Assembly: GCA_963702845.1 (NCBI GenBank)
Contig: OY969763.1
Span: 3,520,001-3,584,000 of the forward strand
DNA from: an uncultured Verrucomicrobiae bacterium
GTDB lineage: Bacteria; Verrucomicrobiota; Verrucomicrobiia; Limisphaerales; Palsa-1400
Length of the DNA stretch: 64,000 nt
Direction: 5' to 3'
In this document: positions 1 through 64,000 of the stretch, piece by piece
Layout of the letters: every line of letters starts with the position of its first letter
Position numbering within the stretch: the first letter of the stretch is position 1
Position numbers and translations under genes: made by a program
The notes under the pieces: generated by a model
Seen by the model: the letters and a program-made list of their open reading frames with translations, nothing else
Database searches by the model: none
What the model was told of the DNA's origin: nothing

Positions 1-207
1 CCACTCGTCCTGGAAATGCGGAAACTTCAGCATGTCCGCGACCGTATTGATTTCCTTGCGCGGATCCCATCCCGCCTTGCTCGCCCACTCGAGCCAAAAC
101 TGACTTCCCGTTTCCGGCGAGAAATGCCAATTGATGATCTCACGCAGATGCGCGTCGAGCTTCGTTTTCGCCTGTTCGATATCTGATTGAGCAACGGTCA
201 TTTGCAT
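1..207 (-). CDS. Partial (runs off window edge) putative AMP-dependent ligase-like protein, EhpF / phenylacetate-CoA-ligase-like
   Basis: Manual translation MQMTVAQSDIEQAKTKLDAHLREIINWHFSPETGSQFWLEWASKAGWDPRKEI...; the WHFSPETG.xFW motif recalls EhpF-like adenylating enzymes. Only the N-terminus is visible. Confidence 0.45.
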   Translation of the reverse strand, partial: MQMTVAQSDIEQAKTKLDAHLREIINWHFSPETGSQFWLEWASKAGWDPRKEINTVADMLKFPHFQDEW

Positions 208-462
208 TCGAAGCCGGTAACGTAGCGATTGTACGTGCACGCGACAAGGCCGCGATTCCAATTCCTGCGATACGTTGAAGTGGATGGCTACCTGTAAAAT
301 CAGCCGGAAGATTTGCTGGCTCGTTGTGACCGGCACCATCGCCCGGCCTATTCCCCGATGCCGCCTACGGTCATGTACTGTTTACAAGGCCACAGCGAAA
401 TCGTAGTCTCTCATCAAGCCACCGCCATGCGACAGCAACCGAACTATCATCGGAACAACGTC

Positions 463-1410
463 ATGACCGCTCGATTCACTTTATTCTCCGCACGGATAAA
501 TCGAACATTCCGCAACAGCGCCTTCACGTTGATCGAGTTGCTCGTCGTGATTGCGATTATCGCGATCCTCGCGTCCATGCTCTTGCCGTCCCTCGCGCGC
601 GCCAAAGAACGCAGCCGACAGATTTATTGCGTGGGCAACCTCAAACAACTCACCGCTGCGGCAAACCTCTATTCCGGTGATTACAACAATTTCTTTCCAC
701 CCAACCCGGATGATCACAACTCGCTTTTCGGCCACAATTGGTGCGCCGGTGACGCAGGCGTAGGACAGGCGCAGGAATTTGATTCCTCTGTTCTGACCGA
801 CACCAAAAAAACGATGATCACCCATTACATCGCTAAAAATCCAAGAATCTGGCGTTGTCCCGATGACGCTCGATCCGGGATTTTTAACGGTCAATCCGCT
901 TTAGCGGCGCGCAGCGTCTCGATGATAGGCTCTGTCGGAAGCGCGTGCCAAACCTGGATCGCTTCCCCCACTTCCGGCAATCATTGCGCCAACAGCTGCG
1001 GATCTGGTGCGACTATCGGCCCGTGGCTCGACGGTACCCAACATGGCAATCGGCACGACAGCCCGTGGGCCACCTTCGGCAGAGCAACGGATTTCCGCAA
1101 AACCGGTCCATCGCAAATCATCATGTTGCTTGAGGAAAGTCCGTTCTCTCTGAACGACGGATGTTTTGGGGTCGATTGCAGCAGCCCACAAGCAATCGAT
1201 CGCCCGGCCGACTGGCACAATAACGGTTGCGGCTTCGGTTTCTGCGATGGCCACGCCGAAACACACAGATGGAAGTCCACCTTGTTTCACCTCACCGCCA
1301 AAGCCAGCGGCCATCCCAGCGCAAATTCCTTCGTCGGCGGATCGAACGACTGGTACTGGCTGGCCTCTCATACGTCGGTCAACATGCAAACCGTCGGCAC
1401 CGGCTTCTAA
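463..1410 (+). CDS. Prepilin-type N-terminal cleavage/methylation protein with H-X9-DG motif (DUF1559-like)
   Basis: [30 protein letters not shown]-terminus and C-terminal [13 protein letters not shown]; the start could be 427 or 463. Confidence 0.9.
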
Positions 1411-1493
1411 TTTGGGAATCTGTCCCATGAATGCTTACCGATCACTGCTTACTGTTTACTGAATCAGGAAAGGTGGTTAACGTGCAGGGACGT

Positions 1494-2018
1494 ATGCAAC
1501 GCTCTCTCGTCATGACCTTGATCGGGCCGGACCGCCCGGGCCTCGTCGAAGCTGTCGCCGAAATCGTCACCCAACATTCCGGTAACTGGCTAGAAAGCCG
1601 CATGTCACGACTCGGCGGTCATTTTGCCGGCATCTTGCGTGTTGAATTCCCCGCTGAACACGAAGAGAAAATTATTGCAGCGTTGCGCGCATTGGAATCA
1701 CGCGGCCTTAGCGTCATCATTCATCTCGATCATCCCACGCCCGAACCGACGGGCCATCGCTTTAGCGAAATCGAAATCGTCGGTCATGATCGCCCCGGCA
1801 TCGTGCGCGAAATTTCCCACGTGCTCGCCTCGCACGGCGTGAACGTCGAAGAGCTCGACACCGAACGCGGGAGCGCCGCCATGTCCGGCGAATCCATTTT
1901 CAAAGCGCGCGCGCAACTCCGAATCCCGAGCACCACCGACGTCCCCAAAATGCGCCGCGACCTCGAACGCATCGCCGCCGATCTGATCGTCGACATCTCG
2001 CTCAAGGAGCGCCTGTAA
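1494..2018 (+). CDS. gcvR: Tandem ACT-domain protein, GcvR-like glycine cleavage repressor family
   Basis: Two ACT motifs, GPDRPGLV and GHDRPGIV; NWLESRMSRLGGHFAGI. Confidence 0.8.
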   Translation: MQRSLVMTLIGPDRPGLVEAVAEIVTQHSGNWLESRMSRLGGHFAGILRVEFPAEHEEKIIAALRALESRGLSVIIHLDHPTPEPTGHRFSEIEIVGHDRPGIVREISHVLASHGVNVEELDTERGSAAMSGESIFKARAQLRIPSTTDVPKMRRDLERIAADLIVDISLKERL

Positions 2019-2024
2019 ACGTCG

Positions 2025-4235
2025 ATGATCGCGCGAGTAACTCTCGAAATTGCTCTCGGCAAAGACTTCGACTACGCCGTTCCCGAAGAGTTGCAGGATG
2101 CGGTGCAAATCGGCACGCGCGTTAAAGTTCCATTTGGCAACCGCACCGTCATGGGCTGTATCACCGCGCTGCCTGACTCATCCGCGCACGCAAACTTAAA
2201 ACCCATCGTCAACGTCATCGGCAAACAATCCCAGGTTACACCCAACGTCCTCAAACTCGCGCGCTGGATTGGCGAATATTATTGTTGCCCGCCCGAGATC
2301 GCTCTCAAAACCGTTTTGCCCGAAGCCGTCCGTCGCGAGAAAGATGGCTGGCGCGAACTCCTTTTCGTGCGCGCCTTGCAATCGCCCGAGGCGCCCAAAG
2401 TCACCAAACGCCAGCAAGACATCCTCGACATCGTCAACGCCCGACGTGAATTGCGCTTGCAGGAACTGGCCACGCTCGCGAACACCACCGCAGCGACCAT
2501 TCGAAAACTCGAAGACAAGGGTCTGCTCGAAATTGCTTCCAAAATTTCCGAGCGCGATCCCTATGCGCGCGAAATCATTCTGCCCAGCCAACCCCTTCTA
2601 CTAAACGCCGAACAAACCGTTGTTTTCAGCCAAATCACCGCAACGTTGGATTTGCAACAGGGTAAAACGTTTTTACTCCACGGTGTCACCGGCAGCGGCA
2701 AAACTGAAATTTATCTCCAAGCCATCGCGCACACCTTGAAGCAAGGCAAAGGCGCGATCATTCTCGTTCCCGAAATCGCGCTCACACCGCAAACCGTCGA
2801 GCGTTTCAAAGCCCGTTTCAGCAACGGCCCTTTGCAAACACTCGTCGCCGTTCTCCACAGCCATCTTAGCGCCGGCGAACGCCACGATGAATGGCACAAA
2901 ATTCGCCAGGGTCGCGCCCGCATCGTCATTGGCGCGCGTAGCGCCATTTTCGCGCCCGTCGAACCGCTCGGACTCATCATCGTGGACGAAGAACACGAAC
3001 ACTCCTATAAACAGGAAGAAGCGCCGCGCTATCACGCGCGTGACGTCGCTGTCGTTCGCGGGCAAATGGAAAATGCCGTCGTCGTTCTCGGTTCCGCCAC
3101 GCCGTCGCTCGAAAGTTTTTATAACGTCAAAAACAAGAAATACCGCCTGCTCGAGATGCCCACGCGCGTTGACGACAAAAAAATGCCGATCGTCCGTGTC
3201 GTCGATATGCGCCACGTGGCGCGCAAAGAAAAACAAGGCCCGCCCGTTTTTTCGCCCGAACTCAAGGAAGCGATGACCAAGCGCCTCGAGCGCAAAGAAC
3301 AAACCCTTCTGTTCCTCAATCGCCGAGGCTTCGCGACATCACTGCAGTGCAACCTCTGCGGTTACGTCGCGCAATGCCCCAACTGCAGCGTCTCGCTCAC
3401 CTACCATCGCGCCGCCGGAAAACTCATGTGCCACATCTGCGCCCATGAAACGAAGGCTCCGACAGTTTGTCCTGAGCGGAAATGCAAAAACCCCGGCATC
3501 CGCTACTCCGGTCTAGGCACCGAACGCGTCGAGGCCACGCTTACGAAAATTTTCCCACACGCGCGCATTCGCCGTATGGATTCTGACACGCTCAAGCGCA
3601 AGGAAGATTACCGCAACATTCTCGGCGACTTTCGCACCGGCAAAATCGACATCCTTGTCGGCACGCAAATGATCGCCAAGGGCCTGCATTTTCCGAACGT
3701 CACGCTCGTCGGCATCATCTTCGCCGACCTAAGCCTGCACATCCCCGATTTCCGCGCAGCCGAACGCACCTTCCAACTCCTCACCCAGGTTGCAGGTCGC
3801 GCGGGCCGAGGCGATGTCGAAGGCGAAGTGTTCGTGCAATCGTTCACGCCCTTTCATCCCGCGATTCAATATGCGCGACGGCACGACTTCACCGGTTTTT
3901 ATGATCAGGAAATCGAATTTCGCCAGCAACTCGAATACCCGCCGCTGAGCCGTATCGCGTTGATCACTTTGAAAGGCGTCAACGAAGACAAAGTCAAACT
4001 CAGCGCCGAACACGTGAAGCGCGAGATTGAAAAGCTCGCGTTCCCCAAACTCATCATCGCCGGCCCCGCCCCTGCTCCACTGGCGCGCGCCGAAACGAAG
4101 TTCCGTTACCAAATCATGTTGCGCACTCACCAAATGAGTAAACTCAGCCAACGATTGGCTGAGTTAAACAAGAGCCTCACGCTCCCGGAAGATGTTTCGA
4201 TGATGGTCGATGTGGATCCGGTTAACCTGATGTAA
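2025..4235 (+). CDS. priA: Primosomal protein N' (PriA helicase)
   Basis: LLHGVTGSGKTEIY, IIVDEEHE, Cys-rich zinc region, GTQMIAKGLHFPNVTLV, QVAGRAGR, C-terminal DVDP. Confidence 0.97.
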   Translation: MIARVTLEIALGKDFDYAVPEELQDAVQIGTRVKVPFGNRTVMGCITALPDSSAHANLKPIVNVIGKQSQVTPNVLKLARWIGEYYCCPPEIALKTVLPEAVRREKDGWRELLFVRALQSPEAPKVTKRQQDILDIVNARRELRLQELATLANTTAATIRKLEDKGLLEIASKISERDPYAREIILPSQPLLLNAEQTVVFSQITATLDLQQGKTFLLHGVTGSGKTEIYLQAIAHTLKQGKGAIILVPEIALTPQTVERFKARFSNGPLQTLVAVLHSHLSAGERHDEWHKIRQGRARIVIGARSAIFAPVEPLGLIIVDEEHEHSYKQEEAPRYHARDVAVVRGQMENAVVVLGSATPSLESFYNVKNKKYRLLEMPTRVDDKKMPIVRVVDMRHVARKEKQGPPVFSPELKEAMTKRLERKEQTLLFLNRRGFATSLQCNLCGYVAQCPNCSVSLTYHRAAGKLMCHICAHETKAPTVCPERKCKNPGIRYSGLGTERVEATLTKIFPHARIRRMDSDTLKRKEDYRNILGDFRTGKIDILVGTQMIAKGLHFPNVTLVGIIFADLSLHIPDFRAAERTFQLLTQVAGRAGRGDVEGEVFVQSFTPFHPAIQYARRHDFTGFYDQEIEFRQQLEYPPLSRIALITLKGVNEDKVKLSAEHVKREIEKLAFPKLIIAGPAPAPLARAETKFRYQIMLRTHQMSKLSQRLAELNKSLTLPEDVSMMVDVDPVNLM

Positions 4236-4261
4236 CCGGACCCACCCGACTTCAAAGTGCG

Positions 4262-7200
4262 CTAGCTGTTTCGGCTAACGGTAGTAACGGCTTTTCCGTT
4301 ACCGTTACCATTGGCGAAGCCCGCGGCATTCAAACCACCGATCAGCGCCGAGACCTGCATCAATTTGTTATTCAAATCATGCACCTGGCGGCGCTTTTCA
4401 AGCAAAGCCTGCTTGGCTTCATCACGTTCTTTCTCGAGCTTATCCGTAGCTTCAGATTGCGCAGCGAAACGAACGGCCAAATCCTGTTCGCGCTTTCTGG
4501 TGTCGGCCAAAACAGTCGCGTGCTTCTCTTCAATCGATTTGCGCAACTGAAGCTCAAGCTCCTTGATGTCGCGCGAACGTGACTCGGTAGCTTCCGCATC
4601 GCGACGGCGCAACTCCTCAGCGGATTGCGATCGCAATTCGCCGCGAACGTTCTCCAGCTTCGTTTGCCATTCCTGGTCGCGCTGGCGCAGCTTGGCTTGG
4701 AACATCTCTTCACGTTGCTGCGCGTCTTGCGCGAGCATCGCTTCAACGGCCTGGACGCGAGCGTCTGCCTGGCGTTGTGACTTCTCGTCGCGAGCGCGCA
4801 TGTCGGCCGACCACTGGTTCTGCAATTCGGCTTCGCGCGCCGCGGACTTCGCGGCGAGTTCGACTTCGCGCTGTTTGAGACGCGCGTGGAAAACCATTTC
4901 TTTCTGTTGCAATTCCTGCACCAGACGCGCATCCGCATCGTGCGCTTGTGCGACCAACTGCCGTTCCGTTTCAGCCTGGTGCCGGCGCAATTCCTCGTCG
5001 GCTTGCGCGTGCGATTCGTTCAAGCGCACTTCGGCTTGCGACTGCAATTGCTGCTCGCGTTGTTGGAGTTTGATCCGGGCGGATTCTTCGCGCTTATCAA
5101 CCTCTTGCTTCCAGCGTGCGTCCACTTCACGAACACGCGCTTCGAGCTGACGTTCCAAATCCATTTCGCGACGGCTCGACACATCTTCAGCGGCAGACTT
5201 CGCCTCGGCGACTTCAAGATCATGTGCCGCCGCTAATTCCTGCTCGCGCTGGCGCAAGCGACGTTCGAAATCTTCTTCGCGTTGGCGCAGCGATTTTTCA
5301 AATTCCATTTGTTGACGATCGGCACGTTGCTTCTCGTTGCGAACAGCCTTTTCAACTTCACGACCCGCATCCTCTTTGGATTGCGACATACGGACGACAA
5401 ACGCGTCCGACTGCTGTTTCAACTGCGCTTCGGCCATATCGCGAGCATGTATCGCTTCCTTCAAATCATGTGACATGTGGGCCGAAGCTTCCACCGCGGC
5501 CAACTCCGCATCAGCCATCTGCCGGCGCGCCTGGATGACCTGCGTTTTGCAATCTTCAGTCACCTCGATCAGTTTCTTCTGATGATCCGAAAGCATCGCC
5601 GTGCGTTCCGTTTCACTGGCGGCGCGTTGATTGTCCAATTCCTGGCGCAACTGCGTGATGCGCTCAGACCACGCATTTTGGCGTGCCTGAACCTGTCGTT
5701 CGATTTCCGACTTCTGGAAATCGCGCATCGCGTCCTTCTCCGCAATGGCGCGATTCAACGATTCAGCAAGGTCGCTAAATTTGGCGACCCACTCGCCTTC
5801 CTTCTGCGTCAATTCAGTCGCGTGCTGCACGGCAAACGCGTCAGCGCTTTCGCGAGCGGCCTGCAATTCAATTTCTTTTTCAGCAAGCGCTTTCTCGGCG
5901 GTTGCGTTCGCGTTAGCGATGGCGCGATCGCGAATCGCGATTTGCGCCGATGATTCACTCGCGAGACGTTCCGCGCGCAAAATCTTTTGCCGACCGGCGC
6001 GGATATAGAGCCAGTGCAGGCGACGACCGAAAAATCCGAGACGATGCGACGCACGTTTTTGTTCCGGCTTGAACAAGGTTGAGAACCCAATCTCGACCAT
6101 CAATGTCGGCAAAAACGCCACGATGAACGCGAGCACCGGATAGACCCAGATACGCACCATGCTGATCTGGTCCGTATACAAATCGCCACGTTCCTTGGCC
6201 GTTGCCTTGATCGTCACGGGACGTTGTCCGAGCAACAAACCGCGAACGATTTCAACCGTCGTCGCGATACGATAGACCTGCGTCTTCTTGATCGCCGCTT
6301 CGCGTTGGTCGTAAAAATCTGCCGCGGTTTTCGTCGCGGTATCGATCTGCGCCTGAATGCCGTCAACCTTTTGCGCCACCGCTGCGAACTCCTGGTTGAT
6401 CTGCTTCTCTTCTTCCGCGTATTGCGTGTCCACTGCAGCCTGCGCGACCATCAGCGCTTCACGTTTATGATCGGCTTCCTCGCGCTTGGCGCTGGAACGC
6501 GTATCAAACTGCTCGCGCAGCTTATGCGCATCATCCTCAATCTGCGCCACGCGCTGGCGACGCTTCGCGTTCACGCTGGCCAATTCCGATTCCTTCGTCT
6601 GGATCTGCGTATCGATTTCCGCGATCGCGGTTGGTTTCAGAATCGTATTATCCTCGCGCACAGGGGCGACGCCGGGATTGATCGGCTCTTTCATCAACTG
6701 CCGCTTCACAAAATTTGCGCCGTTATAAGCCGCCAGGTCCTTTTCATACGTTGCGCGTTTATTGGCGTAATCGGACATGCGGATTTTAAAATCATTTTCC
6801 AGCCGTGCTTCTTCGGCATTCCATTGCGAGGCCCGGCCGACTTCCGTTTCACGTTGCGCGCGCAAATCCGCGATCGCCTTCGTCAACTGTGCGCTATCGG
6901 CATCCGCCTGTTTGATGATCGTCGCCTGGCGCGCTTCCACTTCCGACAACTGTTGCTTCTGATAATCCGTCATCGAAATGGCATCCTGGCGCATCTCGCC
7001 GTTCAACTTCATTGCTTCGTCCAAATCCGATTTCGCTTTCGCCTTGCGGATACCCAGATCGACCAATTTAGCTTTGCGATCGACCTTCTTCACCGTAATC
7101 CCCACCAACTCACCTTTCAGTTGCGCAACCTTGGCATCTTCAGCAATCGCCTTTTCGAGCATCTGACTCGCCGGATTCATCGCCACGCCCATTTCATAAA

Positions 7201-7573
7201 CCGCCATGTCTTTGACGAGCTGAAACGTCAGCACGCAAATCAGCGGCAAACCGATCATCAACATGAAACCCTTCGCCCAACCCGTGCGCGACGCCGTCCA
7301 GATGGCCAGCGGCAACTTCAACGTTTCCACCGCAAGAATGGTCGCGCCAATCGGGCCGATGCCAAAGAAGCTGACGCCCATTCCCTGGGGCAAGCACACC
7401 ACCTGTTGATACTTCCAACCGGTGGCCAAAATCACAAATTCAACCACTGTCGCCATCACGATCAACGGCAGCGTCAAATACGAGATGCGTTTCGAATTCA
7501 AGAGCTGCCATAAACCCGACAAAACTCCGGCACGAGGGCCTTCTTGCGAACTGGCATAGGTATCGTTGTTCAT
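4262..7573 (-). CDS. Large membrane-anchored coiled-coil protein of unknown function
   Basis: 1103 aa; about three N-terminal hydrophobic segments, ~330 aa of coiled coil, a further TM segment (IWVYPVLAFIVAFLPTLMV), then ~580 aa of E/Q/R/A-rich coiled coil. Confidence 0.8.
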   Translation of the reverse strand: MNNDTYASSQEGPRAGVLSGLWQLLNSKRISYLTLPLIVMATVVEFVILATGWKYQQVVCLPQGMGVSFFGIGPIGATILAVETLKLPLAIWTASRTGWAKGFMLMIGLPLICVLTFQLVKDMAVYEMGVAMNPASQMLEKAIAEDAKVAQLKGELVGITVKKVDRKAKLVDLGIRKAKAKSDLDEAMKLNGEMRQDAISMTDYQKQQLSEVEARQATIIKQADADSAQLTKAIADLRAQRETEVGRASQWNAEEARLENDFKIRMSDYANKRATYEKDLAAYNGANFVKRQLMKEPINPGVAPVREDNTILKPTAIAEIDTQIQTKESELASVNAKRRQRVAQIEDDAHKLREQFDTRSSAKREEADHKREALMVAQAAVDTQYAEEEKQINQEFAAVAQKVDGIQAQIDTATKTAADFYDQREAAIKKTQVYRIATTVEIVRGLLLGQRPVTIKATAKERGDLYTDQISMVRIWVYPVLAFIVAFLPTLMVEIGFSTLFKPEQKRASHRLGFFGRRLHWLYIRAGRQKILRAERLASESSAQIAIRDRAIANANATAEKALAEKEIELQAARESADAFAVQHATELTQKEGEWVAKFSDLAESLNRAIAEKDAMRDFQKSEIERQVQARQNAWSERITQLRQELDNQRAASETERTAMLSDHQKKLIEVTEDCKTQVIQARRQMADAELAAVEASAHMSHDLKEAIHARDMAEAQLKQQSDAFVVRMSQSKEDAGREVEKAVRNEKQRADRQQMEFEKSLRQREEDFERRLRQREQELAAAHDLEVAEAKSAAEDVSSRREMDLERQLEARVREVDARWKQEVDKREESARIKLQQREQQLQSQAEVRLNESHAQADEELRRHQAETERQLVAQAHDADARLVQELQQKEMVFHARLKQREVELAAKSAAREAELQNQWSADMRARDEKSQRQADARVQAVEAMLAQDAQQREEMFQAKLRQRDQEWQTKLENVRGELRSQSAEELRRRDAEATESRSRDIKELELQLRKSIEEKHATVLADTRKREQDLAVRFAAQSEATDKLEKERDEAKQALLEKRRQVHDLNNKLMQVSALIGGLNAAGFANGNGNGKAVTTVSRNS

Positions 7574-7972
7574 AATTAGAAATCAGTTAACCGCGAATTC
7601 TCGGGAGCAGCTCGTATGCCAGTGGAGAAAAAGGCCGGGTAGAAACTCGCCTTGGCGCACGTCACGGAATGTCAATCAAACGACGCAACACATTGATTCA
7701 CAACTAACAGCACCGATGCCCCCCGCTCTCCGTTTATAACTGAGGAATAAACCGGCGGATGTGAGAACGTAGTTCGCGTGTTTGAGTGAGGAATGATTTC
7801 AAAATTTCAAAAGTTATGTTTTGAAACCAAAACTCAATTCGAGCTCTGAGGTGTTGCGAACGTCCACAAAAAAGCACAAAAACGGGGGCTAAAATCACCA
7901 CTTCTAACTGCGCAACCTGTTGCAGCTTTGGACATTGGTCGCGAATTTAACTTGTTTCTAAAAAACTTTTTT

Positions 7973-8010
7973 TAGGTGGCAGTAGGTGACAGTAGGTGAC
8001 CACAGGTGAC
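7973..8010. repeat. 4 x AGGTG(A/G)C direct repeat at exact 10-bp period
   Basis: taggtggc agtaggtgac agtaggtgac cacaggtgac. Confidence 0.9.
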
Positions 8011-8065
8011 TTTTTGGGCGGTTCCATCAAATCGCCAATCATCCACGAAAAAAGATCGCGGGAAT

Positions 8066-8135
8066 GTTGCTACTAGTTGCTACAACCAGCTACTTGTCAC
8101 AACAGGTAGCAACTTTTCGGTATCGAAAGTTGCTA
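8066..8135. repeat. GTTGCTAC repeats (10-bp period) plus inverted copy / hairpin
   Basis: gttgctac 8066 and 8076, ccagctac 8086, gtagcaac 8106; tagcaacttttcg-gtat-cgaaagttgcta imperfect palindrome 8107-8135. Confidence 0.8.
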
Positions 8136-8647
8136 TTTGCGAGCTGTCGATTTTTGATCACCCTTAGTGCCCCGCCTCCCCTACTCGGCGGTTACGGATT
8201 ATTTCAAAGAGCAAGCGCCGCTTTGCACAAGCCAGACGCACCAGGGATAACCCCAGCGAGGAGAGTAATACTAAGTGTCGCAACTACTTGTCAATCATTG
8301 AAGCGTTGATCAAAGCCAAGACACAAGGGCGGAGGAGGCGCAAAAACTGGAACGCGTTGTCCATTAATTAGACGTGAAATCTCGAACTTACTAAACTGTT
8401 CCTAATTGTGTGAGTTGACTTACTTTTTGAATAAGAGATCCAAATCAATTAGCTGACAGTGAAATAGAATTGATGCCCGAATCCTTTCCAAGCTCGAGTC
8501 CCCGAATCCATTCCCAAGCCCCATCGGAGCGCCATATTTATAGAAACAGCCCACCGTCAAATCACGCAAACTTCGACCTTCTATGTTCCACCGTTTGTGT
8601 CATGTTGACCTTAGCGAAGTGCCCTTCGCCAAGATCAGGAGCCGACT

Positions 8648-10036
8648 ATGTTCGAAAAACGCTTTTTCATACCCGGCCTCGCCCATGCTTCATATCTTTT
8701 TGGTGCCGATGGCCAAGCCGCCGTCGTCGATCCGAAACGCGATGTCGATGATTACATCGAAACCGCCCAACGAAACGGGCTCAAGATCGTCGCGATCTTC
8801 AATTCTCATCCGCACGCCGATTTCGCATCCGGCTTCATTGAACTGGCGCAGCGCACAGGCGCGAAGATTTACACCTCGCACCTTGCGCCGGCCACTTACC
8901 AGCGCGTCGCCGCCAAACATGGCGACCGCGTTCGCGTTGGCGGTCTCGAGGTCGAAATCCGGGAGACTCCCGGACACTCGCCAGACAGTCTCAGCTTCGT
9001 CGTGCATGAAAATGGCAAACCAATCGCCATTTACACCGGCGACTTGCTCTTTGTCGGTGACGTTGGCCGGCCCGACTTGCGCGATGCGGATGAAGATCCT
9101 TCCGCATTGGCCGCGAAACTTTACGATTCTCTCTTCAACGGAGTCTTCACTTTGCCGGACGACGTTCGTGTCTATCCCGCGCACGGCGCTGGCTCGCTCT
9201 GCGGACGCGCCATTTCGGACAGCCCGTTTTCGCTCATCGGTCAGGAACGCAAATTCAACTGGGCCGCCCAACTCAAGGACCAGAAAGAATTTGTCCGCCA
9301 GATGATCAGCAATCTGCCCGATCGTCCGGCCTATTTCAGTTACGACGTCGACATCAATCTGCGCGGCGCGACCCCTTTCAGCCAGCTTCCGGCCATCGCG
9401 CCGATCACTGAAACCGACCTGCAAACTGCAGCGGCCGAGGGCGCCGTGGTCATCGACACCCGACCGCCGCAAATGTTCGGCTCGGGACACTTCCCCGGCA
9501 GCCTTAACATCGGCCTCACCAGCGCCATGTTCGCCACCTGGGCCGGTTTCATGGTCCCGGGCGACAAACCCATCGCGCTCGTGGTCGGTTCGGCCGACGC
9601 GTTGCCCAAGGCGCGCCTGGAACTCGCGCGCATCGGGTTCGACAATATCATCGGCTACATCGAAGCCGACAATCTCACCAAAACCCGTCAGACCTCCCAA
9701 CTCAGCGTCAACGATCTCAAATCCGACCTCACCGTTGGCACCGCTCCGCTTGTCCTCGATGTCCGCACGCCGGGTGAATGGGCGTCCGACCACATCGAAG
9801 ACGCGCGGCACATTCCCCTGCCCCAACTCCGAAAAAAACTTAACACGCTCACCAAGACCCAGCGCATCGCCGTCATCTGCGGGAGCGGCTATCGCAGTTC
9901 TATCGCCACCAGCCTGCTCGCACGTGAACGTTTCGACCACGTTCAAAACGTGATGGGCGGGATGTCCGCCTATTCCGAAATCAAAACGCCCGAAATGCAT
10001 CCGGCCGATCTTGTTTTTCTAAGCGAAGGCATTTGA
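8648..10036 (+). CDS. MBL-fold metallo-hydrolase fused to two rhodanese domains (persulfide dioxygenase/sulfurtransferase-like)
   Basis: SHPHADF, TPGHSPD, YTGDLLFVGDVGRPDL, YPAHGAGSLCG; rhodanese LDVR...EW...HI and ICGSGYRS. Confidence 0.9.
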   Translation: MFEKRFFIPGLAHASYLFGADGQAAVVDPKRDVDDYIETAQRNGLKIVAIFNSHPHADFASGFIELAQRTGAKIYTSHLAPATYQRVAAKHGDRVRVGGLEVEIRETPGHSPDSLSFVVHENGKPIAIYTGDLLFVGDVGRPDLRDADEDPSALAAKLYDSLFNGVFTLPDDVRVYPAHGAGSLCGRAISDSPFSLIGQERKFNWAAQLKDQKEFVRQMISNLPDRPAYFSYDVDINLRGATPFSQLPAIAPITETDLQTAAAEGAVVIDTRPPQMFGSGHFPGSLNIGLTSAMFATWAGFMVPGDKPIALVVGSADALPKARLELARIGFDNIIGYIEADNLTKTRQTSQLSVNDLKSDLTVGTAPLVLDVRTPGEWASDHIEDARHIPLPQLRKKLNTLTKTQRIAVICGSGYRSSIATSLLARERFDHVQNVMGGMSAYSEIKTPEMHPADLVFLSEGI

Positions 10037-10097
10037 GCAACGGGCGCGAGGCGCGGCGCCAAATGCAGGGCCCCCCACCCTTCCAGGGGGTTCGAAC

Positions 10098-10188
10098 CGT
10101 TACATCGTTACAACCCTTGTAAACATTGGGGATTTTTGCATTTTACCCGTTACAAAAGGCGTTACAGACCCTCTGCGGAGGCGTTACA
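10098..10188. repeat. 5 x CGTTACA direct repeats
   Basis: Copies at 10098, 10106, 10148, 10160 and 10182; spacer cccttgtaaacattgggg lies between copies 2 and 3. Confidence 0.9.
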
Positions 10189-10202
10189 AGCCATCTCACA
10201 CC

Positions 10203-10757
10203 TCACCACGCCCGCGACAACCGCAATCCCCAATACGTGCTCGAGACCTCCGGCTCGATTTTCCAACCCTTATACGGTCGCGTGAAAATGTAACTGCTGA
10301 CAATCCCAATTCCCGCCCCCGCAACCACATCCTTCGGCCAATGATTATGAGACTCCACGCGGCTGTAGGCGACCCACGATGCCGCCGCATAACTCGGAAC
10401 TCCATACCACCATCCGTAACGCTTGCGCATGAATTCCGCCGCCATGAATGAAATCGACGTATGCCCCGAAGGCATCGAGTAATTGCCGCCGTTAGGCCGG
10501 GTCTCGTTCAAACCATATTTCAAGCCGTAGGTCACACCCTGGGACAGGAGGATCGATTCGCCGAGCTGGATCGCGCCCGGTTTATCTTTGTAAGCCAGCG
10601 TCAGCGTGGCTGCTGTCGCGGGCAGAACAAATTGCAAAATATCCCCCGAAGTCGCAATCGCACTACTCGCAACTGCTTGCGCAGTCACGACGGTGAGAAA
10701 CATCAGGACGAGAGGGTACACGGAAATCCGCGCGAGGGGGCGGCGGCTGGTTGTCAT
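10203..10757 (-). CDS. PAP2-family phosphatase
   Basis: K...RP, SMPSGH and SRVESHNHWPKDV motifs; signal-peptide-like N-terminus. Confidence 0.88.
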   Translation of the reverse strand: MTTSRRPLARISVYPLVLMFLTVVTAQAVASSAIATSGDILQFVLPATAATLTLAYKDKPGAIQLGESILLSQGVTYGLKYGLNETRPNGGNYSMPSGHTSISFMAAEFMRKRYGWWYGVPSYAAASWVAYSRVESHNHWPKDVVAGAGIGIVSSYIFTRPYKGWKIEPEVSSTYWGLRLSRAW

Positions 10758-10920
10758 TCCACAATGATGCTTTCAATCCAAAGCGGCCGACGAAAGATTT
10801 ATTACACCGCAGATGAAATAATTAGTTGGACTCAGAAAATGTGCAGATTGACAGCGAAGCGTTGCGTGCGAGTGCCAGCACGATTTTTTAGTGTACAGGC
10901 AAAAAGGCAAACGATGCGCA

Positions 10921-10964
10921 AAAACTTTACCGTTTCTTTACCGTCTCTTTACCGAATTTGACCG
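10921..10964. repeat. TT(T/G)ACCG repeats at 10-11-bp period; dispersed second copy at 59333-59367
   Basis: aaaactttaccgtttctttaccgtctctttaccga vs aaaacttgaccgtttctttaccgtttcttgaccga. Confidence 0.9.
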
Positions 10965-11200
10965 GTAAGGGGTTTCGCGCGACGGGCGTGAAGGAGCCGA
11001 AGCATTTCATCGATCGCGAATTGCGAATTGCGGATTGGTCATAAAGGGACAAAGGTTCCGACCGGCGACGGCCGAAATGATGCAAAAATGATGCAGAAAC
11101 GATGCAATTTTCTTCGAGGCCGGTCTTCATTGTGATTCGCGTTTTTGACATGCCTAGGCCAGAGAGGGGGGGTAGGCCTACCCCCATCCCCCCTCTGGAC

Positions 11201-11281
11201 CCGTCAGGCCGTCAGGAATGTTGATGGTCAAAGGGTTGAGAGGTAAGTTAGCCGTCAGGCTGACGGCAGGCACCCGTCAGG
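11201..11281. repeat. 4 x CCGTCAGG plus one inverted CTGACGG
   Basis: Copies at 11201, 11209, 11252 and 11274, inverted at 11260; spacer ttgatggtcaaagggttg. Confidence 0.9.
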
Positions 11282-11305
11282 GCTGCAGTTTTTCGAGCGG
11301 GACAT

Positions 11306-11376
11306 GTGACCAAAAGGTGACCAAAAGGTGACCAAAAGGTGACCAAAAGGTGACCAAAGGTGACCAAAGGTGACCA
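11306..11376. repeat. 7 x GTGACCA(AA)(A)G tandem repeat (10-11-bp period)
   Basis: GTGACC at 11306, 11317, 11328, 11339, 11350, 11360 and 11370. Confidence 0.95.
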
Positions 11377-11411
11377 GATGACGGATGACGGATGTCCGGG
11401 CCGCGTTCGCA

Positions 11412-12380
11412 CTATTCCCCAACCATCCCTATCGTCCTCAACCACCTCTCCGCCAGCTCAGGCCATCCCGTGATCGGAAACTTCGTCGAGCGCAACCCGA
11501 ACGCATGTTTCCCTTCCGCATACAAATGCATCTCCACGGGAACCTTGGCGTTCTTCAGCGCAATATAGTAAACAAGCGAGTCGTTTACGTTGTCCACCGG
11601 ATCGTTCTCTGCCTGGAGTAAAAACGTAGGCGACGTCTGGCGCGTGATGCGCGTCGCAATGTCTGGATTCAGGTCAAAATTCGGATTCTCCGTTTCCGTC
11701 CAGTCCCATAAATGCCCCGGATAAAGAGCGAGCGCAAAATCCGGGCGGCAGCTTGCCTTGTCAGCCGCATCCACCGCCGGATACAAACGCTGCCCAAAAT
11801 GCGTGCTCATGGCTGCCACCAGATGTCCGCCGGCCGAAAACCCAAGCACGCCAATCTTATTCGGATCAATATGCCATTCAGCAGCGTGAAAACGTACCAA
11901 CCCAACCGTCCTCTGCGCATCCTCCAGCGCCATCGGTGCTTTCGGTGCGACGTGACGCTTCAGTTGCGCATCCCAATGTGGCCCGGAATCCGGCACGCGA
12001 TATTTCAACAGCACACCCGTGATCCCCTTGGACGTCAGCCAATCACACACCTCCGTCCCTTCAAGATCCATGGCCAGGACACGATAACCTCCGCCGGGAA
12101 AAATGACCACTGCAACGCCCGTATTCCTTCCCTTCGGCGAATAAACCGTCATCGTCGGCTGCGAAACATTCGTCACGATAACGACCGGTTTGCCGGCAAT
12201 CAGATCAGTTGACGTCATGACACCTTCCGGCCCCGGAGCTGGATGCGCATCCGGCACCGCCGCCGGCCAGATTCGGATTTGCGTATGACCCGCCGACGGC
12301 TCCCAGATATTCGTCTGCGCGCACAAACCCGTACACGCCAAGACAAAGCAGAGCCCAAAGAGAAAACGTTTTACCTCCAT
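11412..12380 (-). CDS. Secreted alpha/beta hydrolase (acetyl esterase / BD-FAE-like)
   Basis: PGGGY, GFSAGGH, RPDFALALYPG, AENDPV, GKHAFG; signal peptide MEVKRFLFGLCFVLACTGLCA. Confidence 0.88.
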   Translation of the reverse strand: MEVKRFLFGLCFVLACTGLCAQTNIWEPSAGHTQIRIWPAAVPDAHPAPGPEGVMTSTDLIAGKPVVIVTNVSQPTMTVYSPKGRNTGVAVVIFPGGGYRVLAMDLEGTEVCDWLTSKGITGVLLKYRVPDSGPHWDAQLKRHVAPKAPMALEDAQRTVGLVRFHAAEWHIDPNKIGVLGFSAGGHLVAAMSTHFGQRLYPAVDAADKASCRPDFALALYPGHLWDWTETENPNFDLNPDIATRITRQTSPTFLLQAENDPVDNVNDSLVYYIALKNAKVPVEMHLYAEGKHAFGLRSTKFPITGWPELAERWLRTIGMVGE

Positions 12381-12442
12381 CCCGCAGATGACACGCAAAG
12401 CGCCGGCCTCCGTCAAGCGAGAGTTCGAAAAGAATCACGATT

Positions 12443-12494
12443 ATGACTTATCGTCCATAGATTTTCAGCCGCGTTTCCATGGACTATAAGTCAT
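12443..12494. promoter_or_regulatory. C-box-like double operator upstream of the controller gene
   Basis: atgacttatcgtccat (12443-12458) and atggactataagtcat (12479-12494) form an inverted pair with 1 mismatch, each GACT-N3-(A/C)GTC; the second overlaps the ATG. Confidence 0.75.
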
Positions 12495-12720
12495 GGCGAA
12501 ACGCAACCAAATCCTCACCGCCTTCGGCTCCAATGTCCGGAAGAAGCGAGAGGCTCTAGATTTTACTCAAGAACGCCTGGCCGAAAAAGCCAACCTTGAT
12601 CAGACCTACATATCGGGCATTGAACGCGGCATTCGCAATCCAAGTGTTCTCAGCATCGTCCGTTTGGCAGTGGCGTTGGGGACGACAGTTTCAGACCTCA
12701 GCAAAGGGATTGAAAAGTGA
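12493..12720 (+). CDS. XRE-family HTH regulator, probable R-M controller (C) protein
   Basis: FGSNVRKKR...TQERLAEKANLDQTYISGIERGIRNPS; C-box upstream; overlaps the MTase start. Confidence 0.85.
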   Translation: MAKRNQILTAFGSNVRKKREALDFTQERLAEKANLDQTYISGIERGIRNPSVLSIVRLAVALGTTVSDLSKGIEK

Positions 12721-13886
12721 GGTCTCGTTCCGAAAAATCTGCAGGTAGCGCTAGCAAAGTTCAGCATTTGCGAGAAGACATCGTTCCGTATCGCATCAAT
12801 GGCGAAACTCATCAGCAGCCTCTCAAATTTATCGACCTTTTTTGTGGTATTGGTGGGTTTCGTATCGCATTTGAAAAAACAGGTTGCGAATGCGTTTTTT
12901 CTTCAGATTGGGATAAGCATTCGCAAGTCACCTACGAGGCAAACTTCGGCGAGAAACCCCACGGGGATATTCATTCCGTAGCAATCGCCGATATTCCGAA
13001 ACACGACATCCTATGTGGCGGATTTCCCTGCCAACCATTTAGTCTCGCTGGTGTTTCCAAGAAAAACAGTCTCGGCCGCAAACATGGCTTCGCCGATGAG
13101 AAACAAGGCAATCTTTTTTTCACAATCGCCGATATTTTGGAATACCATCGGCCGTCTGCATTCGTTTTGGAAAATGTTAAGCATCTCGTAAGGCACGATC
13201 AAGGTCGCACGTTCAAAATCATATATGACACACTCACCGATGCCCTCGGTTACCAAGTGTACTGGCGGATCATCAACGCTCAATGCGTCGTACCACAGCA
13301 ACGACAGCGCATCTTTCTTGTCGGTTTCAAGCCAGGGCGTGCTTTCGAGTTCCCGGAGTTTCCAGTCGAAGGACCGAAGCTATCGACGATACTTGACGAG
13401 CAAGTGCCGGACAAATATACCCTGACAGATCACCTTTGGAATTACCTTCAGAACTACGCAAAAAAACATCAAGCGGCGGGAAATGGATTTGGTTTCGGAC
13501 TTTTCACAGGCAATGATGTAGCCAGAACGCTCAGCGCTCGTTACCACAAGGACGGTTCGGAAGTGCTTATTTCACAGGGACCGCGAAAAAATCCGAGAAG
13601 GTTAACTCCTCGGGAGTGCGCACGGCTCATGGGTTACCCAAACAATTTCAAAATACCAGTATCTGATACCCAGGCATATCGACAATTCGGAAATTCTGTT
13701 GTAGTTCCGGTCGTTGAGCGCATCGCAAGAAGTGTGGTAGAGACCTTAAGAAGGCCAGTTGACTATCGCCCAGATTTGACCCTTGAAGATAAGAAGCGTT
13801 TGCAAATCCAAGCCGCCACTCCTGCGCTTGAGCCCATCCGTTATGTGATTAAGAAAAAACGTTCCCGAAAAGCGGCTTCCAAATAA
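12717..13886 (+). CDS. dcm: DNA (cytosine-5) methyltransferase, Dcm/M.EcoRII-like
   Basis: FIDLFCGIGG, GFPCQPFS, ENV, QQRQRIF, TLSARYHKDGSE, PRRLTPRECARLMG, SDTQAYRQFGNSV. Confidence 0.92.
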   Translation: MRSRSEKSAGSASKVQHLREDIVPYRINGETHQQPLKFIDLFCGIGGFRIAFEKTGCECVFSSDWDKHSQVTYEANFGEKPHGDIHSVAIADIPKHDILCGGFPCQPFSLAGVSKKNSLGRKHGFADEKQGNLFFTIADILEYHRPSAFVLENVKHLVRHDQGRTFKIIYDTLTDALGYQVYWRIINAQCVVPQQRQRIFLVGFKPGRAFEFPEFPVEGPKLSTILDEQVPDKYTLTDHLWNYLQNYAKKHQAAGNGFGFGLFTGNDVARTLSARYHKDGSEVLISQGPRKNPRRLTPRECARLMGYPNNFKIPVSDTQAYRQFGNSVVVPVVERIARSVVETLRRPVDYRPDLTLEDKKRLQIQAATPALEPIRYVIKKKRSRKAASK

Positions 13887-13896
13887 ATCGCTCCCA

Positions 13897-15111
13897 ATGG
13901 CCACACTTTTCGAATACGCGATAGCTGTGGCGGCAAAAGCCGGTAGAACAATCGTTTCCGGTCAAGTTTTCGCGAAGGTCCTAACTCGGAATGACGATGC
14001 CGGTCGGCACGGCGTATTGATCCCAAGCGAGGCCTACACGTTTTTTCCGAATCTTCCGATTCCAGATCCAACGCAAAACGCGACTGAAACATTCGAGGTA
14101 TTTGATGCGCTTTCGGCGACTCGGCGGAAGGTGGCGTTCAAATATTATCAGCGCTATCCCGAACGGAGAATAACCTGCGTTCACCCGATCCTAAATGATC
14201 TAGACAGCGGTAAGCGGCTGTTTATCGCGCTTCAGCTCAAACATTCAGACGGAACTACGAATTATTACTTCGACTATGCAAATTCCGCACTGGGTGGACG
14301 ATTTAACGAACTTTTCCGTCTCATTTTCGGTGAGCAAGTAGCGGATGTTCCAGCCAACTTTGTAATTAGGCCCGTTGATGTGGCCGCTTTTGCCACCGAT
14401 GAATCGTTAGCCGAGTTGTTGCGCAAGTTTGACGAGGTCAAGAGTTCAGGGTGGATCGATGCTATGCGTTTGGGCGACACGGGAATCGGCTATACATTTG
14501 AAACGCTCTTAGGGATCAAGGAAAATAATGACGAGTTTGGCGATTTTCGTGGGATCGAACTCAAATGCCAAAAAATCAAAGAAGGACGAACAACAGGCAC
14601 AGGAAAAATTAATCTTTTCCAAGAAGGACCAGTTTGGCTATCGAAAACAAGCGCCCGAGATCGCATTCGAATTCTAGGTCAAAAACGAGTCGATGGGTTA
14701 TACGCGTGTCATTCGCAGCTTTCCACAACTGCAAATAACCTGGGTTTACTTTTGGACGTTATTCGCTCTCAAAGCAAAATTGATTTGCGTAAGCATGCTG
14801 ATCCAGTCGGTTACTGGACATTTAAACAGCTGGAGCAACGACTAATAGAAAAGCATTCTCGCGCGGCTTTCGTGAAAGCAAAGACCCGCAGTATTCGGGG
14901 CACAACGCAATACGCGTATGACGAATTGGTCTATTGTGATAGGCCGAGCATTCAAAAGTTTATTGACCTAATTGACAGGCGAAACATCGTCTTCGAATTT
15001 ATTATGTCCGAACGCTCGAATGGCGAAATCCGGAACCATGGTTATCCGTGGCGACTAATACGTGCAGAGTTTCTGGACAACCTGTTCGCCTTTCGCATCA
15101 AACTTCGCTGA
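13897..15111 (+). CDS. Restriction endonuclease, MvaI/BcnI family with extra N-terminal domain
   Basis: C-terminal GDTGIGYTFETLLGIKENND...DFRGIELK...RNHGYPWR; N-terminal KVLTRND...HGVLIP resembles the EcoRII N-terminal domain; follows the MTase. Confidence 0.75.
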   Translation: MATLFEYAIAVAAKAGRTIVSGQVFAKVLTRNDDAGRHGVLIPSEAYTFFPNLPIPDPTQNATETFEVFDALSATRRKVAFKYYQRYPERRITCVHPILNDLDSGKRLFIALQLKHSDGTTNYYFDYANSALGGRFNELFRLIFGEQVADVPANFVIRPVDVAAFATDESLAELLRKFDEVKSSGWIDAMRLGDTGIGYTFETLLGIKENNDEFGDFRGIELKCQKIKEGRTTGTGKINLFQEGPVWLSKTSARDRIRILGQKRVDGLYACHSQLSTTANNLGLLLDVIRSQSKIDLRKHADPVGYWTFKQLEQRLIEKHSRAAFVKAKTRSIRGTTQYAYDELVYCDRPSIQKFIDLIDRRNIVFEFIMSERSNGEIRNHGYPWRLIRAEFLDNLFAFRIKLR

Positions 15112-15585
15112 TTACGAAAAGTTTTTTGGAAATCGCAAGCAGCGCTTTGCCCATCCGTTTAAGTTAGCTGTATTGACGCGACACTCCCAAATCACAACTG
15201 AACGCCACCCGAGCTTCCGCATCGCACGTTGATGAATCTTGTCGCGTGCGGCATTCCCATTCAGTTTCGCCAGCCAGAATTTTCTGCGGTTCGTCGGTGT
15301 CGTGCAGTTTTTGCAACCTTTATGCCGATGCCAGAAGCAGCCGTGAACGAAGATGGCGGTTTTGTATTTGGGTAGAATGATGTCGGGGCGGACGTAAATT
15401 GTCTTTGGTTGAGAGTTGAGTGTTGAGGGGGGAATCGCAATGCGGACGTGGAGGCGGAAGCGGTAGCCCATTTTGTGCAGGAGGCTGCGCACGATTTTTT
15501 CGGGCGTGGTGTCCTTTCCCTTAATCCGGCTCATGTTCCATGAGCGTCGCGCTTTGGTGAGACGATCTTTAGATACGGGTTTCAC
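15112..15585 (-). CDS. vsr: Very short patch repair endonuclease Vsr
   Basis: RSWNMSRIKGKDTTPE, PDIILPKY, FVHGCFWHRH, FWLAKLNGNAARD, VIWEC. Confidence 0.93.
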   Translation of the reverse strand: MKPVSKDRLTKARRSWNMSRIKGKDTTPEKIVRSLLHKMGYRFRLHVRIAIPPSTLNSQPKTIYVRPDIILPKYKTAIFVHGCFWHRHKGCKNCTTPTNRRKFWLAKLNGNAARDKIHQRAMRKLGWRSVVIWECRVNTANLNGWAKRCLRFPKNFS

Positions 15586-15601
15586 GAATCACAGGAATTC
15601 T

Positions 15602-15667
15602 AACGCAAAGTCGCAAAGACCCGAAGGTGGAAATTGAAACCGCTCATCTGCGCTAATCAACGCTAAT
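15602..15667. repeat. Composite dispersed repeat; second copy at 21102-21183
   Basis: aacgcaaagtcgcaaag ... ctcatctgcgcta ... cgctaat occur in the same order and orientation at both loci. Confidence 0.8.
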
Positions 15668-15691
15668 GGGACGGGCGTTTTTTCATTTTGC

Positions 15692-15739
15692 TCCCAGAGC
15701 GTTGCCCCGGGCTGGGGCTGAAGCGCGCCTTTGGCGCTT
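15692..15739. repeat. 48-bp palindromic REP-like element, copy 1
   Basis: tcccagagcgttgccccgggctggggctgaagcgcgcctttggcgctt; 45/48 identical to 16347-16394. Confidence 0.9.
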
Positions 15740-15798
15740 TGGAAGTGATCTTGTTTATTTTACCGGAGCATTTTCAGCGCTGTTCCGTCTAATCGTTC

Positions 15799-16317
15799 AT
15801 GAAGTCTCAAACGATTGCGGTTATGGTGGCAGCGCTGACGATGACAGGCTTGGTTTCAGCGCAAACGAACAACATCCCGAACCGCCTGATCGATTACGCC
15901 GCTTTCCAGAAACAAGTCAAAGAAGTCGGACAATGGCGCGAAGGACATCGGCTGACGGAAGAGCAATTTGTCGAGGCGTCGAGGCAACGCGACACCATCA
16001 TCCTCGATGCGCGCAGCAAGGATAAATACGCCCTGCTCCATATCGAAGGAGCGATTAACCTGCCGCTAACGGACTTCACTGCGGCCGAGTTGGCCAGGGT
16101 GATTCCCACGAAAGCCACACGCATCGTCATCTACTGCAACAACAACTTCCTCGACAGCCCGCGTGCGTTCGCGACCAAAGCAGCCCCGGCGTCGCTCAAT
16201 CTTTACACGTTCAACAACCTGGTCAGCTACGGTTACACGAACGTTTACGAACTCGGTCCCCTGCTCGACACCCACGCTACCAAAATCCGATTGGCAGGAA
16301 CGGATTCGCGCCAGTGA
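15799..16317 (+). CDS. Secreted rhodanese-like domain protein
   Basis: Signal peptide; IILDARS...HIEGAINLP...IVIYCNNNF. Confidence 0.85.
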   Translation: MKSQTIAVMVAALTMTGLVSAQTNNIPNRLIDYAAFQKQVKEVGQWREGHRLTEEQFVEASRQRDTIILDARSKDKYALLHIEGAINLPLTDFTAAELARVIPTKATRIVIYCNNNFLDSPRAFATKAAPASLNLYTFNNLVSYGYTNVYELGPLLDTHATKIRLAGTDSRQ

Positions 16318-16346
16318 TGAATTGGATTTTGGGGCGCCTAATTTGA

Positions 16347-16394
16347 TCCCAGGGCGTTGCCCTGGGCTGCGGCTGAAGCGCGCCTTTGGCGCTT
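16347..16394. repeat. 48-bp palindromic REP-like element, copy 2
   Basis: tcccagggcgttgccctgggctgcggctgaagcgcgcctttggcgctt. Confidence 0.9.
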
Positions 16395-16402
16395 CGGGAC
16401 GC

Positions 16403-19400
16403 CTAGTGACCAATAAGGACGAGGTTGTGGTTTGCGCCGGTGGCGATGGCGGTCGCAGGTCCGGGTAATTGCGGTGGGTTAAGTTGGCCGTAGGTATTGT
16501 CACCCCAGCAATAGATCGTGCCGTCGTCCGTCAATGCAATCGTGTGAGAGTCGCCGGCGCCGACCTGCATAACGTCGGTCAATTCTTCAGGCGGAGTGCA
16601 TTGGCCAAACGTATTGTCGCCCCAACAGATCGCGGTGAGTTGACCATAGTCATCGTACCCCGTCGCGACGCTGTGGAACTTCCCGGCGGCGATTGCCGAG
16701 GGAGGAAAGTAGTACCGCCCGCTGGGGGTAAGAATTGACCAGTTCACGCGGGATGGGATGTCGATTTCTCCGTGGAGGTCGGCGCCCCAGCCGTGGAGTC
16801 CAGCGGTATCGCTCCAATCGAACGAATGGTCACCGCCAGCGGCGATCATGCTGCTGTAGTAGTAGATGTCGCATTGGCCGTTGCTGTTGTCGCCCCATGC
16901 AGCGACTTGATGATTGATGGTCAGGGCGACGTTGTGGTGGTCACCAGCGGCGATGGCGATGATGGTCTTGGGCAAGTTGGTTGGCGCATGGCATTGGCCG
17001 AATTGATTATTCCCCCACCCCACAATTGTTCCGTCGTTGCGCAGCGCGAGGCTGTGACTACGTCCTGCGGAAATGGCGACAACGTTTCGTAATCCAACGG
17101 GAACGGTGCATTGGCCGTCGGCGTTGGATCCCCACGCGACCACGGTGCCGTTGGCGCGAAGCGCGAGGCTGTGGGAACCACCCGCGGCGATAGCGATTGC
17201 GTTAGTAAGGTTTTGCGGCGGCGTGGACTGGCCGGCGCTGTTGTCGCCCCAGGCATAAACTCGCGATGGAACGGGCGCGACGATGAGGTGCGTGGCGGTG
17301 CCGTCGCTGGCAAATCTGTTTTGCGCGCCGACTTCGTAAGTGTCTGAATCGGCGGCAGTGACACTGGGAATCGTAAGGGTCGGGCCATCGACGATGACGC
17401 GCCATCCTGGTCCGGAATTCGGCGGTCCACCAAGGCGGTAGATATTGCGATACCACTCGTAAGCGATGGGTTTATCTCCCGCGATCGCGCGAGTGCGGAG
17501 CGTGACGTCGTGGCCAGTGATGGCGAGTGTGCTCGGCGGAAGCGCGACGAGTTTCGGCCGCACGTGGATTTTGAGATCGCAACTGGCGCTGCTGCGGCCA
17601 AGCGCGTTGGAGACGACGATTGTATATCTGCCGTCGAAGGACGTTGTGACTTTGCGAAGGTGGAGGAACTGGTTGTTCGCACGCGGGATGTTGTGGCCGT
17701 TAAGTTGCCATTGGTACCGCATCGGTTCGGAACCCGAAGCGCTGCAGTAGAAGGTCACGTCGCTGCCGTTTAAGGCGTTTTGCGCGGGCGGTGGCACCTG
17801 GTGCAAGAGTGGTCGTGTGCCGTGAACCGTGATGGTGAAATTGGTCGACGCGAAACCGTAAGCGTTGCTCGCGACAATCGTGTAGCGTCCTGCGTTGGTT
17901 CTCTGCGCGTCGCTTATTTGCAGAAAATTGTATGAGAAACCGGGAAACGGCGGGCGCTCGTGCGGGCGAGGCCAGATCGGTCGACCTTCGCGATACCATT
18001 GAAAGTTGATGGGTTCGGAACCTTTCGCTTGCAGGTAGAAGAAGGCGTTGTCACCAGCACGAACGCTTCTTGACTCAGGCGCGAGGGTGATAGTTGGTTT
18101 TGCGGGTTTGACGTGCAGGTGAGCTGGGCCGCGCGTTACATAGCTGCCGTCCCTGCGCAGAACGGTGGCGGTGTAGTCACCTTCATCGGCGGCTTGCACG
18201 TTGTCGATATCGAGGATGTAACTGTATTGGTAAGGGTAATCTTCACCGTTCCGTTTCCAGTCAACGATGTACACATCGTCTCCATCCAGGATGGGTCTGA
18301 AGGTCGCTTTGCTGCCGGCTTCGATAGTTTGGCTGACAGGTTCAATCGAGAAAGCAGCATCGACAACGACAATGTTGAAGGAGGAGGTTTCGATGTTGGT
18401 GCCGAGGGTGGCGGTGCAGGTGACGACGTTTGTGCCAACTGGAAAGTAGGAGAACGGCAGCGGGTCGCAGGCGACTGTCGCTTCTGGAGCAGCGGTGGCG
18501 AAAGGAAAGTCGACGATGGCGTAGGGTTCACCCGGCTGAACAACGACGGTGATGTCATTCGGGCAGACGAGACCGATGCAACGATTGCCCGGGTGGGCGG
18601 GATCGAATTCGAACGCGCCGATGTCGACGATGGCAACAGGGCCGGTGTTGGTTTTGCTCAAGACATTTCCAGTGCCACCCATGAGCGCACGAGGGTTGTT
18701 GTCAAAATCATTTTGGGGGAGATCCTGGACCATCGCACCGACGTCAATGCCCGGTGAGTTGGTGAGGAGCCGGAAGTTGAAACTTTCAGGGCAAACGAAC
18801 GCCGGCGGCGCGGAAATGTTTCCGTTGATGCCGATTTGCTCGACCATGGTGTAGCTTTGGCTGGGATAGATAAGGTTGTTTTTCCAGTCGGGCAGCACGG
18901 TTTCTCCAAACCGAAAAGTAACCTCCAGTTGAGTGCCGTTGTCTGCGAGCAAATTGTTCGCGAGGTCGTCGCCAGCATCATGACTGTAGGTAGCGAGACG
19001 AATACCGGCGGTATTGCCCACCAATGTGTTGTTGACGACGACGCGGCGGTTTTGTTCGGGCATGTCGAGGTTGATGGCAGCGCAGGCATTGCTGACGAAA
19101 ACGTTATTCGCAATGACAGGCGAGGAGGCGTCGGCAAAGCTGATCGCGCCGTTATGCCACTCGTAGGAAACGTTGTTCTGGAAGGTGTTGTTGATGATGA
19201 GAGGCGAGGCGTCGGTGCCTTCGATGGCTGCGCCGTCTGCGAAGCCGCCCTCGTTCAGTCGGAAAATGTTACTGACGATCGTTGGCGAACTTCCTCCGAG
19301 AGTGATGCCGCCGCCACGAACGGAGAGTCCCTTTTGGATGGTGAAGCCGCGGATTTGGGTGGTGGGTTGTTCGTGAGTCCAACAGGTGATCACCGCGCCC

Positions 19401-19789
19401 CTGTAGTCACCGTCGAGGATCGTTTGTTCCGGACCAGCGGCGCTTTGCAATCTGATTGGCTTGCCTTTGAGGTCGAGGTGTTCGAAATAGATCCCGGGCG
19501 CGACGGTGATGATGGTGATCTGGTTGGTGCGGGCCGCGTCGATTGCGGCCTGGATGGTGGAATAGTCGTGCGGCACGGACGCATAATGGACGTTTGTGTT
19601 GATACTGAGGCCGCTGCCGTTGAATGGCGAACGGGTTGCGTTGGTGTAATCACCGGCGGTCAGTGACGGCGTTTGGGCTGCGGCGAAAACCGCGTTAAAA
19701 CCGAACGCTGAGGCTTCGACTGCTAACATCGTCGCGAGGAGGACGAAGATGAAGATGACGTTGCGGAGTGTTGTTTGGACCCGGTTCAT
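16403..19789 (-). CDS. Secreted multidomain protein: parallel beta-helix + HYR + ~4 Ig-like domains + RCC1 repeats
   Basis: TIQAAID/VAPGIY beta-helix start, VDIGAFE, FPVGTNVVTCTA (HYR), GSEP..YQW...GRYTIV Ig repeats, AIAAGGSHSLALRANGTVVAWG RCC1 repeats. Confidence 0.85.
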   Translation of the reverse strand: MNRVQTTLRNVIFIFVLLATMLAVEASAFGFNAVFAAAQTPSLTAGDYTNATRSPFNGSGLSINTNVHYASVPHDYSTIQAAIDAARTNQITIITVAPGIYFEHLDLKGKPIRLQSAAGPEQTILDGDYRGAVITCWTHEQPTTQIRGFTIQKGLSVRGGGITLGGSSPTIVSNIFRLNEGGFADGAAIEGTDASPLIINNTFQNNVSYEWHNGAISFADASSPVIANNVFVSNACAAINLDMPEQNRRVVVNNTLVGNTAGIRLATYSHDAGDDLANNLLADNGTQLEVTFRFGETVLPDWKNNLIYPSQSYTMVEQIGINGNISAPPAFVCPESFNFRLLTNSPGIDVGAMVQDLPQNDFDNNPRALMGGTGNVLSKTNTGPVAIVDIGAFEFDPAHPGNRCIGLVCPNDITVVVQPGEPYAIVDFPFATAAPEATVACDPLPFSYFPVGTNVVTCTATLGTNIETSSFNIVVVDAAFSIEPVSQTIEAGSKATFRPILDGDDVYIVDWKRNGEDYPYQYSYILDIDNVQAADEGDYTATVLRRDGSYVTRGPAHLHVKPAKPTITLAPESRSVRAGDNAFFYLQAKGSEPINFQWYREGRPIWPRPHERPPFPGFSYNFLQISDAQRTNAGRYTIVASNAYGFASTNFTITVHGTRPLLHQVPPPAQNALNGSDVTFYCSASGSEPMRYQWQLNGHNIPRANNQFLHLRKVTTSFDGRYTIVVSNALGRSSASCDLKIHVRPKLVALPPSTLAITGHDVTLRTRAIAGDKPIAYEWYRNIYRLGGPPNSGPGWRVIVDGPTLTIPSVTAADSDTYEVGAQNRFASDGTATHLIVAPVPSRVYAWGDNSAGQSTPPQNLTNAIAIAAGGSHSLALRANGTVVAWGSNADGQCTVPVGLRNVVAISAGRSHSLALRNDGTIVGWGNNQFGQCHAPTNLPKTIIAIAAGDHHNVALTINHQVAAWGDNSNGQCDIYYYSSMIAAGGDHSFDWSDTAGLHGWGADLHGEIDIPSRVNWSILTPSGRYYFPPSAIAAGKFHSVATGYDDYGQLTAICWGDNTFGQCTPPEELTDVMQVGAGDSHTIALTDDGTIYCWGDNTYGQLNPPQLPGPATAIATGANHNLVLIGH

Positions 19790-19922
19790 TTTGGTTGCGC
19801 AGGAGGTCCGTGCCCGACCGCATGCGCAGCGATTATGCCCGGGTAAAACCCACCGTCAAGTGAATGGAAGAGCGGTTCGTCTGCGGACGTATTAAGCCGG
19901 ATCTTCAGAAGTCACTTTGCCG

Positions 19923-20171
19923 TTAACATGCGTTGATGAGCGAGGTGAGAATTAAGGGCGAGATCGGAATGCGAACATGCAACCGAAAGCCCATTTTGTG
20001 CAGCAGCGAGCGCACGATTTTTTCGGGCTTTGTGTCCCTGCCCTTGATCCGGCTCATGTTTGGCTTCCCAAGCCCGCCACGAGTGAGGTGCCCCATAAGA
20101 GACGTTCGCGTTGCGAAATGTGGTCAGCTCCGGCGCTCTTTGGTTAATCGATCTTTGGATACGAATTTCAC
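19923..20171 (-). pseudogene. vsr: Truncated, interrupted second copy of the vsr 5' half
   Basis: Translates MKFVSKDRLTKERRS*[insert 20061-20124]NMSRIKGRDTKPEKIVRSLLHKMGFRLHVRIPI..*, closely matching the intact Vsr N-terminus. Confidence 0.85.
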
Positions 20172-20322
20172 TAACTCTAAAAATAGCCACAAAAAGGCAC
20201 AGAAGGCACAAAATTAGAAAATGCGGACGGCATAACGCAAGAGCGGACGACGGGAGATTTGAACAAATTATTTTGTTGTTCGCTGCCGCGAACCGTGCGA
20301 ATCGTCCCTACCATGGATGGTA

Positions 20323-20856
20323 TTAAGCGAGCTGCCGTTTACTGTGTCTCTTCGGTTTCGTGAATCGTTCGCCCGGTTTGCCGAGGCAGTTCGTCGCTAG
20401 AGCAAACCCTTCTTCATCCACCTGGGGGACTTCGCATTCGATCCAATAGTCGTGGATGTTTTTCAGGATCTTCTTAAATCCATCAAGATGATCCGGCTTT
20501 ACAACGAAGGAACTGGCGCCGAGAACGTAGGCGGTGCGAATATCGTCATCATCATGTGATGAAGACATCATGATCACCGGAATAACCGACAGCGCCGGAT
20601 GATTCTTGAGAAATTCCAGAACGGTGAAGCCGTCCCCGGGCGTCATGTTGAGGTCAGTAATGACAAAAGACGGAAACTCGAATTTAGAACGATTTGCGTA
20701 TTTACCTTCGCCGTCCAAGTAGGCCACCGCATCGTCCCCGCTGGTGGCAAGCTGGATATGATACCGATTACTGAATGAGCGGAATGCGCGTTCGATAAAA
20801 ATACGACTCGCCTCGTCATCGTCGATAACCAGAACTGTGGCGTTCCGCGCCTTCAT
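20323..20856 (-). CDS. Single-domain response regulator (REC)
   Basis: VLVIDDD, ITDLNMTPGDGF, MMSSS, FVVKP. Confidence 0.88.
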   Translation of the reverse strand: MKARNATVLVIDDDEASRIFIERAFRSFSNRYHIQLATSGDDAVAYLDGEGKYANRSKFEFPSFVITDLNMTPGDGFTVLEFLKNHPALSVIPVIMMSSSHDDDDIRTAYVLGASSFVVKPDHLDGFKKILKNIHDYWIECEVPQVDEEGFALATNCLGKPGERFTKPKRHSKRQLA

Positions 20857-21332
20857 CACCTCGCAATAGAACACAAAACGGTAAGTATGGAATTGGGAAA
20901 CAGCCTGTTTCTGCTGCGAGTCCTATAGTGTTTTACGGTCACTAATTGTGTCGGCTAAAGACAAAGACTGCGGCAGCAAGCAGCATGGCTATTCCAACCA
21001 TGAGAATCCAGGAGTTCAAACTCACCGTGTCAAGTTACGGCTCAAAACAGGGTCGATTCCACCTTATGTCCGAATGCGGGAAAGCTGGTGACGGAAAATT
21101 CAACGCAAAGTCGCAAAGTAGCGAAGGCGCAAAGATCAAAGGATGGAAAACGAACCCCCTCATCTGCGCTACTGACCGCTAATCCAAGGTGCGATTAATT
21201 ATGACCCGGTAGAAGACGGTCCGCGCAGCGCGACGAGCGGCGGGCCCTACCTTTTGAATCAAGCTCTCCGGCCGCCAGCGGGAGAAACATGCAGCATCCG
21301 TTCCCGACTTCTTAACCTCACAACATCTTCCC

Positions 21333-21710
21333 TCACCTTTCAGTGCGCACCATCGCGATGACAACTTCCGTCGAGAGACCGATGTCTTTGAGGTAATTAA
21401 CGTCCACAATTGACAGCTTGAAATCGGCGTGAGATCGATTGACGTATCGCAAAAGCTTTTGGTTTTCGAACCCGTGATGATACAGCCAGACCACTTCCGC
21501 AGCTTCCGGAGAAATATCTTCTGGCAGCAAACCTACAGACGGGGAAACCAATTTATTCGCCCCTTTCGAGCCTGACGCTCTAGCGTCCCTGGCCCGGGCT
21601 GGAGTCGCTGCAAACAAAAGGGTCAAAACCGCACAGAACACCATCGCGGACAAAATCCTTGTTTTCGCCTGCTTGAAAAGAGAATTCGAAATCTTGATCG
21701 TGACTCTCAT
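21333..21710 (-). CDS. Secreted hypothetical protein, paralog of the central domain of 21782-22942
   Basis: Signal-like segment; LLRYVNRSHADFKLSIVDVNYLKDIGLSTEVVIAMVR. Confidence 0.7.
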   Translation of the reverse strand: MRVTIKISNSLFKQAKTRILSAMVFCAVLTLLFAATPARARDARASGSKGANKLVSPSVGLLPEDISPEAAEVVWLYHHGFENQKLLRYVNRSHADFKLSIVDVNYLKDIGLSTEVVIAMVRTER

Positions 21711-21781
21711 CGGGGAATTTTACCCGAACGGAGCCACCCTGAGCAATTCTGCATTTCGTCCGCAAACCTACGTACGAGCCA

Positions 21782-22942
21782 TTATCGTCTAGCCCCGCCA
21801 CGGCCGCCACCGCCACCGCCTCTGCTACCTCCGCTCGGTCTTGCCGCACCACCGCCTCCACCACCAGCGCCACCACCGCCATTCGGACGCATTCCGCCGC
21901 CGCCGCCGTTGAGTCTTCCACCACCTTGGCCATCGCCACCACCATTTGGACGGTTACCCCCGTTATTGCCGCCATTGCCATTCCAATTGCCATTGCCATT
22001 CCAATTGCGGTTCACCGTAGTGTTCCAATCACCGCCCCAGGATCCACCCCAGCCGCCCCCGTAGCCTGCACCCCAACCGAGACCGTATCCGCCGTACGGG
22101 TATCCACCCCCATATCCATATGGGTAGCCATAATCGTAGGCATCAGTGTTCTCGTGTTGTTCGTAGTAATTTGGAAAACTTCCCGCGCTGCTGTCCGAAC
22201 TGCTCCCGGGCGCGGCTTCCATCGACTGCTCAGGTTGCTGGGCGACAGGCGGTTGATTCTCAGGTGGCGGCGCAGCACCCGCAGCTTCTTCCACGTATTG
22301 TCGTTGCATTTTCGCTTCGGCGACTCTCTCACGCGCCGATTGCGGCCGGATCATGGCAACGACAACCTCCGTCGGCACCCCGATGTCTTCCAGGTAGTTC
22401 ACGCTGTGGAGGTTCATTCCGAAGTCGAGATGCGAACGATTAACGTAGCGTAACAAAGCGTCCCCATTCGCCCCTTTCCGAAAAAGTTTGATCACGTGGG
22501 CCGTGCCTTGCGAAAGATCCTTCGGCATGACCGGCGGAGGGAGTCCGTTTCGCATCGGATTGGCCGGAAAGTCCGGCATGGCCCCGGGCACCTGAGCTTG
22601 AGGAGCCGGAAGGGTCGAAGGCGCCGGCGCGGGCTCAGGGACCGGCATTGGCTGCGAGGCGTCGGGACTTTGCGTGGGTTCGGGATTCGGCGCAGCTTGA
22701 GGACTGGGTATGGTCTGAGGATTCGGCACAGCTTGAGGAGTTGGGACGGTCTCAGCCTGGGGAGTCGGCGTGGTCTCAGGAGTCGGAATTGCCTGGGGGA
22801 CCGGAGCGGCCACGGGAGCCGGAGTTGTCGGAGGGCCCACTTGCTTTAAAGTGTTGCTATCTCCCTTGCTGGCCGAAGTCACTGCTAGCAACAACGCCAC
22901 TGCTCCGCTCGCGAGCACCGTGAATGAAACCCGGGTTTTCAT
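21782..22942 (-). CDS. Secreted Pro-rich / Gly-rich hypothetical protein
   Basis: Signal peptide, PQAxPT-type hexapeptide repeats, LLRYVNRSHLDF...YLEDIGVPTEVVVAMIR domain, YG/WG- and Gly-rich tail. Confidence 0.78.
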   Translation of the reverse strand: MKTRVSFTVLASGAVALLLAVTSASKGDSNTLKQVGPPTTPAPVAAPVPQAIPTPETTPTPQAETVPTPQAVPNPQTIPSPQAAPNPEPTQSPDASQPMPVPEPAPAPSTLPAPQAQVPGAMPDFPANPMRNGLPPPVMPKDLSQGTAHVIKLFRKGANGDALLRYVNRSHLDFGMNLHSVNYLEDIGVPTEVVVAMIRPQSARERVAEAKMQRQYVEEAAGAAPPPENQPPVAQQPEQSMEAAPGSSSDSSAGSFPNYYEQHENTDAYDYGYPYGYGGGYPYGGYGLGWGAGYGGGWGGSWGGDWNTTVNRNWNGNGNWNGNGGNNGGNRPNGGGDGQGGGRLNGGGGGMRPNGGGGAGGGGGGAARPSGGSRGGGGGGRGGARR

Positions 22943-23192
22943 AATTAACTCCCACTTTTAGGTCGCCATAGGGGCAATGCTGGCGACACTCCTCTGGTGT
23001 CAAACTAAGGCATGATTGCTTTTGCGCAATCGCTGGAATCGATCACAAATAGCGAACTGAAAATTGAAAGTTTGAACGGACTGATTTTCCACTACACCCC
23101 CGTTCAGGCGTGTTCCCAATAGCGAAACCAACCTCTGCGGTTACCGTAATACAGGGAAGCATGAGCTTCCCGAAACAATAGGAGGAAGAATT

Positions 23193-23318
23193 ATGGTCGG
23201 CTTGATGATGGTTCCGATGTTTGGCGCGATCGGCTATTCAATATTGTATCTGTTGTTCGGCGGCGGGTTGTTGGGTGCGGTGGTGATCTTTTTCATCGCG
23301 CGTGCGTTTGGGCGTTAA
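23193..23318 (+). CDS. Small hydrophobic membrane protein (41 aa)
   Basis: AGGAGG RBS upstream; MVGLMMVPMFGAIGYSILYLLFGGGLLGAVVIFFIARAFGR*. Confidence 0.7.
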   Translation: MVGLMMVPMFGAIGYSILYLLFGGGLLGAVVIFFIARAFGR

Positions 23319-23333
23319 TCGAGTGGCGAAGCT

Positions 23334-23401
23334 TTGGACTGCGCCAGCCCTCTGGTGCTGTCGAACCGGGAAAAAAGCGCCAGAGGACTGGCGCAGTCCA
23401 A
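23334..23401. repeat. REP-like inverted repeat
   Basis: ttggactgcgccagccctctgg ... ccagaggactggcgcagtccaa. Confidence 0.85.
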
Positions 23402-23434
23402 GACGCTCCGCGAGTTATTTGGTCTTGGTTTGGC

Positions 23435-23657
23435 TTACGGCGCCCGGAAACGATAGAAGCGCGTGGGGGCGTTTGTCGCGGGAATGTCGGTCACCGGGAT
23501 TGCGCTGCTACAGGCGTTTGTCACGATGCCGATTTGGACCCAGTTGGTCAGATCAGTTGACGAGTCGATGGCATAAATCTGATTGGGATCGCCTTGGACG
23601 ACGAATTGGAATCCGCCGGGACCTTTCGTTGAATAATCCGATGTCCACGATTTCGTT
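23435..23657 (-). pseudogene. Orphan C-terminal fragment of a secreted protein
   Basis: Frame with no start codon before the domain: ...GFQFVVQGDPNQIYAIDSSTDLTNWVQIGIVTN...VTDIPATNAPTRFYRFRAP*. Confidence 0.6.
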
Positions 23658-23666
23658 CATCGTTCA

Positions 23667-25139
23667 TCAAGATTCTTTCGCTTTTTTGTTCCGCTTCTTC
23701 GCTTTGCCTTTTCCATCTTTCGATAACTCAGGTGTCTCGCCCTGGTCTTTGGTTTCTTTGATCCAATTTTGCAACGCGTCTCGCAGCCGTTTCAACGCGG
23801 CCTGGTCTTGAGGATCGCTCGAGTTCGCCAGATTTTTTATTTCATGAGGATCGGATTGGAGGTCGTAAAGTTCCTCGTCCGGCATGCGTGGAGCGCAAAG
23901 GACGGCTTGCACCGGCGTCAATTTATTAGCGGCGTTTAATTCTTTGAGCAGGTTCCAGACGGGATATTGCTTCTCTTTATAATTGTTTGGCGCGAGGAAC
24001 GGCACCTCCGGGGTGAAGTTGCGGATGTAACGGTAGTGTGCGTCGCGCACGGTGCGGATGCGCATGGCGGTTTCATCGCAGCGATCGCGCGCACCGAAAA
24101 TATATTCTTTTGGTTTGCCGGTCTTTTCACCAAGGAATGGCCTGCCCTGCATTTTCGATGGAATGTCTGTTCCCACCCAGGACAGCATCGTTGGTGCGAG
24201 ATCGATTGCTTCCAACAAACGGTCATCCACCGAACCCGGGCGGAAGTTTTTCGGGGCGGTGATCGACTTGGGCCAACGGATGATGAGTGGAACGTGCAAT
24301 CCTTCTTCGTAGCAAAATTGTTTTCCGCGCACGTGCGCTTCGCCATTGTCGCCGATGAACAGGATGATGGTGTTTTCAGCAAGGCCTTCTTTCTTCAATT
24401 GATCGAGTATCAAGCCGACTTTGCGATCGAGTTCCATCATGGCATCGAGGTAGCGCGCGTAATCCTGCCGTGTGATGGGGTGATCCGGGTAATAGGGCGG
24501 CAATTCAATTTTGGATGGATCAGCCTTGTTCGGTCCATTGAACTTGCGATGTGTTTCATGGAAGTTGATCTGCGCGAAAAAGGGTTGGTGCGAGCTTAAA
24601 TCCGACCAATCGCTGGAATCGAAATCCGGCGCGGGCGAAAGAAAATTCCAGTCGGTTTTCCCGGCGCCTTTGAACCCGAACGAGTCGGGAAGCTTCTCCA
24701 CGTTGGCTGTGAAATAACCGGCATCCCGCATCCAATGAGGCAGGACGCGCACGCCTTCGGGAAGCGGCTTTTTATTCTCAGTCCGGTGCTGATGCGCGCC
24801 GATGGTCGTTTGATACATGCCCGTCATGAAGGCTGAGCGTGCCGGCGAGCAGACAGGAGACGTGGTATAAAAATGGTTGTAGCGCACACCTTGGTGCGCG
24901 AGCCGATCGAGGTTGGGCGTAGAAACGTTTTTCTGCCCGTAGCATCCCAATGCGGGTCCGAGATCTTCGGCGATGAGCCAGAGAATATTCGGCTTTGCGG
25001 CATTGGCGGCAGGAGCCGGGACGGTCGCGCAAAGGATGATCGCGCTACAAAGACATAAAGCCAGATGTCGCCAAAGGGAGCGGAGTTGCCTTTTCATGTC
25101 CTTGAAAGGACGGTGAAATGTTGTGTGGGGTTTCATCAA
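23667..25139 (-). CDS. Sulfatase (formylglycine-dependent)
   Basis: KPNILWLIAEDL, CSPARSAFMTG, GDNG, ELYDLQSDPHEIKNLA; the start may be a later Met. Confidence 0.93.
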   Translation of the reverse strand: MMKPHTTFHRPFKDMKRQLRSLWRHLALCLCSAIILCATVPAPAANAAKPNILWLIAEDLGPALGCYGQKNVSTPNLDRLAHQGVRYNHFYTTSPVCSPARSAFMTGMYQTTIGAHQHRTENKKPLPEGVRVLPHWMRDAGYFTANVEKLPDSFGFKGAGKTDWNFLSPAPDFDSSDWSDLSSHQPFFAQINFHETHRKFNGPNKADPSKIELPPYYPDHPITRQDYARYLDAMMELDRKVGLILDQLKKEGLAENTIILFIGDNGEAHVRGKQFCYEEGLHVPLIIRWPKSITAPKNFRPGSVDDRLLEAIDLAPTMLSWVGTDIPSKMQGRPFLGEKTGKPKEYIFGARDRCDETAMRIRTVRDAHYRYIRNFTPEVPFLAPNNYKEKQYPVWNLLKELNAANKLTPVQAVLCAPRMPDEELYDLQSDPHEIKNLANSSDPQDQAALKRLRDALQNWIKETKDQGETPELSKDGKGKAKKRNKKAKES

Positions 25140-25161
25140 GGTTTTTTGTTTGTCAGTAACA

Positions 25162-26412
25162 TCAGAACGTCAGCCGGACCGTCCGCCACTCACGATCCTT
25201 GTAAGCGTGGTGCGCGCGAGGATAGGTCAGCACGATCTCGTGCGTTTCGCGGTCTTCGAACATCGACAGGTGCGAGATGTCGAGCCGGCCTTGCGCGTCG
25301 TCTTCAGGACGATGTGTATCGATGGTCACGATGGTTTTGCGGATGAGTCGGAAGGTTTGCGGGTCCACTTCGCCGATGACCAGCGGGTAGCGTGGAAGGT
25401 TTCCCGCACAGTTGGTCGCAGTGAGGTTCCCGGCCCAAAAACAGCGACCACTTGAATGCATGAGGAGCGCAGACATGCTGCTGGGGGAGTAAGCGGGCGT
25501 GCCATCATCGTAGGTCAGTGGTTCCGGTTTCGACCATGTGAGTCCGTCGTTGATTGAGATCGACGTCCATTTGGAGCTGGGGAGTTCGTTGTGTGGATCG
25601 CTTTTGCCACCGTTGCTACCGCGCATGACCATGAGAATTCGGCCATCAGGAAACTCGGTCAGCGTAGGTTCGATCAGTCCGCGCGTGGTGCGCAATGGAT
25701 CGCTACGGACGCGATCTGAAATTTTCCAGGTGAGACGGTTGTGGTTGGTCCACGTGCCAATGAGGACGAGGACGTCGGTATAGGTGTGGCCGCCGCTGGG
25801 GTTGTAGAGTTTGTTGTCAGGACCGATGGGTGTGGCTTGTGTCGGAACGAGGATTTTGCCGGAGCACGTAGCCACGGGAATGCAGCCGACGTCGCCCAGA
25901 TAGATTGCGTTGGTGCCGATCCAAACACCGTCGACGGGATGTTTGGCGTCGAAGCTCCCCTGCTCTACGATCGGTTCGTCGAGGAGCCATGTGCGCGCGG
26001 CGTCCAGGGAAACGCGGTAGCGAAGGTAGTAAGTTTGTTGGGCGATTTTCGGTTCGTGCGCTTTTGGGTCGAGGTTGGGTGTGTCGAGGGAATTGAGGAT
26101 GTTGACGAGCCGTCCGGTGTGAGGGTCGAGCACGGTGGTAACGGAATCGCGGCGGTAACCGAAAGGAAGGTTGGTTTGAAACTTGGTTTGTGGTGTGAAG
26201 GCATTCCAGGTGCGACCGTTGTCGGTTGAGAGTTGGCCGGGACTGATTAGCCGGGAGGTTGTTGAATCGGCGTAGTAAGCGCGGTAGTAGCTGGGTTGGT
26301 TTGTGGAAACGGTGCGTTGAATGACTGCAAGCGGATTGCGAGCGCGAGGTTGGGAAATACAACCGGACGCAAGACAGATGAGCGCGACGAGCAGTTGGAG
26401 CGGCTTGTTCAA
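25162..26412 (-). CDS. BNR/Asp-box (sialidase-like) putative lipoprotein
   Basis: Asp boxes STDNGRTW, SLDAARTW and SINDGLTW; lipobox-like LASGC. The upstream part of the listed 872-aa ORF is the antisense shadow of the neighbouring gene. Confidence 0.75.
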   Translation of the reverse strand: MNKPLQLLVALICLASGCISQPRARNPLAVIQRTVSTNQPSYYRAYYADSTTSRLISPGQLSTDNGRTWNAFTPQTKFQTNLPFGYRRDSVTTVLDPHTGRLVNILNSLDTPNLDPKAHEPKIAQQTYYLRYRVSLDAARTWLLDEPIVEQGSFDAKHPVDGVWIGTNAIYLGDVGCIPVATCSGKILVPTQATPIGPDNKLYNPSGGHTYTDVLVLIGTWTNHNRLTWKISDRVRSDPLRTTRGLIEPTLTEFPDGRILMVMRGSNGGKSDPHNELPSSKWTSISINDGLTWSKPEPLTYDDGTPAYSPSSMSALLMHSSGRCFWAGNLTATNCAGNLPRYPLVIGEVDPQTFRLIRKTIVTIDTHRPEDDAQGRLDISHLSMFEDRETHEIVLTYPRAHHAYKDREWRTVRLTF

Positions 26413-26496
26413 GACGGCATTTTTATCGGAATGTGGAACAATCCCACGCGAAAGAGAAGTTTGAGCGGACTGGCGCGGGCTGCTAGAAATAGAAGC

Positions 26497-27774
26497 ATGA
26501 TCAGACCTGCCCTGCTGCTCGCCTTGGTTGCGACGGCGTTGAATTGTTCGGCTGCACCGACTGCTGAAATTAATCGCGCAGCGGAATCCTTGCGGGCATC
26601 GATGAGCGCGCAGCGACGGGATTTTCATATGCACCCGGAACTGGGTTACCACGAGGTGCGCACGTCGGGAATTGTGTTGGAGCGGTTGAAGGCGCTGGGG
26701 TTCACCGATATTCGCACGAATGTGGCGGTGCACGGAATTGTGGCGTTGCTCAAGGGCGGCAGGCCCGGACCGGTGGTGGCGTATCGCGGTGAGATGGATG
26801 CGTTGCCGATCGAGGAGCTGAACGATGTTCCGTATAAATCGACGGTCGCACATGTCATGCACGCGTGTGGGCATGATGCGCACACGACGATTGCACTGGG
26901 TGTTGCAGAGGTTTTGAGCCGGATGCGCGATGAGTTGCCAGGCTCGGTTAAATTTGTTTTTCAACCGGACGAGGAAGGTCCCCCACCGGAAGGAATGCTC
27001 GATGGGGCGATGGCGATGGTGAAAGACGGCGCACTGGAGAATCCGCGACCGTCGGCGATTTTCGGTTTGCATACCACGGCTGAGATTGAAACCGGCCAAA
27101 TTGGTGCGCGCGACGGTGGCGCGCAGGCTGCGGCGGACTTGTTTGAAATTGTGATCCACGGCAAGACGGCGCACCCAGCGCATCCGGAGGAAGGCGTGGA
27201 TTCGATTTTGGTGGCGTCGCAATGTGTGGAGGCGTTGCAGGCGATTCGCAGCCGGCGCATCGACCCGCTGGAGCGTGTGGTGTTGACGATCGGAAAAATT
27301 CAGGGTGGCAAAACTGCGGAGACGCTCGCGCCGACGGTGACGATGAATGGGATGTTGCGGAGTTTCGATGAGAAGGTGCGCACGCAGATGAAAGCGCAGA
27401 TGCGGCAGACGCTGGAGGGCGTGTGCAAAATTTATGGCGCGAGTTTTGACCTGAACATCACGGAGGAAACGATGGTCGTTTATAACGAGCCAAAGTTGAC
27501 GGATTTTGCGATGAGCTCGATTCGTCATTCGCTCGGCGACGCTGGCGCAATTGAACCCGCGTTGCGAATGGGTGCGGAAGATTTTTCGTATTACCAAAAG
27601 GTGGTGCCTGGAATTCTTTTTCGGCTCGGTTCGGGAAATAAAGCGCGCGGCATTACTTCGAACCAACACACGGCGACGTTTGATATCGATGAGGAGTGTA
27701 TGGTGGTCGGCGTGAAATCGATGGCGAATTTGATTTGGGATTATCTGGAGGCCAGTGGGAAGTTGGGGCACTGA
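26497..27774 (+). CDS. M20-family amidohydrolase
   Basis: RRDFHMHPELG, EMDALP, MHACGHDAH, FQPDEEG, GAEDFS. Confidence 0.92.
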   Translation: MIRPALLLALVATALNCSAAPTAEINRAAESLRASMSAQRRDFHMHPELGYHEVRTSGIVLERLKALGFTDIRTNVAVHGIVALLKGGRPGPVVAYRGEMDALPIEELNDVPYKSTVAHVMHACGHDAHTTIALGVAEVLSRMRDELPGSVKFVFQPDEEGPPPEGMLDGAMAMVKDGALENPRPSAIFGLHTTAEIETGQIGARDGGAQAAADLFEIVIHGKTAHPAHPEEGVDSILVASQCVEALQAIRSRRIDPLERVVLTIGKIQGGKTAETLAPTVTMNGMLRSFDEKVRTQMKAQMRQTLEGVCKIYGASFDLNITEETMVVYNEPKLTDFAMSSIRHSLGDAGAIEPALRMGAEDFSYYQKVVPGILFRLGSGNKARGITSNQHTATFDIDEECMVVGVKSMANLIWDYLEASGKLGH

Positions 27775-27785
27775 CCTCATACATA

Positions 27786-29507
27786 TTATTTTTGATACAC
27801 GATTTTGCCGTCGACGATTGTCATCGCGACTTTAGCGGTCGGGATGTCGTTCGGATTTATTTCGAAGATGTTTTTGTCGAGCATCACGAGGTCAGCGTAT
27901 TTGCCGGCGGTGATCGTGCCTTTTACTTTGTCCTGAAATTCAGCGTAGGCGGAACCGAGGGTGTAGGCGCGGACGGCTTCTTCGACGGAGATTTTTTGCT
28001 CGGGCACCCAACCGTTTGGATGTTTGTCATCGAGAGTGCGACGGGTGACGGCGGCGTAGATGGTGAGCATCGGGTCGAGAGGAGCGACGGTCCAATCGGT
28101 CCCGAACGCCAGGATCGCTTTGGAATCGAGCAACGATCGGAACGCGTAAGTGCCTTTGGCGCGTTCATCGCCAATGCGGCCGTCGCACCAACGGCCATCG
28201 TCGATCGCATGATAAGGCTGCATCGAGGCAACCACGCCCTGCTCCCCGAAACGCTTGATGTCACTCATGCGCAGGTGTTGCGCGTGTTCGATGCGGAAGC
28301 GGCGGTCATGCGGGCCGTTTTTCTCGGCGACTTTTTTATAAATTTCGAGGATCTCAAAATTCGCGCGATCGCCGATGGCGTGAATCATCACTTGCAGGCC
28401 AGCGGCATCGGCACCGAGAGCGCGTTGCAACATGACGCCTTCAGGGAACATTTGATCGCCGAGCAAGCCGGTGTTCTTCGGGTCGTCACTGAATGCATCA
28501 AACATGTAGGCAGTGGATGAACCGAGGCTACCGTCGGCAAAACCTTTGAGGCCGCCGACGCGAACCATGGGACTGCCGAAATTGGCGTGGATGCCCTTTT
28601 TGGCGAGCGATTCCCAGCGGGCAATCGGATTCATGCCGTAGATGCGGACCTTCAGTTCGCCGCGATCGGCCAGCGCCTGGTATAGGTCCGCGTCGTTGCC
28701 GGCGGACATATCCTGGACGCTCGTGACGCCGAATTTCGCGCACTGTTCACTGGCGGCGATTGCCGCAGCCATTTTGTCGGCAAAATCCGGTTGCGGCATC
28801 GCTTTCCAAATCGGATCCATGCTCGCGTCTTTAAGAATGCCGGTTGGCTCGCCCTTTTCGTCACGCACAATGAATCCGCCGTGGACGTTGGTGGTGTCTT
28901 TGGTGATGCCGGCGAGTTTCAGGGCGAGGCTGTTGCCAAGGCCCATGTGACCGTCGGTGCGACTGACGAACACGGGATTGTTCGGCGTAACCGCGTCGAT
29001 CATTTGTTTCGTGGGCAACGGTGTGCCGGGCCATTTTTCGTGGTCCCACTCACCGCCGGTGATCCATTTGCCGGGCGCGAGTTTTTTGGCAAATTCACCA
29101 ATGCGACGGGCGAATTCTTCTGGAGTGGTGGCGTCGCGCAGATTGACGTTGGAAAGGGCAAAACCGCCGTCGAGGAAATGGACGTGGGAATCGTTGAAGC
29201 CAGGCAGGACGAGTTTGCCATTGGCGTCGATGCGCTTGGTTTTCGGACCGGCGTGGCGCTGGACTTTTTCGAGTTCGCCAACGGAGACAATTCTACCACC
29301 GGTGATCGCCACGGCCGTTGCGCGCGGCATGTTTTTGGCCATGGTGCGGACGTCGGCGTTGAAAATCAAAAGATCGGCGGCGGCGGTGTCGCCAGCTTTG
29401 CGTCCGGCATCGTCAGGAAGTTTATCAGCGCCAAAACTCATAAGTCCGGCCATCATCCACAAAACCGTGCCAAAGGCAATGCCTCCAATAATTGCAGTGA
29501 GTTTCAT
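27786..29507 (-). CDS. Amidohydrolase_3 (YtcJ-like) metallo-hydrolase
   Basis: LPGFNDSHVH, KGFADGSLGS, HAIGDRAN, RIEHAQ, GKYADLV. Confidence 0.92.
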   Translation of the reverse strand: MKLTAIIGGIAFGTVLWMMAGLMSFGADKLPDDAGRKAGDTAAADLLIFNADVRTMAKNMPRATAVAITGGRIVSVGELEKVQRHAGPKTKRIDANGKLVLPGFNDSHVHFLDGGFALSNVNLRDATTPEEFARRIGEFAKKLAPGKWITGGEWDHEKWPGTPLPTKQMIDAVTPNNPVFVSRTDGHMGLGNSLALKLAGITKDTTNVHGGFIVRDEKGEPTGILKDASMDPIWKAMPQPDFADKMAAAIAASEQCAKFGVTSVQDMSAGNDADLYQALADRGELKVRIYGMNPIARWESLAKKGIHANFGSPMVRVGGLKGFADGSLGSSTAYMFDAFSDDPKNTGLLGDQMFPEGVMLQRALGADAAGLQVMIHAIGDRANFEILEIYKKVAEKNGPHDRRFRIEHAQHLRMSDIKRFGEQGVVASMQPYHAIDDGRWCDGRIGDERAKGTYAFRSLLDSKAILAFGTDWTVAPLDPMLTIYAAVTRRTLDDKHPNGWVPEQKISVEEAVRAYTLGSAYAEFQDKVKGTITAGKYADLVMLDKNIFEINPNDIPTAKVAMTIVDGKIVYQK

Positions 29508-29837
29508 ATTTTGAGGAATCCACGTTACGCAGAAAGGGTCGGGCATGTCACGGACGGAACCGCGTTGCGGTTCGGGAACGGTTTGTTTGAAGAGTCGACG
29601 CGCTCCGTCCGGTGCGAGCAGGTCGTTTTGGACCAACAGGCTGTATCGGCGTTGCGCGGTAGCTGGATCAACCGTTTTTGTTCATTTTTCTAATGGGACG
29701 ACGTGGAAGTCTTCCCTGCCGTCGCATTTTTAATTTTCATGGAGGCAGTGTAGCACCGTCACTTGGACAAAGGCTGTCCAAGTGAAAACTTTCCTGAAAT
29801 TAATCTGCAGCCAGTGATGTGGCTGGAGTGGAGTTAC

Positions 29838-30866
29838 TTACGGAAGAATGACGGCTTTTCCCTGGATCCGGCGGTCGCGTAAATCGGCGAAAGCCTGGAC
29901 GGTTTTATCGAGAGGGTAGGTTTGGTGAATGGCGGCTTTGATAATGCCTTTAGCGGCCCAGTCTAATGTGGCGCTAATGTCGTCGCGGTTTCGGCCGTAG
30001 CTGCCGACGAGTTTTTGTTCTTTGACGAAGAAAGACCAAAGTTTGAGGCAGGCTTCGCGGCCCGAAGATGCGCCGCAGGTAACGATCGTGCCGCCTCGCG
30101 CGAGGCAGTTGAACGCGCCGAGCAACACTTCGCCGCCAACATGTTCAACAACCACGTCGACTCCGCGTTTTTGCGTGATCTTTCGAACTTCGGCGGGCCA
30201 ATCTTCCGCCGTGATGTCGACGGTGTAATCGGCTCCGAGTTGTTTGGAAAAGTCGCGCTTCGCTTGGGTCGAGGCGGTGGCGATGACGTAGGCGCCGAGG
30301 TGCTTGGCAATTTGAATCGCGGCTGAACCAACGCCGCTCGCGCCGGCGATGACGAGCGCCCAATCGCCAACGCAAACCTGTGTTCGTTTGGTCAGCATGT
30401 GCATGGCGGTGCTACCGGCGAGCGTGAGTCCGGCTGAGGTCGCAAAATCAACGGTTTCCGGCAAACGCACCAGGGCGGCCGCGGGCGTGAGAACCTGCTC
30501 GGCAAAACCACCGTCGCGCTGCACGCCGAGAAGCTGGCCGTTCAAGCAAATCGATTCTTCACCTTGCAGACAAAACTCGCACTTGCCGCAAAAGATATTT
30601 GACTGCACGGCGACGCGATCTCCCACACGCCACTTACGAACGTTCGCGCCGAGCTTTAGAATTTCGCCGGAAATTTCGCCGCCGAGCGTGCGAGGGAGAG
30701 TGATGGGAACGGGCAGCTCAGCTTGTTCAACCCACAGGTCCAACCGATTCAGTCCACAGGCGCGCACTCTGACGACAACGTCGTCGGGGCCGGGAACTGG
30801 ATCCGGCAATTCGCGGAGTTCCATAATCCCCGGTGCGCCGTGTTTGATCAGTTGGACGGCTTTCAT
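29838..30866 (-). CDS. Zinc-binding alcohol dehydrogenase / quinone oxidoreductase (MDR)
   Basis: CGKCEFC...C structural Zn site, GGFAE, AGASGVG, GKAVI. Confidence 0.9.
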   Translation of the reverse strand: MKAVQLIKHGAPGIMELRELPDPVPGPDDVVVRVRACGLNRLDLWVEQAELPVPITLPRTLGGEISGEILKLGANVRKWRVGDRVAVQSNIFCGKCEFCLQGEESICLNGQLLGVQRDGGFAEQVLTPAAALVRLPETVDFATSAGLTLAGSTAMHMLTKRTQVCVGDWALVIAGASGVGSAAIQIAKHLGAYVIATASTQAKRDFSKQLGADYTVDITAEDWPAEVRKITQKRGVDVVVEHVGGEVLLGAFNCLARGGTIVTCGASSGREACLKLWSFFVKEQKLVGSYGRNRDDISATLDWAAKGIIKAAIHQTYPLDKTVQAFADLRDRRIQGKAVILP

Positions 30867-30898
30867 GTTCCATTGTGCGGACGTGACCGTCCGCGCTC

Positions 30899-31657
30899 CT
30901 ATTTACCGTAACCCTTCTCTGCCTGGCCGCGCTTGTCCAGTTTATCGCACGACCAGAGCAAGCCGCGCGCAATCAATCCAAGATAATCGGAATTCTCCGC
31001 CGTTTTCATGTCGTGCCCGAGGGTCGTCGCGAAGACGCGGCCTTTGCCGTAGGTGTGGGTCCAGCAAACAATGTGTTCGCGTCCATCTTGCGGACTGCGC
31101 GCGCGCAGCAAGGCATCGGACGTTTTCGGAAATTCGATCGTTTGATAAAGTTCGTCACCAGGCGTCTGCCAATTGTCCGGGAATCCGACCAAAATCGGGC
31201 TGCGCTTATCGACCTTCACGGTTGCGAAGGGGCCATATTTATCATGGACCTTCGAACGCATGCCGACGCCATTTTCCCATTCGCGGATGTTCGGGTCGCG
31301 TCGGAAGGCGTGGACCGCGCAATGAATCATGACAGCCGGTTTGCCGTCGTGAATCGCTTTGAGCGCGTTATCGATCAAGGCGGCGTCGACTTCATCGAAG
31401 CAGACGTCGAAGACCAACACGTCGTAAGATTTTGCAAAACCCGGGTCGCGCAATTTTTCCATGTCCCAAATGGTGTCGAACTGGACATTGACGCGTTCGC
31501 CAAAGGTGTTGAGCAAATGTGGTGCGAGTTTTTTGTAATCGTGATAACCGCCGCCGATGAGAAAGAGAGCGTGAATCGGCGGGGTCTCGGCGGCGACGCA
31601 CGCGGATGCGAAGAGGAAACTGGCAAACAGGAGAGTCAGGCGAGCAAGTGATTTCAT
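30899..31657 (-). CDS. ThuA-domain protein
   Basis: GGGYHDY, IHCAVHAF, DELY, WTHTYGKGRVFATTLGH. Confidence 0.88.
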   Translation of the reverse strand: MKSLARLTLLFASFLFASACVAAETPPIHALFLIGGGYHDYKKLAPHLLNTFGERVNVQFDTIWDMEKLRDPGFAKSYDVLVFDVCFDEVDAALIDNALKAIHDGKPAVMIHCAVHAFRRDPNIREWENGVGMRSKVHDKYGPFATVKVDKRSPILVGFPDNWQTPGDELYQTIEFPKTSDALLRARSPQDGREHIVCWTHTYGKGRVFATTLGHDMKTAENSDYLGLIARGLLWSCDKLDKRGQAEKGYGK

Positions 31658-31725
31658 GCTGTGCTAATAACAACCATCCGTGGGCGGGGCCAGAAAATTC
31701 CCATGCGCATGGGGATTTAAATCTA

Positions 31726-31790
31726 TTTTTCGGCGGCGCGGCGGAACACGGTTGGTTAGTCTTTGGCGTTAATCGCCGCGCCGCCGAAAA
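31726..31790. repeat. Inverted repeat (18-bp arms)
   Basis: tttttcggcggcgcggcg ... cgccgcgccgccgaaaaa. Confidence 0.85.
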
Positions 31791-31901
31791 ACAAAATTGG
31801 GGTTTGGTGATTGGCGCAGCTATAGACATGTCACTCCTACATAGTTTGGATTATTGGAGCTTCGCTGGAGGTTGGATTTTGAAGTTTGAAACTCCTCTGC
31901 A

Positions 31902-31923
31902 CATATCTACGTATCACGATATG
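31902..31923. promoter_or_regulatory. Candidate operator upstream of metH (SahR/ArsR-like ATATC-N10-GATAT)
   Basis: catatc-tacgtatcac-gatatg, about 50 bp upstream of the metH start. Confidence 0.35.
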
Positions 31924-31972
31924 TTGATTTTTCCTATTGCCCCATTATCTTTAGCTCTTTAGACTACGAAAA

Positions 31973-35800
<3,828 letters not shown>

Positions 35801-35886
35801 TTGCCGCAACCGGCGAACGGGCGTTGGCTTAACGAAATTTAACGTTGGCAGTTTTCGAAGTCTGCTACCTATTGTGAAGTGGGCCA

Positions 35887-37401
35887 ATGAAAATGCGAGC
35901 AGATGCCATCGAACCAACCGGGGAGGCGCTTCAACGCGACCGCTCGCCCGTGTTCCCGGCCGAGATCATTTGGACCACTGACCCGTCGGGGAATCTGGAT
36001 GAGGACTGCCCCTCGTGGCGCGAATTAACGGGACAAACTTTCGATCAAATGCACGGAATGGGGTGGCTCGTAGCGGTTCATAAGGATGATCGCCAGAGCA
36101 TTTTGGAGACGTGGGATCAAGCCGCCGAGAACGGCGTGGTTATGGAGGCAGATTTTCGTGTGCTCCGCGCCGATGGTGAATGGCGACACCTGACAACGCG
36201 TGGCGTCCCGGTGCGAGAACATGGAGAAATTGTAAGGTGGGTCGGATTCTCCCGCGACGTGACAGAGACCGTTAACTATGTCGACCTGTTGGTACACGAG
36301 CGCGATTTTACAAACGAAGTCATTGAGTCGCTCCCCGGCATTTTCTACCTGACCGACGAAGCAGGGAATATGTTGCGATGGAACCGAAACGTGGAAATCG
36401 TTTCCGGATTTTCTCACGAAGAAATCGAGGGAAAACGCGGATACGATTTTGTTCATCCAAACGATCGTGCGGAAGTTGTGGCCACGCGCAAAAAGGTGAT
36501 CGAACACGGGATGTTTCAGGAACTTGAAGCGGACTTCGTCACCAATTCAGGAAAGCACATTCCGTTCTACATGAACGGCCGACGCGTATCCTTTCATGGG
36601 CTGACCTGCATGATGGGTCTCGGCATGGATATTTCCGAATTAAAAGAAGCCGAACACGAACTTCGCGAGGTCAACGCTATTCTGGAAGAACGGGTGAGAG
36701 AAAGAACCCACCAACTTGCACAGACGAACAAAGAGCTCGAGGCGTTTGCGTATACAGTCTCGCACGATTTGCAGTCGCCATTGCGCGGCATCCGCGGTTT
36801 CGCTGAGGCAGTAGAGGCTGATTACGGTGACCGGCTGGACGAGGATGGCAAAGAGTTGTTGCACAGAATTCTCGAATCTGGAAAGCGCATGTCGCGATTG
36901 ATTGACGATGTCTTGCGCTATTCGCGGATGGGACATACCGCGATCAAAATGGTGGGAGTGCCGACGCTCCAGTTGATCAAATACGTCACAACCGACTTGG
37001 ACTTGCGGCTGAAGCAAATCGGCGCCCAAATTGAAATTGCTTCTGACCTCCCCGCCGTTAAGGGAGATCCAACTTTGTTGGCGCAGGTTTTTTCAAACCT
37101 GTTGGAGAATTCGATCAATTACCGTCGGAAAGAAGTGCCGCTGGTAATAAAGGTCACTGGCGAACGAGAACAACATGAAGCGTTCATTGCCGTTTCTGAC
37201 AACGGTATCGGGATTGCTCCCGATGATTACGAAAGAGTTTTTGAGCCATTCCAGCGTTTGGAAAACAACGGATGCAAGGGCAGCGGGCTCGGTTTAGCGA
37301 CGGTGAAAAAAGCGGTCGAAACGATGGGCGGAAAAGTGTGGGTTCAATCGGAAGTTGGCAAGGAAACGACCTTCTATATTCGGCTTAAAGCCGCGGGTTG
37401 A
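35887..37401 (+). CDS. PAS-PAS sensor histidine kinase
   Basis: Two PAS domains, FAYTVSHDLQSPLR H-box, NLLENS, DNGIGI, GSGLGL. Confidence 0.93.
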   Translation: MKMRADAIEPTGEALQRDRSPVFPAEIIWTTDPSGNLDEDCPSWRELTGQTFDQMHGMGWLVAVHKDDRQSILETWDQAAENGVVMEADFRVLRADGEWRHLTTRGVPVREHGEIVRWVGFSRDVTETVNYVDLLVHERDFTNEVIESLPGIFYLTDEAGNMLRWNRNVEIVSGFSHEEIEGKRGYDFVHPNDRAEVVATRKKVIEHGMFQELEADFVTNSGKHIPFYMNGRRVSFHGLTCMMGLGMDISELKEAEHELREVNAILEERVRERTHQLAQTNKELEAFAYTVSHDLQSPLRGIRGFAEAVEADYGDRLDEDGKELLHRILESGKRMSRLIDDVLRYSRMGHTAIKMVGVPTLQLIKYVTTDLDLRLKQIGAQIEIASDLPAVKGDPTLLAQVFSNLLENSINYRRKEVPLVIKVTGEREQHEAFIAVSDNGIGIAPDDYERVFEPFQRLENNGCKGSGLGLATVKKAVETMGGKVWVQSEVGKETTFYIRLKAAG

Positions 37402-37412
37402 CCGATTCACAC

Positions 37413-38267
37413 CTATGGCGCTGTAGCGGCCGGTACTGGCCGGGCTGCATTAGCCTGAGATGTTGGGTGTTTCACTTCGTTCGTCAACGCCAGTAGAATC
37501 AATGCGCCGGCGACAATGCGATACCAGCCGAAGCCGGAAAAGGAATGTGTCTGCACATACCGCAAGAGCCATTTCACGGCGATAAATGAAACGATCGCGG
37601 CAATCACAGTCGTTAGTGCCAGCATGGTCCAGTTTTCTGGCGGAGCAGTCAGGTCGGGATGGTGAACTGCTTTGAAGATTTTCAATGCGCCTGCGGCGAG
37701 CATCGTCGGGATACCGACTAGAAATGAGAATTCTGTCGCAAACGGACGGCTCAACCCCAGCACCAACGCAATGAGGATGGTCGCTCCGGAGCGCGATGTG
37801 CCGGGAAATGCCGCCGCAAGTAATTGAGCGAGGCCAACGGCAATGGCGATTGTCCACGTCACCGAGTCGGAGGTCGATTTTTCCTTAAGCCACGCTTCAA
37901 CGGCGATGAACAGCAAGCCGCCGATAATAAGCGCAATGGCGACCGGCTTTAATTGTTCGGGTAATTTGAAATGAAATTTTTCCATCAGAAAGCCCCCCGC
38001 ACACGTGATCACAAACGCGAGAAGAATTTTCAGAACGAAATCGCGCGTTTCAGGCTGACGCCAGTTGTGGAGGATTTTTTGAAACCGCCCCCAGAAGAGC
38101 GGGATGACTGCGACGACCGCACCGCATTGAATGACGATGTTGAAGAGGTCACTCTGGCGCGGGATCCATTTCTCGGAAATTAAGAGATGTCCGGTGGATG
38201 AAACCGGGATGAACTCAGTGACGCCTTCAATAACGCCAAGCAGCAGCGCGATCAGCCAGAAACTCAT
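37413..38267 (-). CDS. uppP: Undecaprenyl-diphosphate phosphatase
   Basis: EGVTEFIPVSSTGH, PGTSRSGAT, EFSF. Confidence 0.95.
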   Translation of the reverse strand: MSFWLIALLLGVIEGVTEFIPVSSTGHLLISEKWIPRQSDLFNIVIQCGAVVAVIPLFWGRFQKILHNWRQPETRDFVLKILLAFVITCAGGFLMEKFHFKLPEQLKPVAIALIIGGLLFIAVEAWLKEKSTSDSVTWTIAIAVGLAQLLAAAFPGTSRSGATILIALVLGLSRPFATEFSFLVGIPTMLAAGALKIFKAVHHPDLTAPPENWTMLALTTVIAAIVSFIAVKWLLRYVQTHSFSGFGWYRIVAGALILLALTNEVKHPTSQANAARPVPAATAP

Positions 38268-38299
38268 CCCGTGATTATGCCCAATGCTTCAGCGTGACG

Positions 38300-38704
38300 C
38301 TATTGTTTTCCAAATCCAAAAAATCCCCCGCCCTTGCCGGTGTCGCGCTGTTTAACCTTGAGCTGGCCGAGAATGGACTGGCCGGCGATGTAGATTTTGT
38401 GCCATTGGCTTTCGATGCCGCGCAGGGTGCCATCGTTGAATTCGCTTAGTGCGCGCAAGTGAGGGCGCGGTCGAAATCATGGCGTGGACGTCGTCGCGGG
38501 TCATCGTTTCGCTCTGGACGAGTGGCGAAATCAGTTCCAGTTGTTGGATCAGCACCGATTTAATTTCGAGAAATTGTGTTTCCTCTTCGGCGTTAAATTT
38601 TTTGTCGCGCGCGCGTGATAAGGAACTGGTTGAATTGCTTCAGGCATTCCAAATAATTTTCCACCTGCGCAATCAGCTCTTCGATATTTTTATTTTTTTT
38701 GCAT
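38300..38704 (-). CDS. Helical hypothetical protein of the Mgl locus (frameshifted)
   Basis: Reconstructable across indels: ...FNAEEETQFLEIKSVLIQQLELI...ESQWHKIYI...LGQLKVKQRDTGKGGGFFGFGKQ*. Confidence 0.5.
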
Positions 38705-38708
38705 AGTA

Positions 38709-39010
38709 TTAGTTTGTTAGCGCAACGGGTGACTGCGCGGTTTTTGGCGCCAGAAAAATAATTGCTCCACCTCGCAGTTCGCGGGCGGTGATTTTCAGTG
38801 CGCCGTAGTGAACGATTAGCTCAGACAATTGCAACTGCGCCTGTTGCGCGTCCCGGAAAATCGCAACGATGTTGTGCCCTATATCATGCAAGTGCGTCGC
38901 GGGGAACCACGTGGGGACCGTCGAACTGACGAGGTTACCCTTTCCATCCAAGGTAAAACTGCCGCTCGGAATTTCGATTCAATTCCGGCGCAGACGATTT
39001 AAAAAATTTA
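38709..39010 (-). CDS. Small roadblock-like hypothetical protein (5' end frameshifted)
   Basis: IPSGSFTLDGKGNLVSSTVP...LKITARELRGGAIIFL; fold inferred from the sequence pattern. Confidence 0.5.
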
Positions 39011-39011
39011 T

Positions 39012-40104
39012 TTAAGAGACCCATTTTGTGAAGACTTGTTTAGTGGTTTGAAGCACTTGTTCCGCGTTCATATCGCGACGGAACCCAATGCATAACGTCC
39101 CTTTTTCGTGGTCGCTCAAGATCACATGCCGTTGCAGCCCGTTACCCTGGACGTGGCCGAGGGGCCGGCCTGCACCAAATTGCCGATGCCTTTCAAGCGT
39201 TCGCGCGTCTGTTTGGCCCAACCGAGCATGACTTCAGGATTTTCGACGCCCCATGCGCGCGGCGCCTGGCCGTCGTTGGCGCGCTTCCAAAACAAATTCA
39301 ACTCCCTCGAATTTCGCCAGCTTGGCCAGAGGTGAGCCGGTACCTTCTCGATTTCCGTATCGCTCTTGCGTTGAAAAATCGTGTGCGATTCATCCATCGC
39401 CTGCGCCGAATCCAGCAGCAAACCATGATAGGAAGAATGAATTGTGCGCGGTCGATTCGGTTCCGCTGGTAAAATTTCAAATGATCCTGTCTTCCAGTGA
39501 CATGATTTCTTTGAAGGCATTTTCGCCGCCAGTGAGCCGGTTTCGGCATCAATGACTCTCGCCGCCCTGGAACCAGATTTTCCCGTTAAGTGCCTCATGG
39601 ATGATGCGCAATACGGAAGAACTCTGTGACAAACATTCCAATTGAATGATGTCCATCAGACTCTTGCTCTGCACACCACGAAAACCGCCGGCTTCTTTTT
39701 CGCGCCCGAGCAAAGACTCAATGCAAGCTTCAAAACCCTGGGCTTCTTCTTTAGTGGTGGGTTTTTGGCAAAATAGATCGACGCCCATCGGAGTAAGCGC
39801 CGAGACCGATAGGCTTCGTCGTTACGCCAGTTAAAACAACGAGTCGCAAACTGTGGAAATTTTCTGCGAACGATGGCCAGGACCTGGAGTCCATCCATCT
39901 TCGGCATTCTCAAATCTGTGACAAGGAGGTCAAAAGATTCTGATTCGAGGAGAGCCAGATCGCGTGGGCGCCGGTGCTGGAAGCATGGACCTCTGGGCGG
40001 CTCGGCAAATTAGTAAGCCACTCGCGATACATATCCAGCAATTCTTGCTGGTCATCGACCACAAGAATCTTATCGGCGGGTTGGCGCAACCTTCGTGCAA
40101 CCAC
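39012..40104 (-). CDS. Response regulator: REC + DUF4388 + C-terminal domain (frameshifted)
   Basis: KILVVDD, RMPKMDGL, QKP, GFRGVQSKSLMDIIQLECL, GKIWFQGGE, WKTGSFEILP, GLLLDSAQAMDE in successive frames. Confidence 0.75.
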
Positions 40105-40262
40105 TCAATTCAGTTTGTTCTAATGTTTGCACAAGACGTTCTCGTTTTTGAGTTCTTTAACAGAATAACTGTAAAGCAATTCCGATGCCTGACTTTGGAA
40201 GGCTTTTTTAATGTCAAATAGTTGGCCTGCGACCTGCTATTGAAACGATTCGCAATCTTATT

Positions 40263-42218
40263 ATGCACGCATTAAAAGCTTTATGGCCCGGTAGCACGAT
40301 TAAACGGTGGCTTGGTTCTAATCGAACGAAGCTAAGCCGTCACCCGTTCCGCCCTGTGTCTGTTAGATCGCAATCACCTGTCGCAAGTTCAACTCCGACT
40401 GCAGAGGCCCATCCCGCCACACCTGCGCCTATGAATACAGAAGCGCACCGCTATCGGCGGAAGACCACCTCTTGCGTTTGCCTTTCAAACCAATATTTCG
40501 ACCGGTTGTCACCTGCGCTCCAGGCTTTGGCCAGCGCCGAGCAGGTTGTCAACGGCCAGGAAATCGCGTTGCAGGTTGATAATATTCTCACGCAGTTACC
40601 TGGCGGCGTGGTTCGTATTTCTTTCGGCGAATTGCGCAATGCCGCGCCGGCAGGAATTTTTGCGGAGCAAAATTCGCATGATTATACATTGATCGATGTG
40701 CCGCTCTCGGAAATTCTCGCCCGCATAAATCCAGATATGCTTTCCCTCCGCGCGGATCGTAAACGCGTTGATGTGCCGGAGGAAGTTTCCGGCGTTTTTG
40801 GAAAGAATGGCAACTGGCACGGCGGTTGTCGTGCCGCGCTCAAGCAATTCGAACCAGCTAAACGCGATACAGAGCCGGCGGCGGCTGCTCCTGCATCGAT
40901 CAGACCCGCTACAAGTTCCGGCAATACTCGACGGCGCGCGCGCGTGTCGCCATACCTCCTGCACCTCCAGGCGGTGACATGATTCAATTTACGCGCCCTG
41001 CAGCGCCCGTTACTCCCGAACCCAGCGCAATTCCAATGCCGCCAAAGGTTCACAACAGATCGGTCGCACCCGTTTCGCCTGTGGTCGAACCTGCAGCGCC
41101 GATCATCATGCCCGCGATAGCCGGGCAAGAATCTCCCTCGATCGCAATGCCAACCGCTGCACAACCAGCGGCTGTGCCGGCAGCGCCTGCCAAGCCTGAA
41201 CCGCAATCGGGACCTGTTTTGATTCCGCTCGCGACGTTGAGTGAAAATTGGCCGACAGCGATCAAAGCTGAACTTGAGCAAACTCGTCCTGCTGGTGTTT
41301 CAGTCGCCATTCCGCTCTCGCGCCTCGAAGGGCCGATGAAGACTGGCAAGCTGATGTTCCGCTGGAGCGAACTGCGCCAATGGATCAAGCCCAATCCCCT
41401 GCTCGGCACGTCCGCTCAAGGCGACGTCGAAATTCAGTTGGCCCTCAATGTCATCGCACCACTTTTCTTCGCGCATCCGACACGCAATAATGTCGCGAAG
41501 AAAAAAGCCGAAATCGACCAAGACATCCCGGACGTTTTCGGCTCAACTTCCGCGGCCAATGCGATCCGAGAACTCGCATCGGTGCCTCTCGTCAAACCGA
41601 ACGCACCTGTTGCGCCCGGCACACCAACCGCACCGACCGCTCCCATCCCGATGGCGCCTGTGCTGCCAGCTGTTGCTGCTCAAGGCGGCTCCGCAACGAA
41701 TCTGCAGATGCGCATGGCGCAACCGTTGTAACGGCAACGGAGCGGTCGCCGCTGCTCTCGCATGCCGGAAATGGCAGAGACGCCGTACACTCTTCGCGAA
41801 GAAACCGGCGACCAATGGCAACGGCGCTCAATCCTGAAGGCGCCCACTCGGAGAGATTCCCAAAAATCGATTGGACGCCCGACCAGGTTGTCAAAATCAC
41901 TTGTGCGACACCTGGAGTCGCCGGCGCAATGATTACCGCTGAAGACGGTTTGATGATCGCGACCCAACTCCCGGCTCAATTTAAATCAGGAATACTTGAG
42001 TGCTTTCGTCCCACAAATTTTTGGACGCGCCAAACAATCCGCCGCGTGAACTTCGGATTGCCCGCGCTCAGTTCGGAGTGCGTTTGGGACTCGGCGAGCA
42101 ACAGTGTGAAATATTTAAAACAGGAAAACTCTACTACGTCATCATCGGCAAACCTGGGGAGGAATTACCAACACCGTTCCTCCGCAAAATCGCTGCCGAA
42201 CTTACCAAGAGAAATTAA
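40263..42218 (+). CDS. Pro/Ala-rich protein with C-terminal roadblock/LC7 domain (frameshifted)
   Basis: Successive frames 40263-40982, 40979-41731 and 41815-42218; PGVAGAMITAEDGLMIATQLP and IFKTGKLYYVIIGKPGEELP. Confidence 0.6.
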
Positions 42219-42220
42219 TT

Positions 42221-42868
42221 ATGGCCCTCATCAATCAAGCTACAAAGGAACTGCAGCTCAAGATCGTTTACTACGGTCCCGGCAAGGGCGGCAAAACGAC
42301 GAACCTCGAACAGGTTCACGCCAACGTGCAAAACGTGCAGGATAAAGGAAAGCTGGTCTCGCTCGCCACGAGCTCGGACCGCACGCTCTTCTTTGACTTC
42401 CTGCCCATCCAGGCGGTGGCGATCAAAGGTTTTAAGACCAAGTTCCAGCTCTACACCGTGCCCGGCCAGGTCATTTATAACACCACGCGCCAGCTCGTGT
42501 TGCGCGGAGTCGATGGCGTCATTTTCGTCGCCGATTCGCAATACGACAAAATGGCGGAGAACGTCGAAAGTTTTCAAAACCTTCAGGACAACCTGAGGAC
42601 CTTGAAAATGAATTTCGGCGATATCCCCTACGTGCTGCAGTACAACAAGCGAGACCTCGCTAATGTCGCGCCTGTCGAATACATGGAATATCTGCTTAAC
42701 AACCGCGAAGTTCAGGTGCCTGCTTTCGAGGCCGTGGCGTCGCGTTGTGAAGGCGTTTTTGAGTCACTCAACATGATCACGCGCATGTTGTTGAATAAAT
42801 ACATTAACCAAAGTCCGGCGGCCGCGAAAAATGCCGTCGCAACTACTCAGGCCGCTGTGCCTGCATAA
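42221..42868 (+). CDS. mglA: MglA-family small GTPase
   Basis: KIVYYGPGKGGKTTNL, DRTLFFDFLP, YTVPGQV, GVDGVIFVADS, QYNKRD. Confidence 0.93.
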   Translation: MALINQATKELQLKIVYYGPGKGGKTTNLEQVHANVQNVQDKGKLVSLATSSDRTLFFDFLPIQAVAIKGFKTKFQLYTVPGQVIYNTTRQLVLRGVDGVIFVADSQYDKMAENVESFQNLQDNLRTLKMNFGDIPYVLQYNKRDLANVAPVEYMEYLLNNREVQVPAFEAVASRCEGVFESLNMITRMLLNKYINQSPAAAKNAVATTQAAVPA

Positions 42869-42871
42869 TAT

Positions 42872-43355
42872 ATGCTCGGCACTTCCTCAATTGCAGAGTG
42901 AGGACATGCAAGTCATGGACGGTGCACTTGACGAGCTGCTCCGTAAAACCGACGCAACGGCTGCCCTCGTGATCGATCGCGGCGGCCCACTCCTTACCGA
43001 ACGTGGCCAGACGAAGGATTTCGACACCATGACGATGGCGGCATTGGCTGCTGGATCGTTCAGCGCCACCCAGGCTATTGCCGAACGTGTCGGGGAAAGC
43101 GATTTTACCAGCGTTTACCAACAAGGTTCGCGCTCTAGTATTCTGGTTAGCATGATCGATGAGGCGCTGCTGCTGATTCTCGTGTTCCGCGCGGAATTGG
43201 GAGTAGGCATCATGAAATATCATGCGAAACCGGTTATCGATCGCATCGCCATCCAATTGCATATGGCGCGTGAACGTTCACCGTCGGATACCGTTGACCT
43301 GGTTTCGATGAATGCGTTGGATGCGGCGGAGATTTTCAGGAAGATTGGGGTTTAG
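42872..43355 (+). CDS. mglB: MglB-like roadblock/LC7 protein
   Basis: ALVIDRGG...AALAAGSFSATQAIAERVGE..F..VYQQG...LILVF....GIMK; the ATG at 42872 is out of frame by one inserted base (likely MSALPQL...). Confidence 0.8.
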
Positions 43356-43422
43356 TCCCCTGCTCTTTTCACGGCAGGGCAAACGGTCATCGAAAAGTTG
43401 TGCTCGGTCATAACCGACGAAC

Positions 43423-43506
43423 AACAGAGCCGCGCGCGTAAGCAAGCGGTTTTCTACTATCGGCGTCATCCCTGCAAAACCGCTTGCTCACGCGCGCGGC
43501 TCTGTT
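43423..43506. repeat. REP-like inverted repeat, 31-bp arms
   Basis: aacagagccgcgcgcgtaagcaagcggtttt / aaaaccgcttgctcacgcgcgcggctctgtt (1 mismatch). Confidence 0.9.
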
Positions 43507-43577
43507 CCACGGGTAGCGCGCTTGACTTGGCGCTGAATTGCGGGAGCATTCGCCTCGAGGTTCCGTCTAATCGAGGT

Positions 43578-46500
43578 ATGAGTGCATTGCGCCAACGGCT
43601 TTTTGTTTTTCTTCTTTTCCTTGTTACCATTTCCACCATTGCCAGCGAAACGAATTCGCTGACGCCGCGTGCTGACGCGCTTTTTAAGGAGAAGAATTGG
43701 GCTGAAGCACGCACGGCTTATGACGATGCGCGGAAGAACGAAAAGAATTGGAGCACGCCATTGGTGCGGACGGCGGTTGAGGGCGCGGTTGCTTGTTCCA
43801 TTCAATTACAGCAATGGGATGATGCGTTGCAGAGGGCGCAGCAGTTTGTCGCACATACGAAAGGAACTTTTGGGGAAGCGATTGGTGAACGGTTTCTCGG
43901 CGGGTTGTATCTGAGTATTCCACACCACGGCACGAAACAGGGCGGAAAGTTTTTGCGCGGCCAATGGGGCCAAGGTGTGCAGGTGAATTCCTGGCGGAAG
44001 GATCGCAACGAAGCGGTAAAGCACTATGAACGCGCCCGCGATTTGTTGATTGGCTTGGCCAACAAAAATAAGAACGCCGACGCAGAAAGGATTGGCGTGG
44101 ATTTTGATCTCGCGGCCGGTCTGGCACGACATGACGAATATCGCTAAGGCTACTTTGGTTGGGATTGGTGGTGGTCTGATCGCGACGAAGAAGATTCGCA
44201 AGCGGTCGATGAGGCGGATTATGAAGAGCCGCGCTGGGGTCGCTGGGGATGGAATCAAGAGGACCAGAAGCCGCCAACCGGAATACCTTTAGGACCAGAC
44301 GGCAAACCTCAATTCCCGACGACGCCCAAATCTTATGCTACCGATCTCAGTGCCGGCCCCAAGGTGCGTTTCCTACTTGAAGAAATTCAACGGCTCGACA
44401 AATCGGAAGCAAAGGATGACGCGGCAAAGGCGGTGTTCCGGCGTGCCATGATCGATCGAACGCTCTACGGGCCTGAAAGTGCAAGCCAGCCGAATATTCC
44501 TAAGGCGGACAAAGATGACTCAAAACCACTGAAGAAAACCTGGGAACTCAGCGATGATGAAGCGTTGACCATTGTGGGAGGTAAGCTTGGCGTGGTTACG
44601 TTGCCGATGTCGGAGAACACAATTGCTTTATTGCGCCAGATTCAAACGCAATTCCCACGCAGTTCGACTTGTGCCGAATCGCAATATTCGCTGGCGCTCT
44701 ATTACCAATCGCGCCAGCAGTTCCAGGAAGCAGCGCGCGAATACCAACTATTTCTCGAAAAGTATCCGAAACACGAACGCGTCAAAGACGTTCACACCCA
44801 ACTGAAGCGAATCAAAAACTCGGAAATGATCCTCGGCCAAACCGGCGTTTATTTGCCGGACCAAAAACCGAAGTTGTCGTTCACGTATCGCAACGCTGAC
44901 ACGGCCAATTTCAAAGCCCGCCGAATCGATTTGGTTAAATACGTTCGTGATCGAGCGGAACGAAAACCGGAAAACTGGTGGGAATACCGCAATATTTCCT
45001 ACAATTTTTTCCAGGACCAAATATGGACGAATTACCTGCGTGCGACAGTCGCGACGTGGTCGGAATCGATTCATCGAGAATCGGGCAACCGCGCGGCTGA
45101 AGGGAGCACGTTCGCGCCTTTGAGCGAACCCGGTGCATATATCGTCGAAGCGCGTGTGCCCGGAAACAAGCAGCCGACGCGAGCGCTGGTTCTGGTCACC
45201 GACATTGCCATCGTTCAGAAGAATCTTTCCGGAAAGGGACTCGTCTATATTTGCGACGCGCGCACCGGCCAGCCGCTACCGGACAAATCGGTGCGCTTTT
45301 ACGAACATTGGAACACCTACGACCAGGCCAATGGCAAAAATATTTTTCATTGGGACACGAGCACACGCGTCACGGGAACCAACGGCGTCATCGAATATAA
45401 ACGCGGACATACGGACAATAATCCGTCTGTCGATGCGATTGTCATGGGCGAGAGCAATCGCATGGCATTTTCGTTTTTTCAAAATTGGAACGAGAACGGT
45501 TATGACTACGGTAGCCCGGATGGGTCGCGGAATTATGTCGTCACTGACCGGCCGGTTTATCGACCCGGCGACAAAGTGCAATATCGCATTTGGGTCCGAG
45601 ATATGGCCGATCGCGTTTTTAGCGAGCCGCACAAAGGTGAATTGGTCGAAATCGAAATTTACGACCCGAAGAACAACGTTGCGCAAAAGCGCTCGCTGCA
45701 AACCGATGAATTCGGCTGTATCAGCGATAGTTTTCAACTCGGCACCGAACCGCCACTTGGGATGTATCATTTGCGTCTGAACTCTAACTATCCCGATCTG
45801 CACCACAGCGCTGGCGGTTTGTTTCGGGTCGAGGAATACAAGAAGCCGGAATACGAAGTCTCGGTGAAGCCCGGCAAATCAACGGCGCGCCTCGGCGAAA
45901 AAATTAAAGCACGAATTGAAGCGCGCTATTACTACGGCGCACCCGTCGCGAAGGCGAAGGTCAGTTACAAAATTTTCCGGGAAACCTACCAATTCGTCTA
46001 TTACGGGTCGGCGGAATACGATTGGCTCTATGGCAAGGGCTACGGCTATACGCATTATTCCTATCCGTGGTTCCCGTGGTGGCGGCACTGCGGTTTGCTT
46101 TGGGGCGATTCGTGGCTGGACTCGACTCCGAGCTACGTCGGTTATTATCAATGGGCTTACTACAATCGTTACGATGGCGGCACACGCAAAGCGTTGCGCG
46201 ACCTCGTTGCCCAAGGGGAAGCAGAACTTTCGGCGGACGGGTCTTATGAAGTCGAGATCGACACGAGCAAAGCGAAAGCCGAACTCGGCGATCGCGATCA
46301 TCGTTACACGATTGAGGTGGAAGTTCGCGATGCAAGCCGACGGACGATCGAAGGCAGCGGCAGCGTGCTGGTGACGCGCCAGGAGTTTTATGCATTTGTG
46401 GAACGCGACGCCGGTTGGTATCAGGCGAGGAACGAAGCGCTTTTGAACGTGCGCACGTTGACTCCCAATAACGAGCCGGTCGCCACGAAAGGTGAAGTTA

Positions 46501-49500
46501 TCGTTTACCGAATTTCTTACAAGGGCTCGCAACCCGAGGAGACAATAGTGCGGCGCTGGGATGCGGAGACGGATGCAGACGGACGGCTCGCGTTCAAATA
46601 CGCGATCCCGAGCGAAGGCCAGTATCGCATCAGTTATGCGACTCGGGATTCGCAAAACGCAGAAGTCCTCGGGAGCGCGGTGTGCTGGGTTAACGGCCCG
46701 AAATTTGATGGACGCGTCTATCGATTCAACGGTCTGGAAATCGTCGCCGATAAGCGCACTTACAAGATCGGTGACGTTGCGCATCTGCTCATCAACACGG
46801 CTGAAAATAATGCGCGGATATTGTTCAGCGATGATGTGAGCGGCGGCGTGCTTGGCAGCTACAGGTTCATTGATATTCCATCTCACTCGATGGTGATTGA
46901 TATTCCCGTTGAGAAAAAACAAGTGCCGAACTTTTTCGTTGAAGCCACGCTCGTGCGCAATGGCCGGTTGCACAACGAATCACGCGAACTATTCGTGCCT
47001 CCAGTTGAAGGGCTATTGAACGTGCAGGTTACGTCGGACAAGCAGACCTACAAGCCCGGCGAGACGGGCAAAGTCTCGGTTGTTGTGACCGACGCAAACG
47101 GCAAACCAGCGACGGGTCAGGTAACGCTAACTGCTTACGATCGCGCTGTGACCTACATTCAGGACGAGTTCGGCCCGAGTCCGCGCATTTTTTATTACGG
47201 ACAGAAGAGGCAGCATCAGTTGCAAGTCCAGGGGTCGGTTAATGAGACGTTCCAGGCGAGCGGCGGGTTTGATAATCCCGAGCAATCTCTCTACACAACC
47301 CGCATGCCTGAGGGGTGGAATGGAGATTGGGGAGTGGCAATAGATGGATTGTCGCTGACCACGGCGGACAGCTTCGCTGCGGCCGGATTTGGGGACAGAC
47401 GTGGAGGTAGGGGCGGAGGCGCGTCTGGCGGAATATTAAAAAGGGAAAGCTTAGATATGGCAAAAAGCATATCGGGGCTTACGGGTGCAAATCGGGAGAT
47501 GCCGGCGAGCGTAGCCGCCATGCCAGCGCAGCTAAATGGTAAGCTGGGCTTTTTTGATTCGTCAATTGCAGGTGCGCCAACACTCATTGAACCGGAGTTG
47601 CGGGTCAATTTCGCCGACACCGCCCTTTGGCAACCCTCTCTTACTCTCGACGCGCAAGGCCATGCTGAAACGAACATCGTGTTTCCACAATCGCTCACGA
47701 CATGGCGCTTGCATGCATATGCGTTGACGAGTCAGACACAAGTGGGCGATTCCACGAACGAAACTAAAACGGCGAAGAACCTGATCGCGTTGTTGCAGAG
47801 CCCGCGATTTTTTGTCGAGCGCGATGAAGTCGTCCTTTCGGCGAACGTGCACAATTACTTGAAGCAGTCGAAGAAAGTGCGCGCGGAACTAATTGTGCCC
47901 GCCGATTTATTTGCATCGAGCGAAGGATCACGCGGCAACGATGGTAACCTTCATCTGTTCGCGAACGCCAAAGTCTCTGCCGACGGCGAGCATCGCTTCG
48001 ATTGGCCGGTCAAAGTCACGAAAGCCGGTCTCGCACACATCACGGTCAAGGCACTGACCGACGAGGAAAGCGACGGGATGCGCATGACCTTCCCCGTTCT
48101 CGTTCACGGCGTGATGAAAACGGTCGCGCAGAGCGGAAGTTATCGCGTTTCGCAGGATGGCACGCGGACGCTTAATATCGAGGTTCCCAAGGAAATCGAT
48201 TCGGAGCAAACACAACTGGAAGTGACACTTTCGCCAAGTCTCGGTGGAGTTATGATTGATGCCCTGCCCTACCTTGCCGGTTATCCATACGGTTGCGTCG
48301 AACAAACGATGAGCCGCTTTTATCCGAGCGTCCTCGTCAAAGACACGCTCAAGCGCATGGGCACGGACCTCGAAGCGATCGCGAAACAACACAAGCAGAT
48401 GAATCCAGGTGATGTGACCAACCGGTTCGGTCGTTGGAACTCGCCGGTGTTCGATTCGGCGGAACTTGATCGCATGGTGAAATCGGGTCTCGAGCGCATT
48501 TACAATTTTCAACGCAGCGATGGTGGCTGGGGTTGGTGGAGTGAGGACGACTCTTCGCCGTTTCAAACGTCGTATGTGCTGCAAGGTTTGCACGCCGCCA
48601 TCGAGGCTGGCGTCGACGTCGATCGCGGCGTTTACGAGCGCGGGTTCCAGTTCCTGCAGGCAAACATCGACGCGGAACTCAGAAAGCCGAAGGACAAACA
48701 AAATCTCGGTGACGTGACGACGCAGGCCGGCGTCGCCTACACGCTTTCACTCGAACACAACATTCAAAGTGACGAGCAAAAGAAATGGCTGACCGGTTTA
48801 TACACGAATCGCGCCGAGTTGAATAATTACGGCCGCGCGATGCTCGCGTTAACGATGAAAAACGAAACGCGCATGGACGAAGCCCACATGCTCTTGCGCA
48901 ACCTGCTTCAGTTCGTCGATCGCGACGACAGCAACGAAACCGCTTGGGTCCGCACATCGCAGACTGGCTGGTGGTTCTGGTGGAACAACGATATCGAAGC
49001 AAACGCCTGGGCCCTGAAGGCCTTAGTCGCCCTCGAACCGCAAAACGATCTCGCACCGCGTCTCGTGAAATGGCTCCTGAACAATCGCCGCAACGGTTAT
49101 TATTGGCGCAGCACTCGCGACACTGCCCTCGTCATTTCCGCAATGGTTGATTACATGCGCGCCAGCGGCGAAGCTGCGCCGGATTACGATCTCACGCTCG
49201 CACTCGATGGCACGCCCGTCCGTCAAATCAAAATCACGAAGAAAAATTTCTTCACGTTCGACAATCGCTTCACCCTTTCAGGCCTGCACGTGAAGCCCGG
49301 CCCGCACACACTCACGTTCACCAAAATCGGCAAGGGCGCGCTCTACTATTCCGCTTACGTGAGCTATTTCACCATACAGGAAGACGTTCGCGGCGCTGGA
49401 AATGAAATTTTCGTCACCCGCGACTATTTCAAACTGGTGCCACAAACCGAAAAAGTTCAACTCGGCAAATCGTGGTGGGGCGATGACAAAGCCAAAGGCC

Positions 49501-49892
49501 GCACGGAAATCCGCGACGGTTATCAACGCATTCCACTCAAAACCGGCGACACCGTTTCGAGCGGCGATAAGATCGAGGTCGTGCTCCATATCACCGCGAA
49601 GAACACTTATGATTTCCTCGCATTCGAAGACATGAAACCGGCGGGATGCGAACCGGTCGAATTGCGCAGCGGCGGACGTTGGGCCGGCGGATTGTGCGCG
49701 AACCTCGAGTTGCGCGATGAGAAAGTCGTCTTTTTTATCGGCCTGCTCGAACAAGGCGAGCACATCCTGCGCTACAAAATGCGCGCTGAAACACCGGGCC
49801 ATTTCCATGCGTTACCGACGAAAGCGTTCGCAATGTACGTCCCGGAAATCAAAGCGATCTCTGACGAAATGCGTTTGAAAATCAAGGACTGA
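43578..49892 (+). CDS. Bacterial alpha-2-macroglobulin with N-terminal TPR-like region; single in-frame TAA at 44145-44147
   Basis: Signal peptide; TDRPVYRPGD, VEEYKKPEY, RVNFADTALW, thioester YPYGCVEQ, QRSDGGWGWW, WRSTRDTA, ELRDEK. The frame is continuous across the stop. Confidence 0.9.
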
Positions 49893-49893
49893 C

Positions 49894-49927
49894 AAAAAAA
49901 GAGCGCGGACCCAAAGGTCCGCGCTCT
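49894..49927 (-). terminator. Rho-independent terminator of fba (possibly bidirectional)
   Basis: agagcgcggacc-caaa-ggtccgcgctct hairpin with an A-tract on the left (U-tract on the minus strand). Confidence 0.8.
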
Positions 49928-49944
49928 ACGAGAATCAGTCTCAA

Positions 49945-50910
49945 TTAATCAAAGGCGTGACCGGCGCAGCAAAGGACGTTCTTCACTTTGTGCCGGACGA
50001 GTTCTTTGACTTTATTACGCGCTGGCGCGAGGTATTTGCGCGGATCGAATTCCTTCGGGTTTTCCGCGAACACCTTGCGGATCGCCGCGGTCATGGCCAG
50101 ACGCAGGTCGGTATCGATATTCACCTTTGTGCATCCCACGCGGCGCGCCACTTCGATGTCCGCTTCCGGAACCCCAGCAGTGTCTTCGCCCATCTTGCCG
50201 CCGTATTTGTTGATTTCCAGAATCAGATCCTTCGGAACACTCGAAGCTCCGTGCAACACCAGCGGATAATCACCCATGCCGGCACTCATCAACGCCTTCT
50301 TGATGTCCTGCAAACGTTGGAGGTCGAGGTGTTGTTCACCTTTAAATTTGTAAGCGCCATGTGAATTTCCGATAGCAACCGCGAGCGAGTCAACGCCGGT
50401 CTGCTTCACGAATTCGACGGCTTCGTCAGGGTGCGTGTAGGCGCCGCCCTTGGAATAACCACCGCCCTCTTCGCCTTCGTCGTGTTGCGCGCCGACGAGC
50501 ATGCCGAGTTCGCCTTCAACGACGCAGTTATGTTTGTGCGCGTATTCGACGACGCGTTTGCAAACTTCAACGTTCTTTTCAAACGGCTCATGCGAACCGT
50601 CGATCATCACGCTGGTGAACCCGTCGTCGATGCATTCTTTGCAAAGCTCGAACGAATCGCCGTGATCGAGGTGCACCGCAATCGGAATATTGGTCGTGCT
50701 AACGGCCGCCTCGATCAGCTTCTTGAGATAAACGGGATGGGCGTATTTGCGGGCGCCGCTCGAAATCTGCAGCATCACGGGCGCCTTCTCTTCTTCGCAG
50801 GCTTCCACGATAGCTTGGAGAAGCTCCATGTTGTTTACGTTGAACGCACCCAGCGCGTATTTGCCCTTGAGGGCTTTCGCAAAAAGATTTTTTGTATGTG
50901 TCAGTGGCAT
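49945..50910 (-). CDS. fba: Class II fructose-bisphosphate aldolase
   Basis: GAFNVNNME, HLDHG, SVMIDGSH, AIGNSHGAYK, VLHGASS, KVNIDTD. Confidence 0.95.
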   Translation of the reverse strand: MPLTHTKNLFAKALKGKYALGAFNVNNMELLQAIVEACEEEKAPVMLQISSGARKYAHPVYLKKLIEAAVSTTNIPIAVHLDHGDSFELCKECIDDGFTSVMIDGSHEPFEKNVEVCKRVVEYAHKHNCVVEGELGMLVGAQHDEGEEGGGYSKGGAYTHPDEAVEFVKQTGVDSLAVAIGNSHGAYKFKGEQHLDLQRLQDIKKALMSAGMGDYPLVLHGASSVPKDLILEINKYGGKMGEDTAGVPEADIEVARRVGCTKVNIDTDLRLAMTAAIRKVFAENPKEFDPRKYLAPARNKVKELVRHKVKNVLCCAGHAFD

Positions 50911-51106
50911 AGTTTACCTATTTGCCGCTTCGTTTGGGTTGCGGCGATAGTTTTATGTATATTTACAATTCAGCCGAAATTCTATGTAAGGCAAGAGACC
51001 TAGGGGAAGTGAAAAATTTGTAATTTACTGACCATGGATTGCGGCGGTTTGTGAAATAAACATCTTCAGATTGCAAATCACCACTGAAATACTGCTGAAT
51101 TAACCA

Positions 51107-53725
51107 ATGCTAACCCGCTGCAATCTCGTTGCGTTCGTTTGTTTGTTTATTTGCGCGCAGGACATCCGCGCCGCAGTTCGCACCGAGGCCAACGTGCCCA
51201 TCGAGATCACGCTAAATGCGAGGAACGCCCACGTCGACCCGTTCAACGACACGATTGTCGATGTTGTTTTCACCGAACCCGACGGCAACAAAATTCGTGT
51301 CCCGGCATTTTGGGACGGCGGAGCGACGTGGAAAGTTCGTTATGCCTCGCCAAAAATCGGAATGCACCGATGGGTTTCCGAATGCAACGACAAGAACGAT
51401 GGCGGACTCCAAGCGGCCAAAGGTTCATTGCGCGTTTCGCCATATCACGGCACGAATGCCTTCTACGAACACGGCCCGATTCGCGTTGCACTCGATAAAC
51501 GCCACTTCGAACACGCTGATGGCGCGCCGTTTTTTTGGCTCGGTGACACCTGGTGGATGGGCCTTTGTCATCGGCTCCATTTTCCTGATGAGTTCCAGCA
51601 ACTTACGGATGACCGCGTGGAAAAAGGTTTCAACGTCGTTCAAATCGTCGCTGGCTTGTATCCCGACATGTTCCCGTTCGACCCGCGCGGTGCGAACGAA
51701 GGTGGCTATCCATGGGAAACAAATTACACCCGTATCAATCCAAAATATTTTGATGCGGCCGATCAACGCCTCCGCTATCTCGTCGAACAAGGCATCAGCC
51801 CGTGCATCGTCGGGGCGTGGGGCTACTTTCTGCCGTGGATGGGCGTCGACAAAGCCAAGCAACATTGGCGCTATTTGATCGCGCGTTATGGTGCGTGGCC
51901 GGTCACGTGGTGTGTGGCGGGTGAAGATAATCTGCCGTGGTATTTGGCCAAAGGTTTTCCATACGACGATCGTGAGCAGGCCAAAGGCTGGAGTGAAGTC
52001 GCGCGTTACGTGCGCGGGACAGATCCATTCCACCGCATGCTGACGATTCATCCGACCGGCATCGGCCCATGCGACGCCCGTCACGCCGTTTCTGACGACA
52101 CCGTGCTCGATTACAACATGCTGCAAACGCCGCACGGCCAGCGCGAAGCTGTCGCTCCGACATTCAACATTGCGCACAACGCCTACGAGATGAAGCCGAC
52201 CATGGCGATTCTCAACGGCGAAGCCAGTTACGAGCGCTTGAGCGATACCATCGCCACCGAATGGACCCGCGCCATGTTTTGGATTTCCATGATGAACGGC
52301 GCAGCCGGCCACACTTACGGCGCAAACGGCATCTGGCAATGCAACCGTCGCGAACAACCCCACGGCGCTTCTCCACATGGCGGCACTTATGGAAAAATTT
52401 CGTGGGACGAAGCCATGCAGTTGCCTGGTTCAGCCCAAGTTGGTTTCGGCAAAAGCTTTCTCGAACAATTTGCCTGGCGTAGCTGCGTGCCGATGAACTC
52501 TGGAACGTCGTGGGCAACCGCGGGCGACGCACCCATCGCGCCATGCGTGCTCGGCCACAGCAACGACATGCGCATCATCTACGCCATTGCTTCCAAACCC
52601 GTCATCGTCACGGGCCTGCGTGCAAACACCAAATTCTATTATACAGCCTTCGATCCCGTCGGCGGAAATTCCGCAGCGGTAAACGAACTCGTTACCAATG
52701 AAGCCGGCAAGCTCACCATCGAGCCGCCGACGAGTCATGATTGGGTTGCAGTCCTGGAAACGGAAAACACCCAGAGTAGTCTGGAGACATTACTGCAGAT
52801 GGATGACGGAAAAGCCGTCATCACTTCCGGACAATGGAAGACTCGTCGTGACGAGTTGAAACAAACATGGGAGCAAGTGCTCGGCAAATTCCCGGCGCGC
52901 AAACCGCCCCTTCGCACCGAAGTGCTCAATCGCGAGGTCACCCCTGATTTTATTCGCGAACACATCCGCTACCAAATCGAAGACGGGATCTACACCGACG
53001 CTTACCTGCTCACACCAAAACATCCCGCCCGCAAAAATCCTGCGGTTGTCGTATTTCATCCAACCACTCCGCTCCACGCCAAGGGCGTTGCCGGTCTCGC
53101 CCCGGAATATCCCGAAGAAAAGTGGCAAGGCGTGCAATTGGTCAAGCGAGGCTACGTCGTCCTCTGCCCGCGCAATTATATATATGGAGAAGGCGCCGAT
53201 TGGACCGGCAACGCGAATCGCGTGACTGCACGGCATCCGGACTGGACCGGTATGACCGCGATGACCTGGGACGCCACTCGCGCGGCTGACCTTTTGCAAT
53301 CCTTGCCGCACGTGGACAAAAACCGCATCGGTTGCCTCGGCCATTCTCTCGGAGGCAAACAGGCCCTTTACGCTGCTGCCTTCGACGAACGCTACAAAGC
53401 CTGCGTCGCAAGCGAGCTCGGCATGGGTTTAAATTCCAGCAATTGGAACTCGCCCTGGTATTTCGGCGATGCATTGCGCGATCGTCCCGAACTGGACAAC
53501 CATCAAGTGCTCGCGCTGATCGCGCCCCGCCCGTTTTTGTTGCTCGGCGGCGATAGCGCGGACACGGACAACAGTTTACGCTATATCGATGCCGTTGCGC
53601 CGGTTTACGAGTTGCTCGATGCACAAACAAATCTGCATTTTGTGAATCATCGTGGAGGCCACCGCTACTCGCCGGAAGCGCGCGATGTTGCCGAAAAATT
53701 TTTAGACAGCCATTTGAAACAGTGA
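51107..53725 (+). CDS. DUF5060/DUF4038 (apiosidase-like) glycosidase fused to an alpha/beta hydrolase
   Basis: AFWDGGATWKVRY, PFFWLGDTWW, GHTYGANGIW; C-terminal GHSLGG, LIAPRP, GGH. Confidence 0.8.
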   Translation: MLTRCNLVAFVCLFICAQDIRAAVRTEANVPIEITLNARNAHVDPFNDTIVDVVFTEPDGNKIRVPAFWDGGATWKVRYASPKIGMHRWVSECNDKNDGGLQAAKGSLRVSPYHGTNAFYEHGPIRVALDKRHFEHADGAPFFWLGDTWWMGLCHRLHFPDEFQQLTDDRVEKGFNVVQIVAGLYPDMFPFDPRGANEGGYPWETNYTRINPKYFDAADQRLRYLVEQGISPCIVGAWGYFLPWMGVDKAKQHWRYLIARYGAWPVTWCVAGEDNLPWYLAKGFPYDDREQAKGWSEVARYVRGTDPFHRMLTIHPTGIGPCDARHAVSDDTVLDYNMLQTPHGQREAVAPTFNIAHNAYEMKPTMAILNGEASYERLSDTIATEWTRAMFWISMMNGAAGHTYGANGIWQCNRREQPHGASPHGGTYGKISWDEAMQLPGSAQVGFGKSFLEQFAWRSCVPMNSGTSWATAGDAPIAPCVLGHSNDMRIIYAIASKPVIVTGLRANTKFYYTAFDPVGGNSAAVNELVTNEAGKLTIEPPTSHDWVAVLETENTQSSLETLLQMDDGKAVITSGQWKTRRDELKQTWEQVLGKFPARKPPLRTEVLNREVTPDFIREHIRYQIEDGIYTDAYLLTPKHPARKNPAVVVFHPTTPLHAKGVAGLAPEYPEEKWQGVQLVKRGYVVLCPRNYIYGEGADWTGNANRVTARHPDWTGMTAMTWDATRAADLLQSLPHVDKNRIGCLGHSLGGKQALYAAAFDERYKACVASELGMGLNSSNWNSPWYFGDALRDRPELDNHQVLALIAPRPFLLLGGDSADTDNSLRYIDAVAPVYELLDAQTNLHFVNHRGGHRYSPEARDVAEKFLDSHLKQ

Positions 53726-54345
53726 ACACAGACACGCTTAAAACAGAATTCATTCCCGCAGCCGAGCCCGGCTCAAAACGCCTCATGCTCGTCATGCACG
53801 GACTCGGCGACAGCATCGAGGGCTACCGCTGGATCCAGGAAGCCATGCAAGTGCCATGGCTCAATTACCTCCTCGTCAACGCGCCCGATCCCTATTATGG
53901 CGGCTTCGCGTGGTATGATTTGTATGCCAACGCAGGCGTCGGCATCGAGCGCAGTCGCAAACTGCTTTTCGCGCTCATTGAAGACCTCGTCAAAAAAGGT
54001 CACAAACCATCCGACATCGTCGTGTCCGGTTTCTCGCAAGGCTGCCTCATGTCGATGGAACTCGCGTTGCATTATCCCGAACAATTCGCTGCCATTGTCG
54101 GCATCAGCGGCTACGTGCACGAACCCGAAACAACCGAACTCGCGCCCGTTGCCAAAGACCAGCGCATCCTCATGACGCATGGCACCCAAGACCCGCTCAT
54201 CCCTATCGAAGCCGTGCGCAAACAAGTTGCCATCCTGCAAAAGCGCGGCATCCAAATCGAATGGCGCGAGTTCGTCAAAGCCCACACCATCGCAGGCGAA
54301 ACTGAAATGAAAGTCATTCGCCAATTTCTGAGCGACAAATTCTAA
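53722..54345 (+). CDS. Phospholipase/carboxylesterase
   Basis: MHGLGDS, GFSQG, THGTQDP, AHTI. Confidence 0.9.
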   Translation: MNTDTLKTEFIPAAEPGSKRLMLVMHGLGDSIEGYRWIQEAMQVPWLNYLLVNAPDPYYGGFAWYDLYANAGVGIERSRKLLFALIEDLVKKGHKPSDIVVSGFSQGCLMSMELALHYPEQFAAIVGISGYVHEPETTELAPVAKDQRILMTHGTQDPLIPIEAVRKQVAILQKRGIQIEWREFVKAHTIAGETEMKVIRQFLSDKF

Positions 54346-54374
54346 TCGCGCGTAGATTTAGTGGGAAGGGATTT

Positions 54375-55049
54375 ATGGAAACGGCACTCAAACAAAACGC
54401 GCTGAATTCTGAAATCGCAATTGAGGTCGACGGCCACACGCTGGAAGGTGAACTCGTTGTGCCGGATAATGCCAAAGGCATCGTCATCTTCGCCCATGGC
54501 AGCGGCAGCAGCCGCCATAGTCCTCGCAACCAATTCGTCGCCCGTACCATTCGCCATTCCGGAAACGGCACTCTACTTTTCGATTTGCTAACCCACGAAG
54601 AAGAAGCCATCGATCAATACACCGGCGAACTGCGCTTCAACATTCCCCTCCTCGCCGATCGCCTCGTCCAAACCGCCGCGTGGCTGGGAGAACAGCCTGA
54701 AATGGATTCGTTCGGCCTCGGATTTTTTGGTTCAAGCACGGGCGGCGGCGCTGCTCTGGTCGCGGCAGCACAAATCGGCTTGGCCGTCGATGCCGTCGTT
54801 TCACGCGGCGGCAGACCAAATCTCGCGGCGGAGTCGTTGCCGAAAGTCAATTGCCCTACCCTCCTGCTCGTTGGCGAACTCGACGACACCGTCATCACAA
54901 TGAACGAGCAGGCACTGGCCCAGATGCGTTGCACAAAAGAGCTGCGCATCATTCCGGGCGCCACGCACCTTTTCGAAGAACCCGGCACGCTCGAACAAGT
55001 CGCCAGCGAAGCCGCAGGCTGGTTTCACACTTATCTGCATCACCGTTGA
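54375..55049 (+). CDS. Dienelactone-hydrolase-like alpha/beta hydrolase
   Basis: FAHGSGSSRHSPRN, FGSSTGG, VSRGGRP, GATHLFEE. Confidence 0.88.
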   Translation: METALKQNALNSEIAIEVDGHTLEGELVVPDNAKGIVIFAHGSGSSRHSPRNQFVARTIRHSGNGTLLFDLLTHEEEAIDQYTGELRFNIPLLADRLVQTAAWLGEQPEMDSFGLGFFGSSTGGGAALVAAAQIGLAVDAVVSRGGRPNLAAESLPKVNCPTLLLVGELDDTVITMNEQALAQMRCTKELRIIPGATHLFEEPGTLEQVASEAAGWFHTYLHHR

Positions 55050-55223
55050 TGGCAACGATTTCGGCGAGCCCAACCCGTCGCGCATCCATTCTCGGCGTAT
55101 CAAACAATCAACGGGTGAACGGAAAATGGAAAAAGCAAAAACGAGGAATGCGCCGTTCCCCCAACTCGTCGCCGGCAATGCGCTGGCGTGGCGGAGAAGG
55201 CGTCAACTACTACTGCTGCGAGG

Positions 55224-55258
55224 AAAAGGGCGCGGCTGATTTTCGATCAGCCGCACCC
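55224..55258 (-). terminator. Rho-independent terminator after the SWIB gene
   Basis: aaaa-gggcgcggctgat-tttcg-atcagccgcaccc. Confidence 0.7.
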
Positions 55259-55284
55259 ATTGAATTTCAAAACCTCGACGAGGT

Positions 55285-55590
55285 TTACTTGACGTGCTTG
55301 GACACGAGCTTGGTCATTTCGAACATGCTGACCTTTTTCTTGCCGCCGAAGACAGCGGTCAGGTTTGCATCAGCATTGATGTTGGTCTTGACCTTCTTGT
55401 CCTGCAGACCGTTTTTCTTGATGTAAGCCCAAAGCTTTTTCGTCAGTTCAGTCCGGGGCAGCGGCTTGCTGCCGACGACGGTCGCCAAGGTGGCGTCCGG
55501 TTGGACTGGTTTCATGAATGCAGCGTTTGGGGTACGCTTGGTCTTTTTCGCCGGTTTCGTTGCTGGTTTGCTCTTTTTCGTTGTAGCCAT
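55285..55590 (-). CDS. Stand-alone SWIB/MDM2 domain protein with Lys-rich N-terminus
   Basis: AFMKP...PRTELTKKLWAYIKKNGLQD...INAD...VSMFEMTKLVSKH. Confidence 0.92.
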   Translation of the reverse strand: MATTKKSKPATKPAKKTKRTPNAAFMKPVQPDATLATVVGSKPLPRTELTKKLWAYIKKNGLQDKKVKTNINADANLTAVFGGKKKVSMFEMTKLVSKHVK

Positions 55591-55952
55591 GCACGTATCT
55601 GAACAGCGAAATTCTGGAATGCAACAATAAAATACACGGTTCTCATTGCTATTTTACCTCGACAGATTTGAAAAACAAAGAAGCAACTAAACGAACACAT
55701 CTGAAGGAGCAATTTCACAAGCCGAAAAAGTCCAGGCCCATTCACGATTGCACTGTAACACGGCGCTTCTTACCAACCCACGTTAAGCGCTCCGAAGTTG
55801 GTTGTGCTCGTCCGCCAACTGCGCTTCACCAGTGCCCGGATCACCTGAGACTTTTCCATTTCAGCTTGCCGACAACGCGAAACATTGCATAGTATTTGCC
55901 ATTGGTTGAATACCTGAAAAGGCATTCGCCAACTCTTGAATTTAGCGTGGAT

Positions 55953-56028
55953 GGGGTCGTAGCTCAGTTGGTAGAGCGTCTCGTTCGCAATGAGAAGGTC
56001 AGGGGTTCGACTCCCCTCGGCTCCACCA
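55953..56028 (+). tRNA. tRNA-Ala(CGC)
   Basis: 76-nt cloverleaf GGGGTCG...CGGCTCCACCA, G3:U70 pair, anticodon loop TT-CGC-AA, TTCGA T-loop, encoded CCA. Confidence 0.97.
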
Positions 56029-56116
56029 TTCTTCGCGCTTTCCTTTTTCGTAATTGCCTCTCGTCCTCCCCCGAATTGACGCCGCCCTCAAATCACACCA
56101 TGCTTCTATGACAGCT

Positions 56117-56674
56117 ATGAAATGGCTCCCTTTGATTTTAATCGCCGGCGTCATGCAATCGTTCGCCGCAGATCCGGCAAACACCAAAACGAATAAACAA
56201 GCTATGGTCCAGGTAAGATTTCTCGACGACAAAGGCCAGGTCGGCCCTGTCACTTCCATTCCCAAAGTAGTTAAAAGCGACGAAGAATGGAAAAAGCAAC
56301 TGACGCCAGAACAATACCGCATCGCTCGCGGCAAAGGGACCGAACCAGCTTTTTGCGGCGCGTTTTACGACAACCATAAACCCGGCGTTTACGTCTGCAT
56401 CTGTTGTGGTCTGCCCCTGTTTACGTCGGAAGCCAAATTCAATTCCGGCACCGGTTGGCCCAGCTTCTTCCAACCTGTCGCCAAAGAAAACGTCATCAGC
56501 CATTCCGACACCAGCTACGGCATGCGCCGCACCGAAATCCTCTGCGCGCTTTGCGACGCGCATCTCGGCCACGTCTTTGACGACGGCCCAAAACCGACCG
56601 GCCTCCGTTATTGCATGAACTCCGCATCGTTAGTCTTCAAGGAAAACAAAAACCTAAAAGACGCCACCCATTGA
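56117..56674 (+). CDS. msrB: Peptide-methionine (R)-S-oxide reductase, exported
   Basis: [38 protein letters not shown]; signal peptide. Confidence 0.95.
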
Positions 56675-56833
56675 TTTGTAGTAGACGAGGTAACGAGTTT
56701 CTGATCTTACGTCGTGCAAGCGCCGTAGGCGCGCCATGTCTATAGAATAAAATCAGAAACGGCGGAAGCTCCGCTAGGAGCGACACGTCGTTTTCGGCGA
56801 AACCAACACCCCTCGAACTTCGGCTGGAAAGCT

Positions 56834-57724
56834 CTACCCCAACTTCAAATTCTTCAAAACCCCCGTCACAGAATTCGCCTTATTAAGCGTATAAAAATGC
56901 AACCCCGGCACGCCGCAGCGCAACAACTCCGCGCATTGCTTCGTGGCATATTCAACTCCGAACGCCGCACACGCTTCATCATTGTCCGCATATTTATCCA
57001 ACTCCGTCACCAGCGACTCCGGCAAATCCGCCCCGCACAACTTCGTAAACCGTTTGATCTGACCCGCGCTTAAAATCGGAATAATCCCCGGACAAATCGG
57101 CACCGTCACACCCTTCTTCGTCAGATAATCGCGAAACCGAAAAAAATCGTCGTTACTGAAGAATAGTTGCGTGAGGACGAAATCCGCGCCGCAATCGATC
57201 TTGGTCTTCAGATGATCCCAATCCACCTCGCGCCCTTCCTTGCACGCGATGTGGCCCTCTGGAAACCCAGCCGTGCCGATACAAAATCCATCGAGTTCCT
57301 TGATGAACTTCACCAACTCATACGAATACTCAAACCCGCCTTCGATCTTCTGAAACACGCCATTCGCGCCGCCTTCTGGATCACCGCGTAGCGCCAAAAT
57401 ATTTTTAATTCCTAACCGCTTCGCCTCATTCAAAACATCGCGCAACTGCTCCACCGTCGAATTCACACAAGTCAAATGCGCCATGGCCGTCAGCCCATGC
57501 CGACGCTGAATCTGGTCCACGATCATCAACGTCTTATCCCGAGTGCTGCCCCCGGCACCATAAGTGACCGAGCAATAATCCGGCTTCAACTGGAGCAACG
57601 TCGGAATAGTTTTCTCGAGCAAATTCCGATCCCCCTCTTCGGTCTTGGGCGGAAAGAACTCGAACGAAACCACTGGCTTGTGCGCCGCGGCCTTCTTCGC
57701 ATGAATGTCCCGAATAAACTGCAT
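56834..57724 (-). CDS. metF: 5,10-methylenetetrahydrofolate reductase
   Basis: SFEFFPPK, SVTYGAGG, AHLTC, LALRGD, TQLFF, LHFYTLN. Confidence 0.95.
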   Translation of the reverse strand: MQFIRDIHAKKAAAHKPVVSFEFFPPKTEEGDRNLLEKTIPTLLQLKPDYCSVTYGAGGSTRDKTLMIVDQIQRRHGLTAMAHLTCVNSTVEQLRDVLNEAKRLGIKNILALRGDPEGGANGVFQKIEGGFEYSYELVKFIKELDGFCIGTAGFPEGHIACKEGREVDWDHLKTKIDCGADFVLTQLFFSNDDFFRFRDYLTKKGVTVPICPGIIPILSAGQIKRFTKLCGADLPESLVTELDKYADNDEACAAFGVEYATKQCAELLRCGVPGLHFYTLNKANSVTGVLKNLKLG

Positions 57725-57967
57725 CCATTCAGTATGCGGAAGAAATCCAACCGGTTCAAGCACTCCACGCATGAGAGTATCAACGTCGAAACCATCCGCG
57801 TTCATTGCGTCGTATCAAACTTGCATCGTTTTTCGTCAATCAACGATCCGCCGCAACACAGGTAAAACTTTAATCGTCAGAGTTGGTCACAATTTGTGAC
57901 CACCTGATGGTTTCAATCTTCCAACGAATGAACTGCATCGGCAGTGCAGAGAACGTTCACGTATAAA

Positions 57968-58885
57968 TCATTTCGGCGCTGCTGCCGCATTCTCATGCCG
58001 CACCGAATTAAGCTGCACCACCGTCACATACGGCACAAAACCGATCGCACGCTCCTTCGCGTAAGCATCTGCAATCGACGCCGGCTTCTTCGCGTAATCC
58101 ACAGCCAGCACAAGTTTGCCGGCGCGCTTGATGTCCAGCGCATTGTCACGATTCTCCTTGGCCCATCGCTGCGTCGCAGGTTTGTCGTGGGCGAGATAAA
58201 AAACGTCCTCCATGCCGATGCCATCGATAGCCTGAATGTAAGTCTGGTTCGGCGTGCCATCCCAATACGACCAATTGTAAAGTTCCGGCGAATTTTGCGG
58301 GACGACCTTGAAATTTGGATTGATCCCCTTCGCATATTTCGAAACCCGGCTTATCAGCTCAACCATCTTGCGCGCCAATTCCTCACGCTTCATTTCCTTG
58401 GCTGGGATTTCCTCATACGCGGTAATCATGTCCAGATACGCGCCGTCGAACCCCGCCCGCAACGCCTGATCGACGCGCCCCTTCACAATCGGCCACCAGC
58501 GCTCATCCCAGAATTTAACGAGGCGCTCCTTCGGCCAGCCCTTCACCACGCCCACCTTCAAATCCTCCGGAAACTCCTTCCATTCCGGCCGATAATTCTC
58601 AATCGCGCCGATCTCAAAATACGCCAGCACGACCACGCCCTTCTGCTTCACCGCGTCAATCTCGTCCTTGCTGAAGTAGCCCTCCTTGCCATCGCGCGCC
58701 AGGTCAAAACCGGCGTTCGCGATTTCGTCGAGCTTGCTGTCTTTGTACGTAGTCAGTTGATAGACCCAGCTTTTGACCGAGTTGGAGTCGCGCCCAGCGA
58801 AAGCGGGTGACGCGCCGAGGCAGAGGCATATCAATGCCGCCAAAAAAGGAAGTTTGGGACATTGCGGATAGAAAGGTTGTTTCAT
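57968..58885 (-). CDS. Endo-alpha-1,4-polygalactosaminidase-like (GH114 / TM1410-MJ1477) glycoside hydrolase
   Basis: LAYFEIGAIENYR, AGFDGAYLD, VPQN, GIGMED, AVDY. Confidence 0.85.
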   Translation of the reverse strand: MKQPFYPQCPKLPFLAALICLCLGASPAFAGRDSNSVKSWVYQLTTYKDSKLDEIANAGFDLARDGKEGYFSKDEIDAVKQKGVVVLAYFEIGAIENYRPEWKEFPEDLKVGVVKGWPKERLVKFWDERWWPIVKGRVDQALRAGFDGAYLDMITAYEEIPAKEMKREELARKMVELISRVSKYAKGINPNFKVVPQNSPELYNWSYWDGTPNQTYIQAIDGIGMEDVFYLAHDKPATQRWAKENRDNALDIKRAGKLVLAVDYAKKPASIADAYAKERAIGFVPYVTVVQLNSVRHENAAAAPK

Positions 58886-58986
58886 AAATTTCTTAAAGTT
58901 ACTGCGACGGCACAGAATTCAGTTCCACGACGGTCAATTTCCCGATGCTGCGACCATCAAAAATACACGTCAAGACCTGTCCTTGC

Positions 58987-59016
58987 TTGACACGATCGAA
59001 TAGCGTGATGTAGTTT
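58987..59016 (+). promoter_or_regulatory. Candidate sigma70 promoter
   Basis: TTGACA at 58987 and tgTAGTTT about 17-18 bp downstream. Confidence 0.45.
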
Positions 59017-59139
59017 CTACACTACAGCAGCAGAAAGCTGCCGTCCACCCTCGCGCCGTGCTTCGCGATGGCCTGCAAACCAAAAGCATTTACCGGAGCG
59101 CCGAACAATGTTTCGGCGTTTTCAGCTTTGAAAGGAACC

Positions 59140-61719
59140 ATGGCCCAGGAACACACCAAGCCAGCTCATCGCCACACCAGAGGTGTGCCCGGCCCAAATT
59201 GGTTCTATCCTGTCCCAATTTGTCCGCAGCAGTTTCCAAACGTACCTACTTGTATCCAATTGCCCGTCATAGGAGAGTTTCGGAGAGTTGCGGGAAGTTG
59301 CGGTTTAAAAACATACCCCCCGGTAGCCACTAAAAACTTGACCGTTTCTTTACCGTTTCTTGACCGATTTTTAAGGTTTCAAAACAGCGCACCCTTGATA
59401 CTCAATACGTTCCGAAAAATGACACGTATCACCAGTCAAGTTTTGCACGGGTTGGACGTTGGACGTTGGATGTTGGAAGTTCGACGTTCGCTTTCATCCG
59501 AACCTAACCGAAGCTATCCGAACCTAACCGAACCTAACGGAACCAAAATTTTCATCCTTTGCGCCTTTTGTGCCTTTTTGTGGCCACTTCTCTGCTCAGC
59601 AATTGAGCCACCCACCATCCCCATCGGTCTCGATGCCTATCGCCAATGGCAACACTGGCCGTGGCAACGCATCGGCGTCCGCGCCTACATGCGCAGCACC
59701 TACGATCGTTCCGGCGGCAATGAAGGCGCTGATGCCAGCCATTTCCTCTACCAACTCGACGACAATCAAAACGTCACCCTCGACGTCGCTGGCTCCGGCA
59801 TTCTTTACTTCGCGCGCTACAACCATTGGCACGGCAGCCCGTGGCATTACACCGTCGACGACACAGACCACATCGTTCAAGAATCCAGCACCGCAGATCC
59901 TCTGCATCCAAAAGAAAATTCTGTGTTCGTGCCAACCAGCGCATTCCCAAACCCACTCGCATGGACCTGGTCCGACACTCGCGGCGCAGATCTAAGCTGG
60001 GTACCCGTCCCGTTCGAAAAAAGTTTCCGCATGGCCTACACCCGCACCCATTACGGAACCGGCTACTACATTTATCACCAATTCGTCCCCGGCATAAAAC
60101 TCTCGCAACCGATCAAATCATGGACCGAATCTGCGCCCGACGCGGACGTTGTGGAACTCCTCAACCCAACCTCCACCCGCTACCGCGCCATCGATGCCAT
60201 CGAAGGGAAAACTTATTACACGAACGCATTCGATGCCCCGCTCCGAATCGAAACCAAAGACCCATCCGCCATCAACACCATCGAATTTACCGTCCCAGTA
60301 AAAGACGCCGTCGAATTCGACCGCTCGACATTGCGCATCACATGGGATGACGCAAAGCAACCCTCCGTCGAAGCCCCCATCGCCCTCTTCTTCGGGGCCG
60401 GCACACTCTACAATCGCGACAACCGCGAATACCTCGTCAACGCCTTCCCCGTTTCCATCCATCAGGATAGAACCGAGATGTTCCTCGCCTGCTTATTCCC
60501 GATGCCATATTTCAAAAGTGCCCAAATCGAAATCATCAACCACGGCCCCAACAAAATCACTCCAGCCATCTGGGTCCATACCGTCCCGCTCACCGATCCA
60601 AAAGAATTCCTCACCTACTTCCACGCGACCTATCGCGACCATGGAACACCCGAACCCGGCAAAGATTTAGTTCTTCTAGACACGAAGCAAACCGAAGGCG
60701 GCGGCGATTGGTCGGGCCATTTCATCGGCACCTCATTTATATTCTCCGACCGCGCCGTCCTCGGCACGCTCGAAGGCGACCCGCGTTTCTTTTTCGACGA
60801 TAGCCAAACCCCACAATGCTACGGCACCGGCACTGAAGAATGGGGCGGCGGCGGCGATTACTGGGGCGGTCGCAACATGACCCTGCCCTTCGCCGGCCAT
60901 CCCACCGGCGCGAAATCCGACAAGGAATCCAAATGTGACGAAGACAAAATCGAATCCGCCTACCGTTTCCTTTTGGCTGACCTAATGCCCTTCGGCAAAA
61001 ACGCCAGGATTCAACTGGAACACGGCGGCGAAAACCAATCCACCGAACACTACCAAACCGTGACTTACTGGTACGGCGTCAATCACCCGACCCTTTTCAA
61101 AACCGACACGCTAAATATCGGCGACATCGAAAGCGAAAAAAACCACAACTACAATTCCCCCGACGCCTGCGCTCCATATCAAATCACCTCGCGCTACGAA
61201 CTAGGCCCCGATCATTTGAAGGACGGCAAAGAAGTCTATCCCACAACCACTGACACCGCTCGCAGAACAAAAACCTTTTCCGCATTCACACTGAAACTCG
61301 ATCCCCAAAACACCGGCGTAATGCTCCGCCGCAAACTCGACTACTCCTATCCAAACCAACGAGCCGAAGTTTTCGTGGCAGATCCTGATCCCTCTCTCGA
61401 TGAATTGAGGTATAGTGTGATGACGATACCTACTCGATGGAAGCCAGCCGGCATCTGGTACACCGCCGGCGGCAACATCTGCGTTTACTCAAACCCAAAA
61501 GACGAACTCGGCTCCGTCCAACACAAACTGGAAACCAGCAACCGCCAATTTCGCGACGACGAATTCCTCCTGCCACTCAACCTAACGAAAGGCCGCTCTG
61601 AAATCCGCGTCCAAGTCAAATTCACCCCCGTCGAAATCCCTTTCTACCCGGGCGGCCCCATCCACGACCTCGCGTGGAGCGAGATCCGTTACGACGCCTA
61701 CTGTTGGCTCGTGCCGTAA
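59140..61719 (+). CDS. DUF2961 (GH172-like) glycoside hydrolase; N-terminal extension built from repeats, true start uncertain (59140, 59419 or 59470)
   Basis: STYDRSGGN, PMPYFKSA, LEGDPRFFFD, GTGTEEWGGGG, QLEHG; aaagga RBS before ATG 59140. Confidence 0.8.
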   Translation: MAQEHTKPAHRHTRGVPGPNWFYPVPICPQQFPNVPTCIQLPVIGEFRRVAGSCGLKTYPPVATKNLTVSLPFLDRFLRFQNSAPLILNTFRKMTRITSQVLHGLDVGRWMLEVRRSLSSEPNRSYPNLTEPNGTKIFILCAFCAFLWPLLCSAIEPPTIPIGLDAYRQWQHWPWQRIGVRAYMRSTYDRSGGNEGADASHFLYQLDDNQNVTLDVAGSGILYFARYNHWHGSPWHYTVDDTDHIVQESSTADPLHPKENSVFVPTSAFPNPLAWTWSDTRGADLSWVPVPFEKSFRMAYTRTHYGTGYYIYHQFVPGIKLSQPIKSWTESAPDADVVELLNPTSTRYRAIDAIEGKTYYTNAFDAPLRIETKDPSAINTIEFTVPVKDAVEFDRSTLRITWDDAKQPSVEAPIALFFGAGTLYNRDNREYLVNAFPVSIHQDRTEMFLACLFPMPYFKSAQIEIINHGPNKITPAIWVHTVPLTDPKEFLTYFHATYRDHGTPEPGKDLVLLDTKQTEGGGDWSGHFIGTSFIFSDRAVLGTLEGDPRFFFDDSQTPQCYGTGTEEWGGGGDYWGGRNMTLPFAGHPTGAKSDKESKCDEDKIESAYRFLLADLMPFGKNARIQLEHGGENQSTEHYQTVTYWYGVNHPTLFKTDTLNIGDIESEKNHNYNSPDACAPYQITSRYELGPDHLKDGKEVYPTTTDTARRTKTFSAFTLKLDPQNTGVMLRRKLDYSYPNQRAEVFVADPDPSLDELRYSVMTIPTRWKPAGIWYTAGGNICVYSNPKDELGSVQHKLETSNRQFRDDEFLLPLNLTKGRSEIRVQVKFTPVEIPFYPGGPIHDLAWSEIRYDAYCWLVP
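59451..59586. repeat. Three adjacent repeat modules: (GTTGGAN)x5, (CCGAACCTAA)x5, (TTTGTGCC)-type
   Basis: 59451-59489, 59498-59547 and 59558-59586. Confidence 0.9.
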
Positions 61720-61771
61720 ACAATCAACGTGTTGCGGTCAGCCGAAAGTTGGCGCACACTAAACGCTTTTC

Positions 61772-63739
61772 ATGCTTAACATTTCCGACGTCAGCAAATC
61801 ATATGGTCCTCGTACTCTGTTCGAAGACGTGTCCCTTCAGGTCAATCGCGGCGACCGCATCGGCCTTGTCGGCCCGAACGGCGCGGGCAAGACCACACTC
61901 TTTTCGCTGATTCTCGGAACCGAGAGCAGCGACACCGGCACGGTCAGCTTCGAGCGCAACGTCACCATGGGCTACCTGCCCCAGGAAAGCGCGCCGGCTG
62001 GCGAAGAGACCGTCCTCGAACTTGCCACCGCCATCACCCCTGAGATCGCGGACCTCCAGAAAAAACTCAAAGCCTGGGAAGCCTCGCATCCCGACGAAAT
62101 CGATCCGCACGATAACATTCATCAGCGCTTCGACGAACTCGGTGGCCATCAACTTGAGCCGAAAGCGAAAAAGATTTTGGCCGGACTCGCCTTTCGCGAA
62201 AAAGATTTCAATCGGCCACTCAAAGAACTCAGCGGCGGCTGGGTCATGCGTGCCTATCTCGGGCGTTTGCTCGTGCAAGAGCCCGACCTGCTCATTCTCG
62301 ACGAACCGACCAACCATCTCGACCTCGAGTCGCTCCAGTGGTTCCAGGATTATTTGGAGCACTATCCCGGTGCGATCCTGATGATTTCCCACGATCGTAA
62401 CTTCCTGAACCAACTCGTCGGCTCCATTGTCGAAATCCGCCAGAGCAAACTCATTCGTTATCGCGGCAACTACGACGATTACCTCGTCCAACGCGAAGCG
62501 AACGAATTGCAATTGTTGGCCGCTTACAACAATCAGCAGAAGGAAATCGCGCACCTGATGGAGTTCGTCACCCGTTTCGGCGCCAAGGCAAGCAAAGCCT
62601 CGCAAGCGCAGAGCAAGCTCAAGCAAGTCGAGCGCATGGAAAAAATCGAAGCGCCGACCAACGATGATAAAAAGATCAAATTCCGCTTTCCGCAGCCGCA
62701 ACGCAGCGGCCAAAAAGTCATTACGCTAAAAGACATTCATCACGCCTACGGTCAAAACGTGATCTACCGGGGAATGGAATTCCTCGCCGAACGCACCCAG
62801 CGCACAGTGCTCGTTGGACCGAACGGCGCTGGAAAATCAACCTTGCTTAAAATCCTCGCAGGCGTTCTCGAATTCCAATCCGGCGAGCGGATTCTTGGCC
62901 ACAACGTCAAGGCCGGCTACTACTCGCAATACCGCGTCGACATGTTGCAACCAAATCGCACCGTGTTCGACGAAGCCGCCGATACACCTCAGGCCGTCAC
63001 CGAACAATTCATTCGGACGATCCTCGGTTCGTTTCTTTTTCGCGGCGATGACGTCTACAAAAAAGTGAGCGTCTTGAGCGGTGGAGAAAAAAGCCGTCTC
63101 GCTCTCGTGAAGCTTTTGCTCGATCCGCCGAACCTCTTGTTGATGGACGAACCCACGACACACTTGGACATGGCCAGCATTGACGCCCTGCTCGGCGCGT
63201 TGAAGCAATTTGAAGGCACCGTTATTTTCATCAGCCACGATGTCTATTTCATTCGCGAGCTTTCGAACCACGTCGTCCGCGTCGAAAACGGCAAACTGCA
63301 ACATTTCCCCGGCGGCTATCAATATTACTTGGACAAAACCGCGCAGACCTCAGCGCTGCACGCATTGACCGCATCATCGCAAGTCGCTCAAAAATCCGCA
63401 CCGGTCCAGAAACCTGTAGATAGGAAGCTCGAAAAACGTCTCGAGGCCGAAAAACGGCAGGAACGTTCGCGTCAACGCAAAGCGTACCAGGAAAAAGTCA
63501 CCAACTTTGAAGCGCAGATTCTGAAGCTGGAAACGAAGCAGCGCGAACTCACTGCCGAATTGGAAAAGCCCGGGACCTATGAAAAGTCCGGCCTGGCCAA
63601 TAGTCTTAACCGCGACCTCGCGCGCATCAGCGATGAACTCGACGAGTTGACGCCCCAATGGGAAAAGGCCGCCGCCGACCTCTTGCACTGGGAAAAAACC
63701 ATCGCGACTGAAAGCCAGAGCGAGCCAGTTTCAAATTGA
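61772..63739 (+). CDS. ABC-F family ATP-binding protein with C-terminal coiled coil
   Basis: Two GPNGAGK(T/S)T Walker A motifs, LSGGW/LSGGEK, LDEPTNHLD/MDEPTTHLD; no TM segments. Confidence 0.95.
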   Translation: MLNISDVSKSYGPRTLFEDVSLQVNRGDRIGLVGPNGAGKTTLFSLILGTESSDTGTVSFERNVTMGYLPQESAPAGEETVLELATAITPEIADLQKKLKAWEASHPDEIDPHDNIHQRFDELGGHQLEPKAKKILAGLAFREKDFNRPLKELSGGWVMRAYLGRLLVQEPDLLILDEPTNHLDLESLQWFQDYLEHYPGAILMISHDRNFLNQLVGSIVEIRQSKLIRYRGNYDDYLVQREANELQLLAAYNNQQKEIAHLMEFVTRFGAKASKASQAQSKLKQVERMEKIEAPTNDDKKIKFRFPQPQRSGQKVITLKDIHHAYGQNVIYRGMEFLAERTQRTVLVGPNGAGKSTLLKILAGVLEFQSGERILGHNVKAGYYSQYRVDMLQPNRTVFDEAADTPQAVTEQFIRTILGSFLFRGDDVYKKVSVLSGGEKSRLALVKLLLDPPNLLLMDEPTTHLDMASIDALLGALKQFEGTVIFISHDVYFIRELSNHVVRVENGKLQHFPGGYQYYLDKTAQTSALHALTASSQVAQKSAPVQKPVDRKLEKRLEAEKRQERSRQRKAYQEKVTNFEAQILKLETKQRELTAELEKPGTYEKSGLANSLNRDLARISDELDELTPQWEKAAADLLHWEKTIATESQSEPVSN

Positions 63740-63770
63740 TGAAGGGACAATGGGCCGATACAATCCAGCA

Positions 63771-64000
63771 ATGCCTGTCGAGCCCTTGAGTGTGTTCATC
63801 GCCCCGTGCGATGACTCGCCGACCGGCTGGCGCGGATTCTACGAGCACATTCTGAAACTCCACGATCTGGCCCAGGAAAAACGGCACAAGATCGTGAACG
63901 ATCCGGCAAAGGCAGATCTGATTTTGCTGACCGACAGCAACGACGACGATCTGTTCCTGTCGTTGCGCAAAAACCCGTTGGTGAAGCGCTATCCGGAAAA
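63771..64000 (+). CDS. Partial CDS, possibly exostosin-like glycosyltransferase N-terminus
   Basis: Open to the window end: MPVEPLSVFIAP...HKIVNDPAKADLILL...NPLVKRYPE. Confidence 0.4.
   Translation, partial: MPVEPLSVFIAPCDDSPTGWRGFYEHILKLHDLAQEKRHKIVNDPAKADLILLTDSNDDDLFLSLRKNPLVKRYPE

Follow-up and report, generated by a model that had tools for sequence, protein, structure and literature searches.

Gene-less islands of helically phased repeats in a Verrucomicrobiae chromosome as candidate docking sites for phage-type packaging proteins

Four islands of short direct repeats in the window (the whole 64,000-nucleotide stretch of DNA that was analyzed, from an uncultured Verrucomicrobiae bacterium) appear to be gene-less stacks of repeat units, and their 10- to 11-bp arrays have about an even chance of being pac-like docking sites for TerS and HTH proteins (Table 1). 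This reading, made from sequence, is based on some 170 recurrences and on closeness to the ends of phage packaging genes that are scattered over the chromosome outside prophages. The initial annotation had reported the repeats, the sharing of modules among islands, and an IHF-like spacer, and had considered the islands to be either collections of decoy sites or non-autonomous elements acted upon in trans. The repeats and the sharing were borne out, whereas the spacer was not; likewise, the idea of cis-units with trans-acting partners stands, whereas a role for IHF and the copying of words from phages do not.

Table 1. Coordinates of the repeat modules and neighboring features in the window
Feature	Position	Strand	Remark
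1103-aa membrane/coiled-coil protein, no known family	4262..7573	-	Downstream of island 1 in boxA direction; passenger neighbor
CCACAAAAAAGCACA repeat	7864..7878	+	8-9-bp-period type, separate class
Module F11	7953..8014	-	GTCACCTACT x4 at 10 bp, then A-tract/T-tract tail
Module F6	8044..8138	-	GTAGCAAC/GTTGCTAC array at 10 bp
boxA-like motif TGCTCTTTGAAAT	8201..8213	-	Heads island 1
Promoter-like site	8262..8294	-	TTGACA, GTAGTTGC variant of F6 word, imperfect -10; read from sequence
Island 2	10069..10190	+	Sharply bounded 120-bp unit
Module F9	10920..10988	+	TTTACCG at 11 bp; unit also found after HTH gene
GCGAATT 7-mer array	11016..11037	+	Separate heptamer class
Module F20	11074..11123	+	ATGATGCA at 11 bp
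G/C box + CCGTCAGG unit (F32)	11167..11282	+	
Module F2	11306..11376	+	GTGACCAAAAG x6.6
GATGACG 7-mer array	11377..11394	+	Separate class
Palindrome CACTTGGACA-N5-TGTCCAAGTG	29760..29784	.	Here without gene or array
Weak promoter-like site + boxA-like CAGCTTTGAAA	58987..59133	+	TTGACA, 18 bp, TAGTTT; heads island 4; read from sequence
Module F24	59271..59321	+	GGAGAGTTGC at 10 bp + A-tract + C-run
Module F9, second copy	59331..59372	+	TTTACCG/TTGACCG
GTTGGAC 7-mer array	59451..59488	+	Found at orthologous G002 site too
Module F18	59498..59551	+	CCGAACCTAA x4.7; inside likely 5' end of DUF2961 gene
DUF2961 gene	59470..61719	+	Likely start ATG 59470, inferred

Phased repeats in the window and across the chromosome

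All nine modules named in the initial annotation were found in place and with the spacings described. As single words, the modules are not overrepresented genome-wide (for example, AGGTGAC with 614 versus 632 expected and CGTTACA with 536 versus 571 expected); close pairs of module words in the genome are almost exclusively 8, 10, 11, 12, 20, or 22 bp apart. A lag scan of noncoding DNA, a check that the earlier reading had called for, places period-10 arrays far beyond chance and separates the period distribution from that of shuffled DNA, with 177 events at lag 10 versus 2 to 4 in block shuffles and 45 at lag 11 versus 3 to 4; lags 7 and 8 gave 163 and 35 events. Sharing between islands holds for the TTTACCG unit, which is 90% identical over 40 bp between positions 10920-10959 and 59332-59371, whereas for GTGAC the proposed link from 8.0 to 11.3 kb amounts to a common word and no more; the two arrays belong to different families (F11 and F2). 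The module CCACAAAAA-GCACA, of the 8-9-bp-period type, has exactly three copies in the genome, all inside the window.

IHF sites are not enriched at arrays. With the sequence WATCAANNNNTTR, which we take to be the IHF consensus, and at most one mismatch, array zones contain 34 sites versus 51 ± 6 in shuffles (0.64 per kb, compared with 0.87 per kb for the remaining intergenic DNA), and the four islands together hold two one-mismatch sites and zero perfect ones. For the reported G/C-run box, runs are 2- to 3-fold denser near arrays, although they are few (17 runs). As first described, the 46 window ORFs scanned include no member of an integrase, primase, Rep, or terminase family, with the exception of a housekeeping priA; a terS-terL pair sits 20 kb ahead of the window. 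Replication iterons and att arm sites with IHF were considered and are not supported, as an IHF consensus between the repeats was not borne out and no adjoining Rep, primase, or integrase gene was found. Copies of island 2 are not located at the 10 integrase loci of the chromosome.

Each of the four islands is a mosaic of 40- to 120-bp units, every one of which has its own dispersed family; across the genome, 270 period-10/11 arrays group into 172 islands. Array words were grouped by sequence clustering (an earlier cyclic-identity clustering fell into one group). Among the families, the words change and are restricted to genus or species while the period holds at 10 to 11. Homology between copies stops unit by unit with no common termini, unit order varies (both F17-F6 and F6-F17 exist), and units have turned over at orthologous sites in the relatives G001 and G002. 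The search for empty sites proposed at the outset found G001 orthologs without islands, including that of the 1103-aa protein gene beside island 1, and a G002 ortholog of the DUF2961 gene that carries a different period-10 unit.

The modules of the window recur in distinct settings. In island 1, the F11 family (8 members) is placed after a head-operon-type promoter at three other sites, and two of the 14 members of F6 lie about 220 bp ahead of terS ORFs; the polarity of F6 after the TGCTCTTTGAAAT-type motif, which we presume to be a boxA, is identical in 13 of 13 cases. The promoter-like site of this island has a spacer of 15 or 18, and neither it nor that of island 4 is listed by a consensus promoter scan. 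In island 3, F20 begins at the HTH stop codon in five copies, likewise in a genome of another family, and F2 is a longer-period variant of the GGTCACGTTT array found in the HTH tail. Of the eight F24 members, one stands immediately 5' of the start codon of terS 3108497, and the F18 array has 83% similarity to the array immediately ahead of the terS 4753165 start. The signal-peptide-like N terminus of the DUF2961 protein is likely read from the F18 array and a TTTGTGCC repeat. The palindrome at 29760-29784 is found elsewhere as a leader ahead of five terS genes.

Terminase and HTH genes beside the arrays, and a head cluster

The chromosome carries 13 dispersed Mu-gp27-like small-terminase (terS-like) ORFs among housekeeping genes, with 20-32% identity between copies; examples are those at genome positions 2184504-2185238, 2301953-2302615, and 1875637-1876467. 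Of 11 tested, 9 matched phrog_426 and 4 matched PF11985; with these matches and a gene position ahead of terL, the gp27-like partner family has the marks of a small terminase. Eight terL loci, five of them intact, also lie among housekeeping genes; the gene order is terS-terL. The five unbroken dispersed TerL have retained both Walker motifs (A and B) as well as the three Asp motifs of the nuclease. The HTH gene (123-aa product) is present in seven copies. Support from protein folds is weak: Foldseek returned no match at E<=0.001 for either the gp27-like TerS or the HTH protein; a fold comparison with G20C TerS gave Z 6.2 and rmsd 7.0, and no terminase family was among the strong fold matches listed.

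Arrays lie within 400 bp of 7/13 terS and 7/7 HTH genes versus 103/1,960 background ORFs; of the six terS without a TRF array at this distance, two have a looser F6 array. In relatives, arrays flank 48 of 78 terS loci and are absent at 30. By distance from the terS domain start, the relatives' arrays amount to 22% at -250 to 0, 0% at 0 to 500, 27% and 19% at 500 to 1000, and 0% beyond 1250 on either side. This position is sharp across 24 genomes, either immediately 5' of the terS start or at the terS 3' end or terS-terL junction. In four terS genes of this genome the first unit of the array is the stop codon, followed by an A-tract, and in three of these a terL start or remnant comes after the A-tract. 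In another family, a close homolog of the HTH gene is followed by the same two units as here; HTH homologs elsewhere in the order have 10-spaced repeats at 2 of 14 loci, in a test that recovered one of two of our own positive controls.

These arrays flanking orphan terS and HTH genes support both the terminase-binding sites suggested initially and the idea of non-autonomous cis-units that form one family across the genome and are linked to phage-type proteins in trans. Members of 14 of the 32 array families stand beside terS or HTH genes, 18 families have no gene neighbor, and 5 of the 7 period-10/11 families in the window adjoin terS or HTH genes elsewhere. Families thus include arrays at or in a small-terminase gene, as expected of pac sites, and the window copies themselves are gene-less. 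Since the cognate genes reside on the host chromosome, the islands resemble gene-less kin of the terminase cassettes found there and not just a set of decoys; they may also act as decoys.

A single, apparently tail-less head cluster is conserved in the genus and two near genera under purifying selection, with dN/dS across the genus of 0.10-0.18 for capsid, portal, and connector. Values were 0.28 for one terS pair and 0.10-0.18 for HTH pairs. Low dN/dS may date from before residence in the host. The terL of the head cluster has an in-frame stop, and no tape-measure gene (PF10145) was found in the genome, which is 90% complete by markers. Within the order, true Mu-like prophages have related heads.

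The view that the words were copied from phage ori, cos, or att sites was not upheld, with 0, 1, 1, and 0 exact IMG/VR matches for four module patterns and no match for two stretches in INPHARED phages or PLSDB. Period-10 arrays of at least 2.4 copies were absent from all eight phage or prophage terS-terL regions examined, and none of the eight carries the same array at terS as a shared pac site would. A terS search in IMG/VR gave no confirmed locus. The suggested proximity to primase-helicase genes was seen in one unrelated phage, where a CGTTACA pair lies between a primase-helicase gene and the terminase operon. An open-access literature search found no paper on this array/terminase system.

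Proposed mechanism and alternative explanations

If the arrays are docking sites, a TerS ring with HTH heads one helical turn apart would bind a phased array, and a chromosomal or incoming TerL would cut nearby. DNA downstream of the cut would be fed into heads from an infecting Mu-like phage or, alternatively in this genus, from the resident, apparently tail-less head cluster, and packaging would carry the cassette and its neighbors to new cells. When cuts are repaired against any similar unit, units could be shuffled into new stacks and genes stripped, leaving islands like the four in the window. The docking proteins would steer host DNA into phage heads, or jam the heads. A bolder extension, which we regard as possible but rather doubtful, is that a family of Verrucomicrobiota has made phage packaging chromosomal, with many host TerS with arrays and promoter-led stacks chromosome-wide. 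Heads, whether borrowed or homemade, might then be filled with any part of the genome, beginning at programmed points, and the terminase's own cuts would spread and reshuffle the array sites. If true, such elements would make up a class of mobile DNA without transposase and without integrase. A soil and freshwater lineage would, if the reading holds, encode its own packaging signals and the enzymes reading them, which would amount to a new way of transferring genes in a directed manner or of defending against phages. The lineage also has dozens of natural pairs of TerS and array, in which the one-turn period is constant but the words differ, and with these it can be tested directly whether a small terminase recognizes its DNA by sequence or by shape.

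Antiphage decoy or sabotage, in which host TerS/TerL variants and chromosomal docking sites divert or poison the packaging of Mu-like phages, is unlikely but survives best among the alternatives; heads would fill with host DNA or stay unfilled, and gene transfer would be a by-product. It is consistent with the many divergent terS copies and with genomes that have terS and no capsid (G011, G016, and G017, with 5-12 terS each and no PF05065). Passages of PMC11260489 cite a lower P1 yield when the chromosome of the host carries extra pac sites, and satellite terS is counted among interference genes in part of PMC9618062. However, the array words were not found in the phages examined and would therefore be poor mimics of phage sites, and the genus has kept the full head cluster.

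It is quite unlikely that the arrays are selfish or neutral mosaic repeats without a protein partner, comparable to BIMEs or cyanobacterial small dispersed repeats, with promoter cassettes, arrays, heptamers, and small genes gathering in shared intergenic hot spots by recombination. A constant period despite changing words, the sharp position beside terS, and the single polarity kept by modules after boxA-like motifs (73/74) all argue against such an origin. The restricted words, the unit-by-unit ends of homology, and the admixed heptamer and 8-9-mer arrays would suit it, as would the head-type promoter, with 28 copies in this genome, 1 imperfect copy in G001, and 0 in G002 (a GTDB-wide scan gave one unrelated match).

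The boxA-like sites bear on an RNA role, in which promoter and boxA would drive an antiterminated noncoding transcript; its repeats would serve as binding sites for a ring-shaped RNA-binding protein or control the gene downstream. An array lies downstream of 45/172 boxA-like sites; for the strict motif, arrays are downstream at 34/120 versus upstream at 3, against a background of 5%. The promoter pattern is present at 20/45 sites with an array versus 3/127 of the rest. Fixed polarity fits RNA equally well, but it is also expected from the copying of whole cassettes, and a one-turn period is relevant to duplex DNA. With islands 2 and 3 lacking a boxA leader and no Rfam match within the islands, an RNA role appears decidedly improbable. 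That each island is the operator region of its adjoining gene is hardly credible: islands 1 and 4 are each directed into a gene downstream and the F6 word also occurs within promoter spacers (124 TTGAC sites versus 51-81 in offset controls), but these units also precede unrelated genes and the comparison with G001 and G002 orthologs has largely refuted this reading.

Comparison with known systems and accompanying repeats

In gene transfer agents (GTAs) such as RcGTA and BaGTA, the head genes are single-copy and conserved vertically, stand among housekeeping genes, and evolve under purifying selection; DNA is packaged at random. The single conserved head cluster under purifying selection resembles these, whereas the undetected tape-measure gene, the many terminase copies, the several relatives with terS and no capsid, and sequence-defined candidate sites instead of random packaging do not. 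Capsid-forming PICIs are satellites with their own small terminase and cis site. SaPI/PICI and VEIMEs, as outlined in part of PMC9618062, similarly combine these with heads or tails from a helper. Here, the terS copies (13 neighborhoods, upstream sides in part) showed neither an adjacent integrase or att site nor a primase or regulatory module, and the units are <3 kb and scattered; membership among satellites was rejected for want of integrase and replication genes with terS.

In sections of PMC4737164, the SPP1/SF6 pac region has direct repeats over the terS promoter, start, and gene, A/T tracts, and a TerS ring with HTH motifs about one B-DNA turn apart, all of which are similar to our arrays and their proposed TerS ring. 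It differs in being a single site per phage genome with weak sequence specificity, the SF6 DBD being almost nonspecific for the repeats; here, the arrays on the chromosome number in the hundreds, use at least 32 different words, are mostly gene-less, and are absent from the related phages examined. Portions of PMC11260489 describe packaging directed by pac-like sites of P22 on the Salmonella chromosome, which are likewise proposed to attract terminase and direct transduction. There, the terminase of the phage itself reads nine short motifs, in contrast to the long phased arrays with host-encoded terS/terL copies here.

The units are multicopy, polymorphic in presence, and have a partner in trans, as do MITEs, but neither terminal inverted repeats nor target-site duplications were seen by eye in 13 aligned island-2 copies and 5 HTH cassettes, which rejects a MITE or non-autonomous IS. 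Neither transposase nor target duplication accounts for the spread within the chromosome, and the Mu-like transposase of G027, used as a query, had no match in this genome. A CRISPR-like leader array was also rejected, as no constant separator lies between units and their order varies. The Verrucomicrobial LexA box, taken by us to be TGTTC-N4-GAACA, has 11 sites in the genome, none within the window.

Two further classes of repeat accompany the phased arrays. The CGTTACA and CCGTCAGG units, which travel with the arrays, form a second class that is origin-like. Island 2 is laid out as a G/C box, CGTTACA x2, an A/T-rich spacer, and CGTTACA x3, with 6 further full-length copies in this genome, at least 11 in G002, and 6 in G001; F32 has the same layout with a different word and 6-7 further copies. 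These units were not seen as tails of three stand-alone helicase genes at the ends read, which carry other words. The BIME/REP mosaics and heptamer repeats described in parts of PMC4679880 are similarly short intergenic units that combine into mosaics with fast turnover. Unlike those palindromes and 7-mers, ours are direct repeats at 10 to 11 bp beside terminase-like rather than RAYT or four-helix-bundle genes. The 7-9-bp repeats intermixed with our arrays (heptamer and 8-9-mer arrays) belong to another system. A GxxExxY gene was rejected as the source of the 8-9-mers, as PF13366 was not found in this genome and no relevant literature tying the two was found. Inverted heptamer arrays flank one of the two four-helix-bundle genes examined, of three present.

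Repeat units, their arrangement and their turnover

The repeat units are real, phased, mobile, and positionally tied to host-resident terminase-like genes of the source genome, a single contig of 6.03 Mb in which the window is C1:3520001-3584000. Its close protein homologs carry Verrucomicrobiales/Limisphaerales labels. All nine modules named in the initial annotation lie where it placed them. A lag scan of noncoding DNA gave 177 events at period 10 and 45 at period 11 against 2 to 4 in local shuffles; periods 7 (163 events) and 8 (35) were likewise enriched. The module words occur at their expected genome frequency, with close pairs spaced 8, 10, 11, 12, 20, or 22 bp. Genome-wide, TRF (threshold, at least 2.4 copies) detected 270 period-10/11 arrays in 172 islands distributed evenly around the chromosome. 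The IHF sites attributed to the islands did not hold up, as array zones contain 34 sites versus 51 ± 6 in shuffled sequence.

BLAST searches against the genome resolved each island into a mosaic of 40- to 120-bp units, every one with its own dispersed copies. When TRF arrays were clustered together with looser noncoding ones (389 in total), 266 fell into 32 families of at least three members and 97 were singletons. Three repeat classes are present in the window. The ends of the CGTTACA unit are sharp across 13 aligned copies, in which no target duplication is visible, and elsewhere in the genome class C forms inverted 7-mer arrays on both sides of a four-helix-bundle gene. Turnover is seen at orthologous loci, where the annotation had suggested looking for empty sites: islands are absent beside the orthologs of the island-1 (7.8 to 8.3 kb) and PAP2 neighbors in the related genome G001. 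The DUF2961 ortholog of another relative, G002, has a period-10 unit but a different one. Among 41 genomes, three module patterns are restricted to the source genome or its genus, with other matches at control level. The islands do not classify as iteron or att sites, satellites, MITEs, or CRISPR-like arrays.

Features of the window and genome (F numbers, array families clustered by sequence; L numbers, loci; terS and terL, small- and large-terminase genes)
Feature	Position	Description
Class A		Period-10/11 arrays with A-tract tail: F11, F6, F9 (twice), F20, F2, F24, F18
Class B		85- to 120-bp units: G/C box, a word pair at 8-bp spacing, A/T-rich spacer, 2-3 further words
Class B unit, CGTTACA word	Window 10069-10190	
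Class B unit, CCGTCAGG word	Window 11167-11282	
Class C		7-mers and 8-9-mers
Coiled-coil protein	Window 4262-7573	1,103 aa, membrane-anchored; conserved in G001; no match in Pfam or PHROGs
Type II restriction-modification locus	Window 12717-15585	C5 methylase, MvaI/BcnI-type endonuclease, Vsr; 1.3 kb from island 3
70-bp repeat	Window 20241-20314	About 15 copies, two at terS gene ends
terS-leader palindrome	Window 29760-29784	Lone copy of a palindrome whose other copies lead five terS genes
Methionine synthase	Window 32214-35800	Domains divided among several ORFs
GTPase locus	Window 42221-49892	Small GTPase, roadblock, TPR genes, then alpha-2-macroglobulin gene
DUF2961 protein	Window 59470-59600	Likely N terminus with signal-peptide-like stretch encoded by repeat arrays; different repeats at the corresponding place in G002
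Tail-less head cluster	Genome 5.24 Mb	Protease, HK97-type capsid, adaptor, portal, terL
DnaB-N/AAA_25 helicase gene	L023:420-1982 (genome 5225501-5226982)	Stand-alone; 13 kb from head cluster; head-type promoter in front, CCGGA-word repeat at end; conserved in G001 and G003
terS-terL pair	L025:5953-9862 (genome 2301953-2305862)	Followed by second portal gene, without capsid

Terminase, HTH, and head genes

Clustering of ORFs near arrays yielded two gene families. The first comprises 13 Mu-gp27-like terS ORFs; among 11 scanned, phrog_426 (terminase small subunit) matched nine and PF11985 four. The second, in seven copies, encodes a 123- to 136-aa HTH plus helical hairpin protein that weakly resembles TerS. 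An array lies within 400 bp of 7 of the 13 terS genes and all seven HTH genes, compared with 103 of 1,960 background ORFs. Of the 32 array families, 14 have members adjoining terS or HTH genes, including F6, F9, F20, F2, and F24 of the window, and F18 is similar to an array located at a different terS start. Island 3 (10.9 to 11.4 kb) reads, from its sequence, as an HTH tail minus the gene. The same two units are carried by an HTH homolog in another family; 10-spaced repeats were seen at 2 of 14 other HTH homolog loci tested.

Matches to the terS profile occur in 23 of 24 family genomes, at 1 to 12 copies each, and in 3 of the 16 other families. Across the phylum, Pfam gp27 occurs as a single copy in 6 of 200 genomes. 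In relatives, 48 of 78 terS loci have an array within 400 bp, a count given no P value because the compared genomes are kin. These loci represent 79 of 148 matches outside the source genome (60 chosen from among the best-scoring and 19 others), one without a local match being left out. Their arrays lie either directly ahead of the start codon region or around the 3' end, with none in the first 500 bp or past 1,250 bp. The terS-leader palindrome is present in 13 of 24 family genomes (28 copies in the source genome, 18 in G002, and 17 in G022).

The large subunit is encoded at eight loci. Five copies are unbroken and retain the motifs of both ATPase and nuclease; of the other three, two carry frameshifts and the head-cluster copy an in-frame stop. 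Frameshift or assembly-type errors could account for some broken copies; the divided methionine synthase ORFs of the window likewise suggest frameshifts or assembly indels. The terS/terL loci sit among housekeeping genes, the closest pair 20 kb ahead of the window. The capsid, matched in 6 of 24 family genomes, is single-copy and is 89 to 90% identical to both congeners and 75 to 77% to two near genera; dN/dS is 0.10 to 0.18 for capsid, portal, and adaptor. A search for PF10145 in the source genome found none. Other genomes have related heads within full Mu-like prophages. In G011, G016, and G017, relatives with 5 to 12 terS each, a PF05065 capsid is lacking; G004 and G014 each have one.

Proposed packaging model and alternatives

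In the mechanism that we infer, TerS rings would dock on phased arrays, TerL would cut the DNA, the DNA downstream of the cut would enter helper or resident heads, and repair against similar units would reshuffle the stacks, a step that fits homology ending unit by unit. Taken whole, this mechanism has about an even chance of being correct. PMC4737164 describes small-terminase ring heads one turn apart and repeats spanning the terS start, as well as little sequence specificity for repeats in SF6; PMC11260489 offers chromosomal pac-like sites as a precedent for directed packaging. A search of the open-access literature returned no paper on this repeat/terminase system.

That the arrays serve as decoys or in sabotage is unlikely. 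The suggested proximity of modules to phage primase and terminase genes stood in one instance, a CGTTACA match with a primase-helicase gene on one side and a terminase operon on the other; it is the sole such match, near a rough chance estimate of 0.3. Four module patterns gave 0, 1, 1, and 0 matches in IMG/VR, one of the two in coding DNA. Period-10 arrays are absent from six contigs of IMG/VR and from two prophages that carry a related terL. Neutral mosaics are a rather more doubtful reading.

A role as RNA seems slightly less probable again, and local operators are a highly improbable explanation of the islands.

A boxA-like motif heads islands 1 and 4 (59.0 to 59.6 kb), and genome-wide an array lies downstream in 45 of 172 sites, with array family orientation constant in 73 of 74. 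Of these 45 motifs, 20 have a promoter pattern ahead of them, versus 3 of the 127 others; neither the pattern nor a promoter scan passed at the two window sites. At three sites F11 follows a promoter cassette present in 30 copies in the source genome. Copies of this cassette also stand ahead of a helicase gene, four terS, and, in the head cluster, the genes for protease, adaptor, and membrane protein. With 28 matches in the source genome, one imperfect in G001, and none in G002, this head-type cassette is a recent expansion, and the shared promoter is therefore no proof of an old regulon.

The system resembles a gene transfer agent (GTA) in part only. The helicase near the head cluster recalls run-off replication near GTAs. 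A second helicase gene (L246 and L248) has a small HTH-type ORF behind it; this arrangement is shared with G002 and looks like a satellite remnant.
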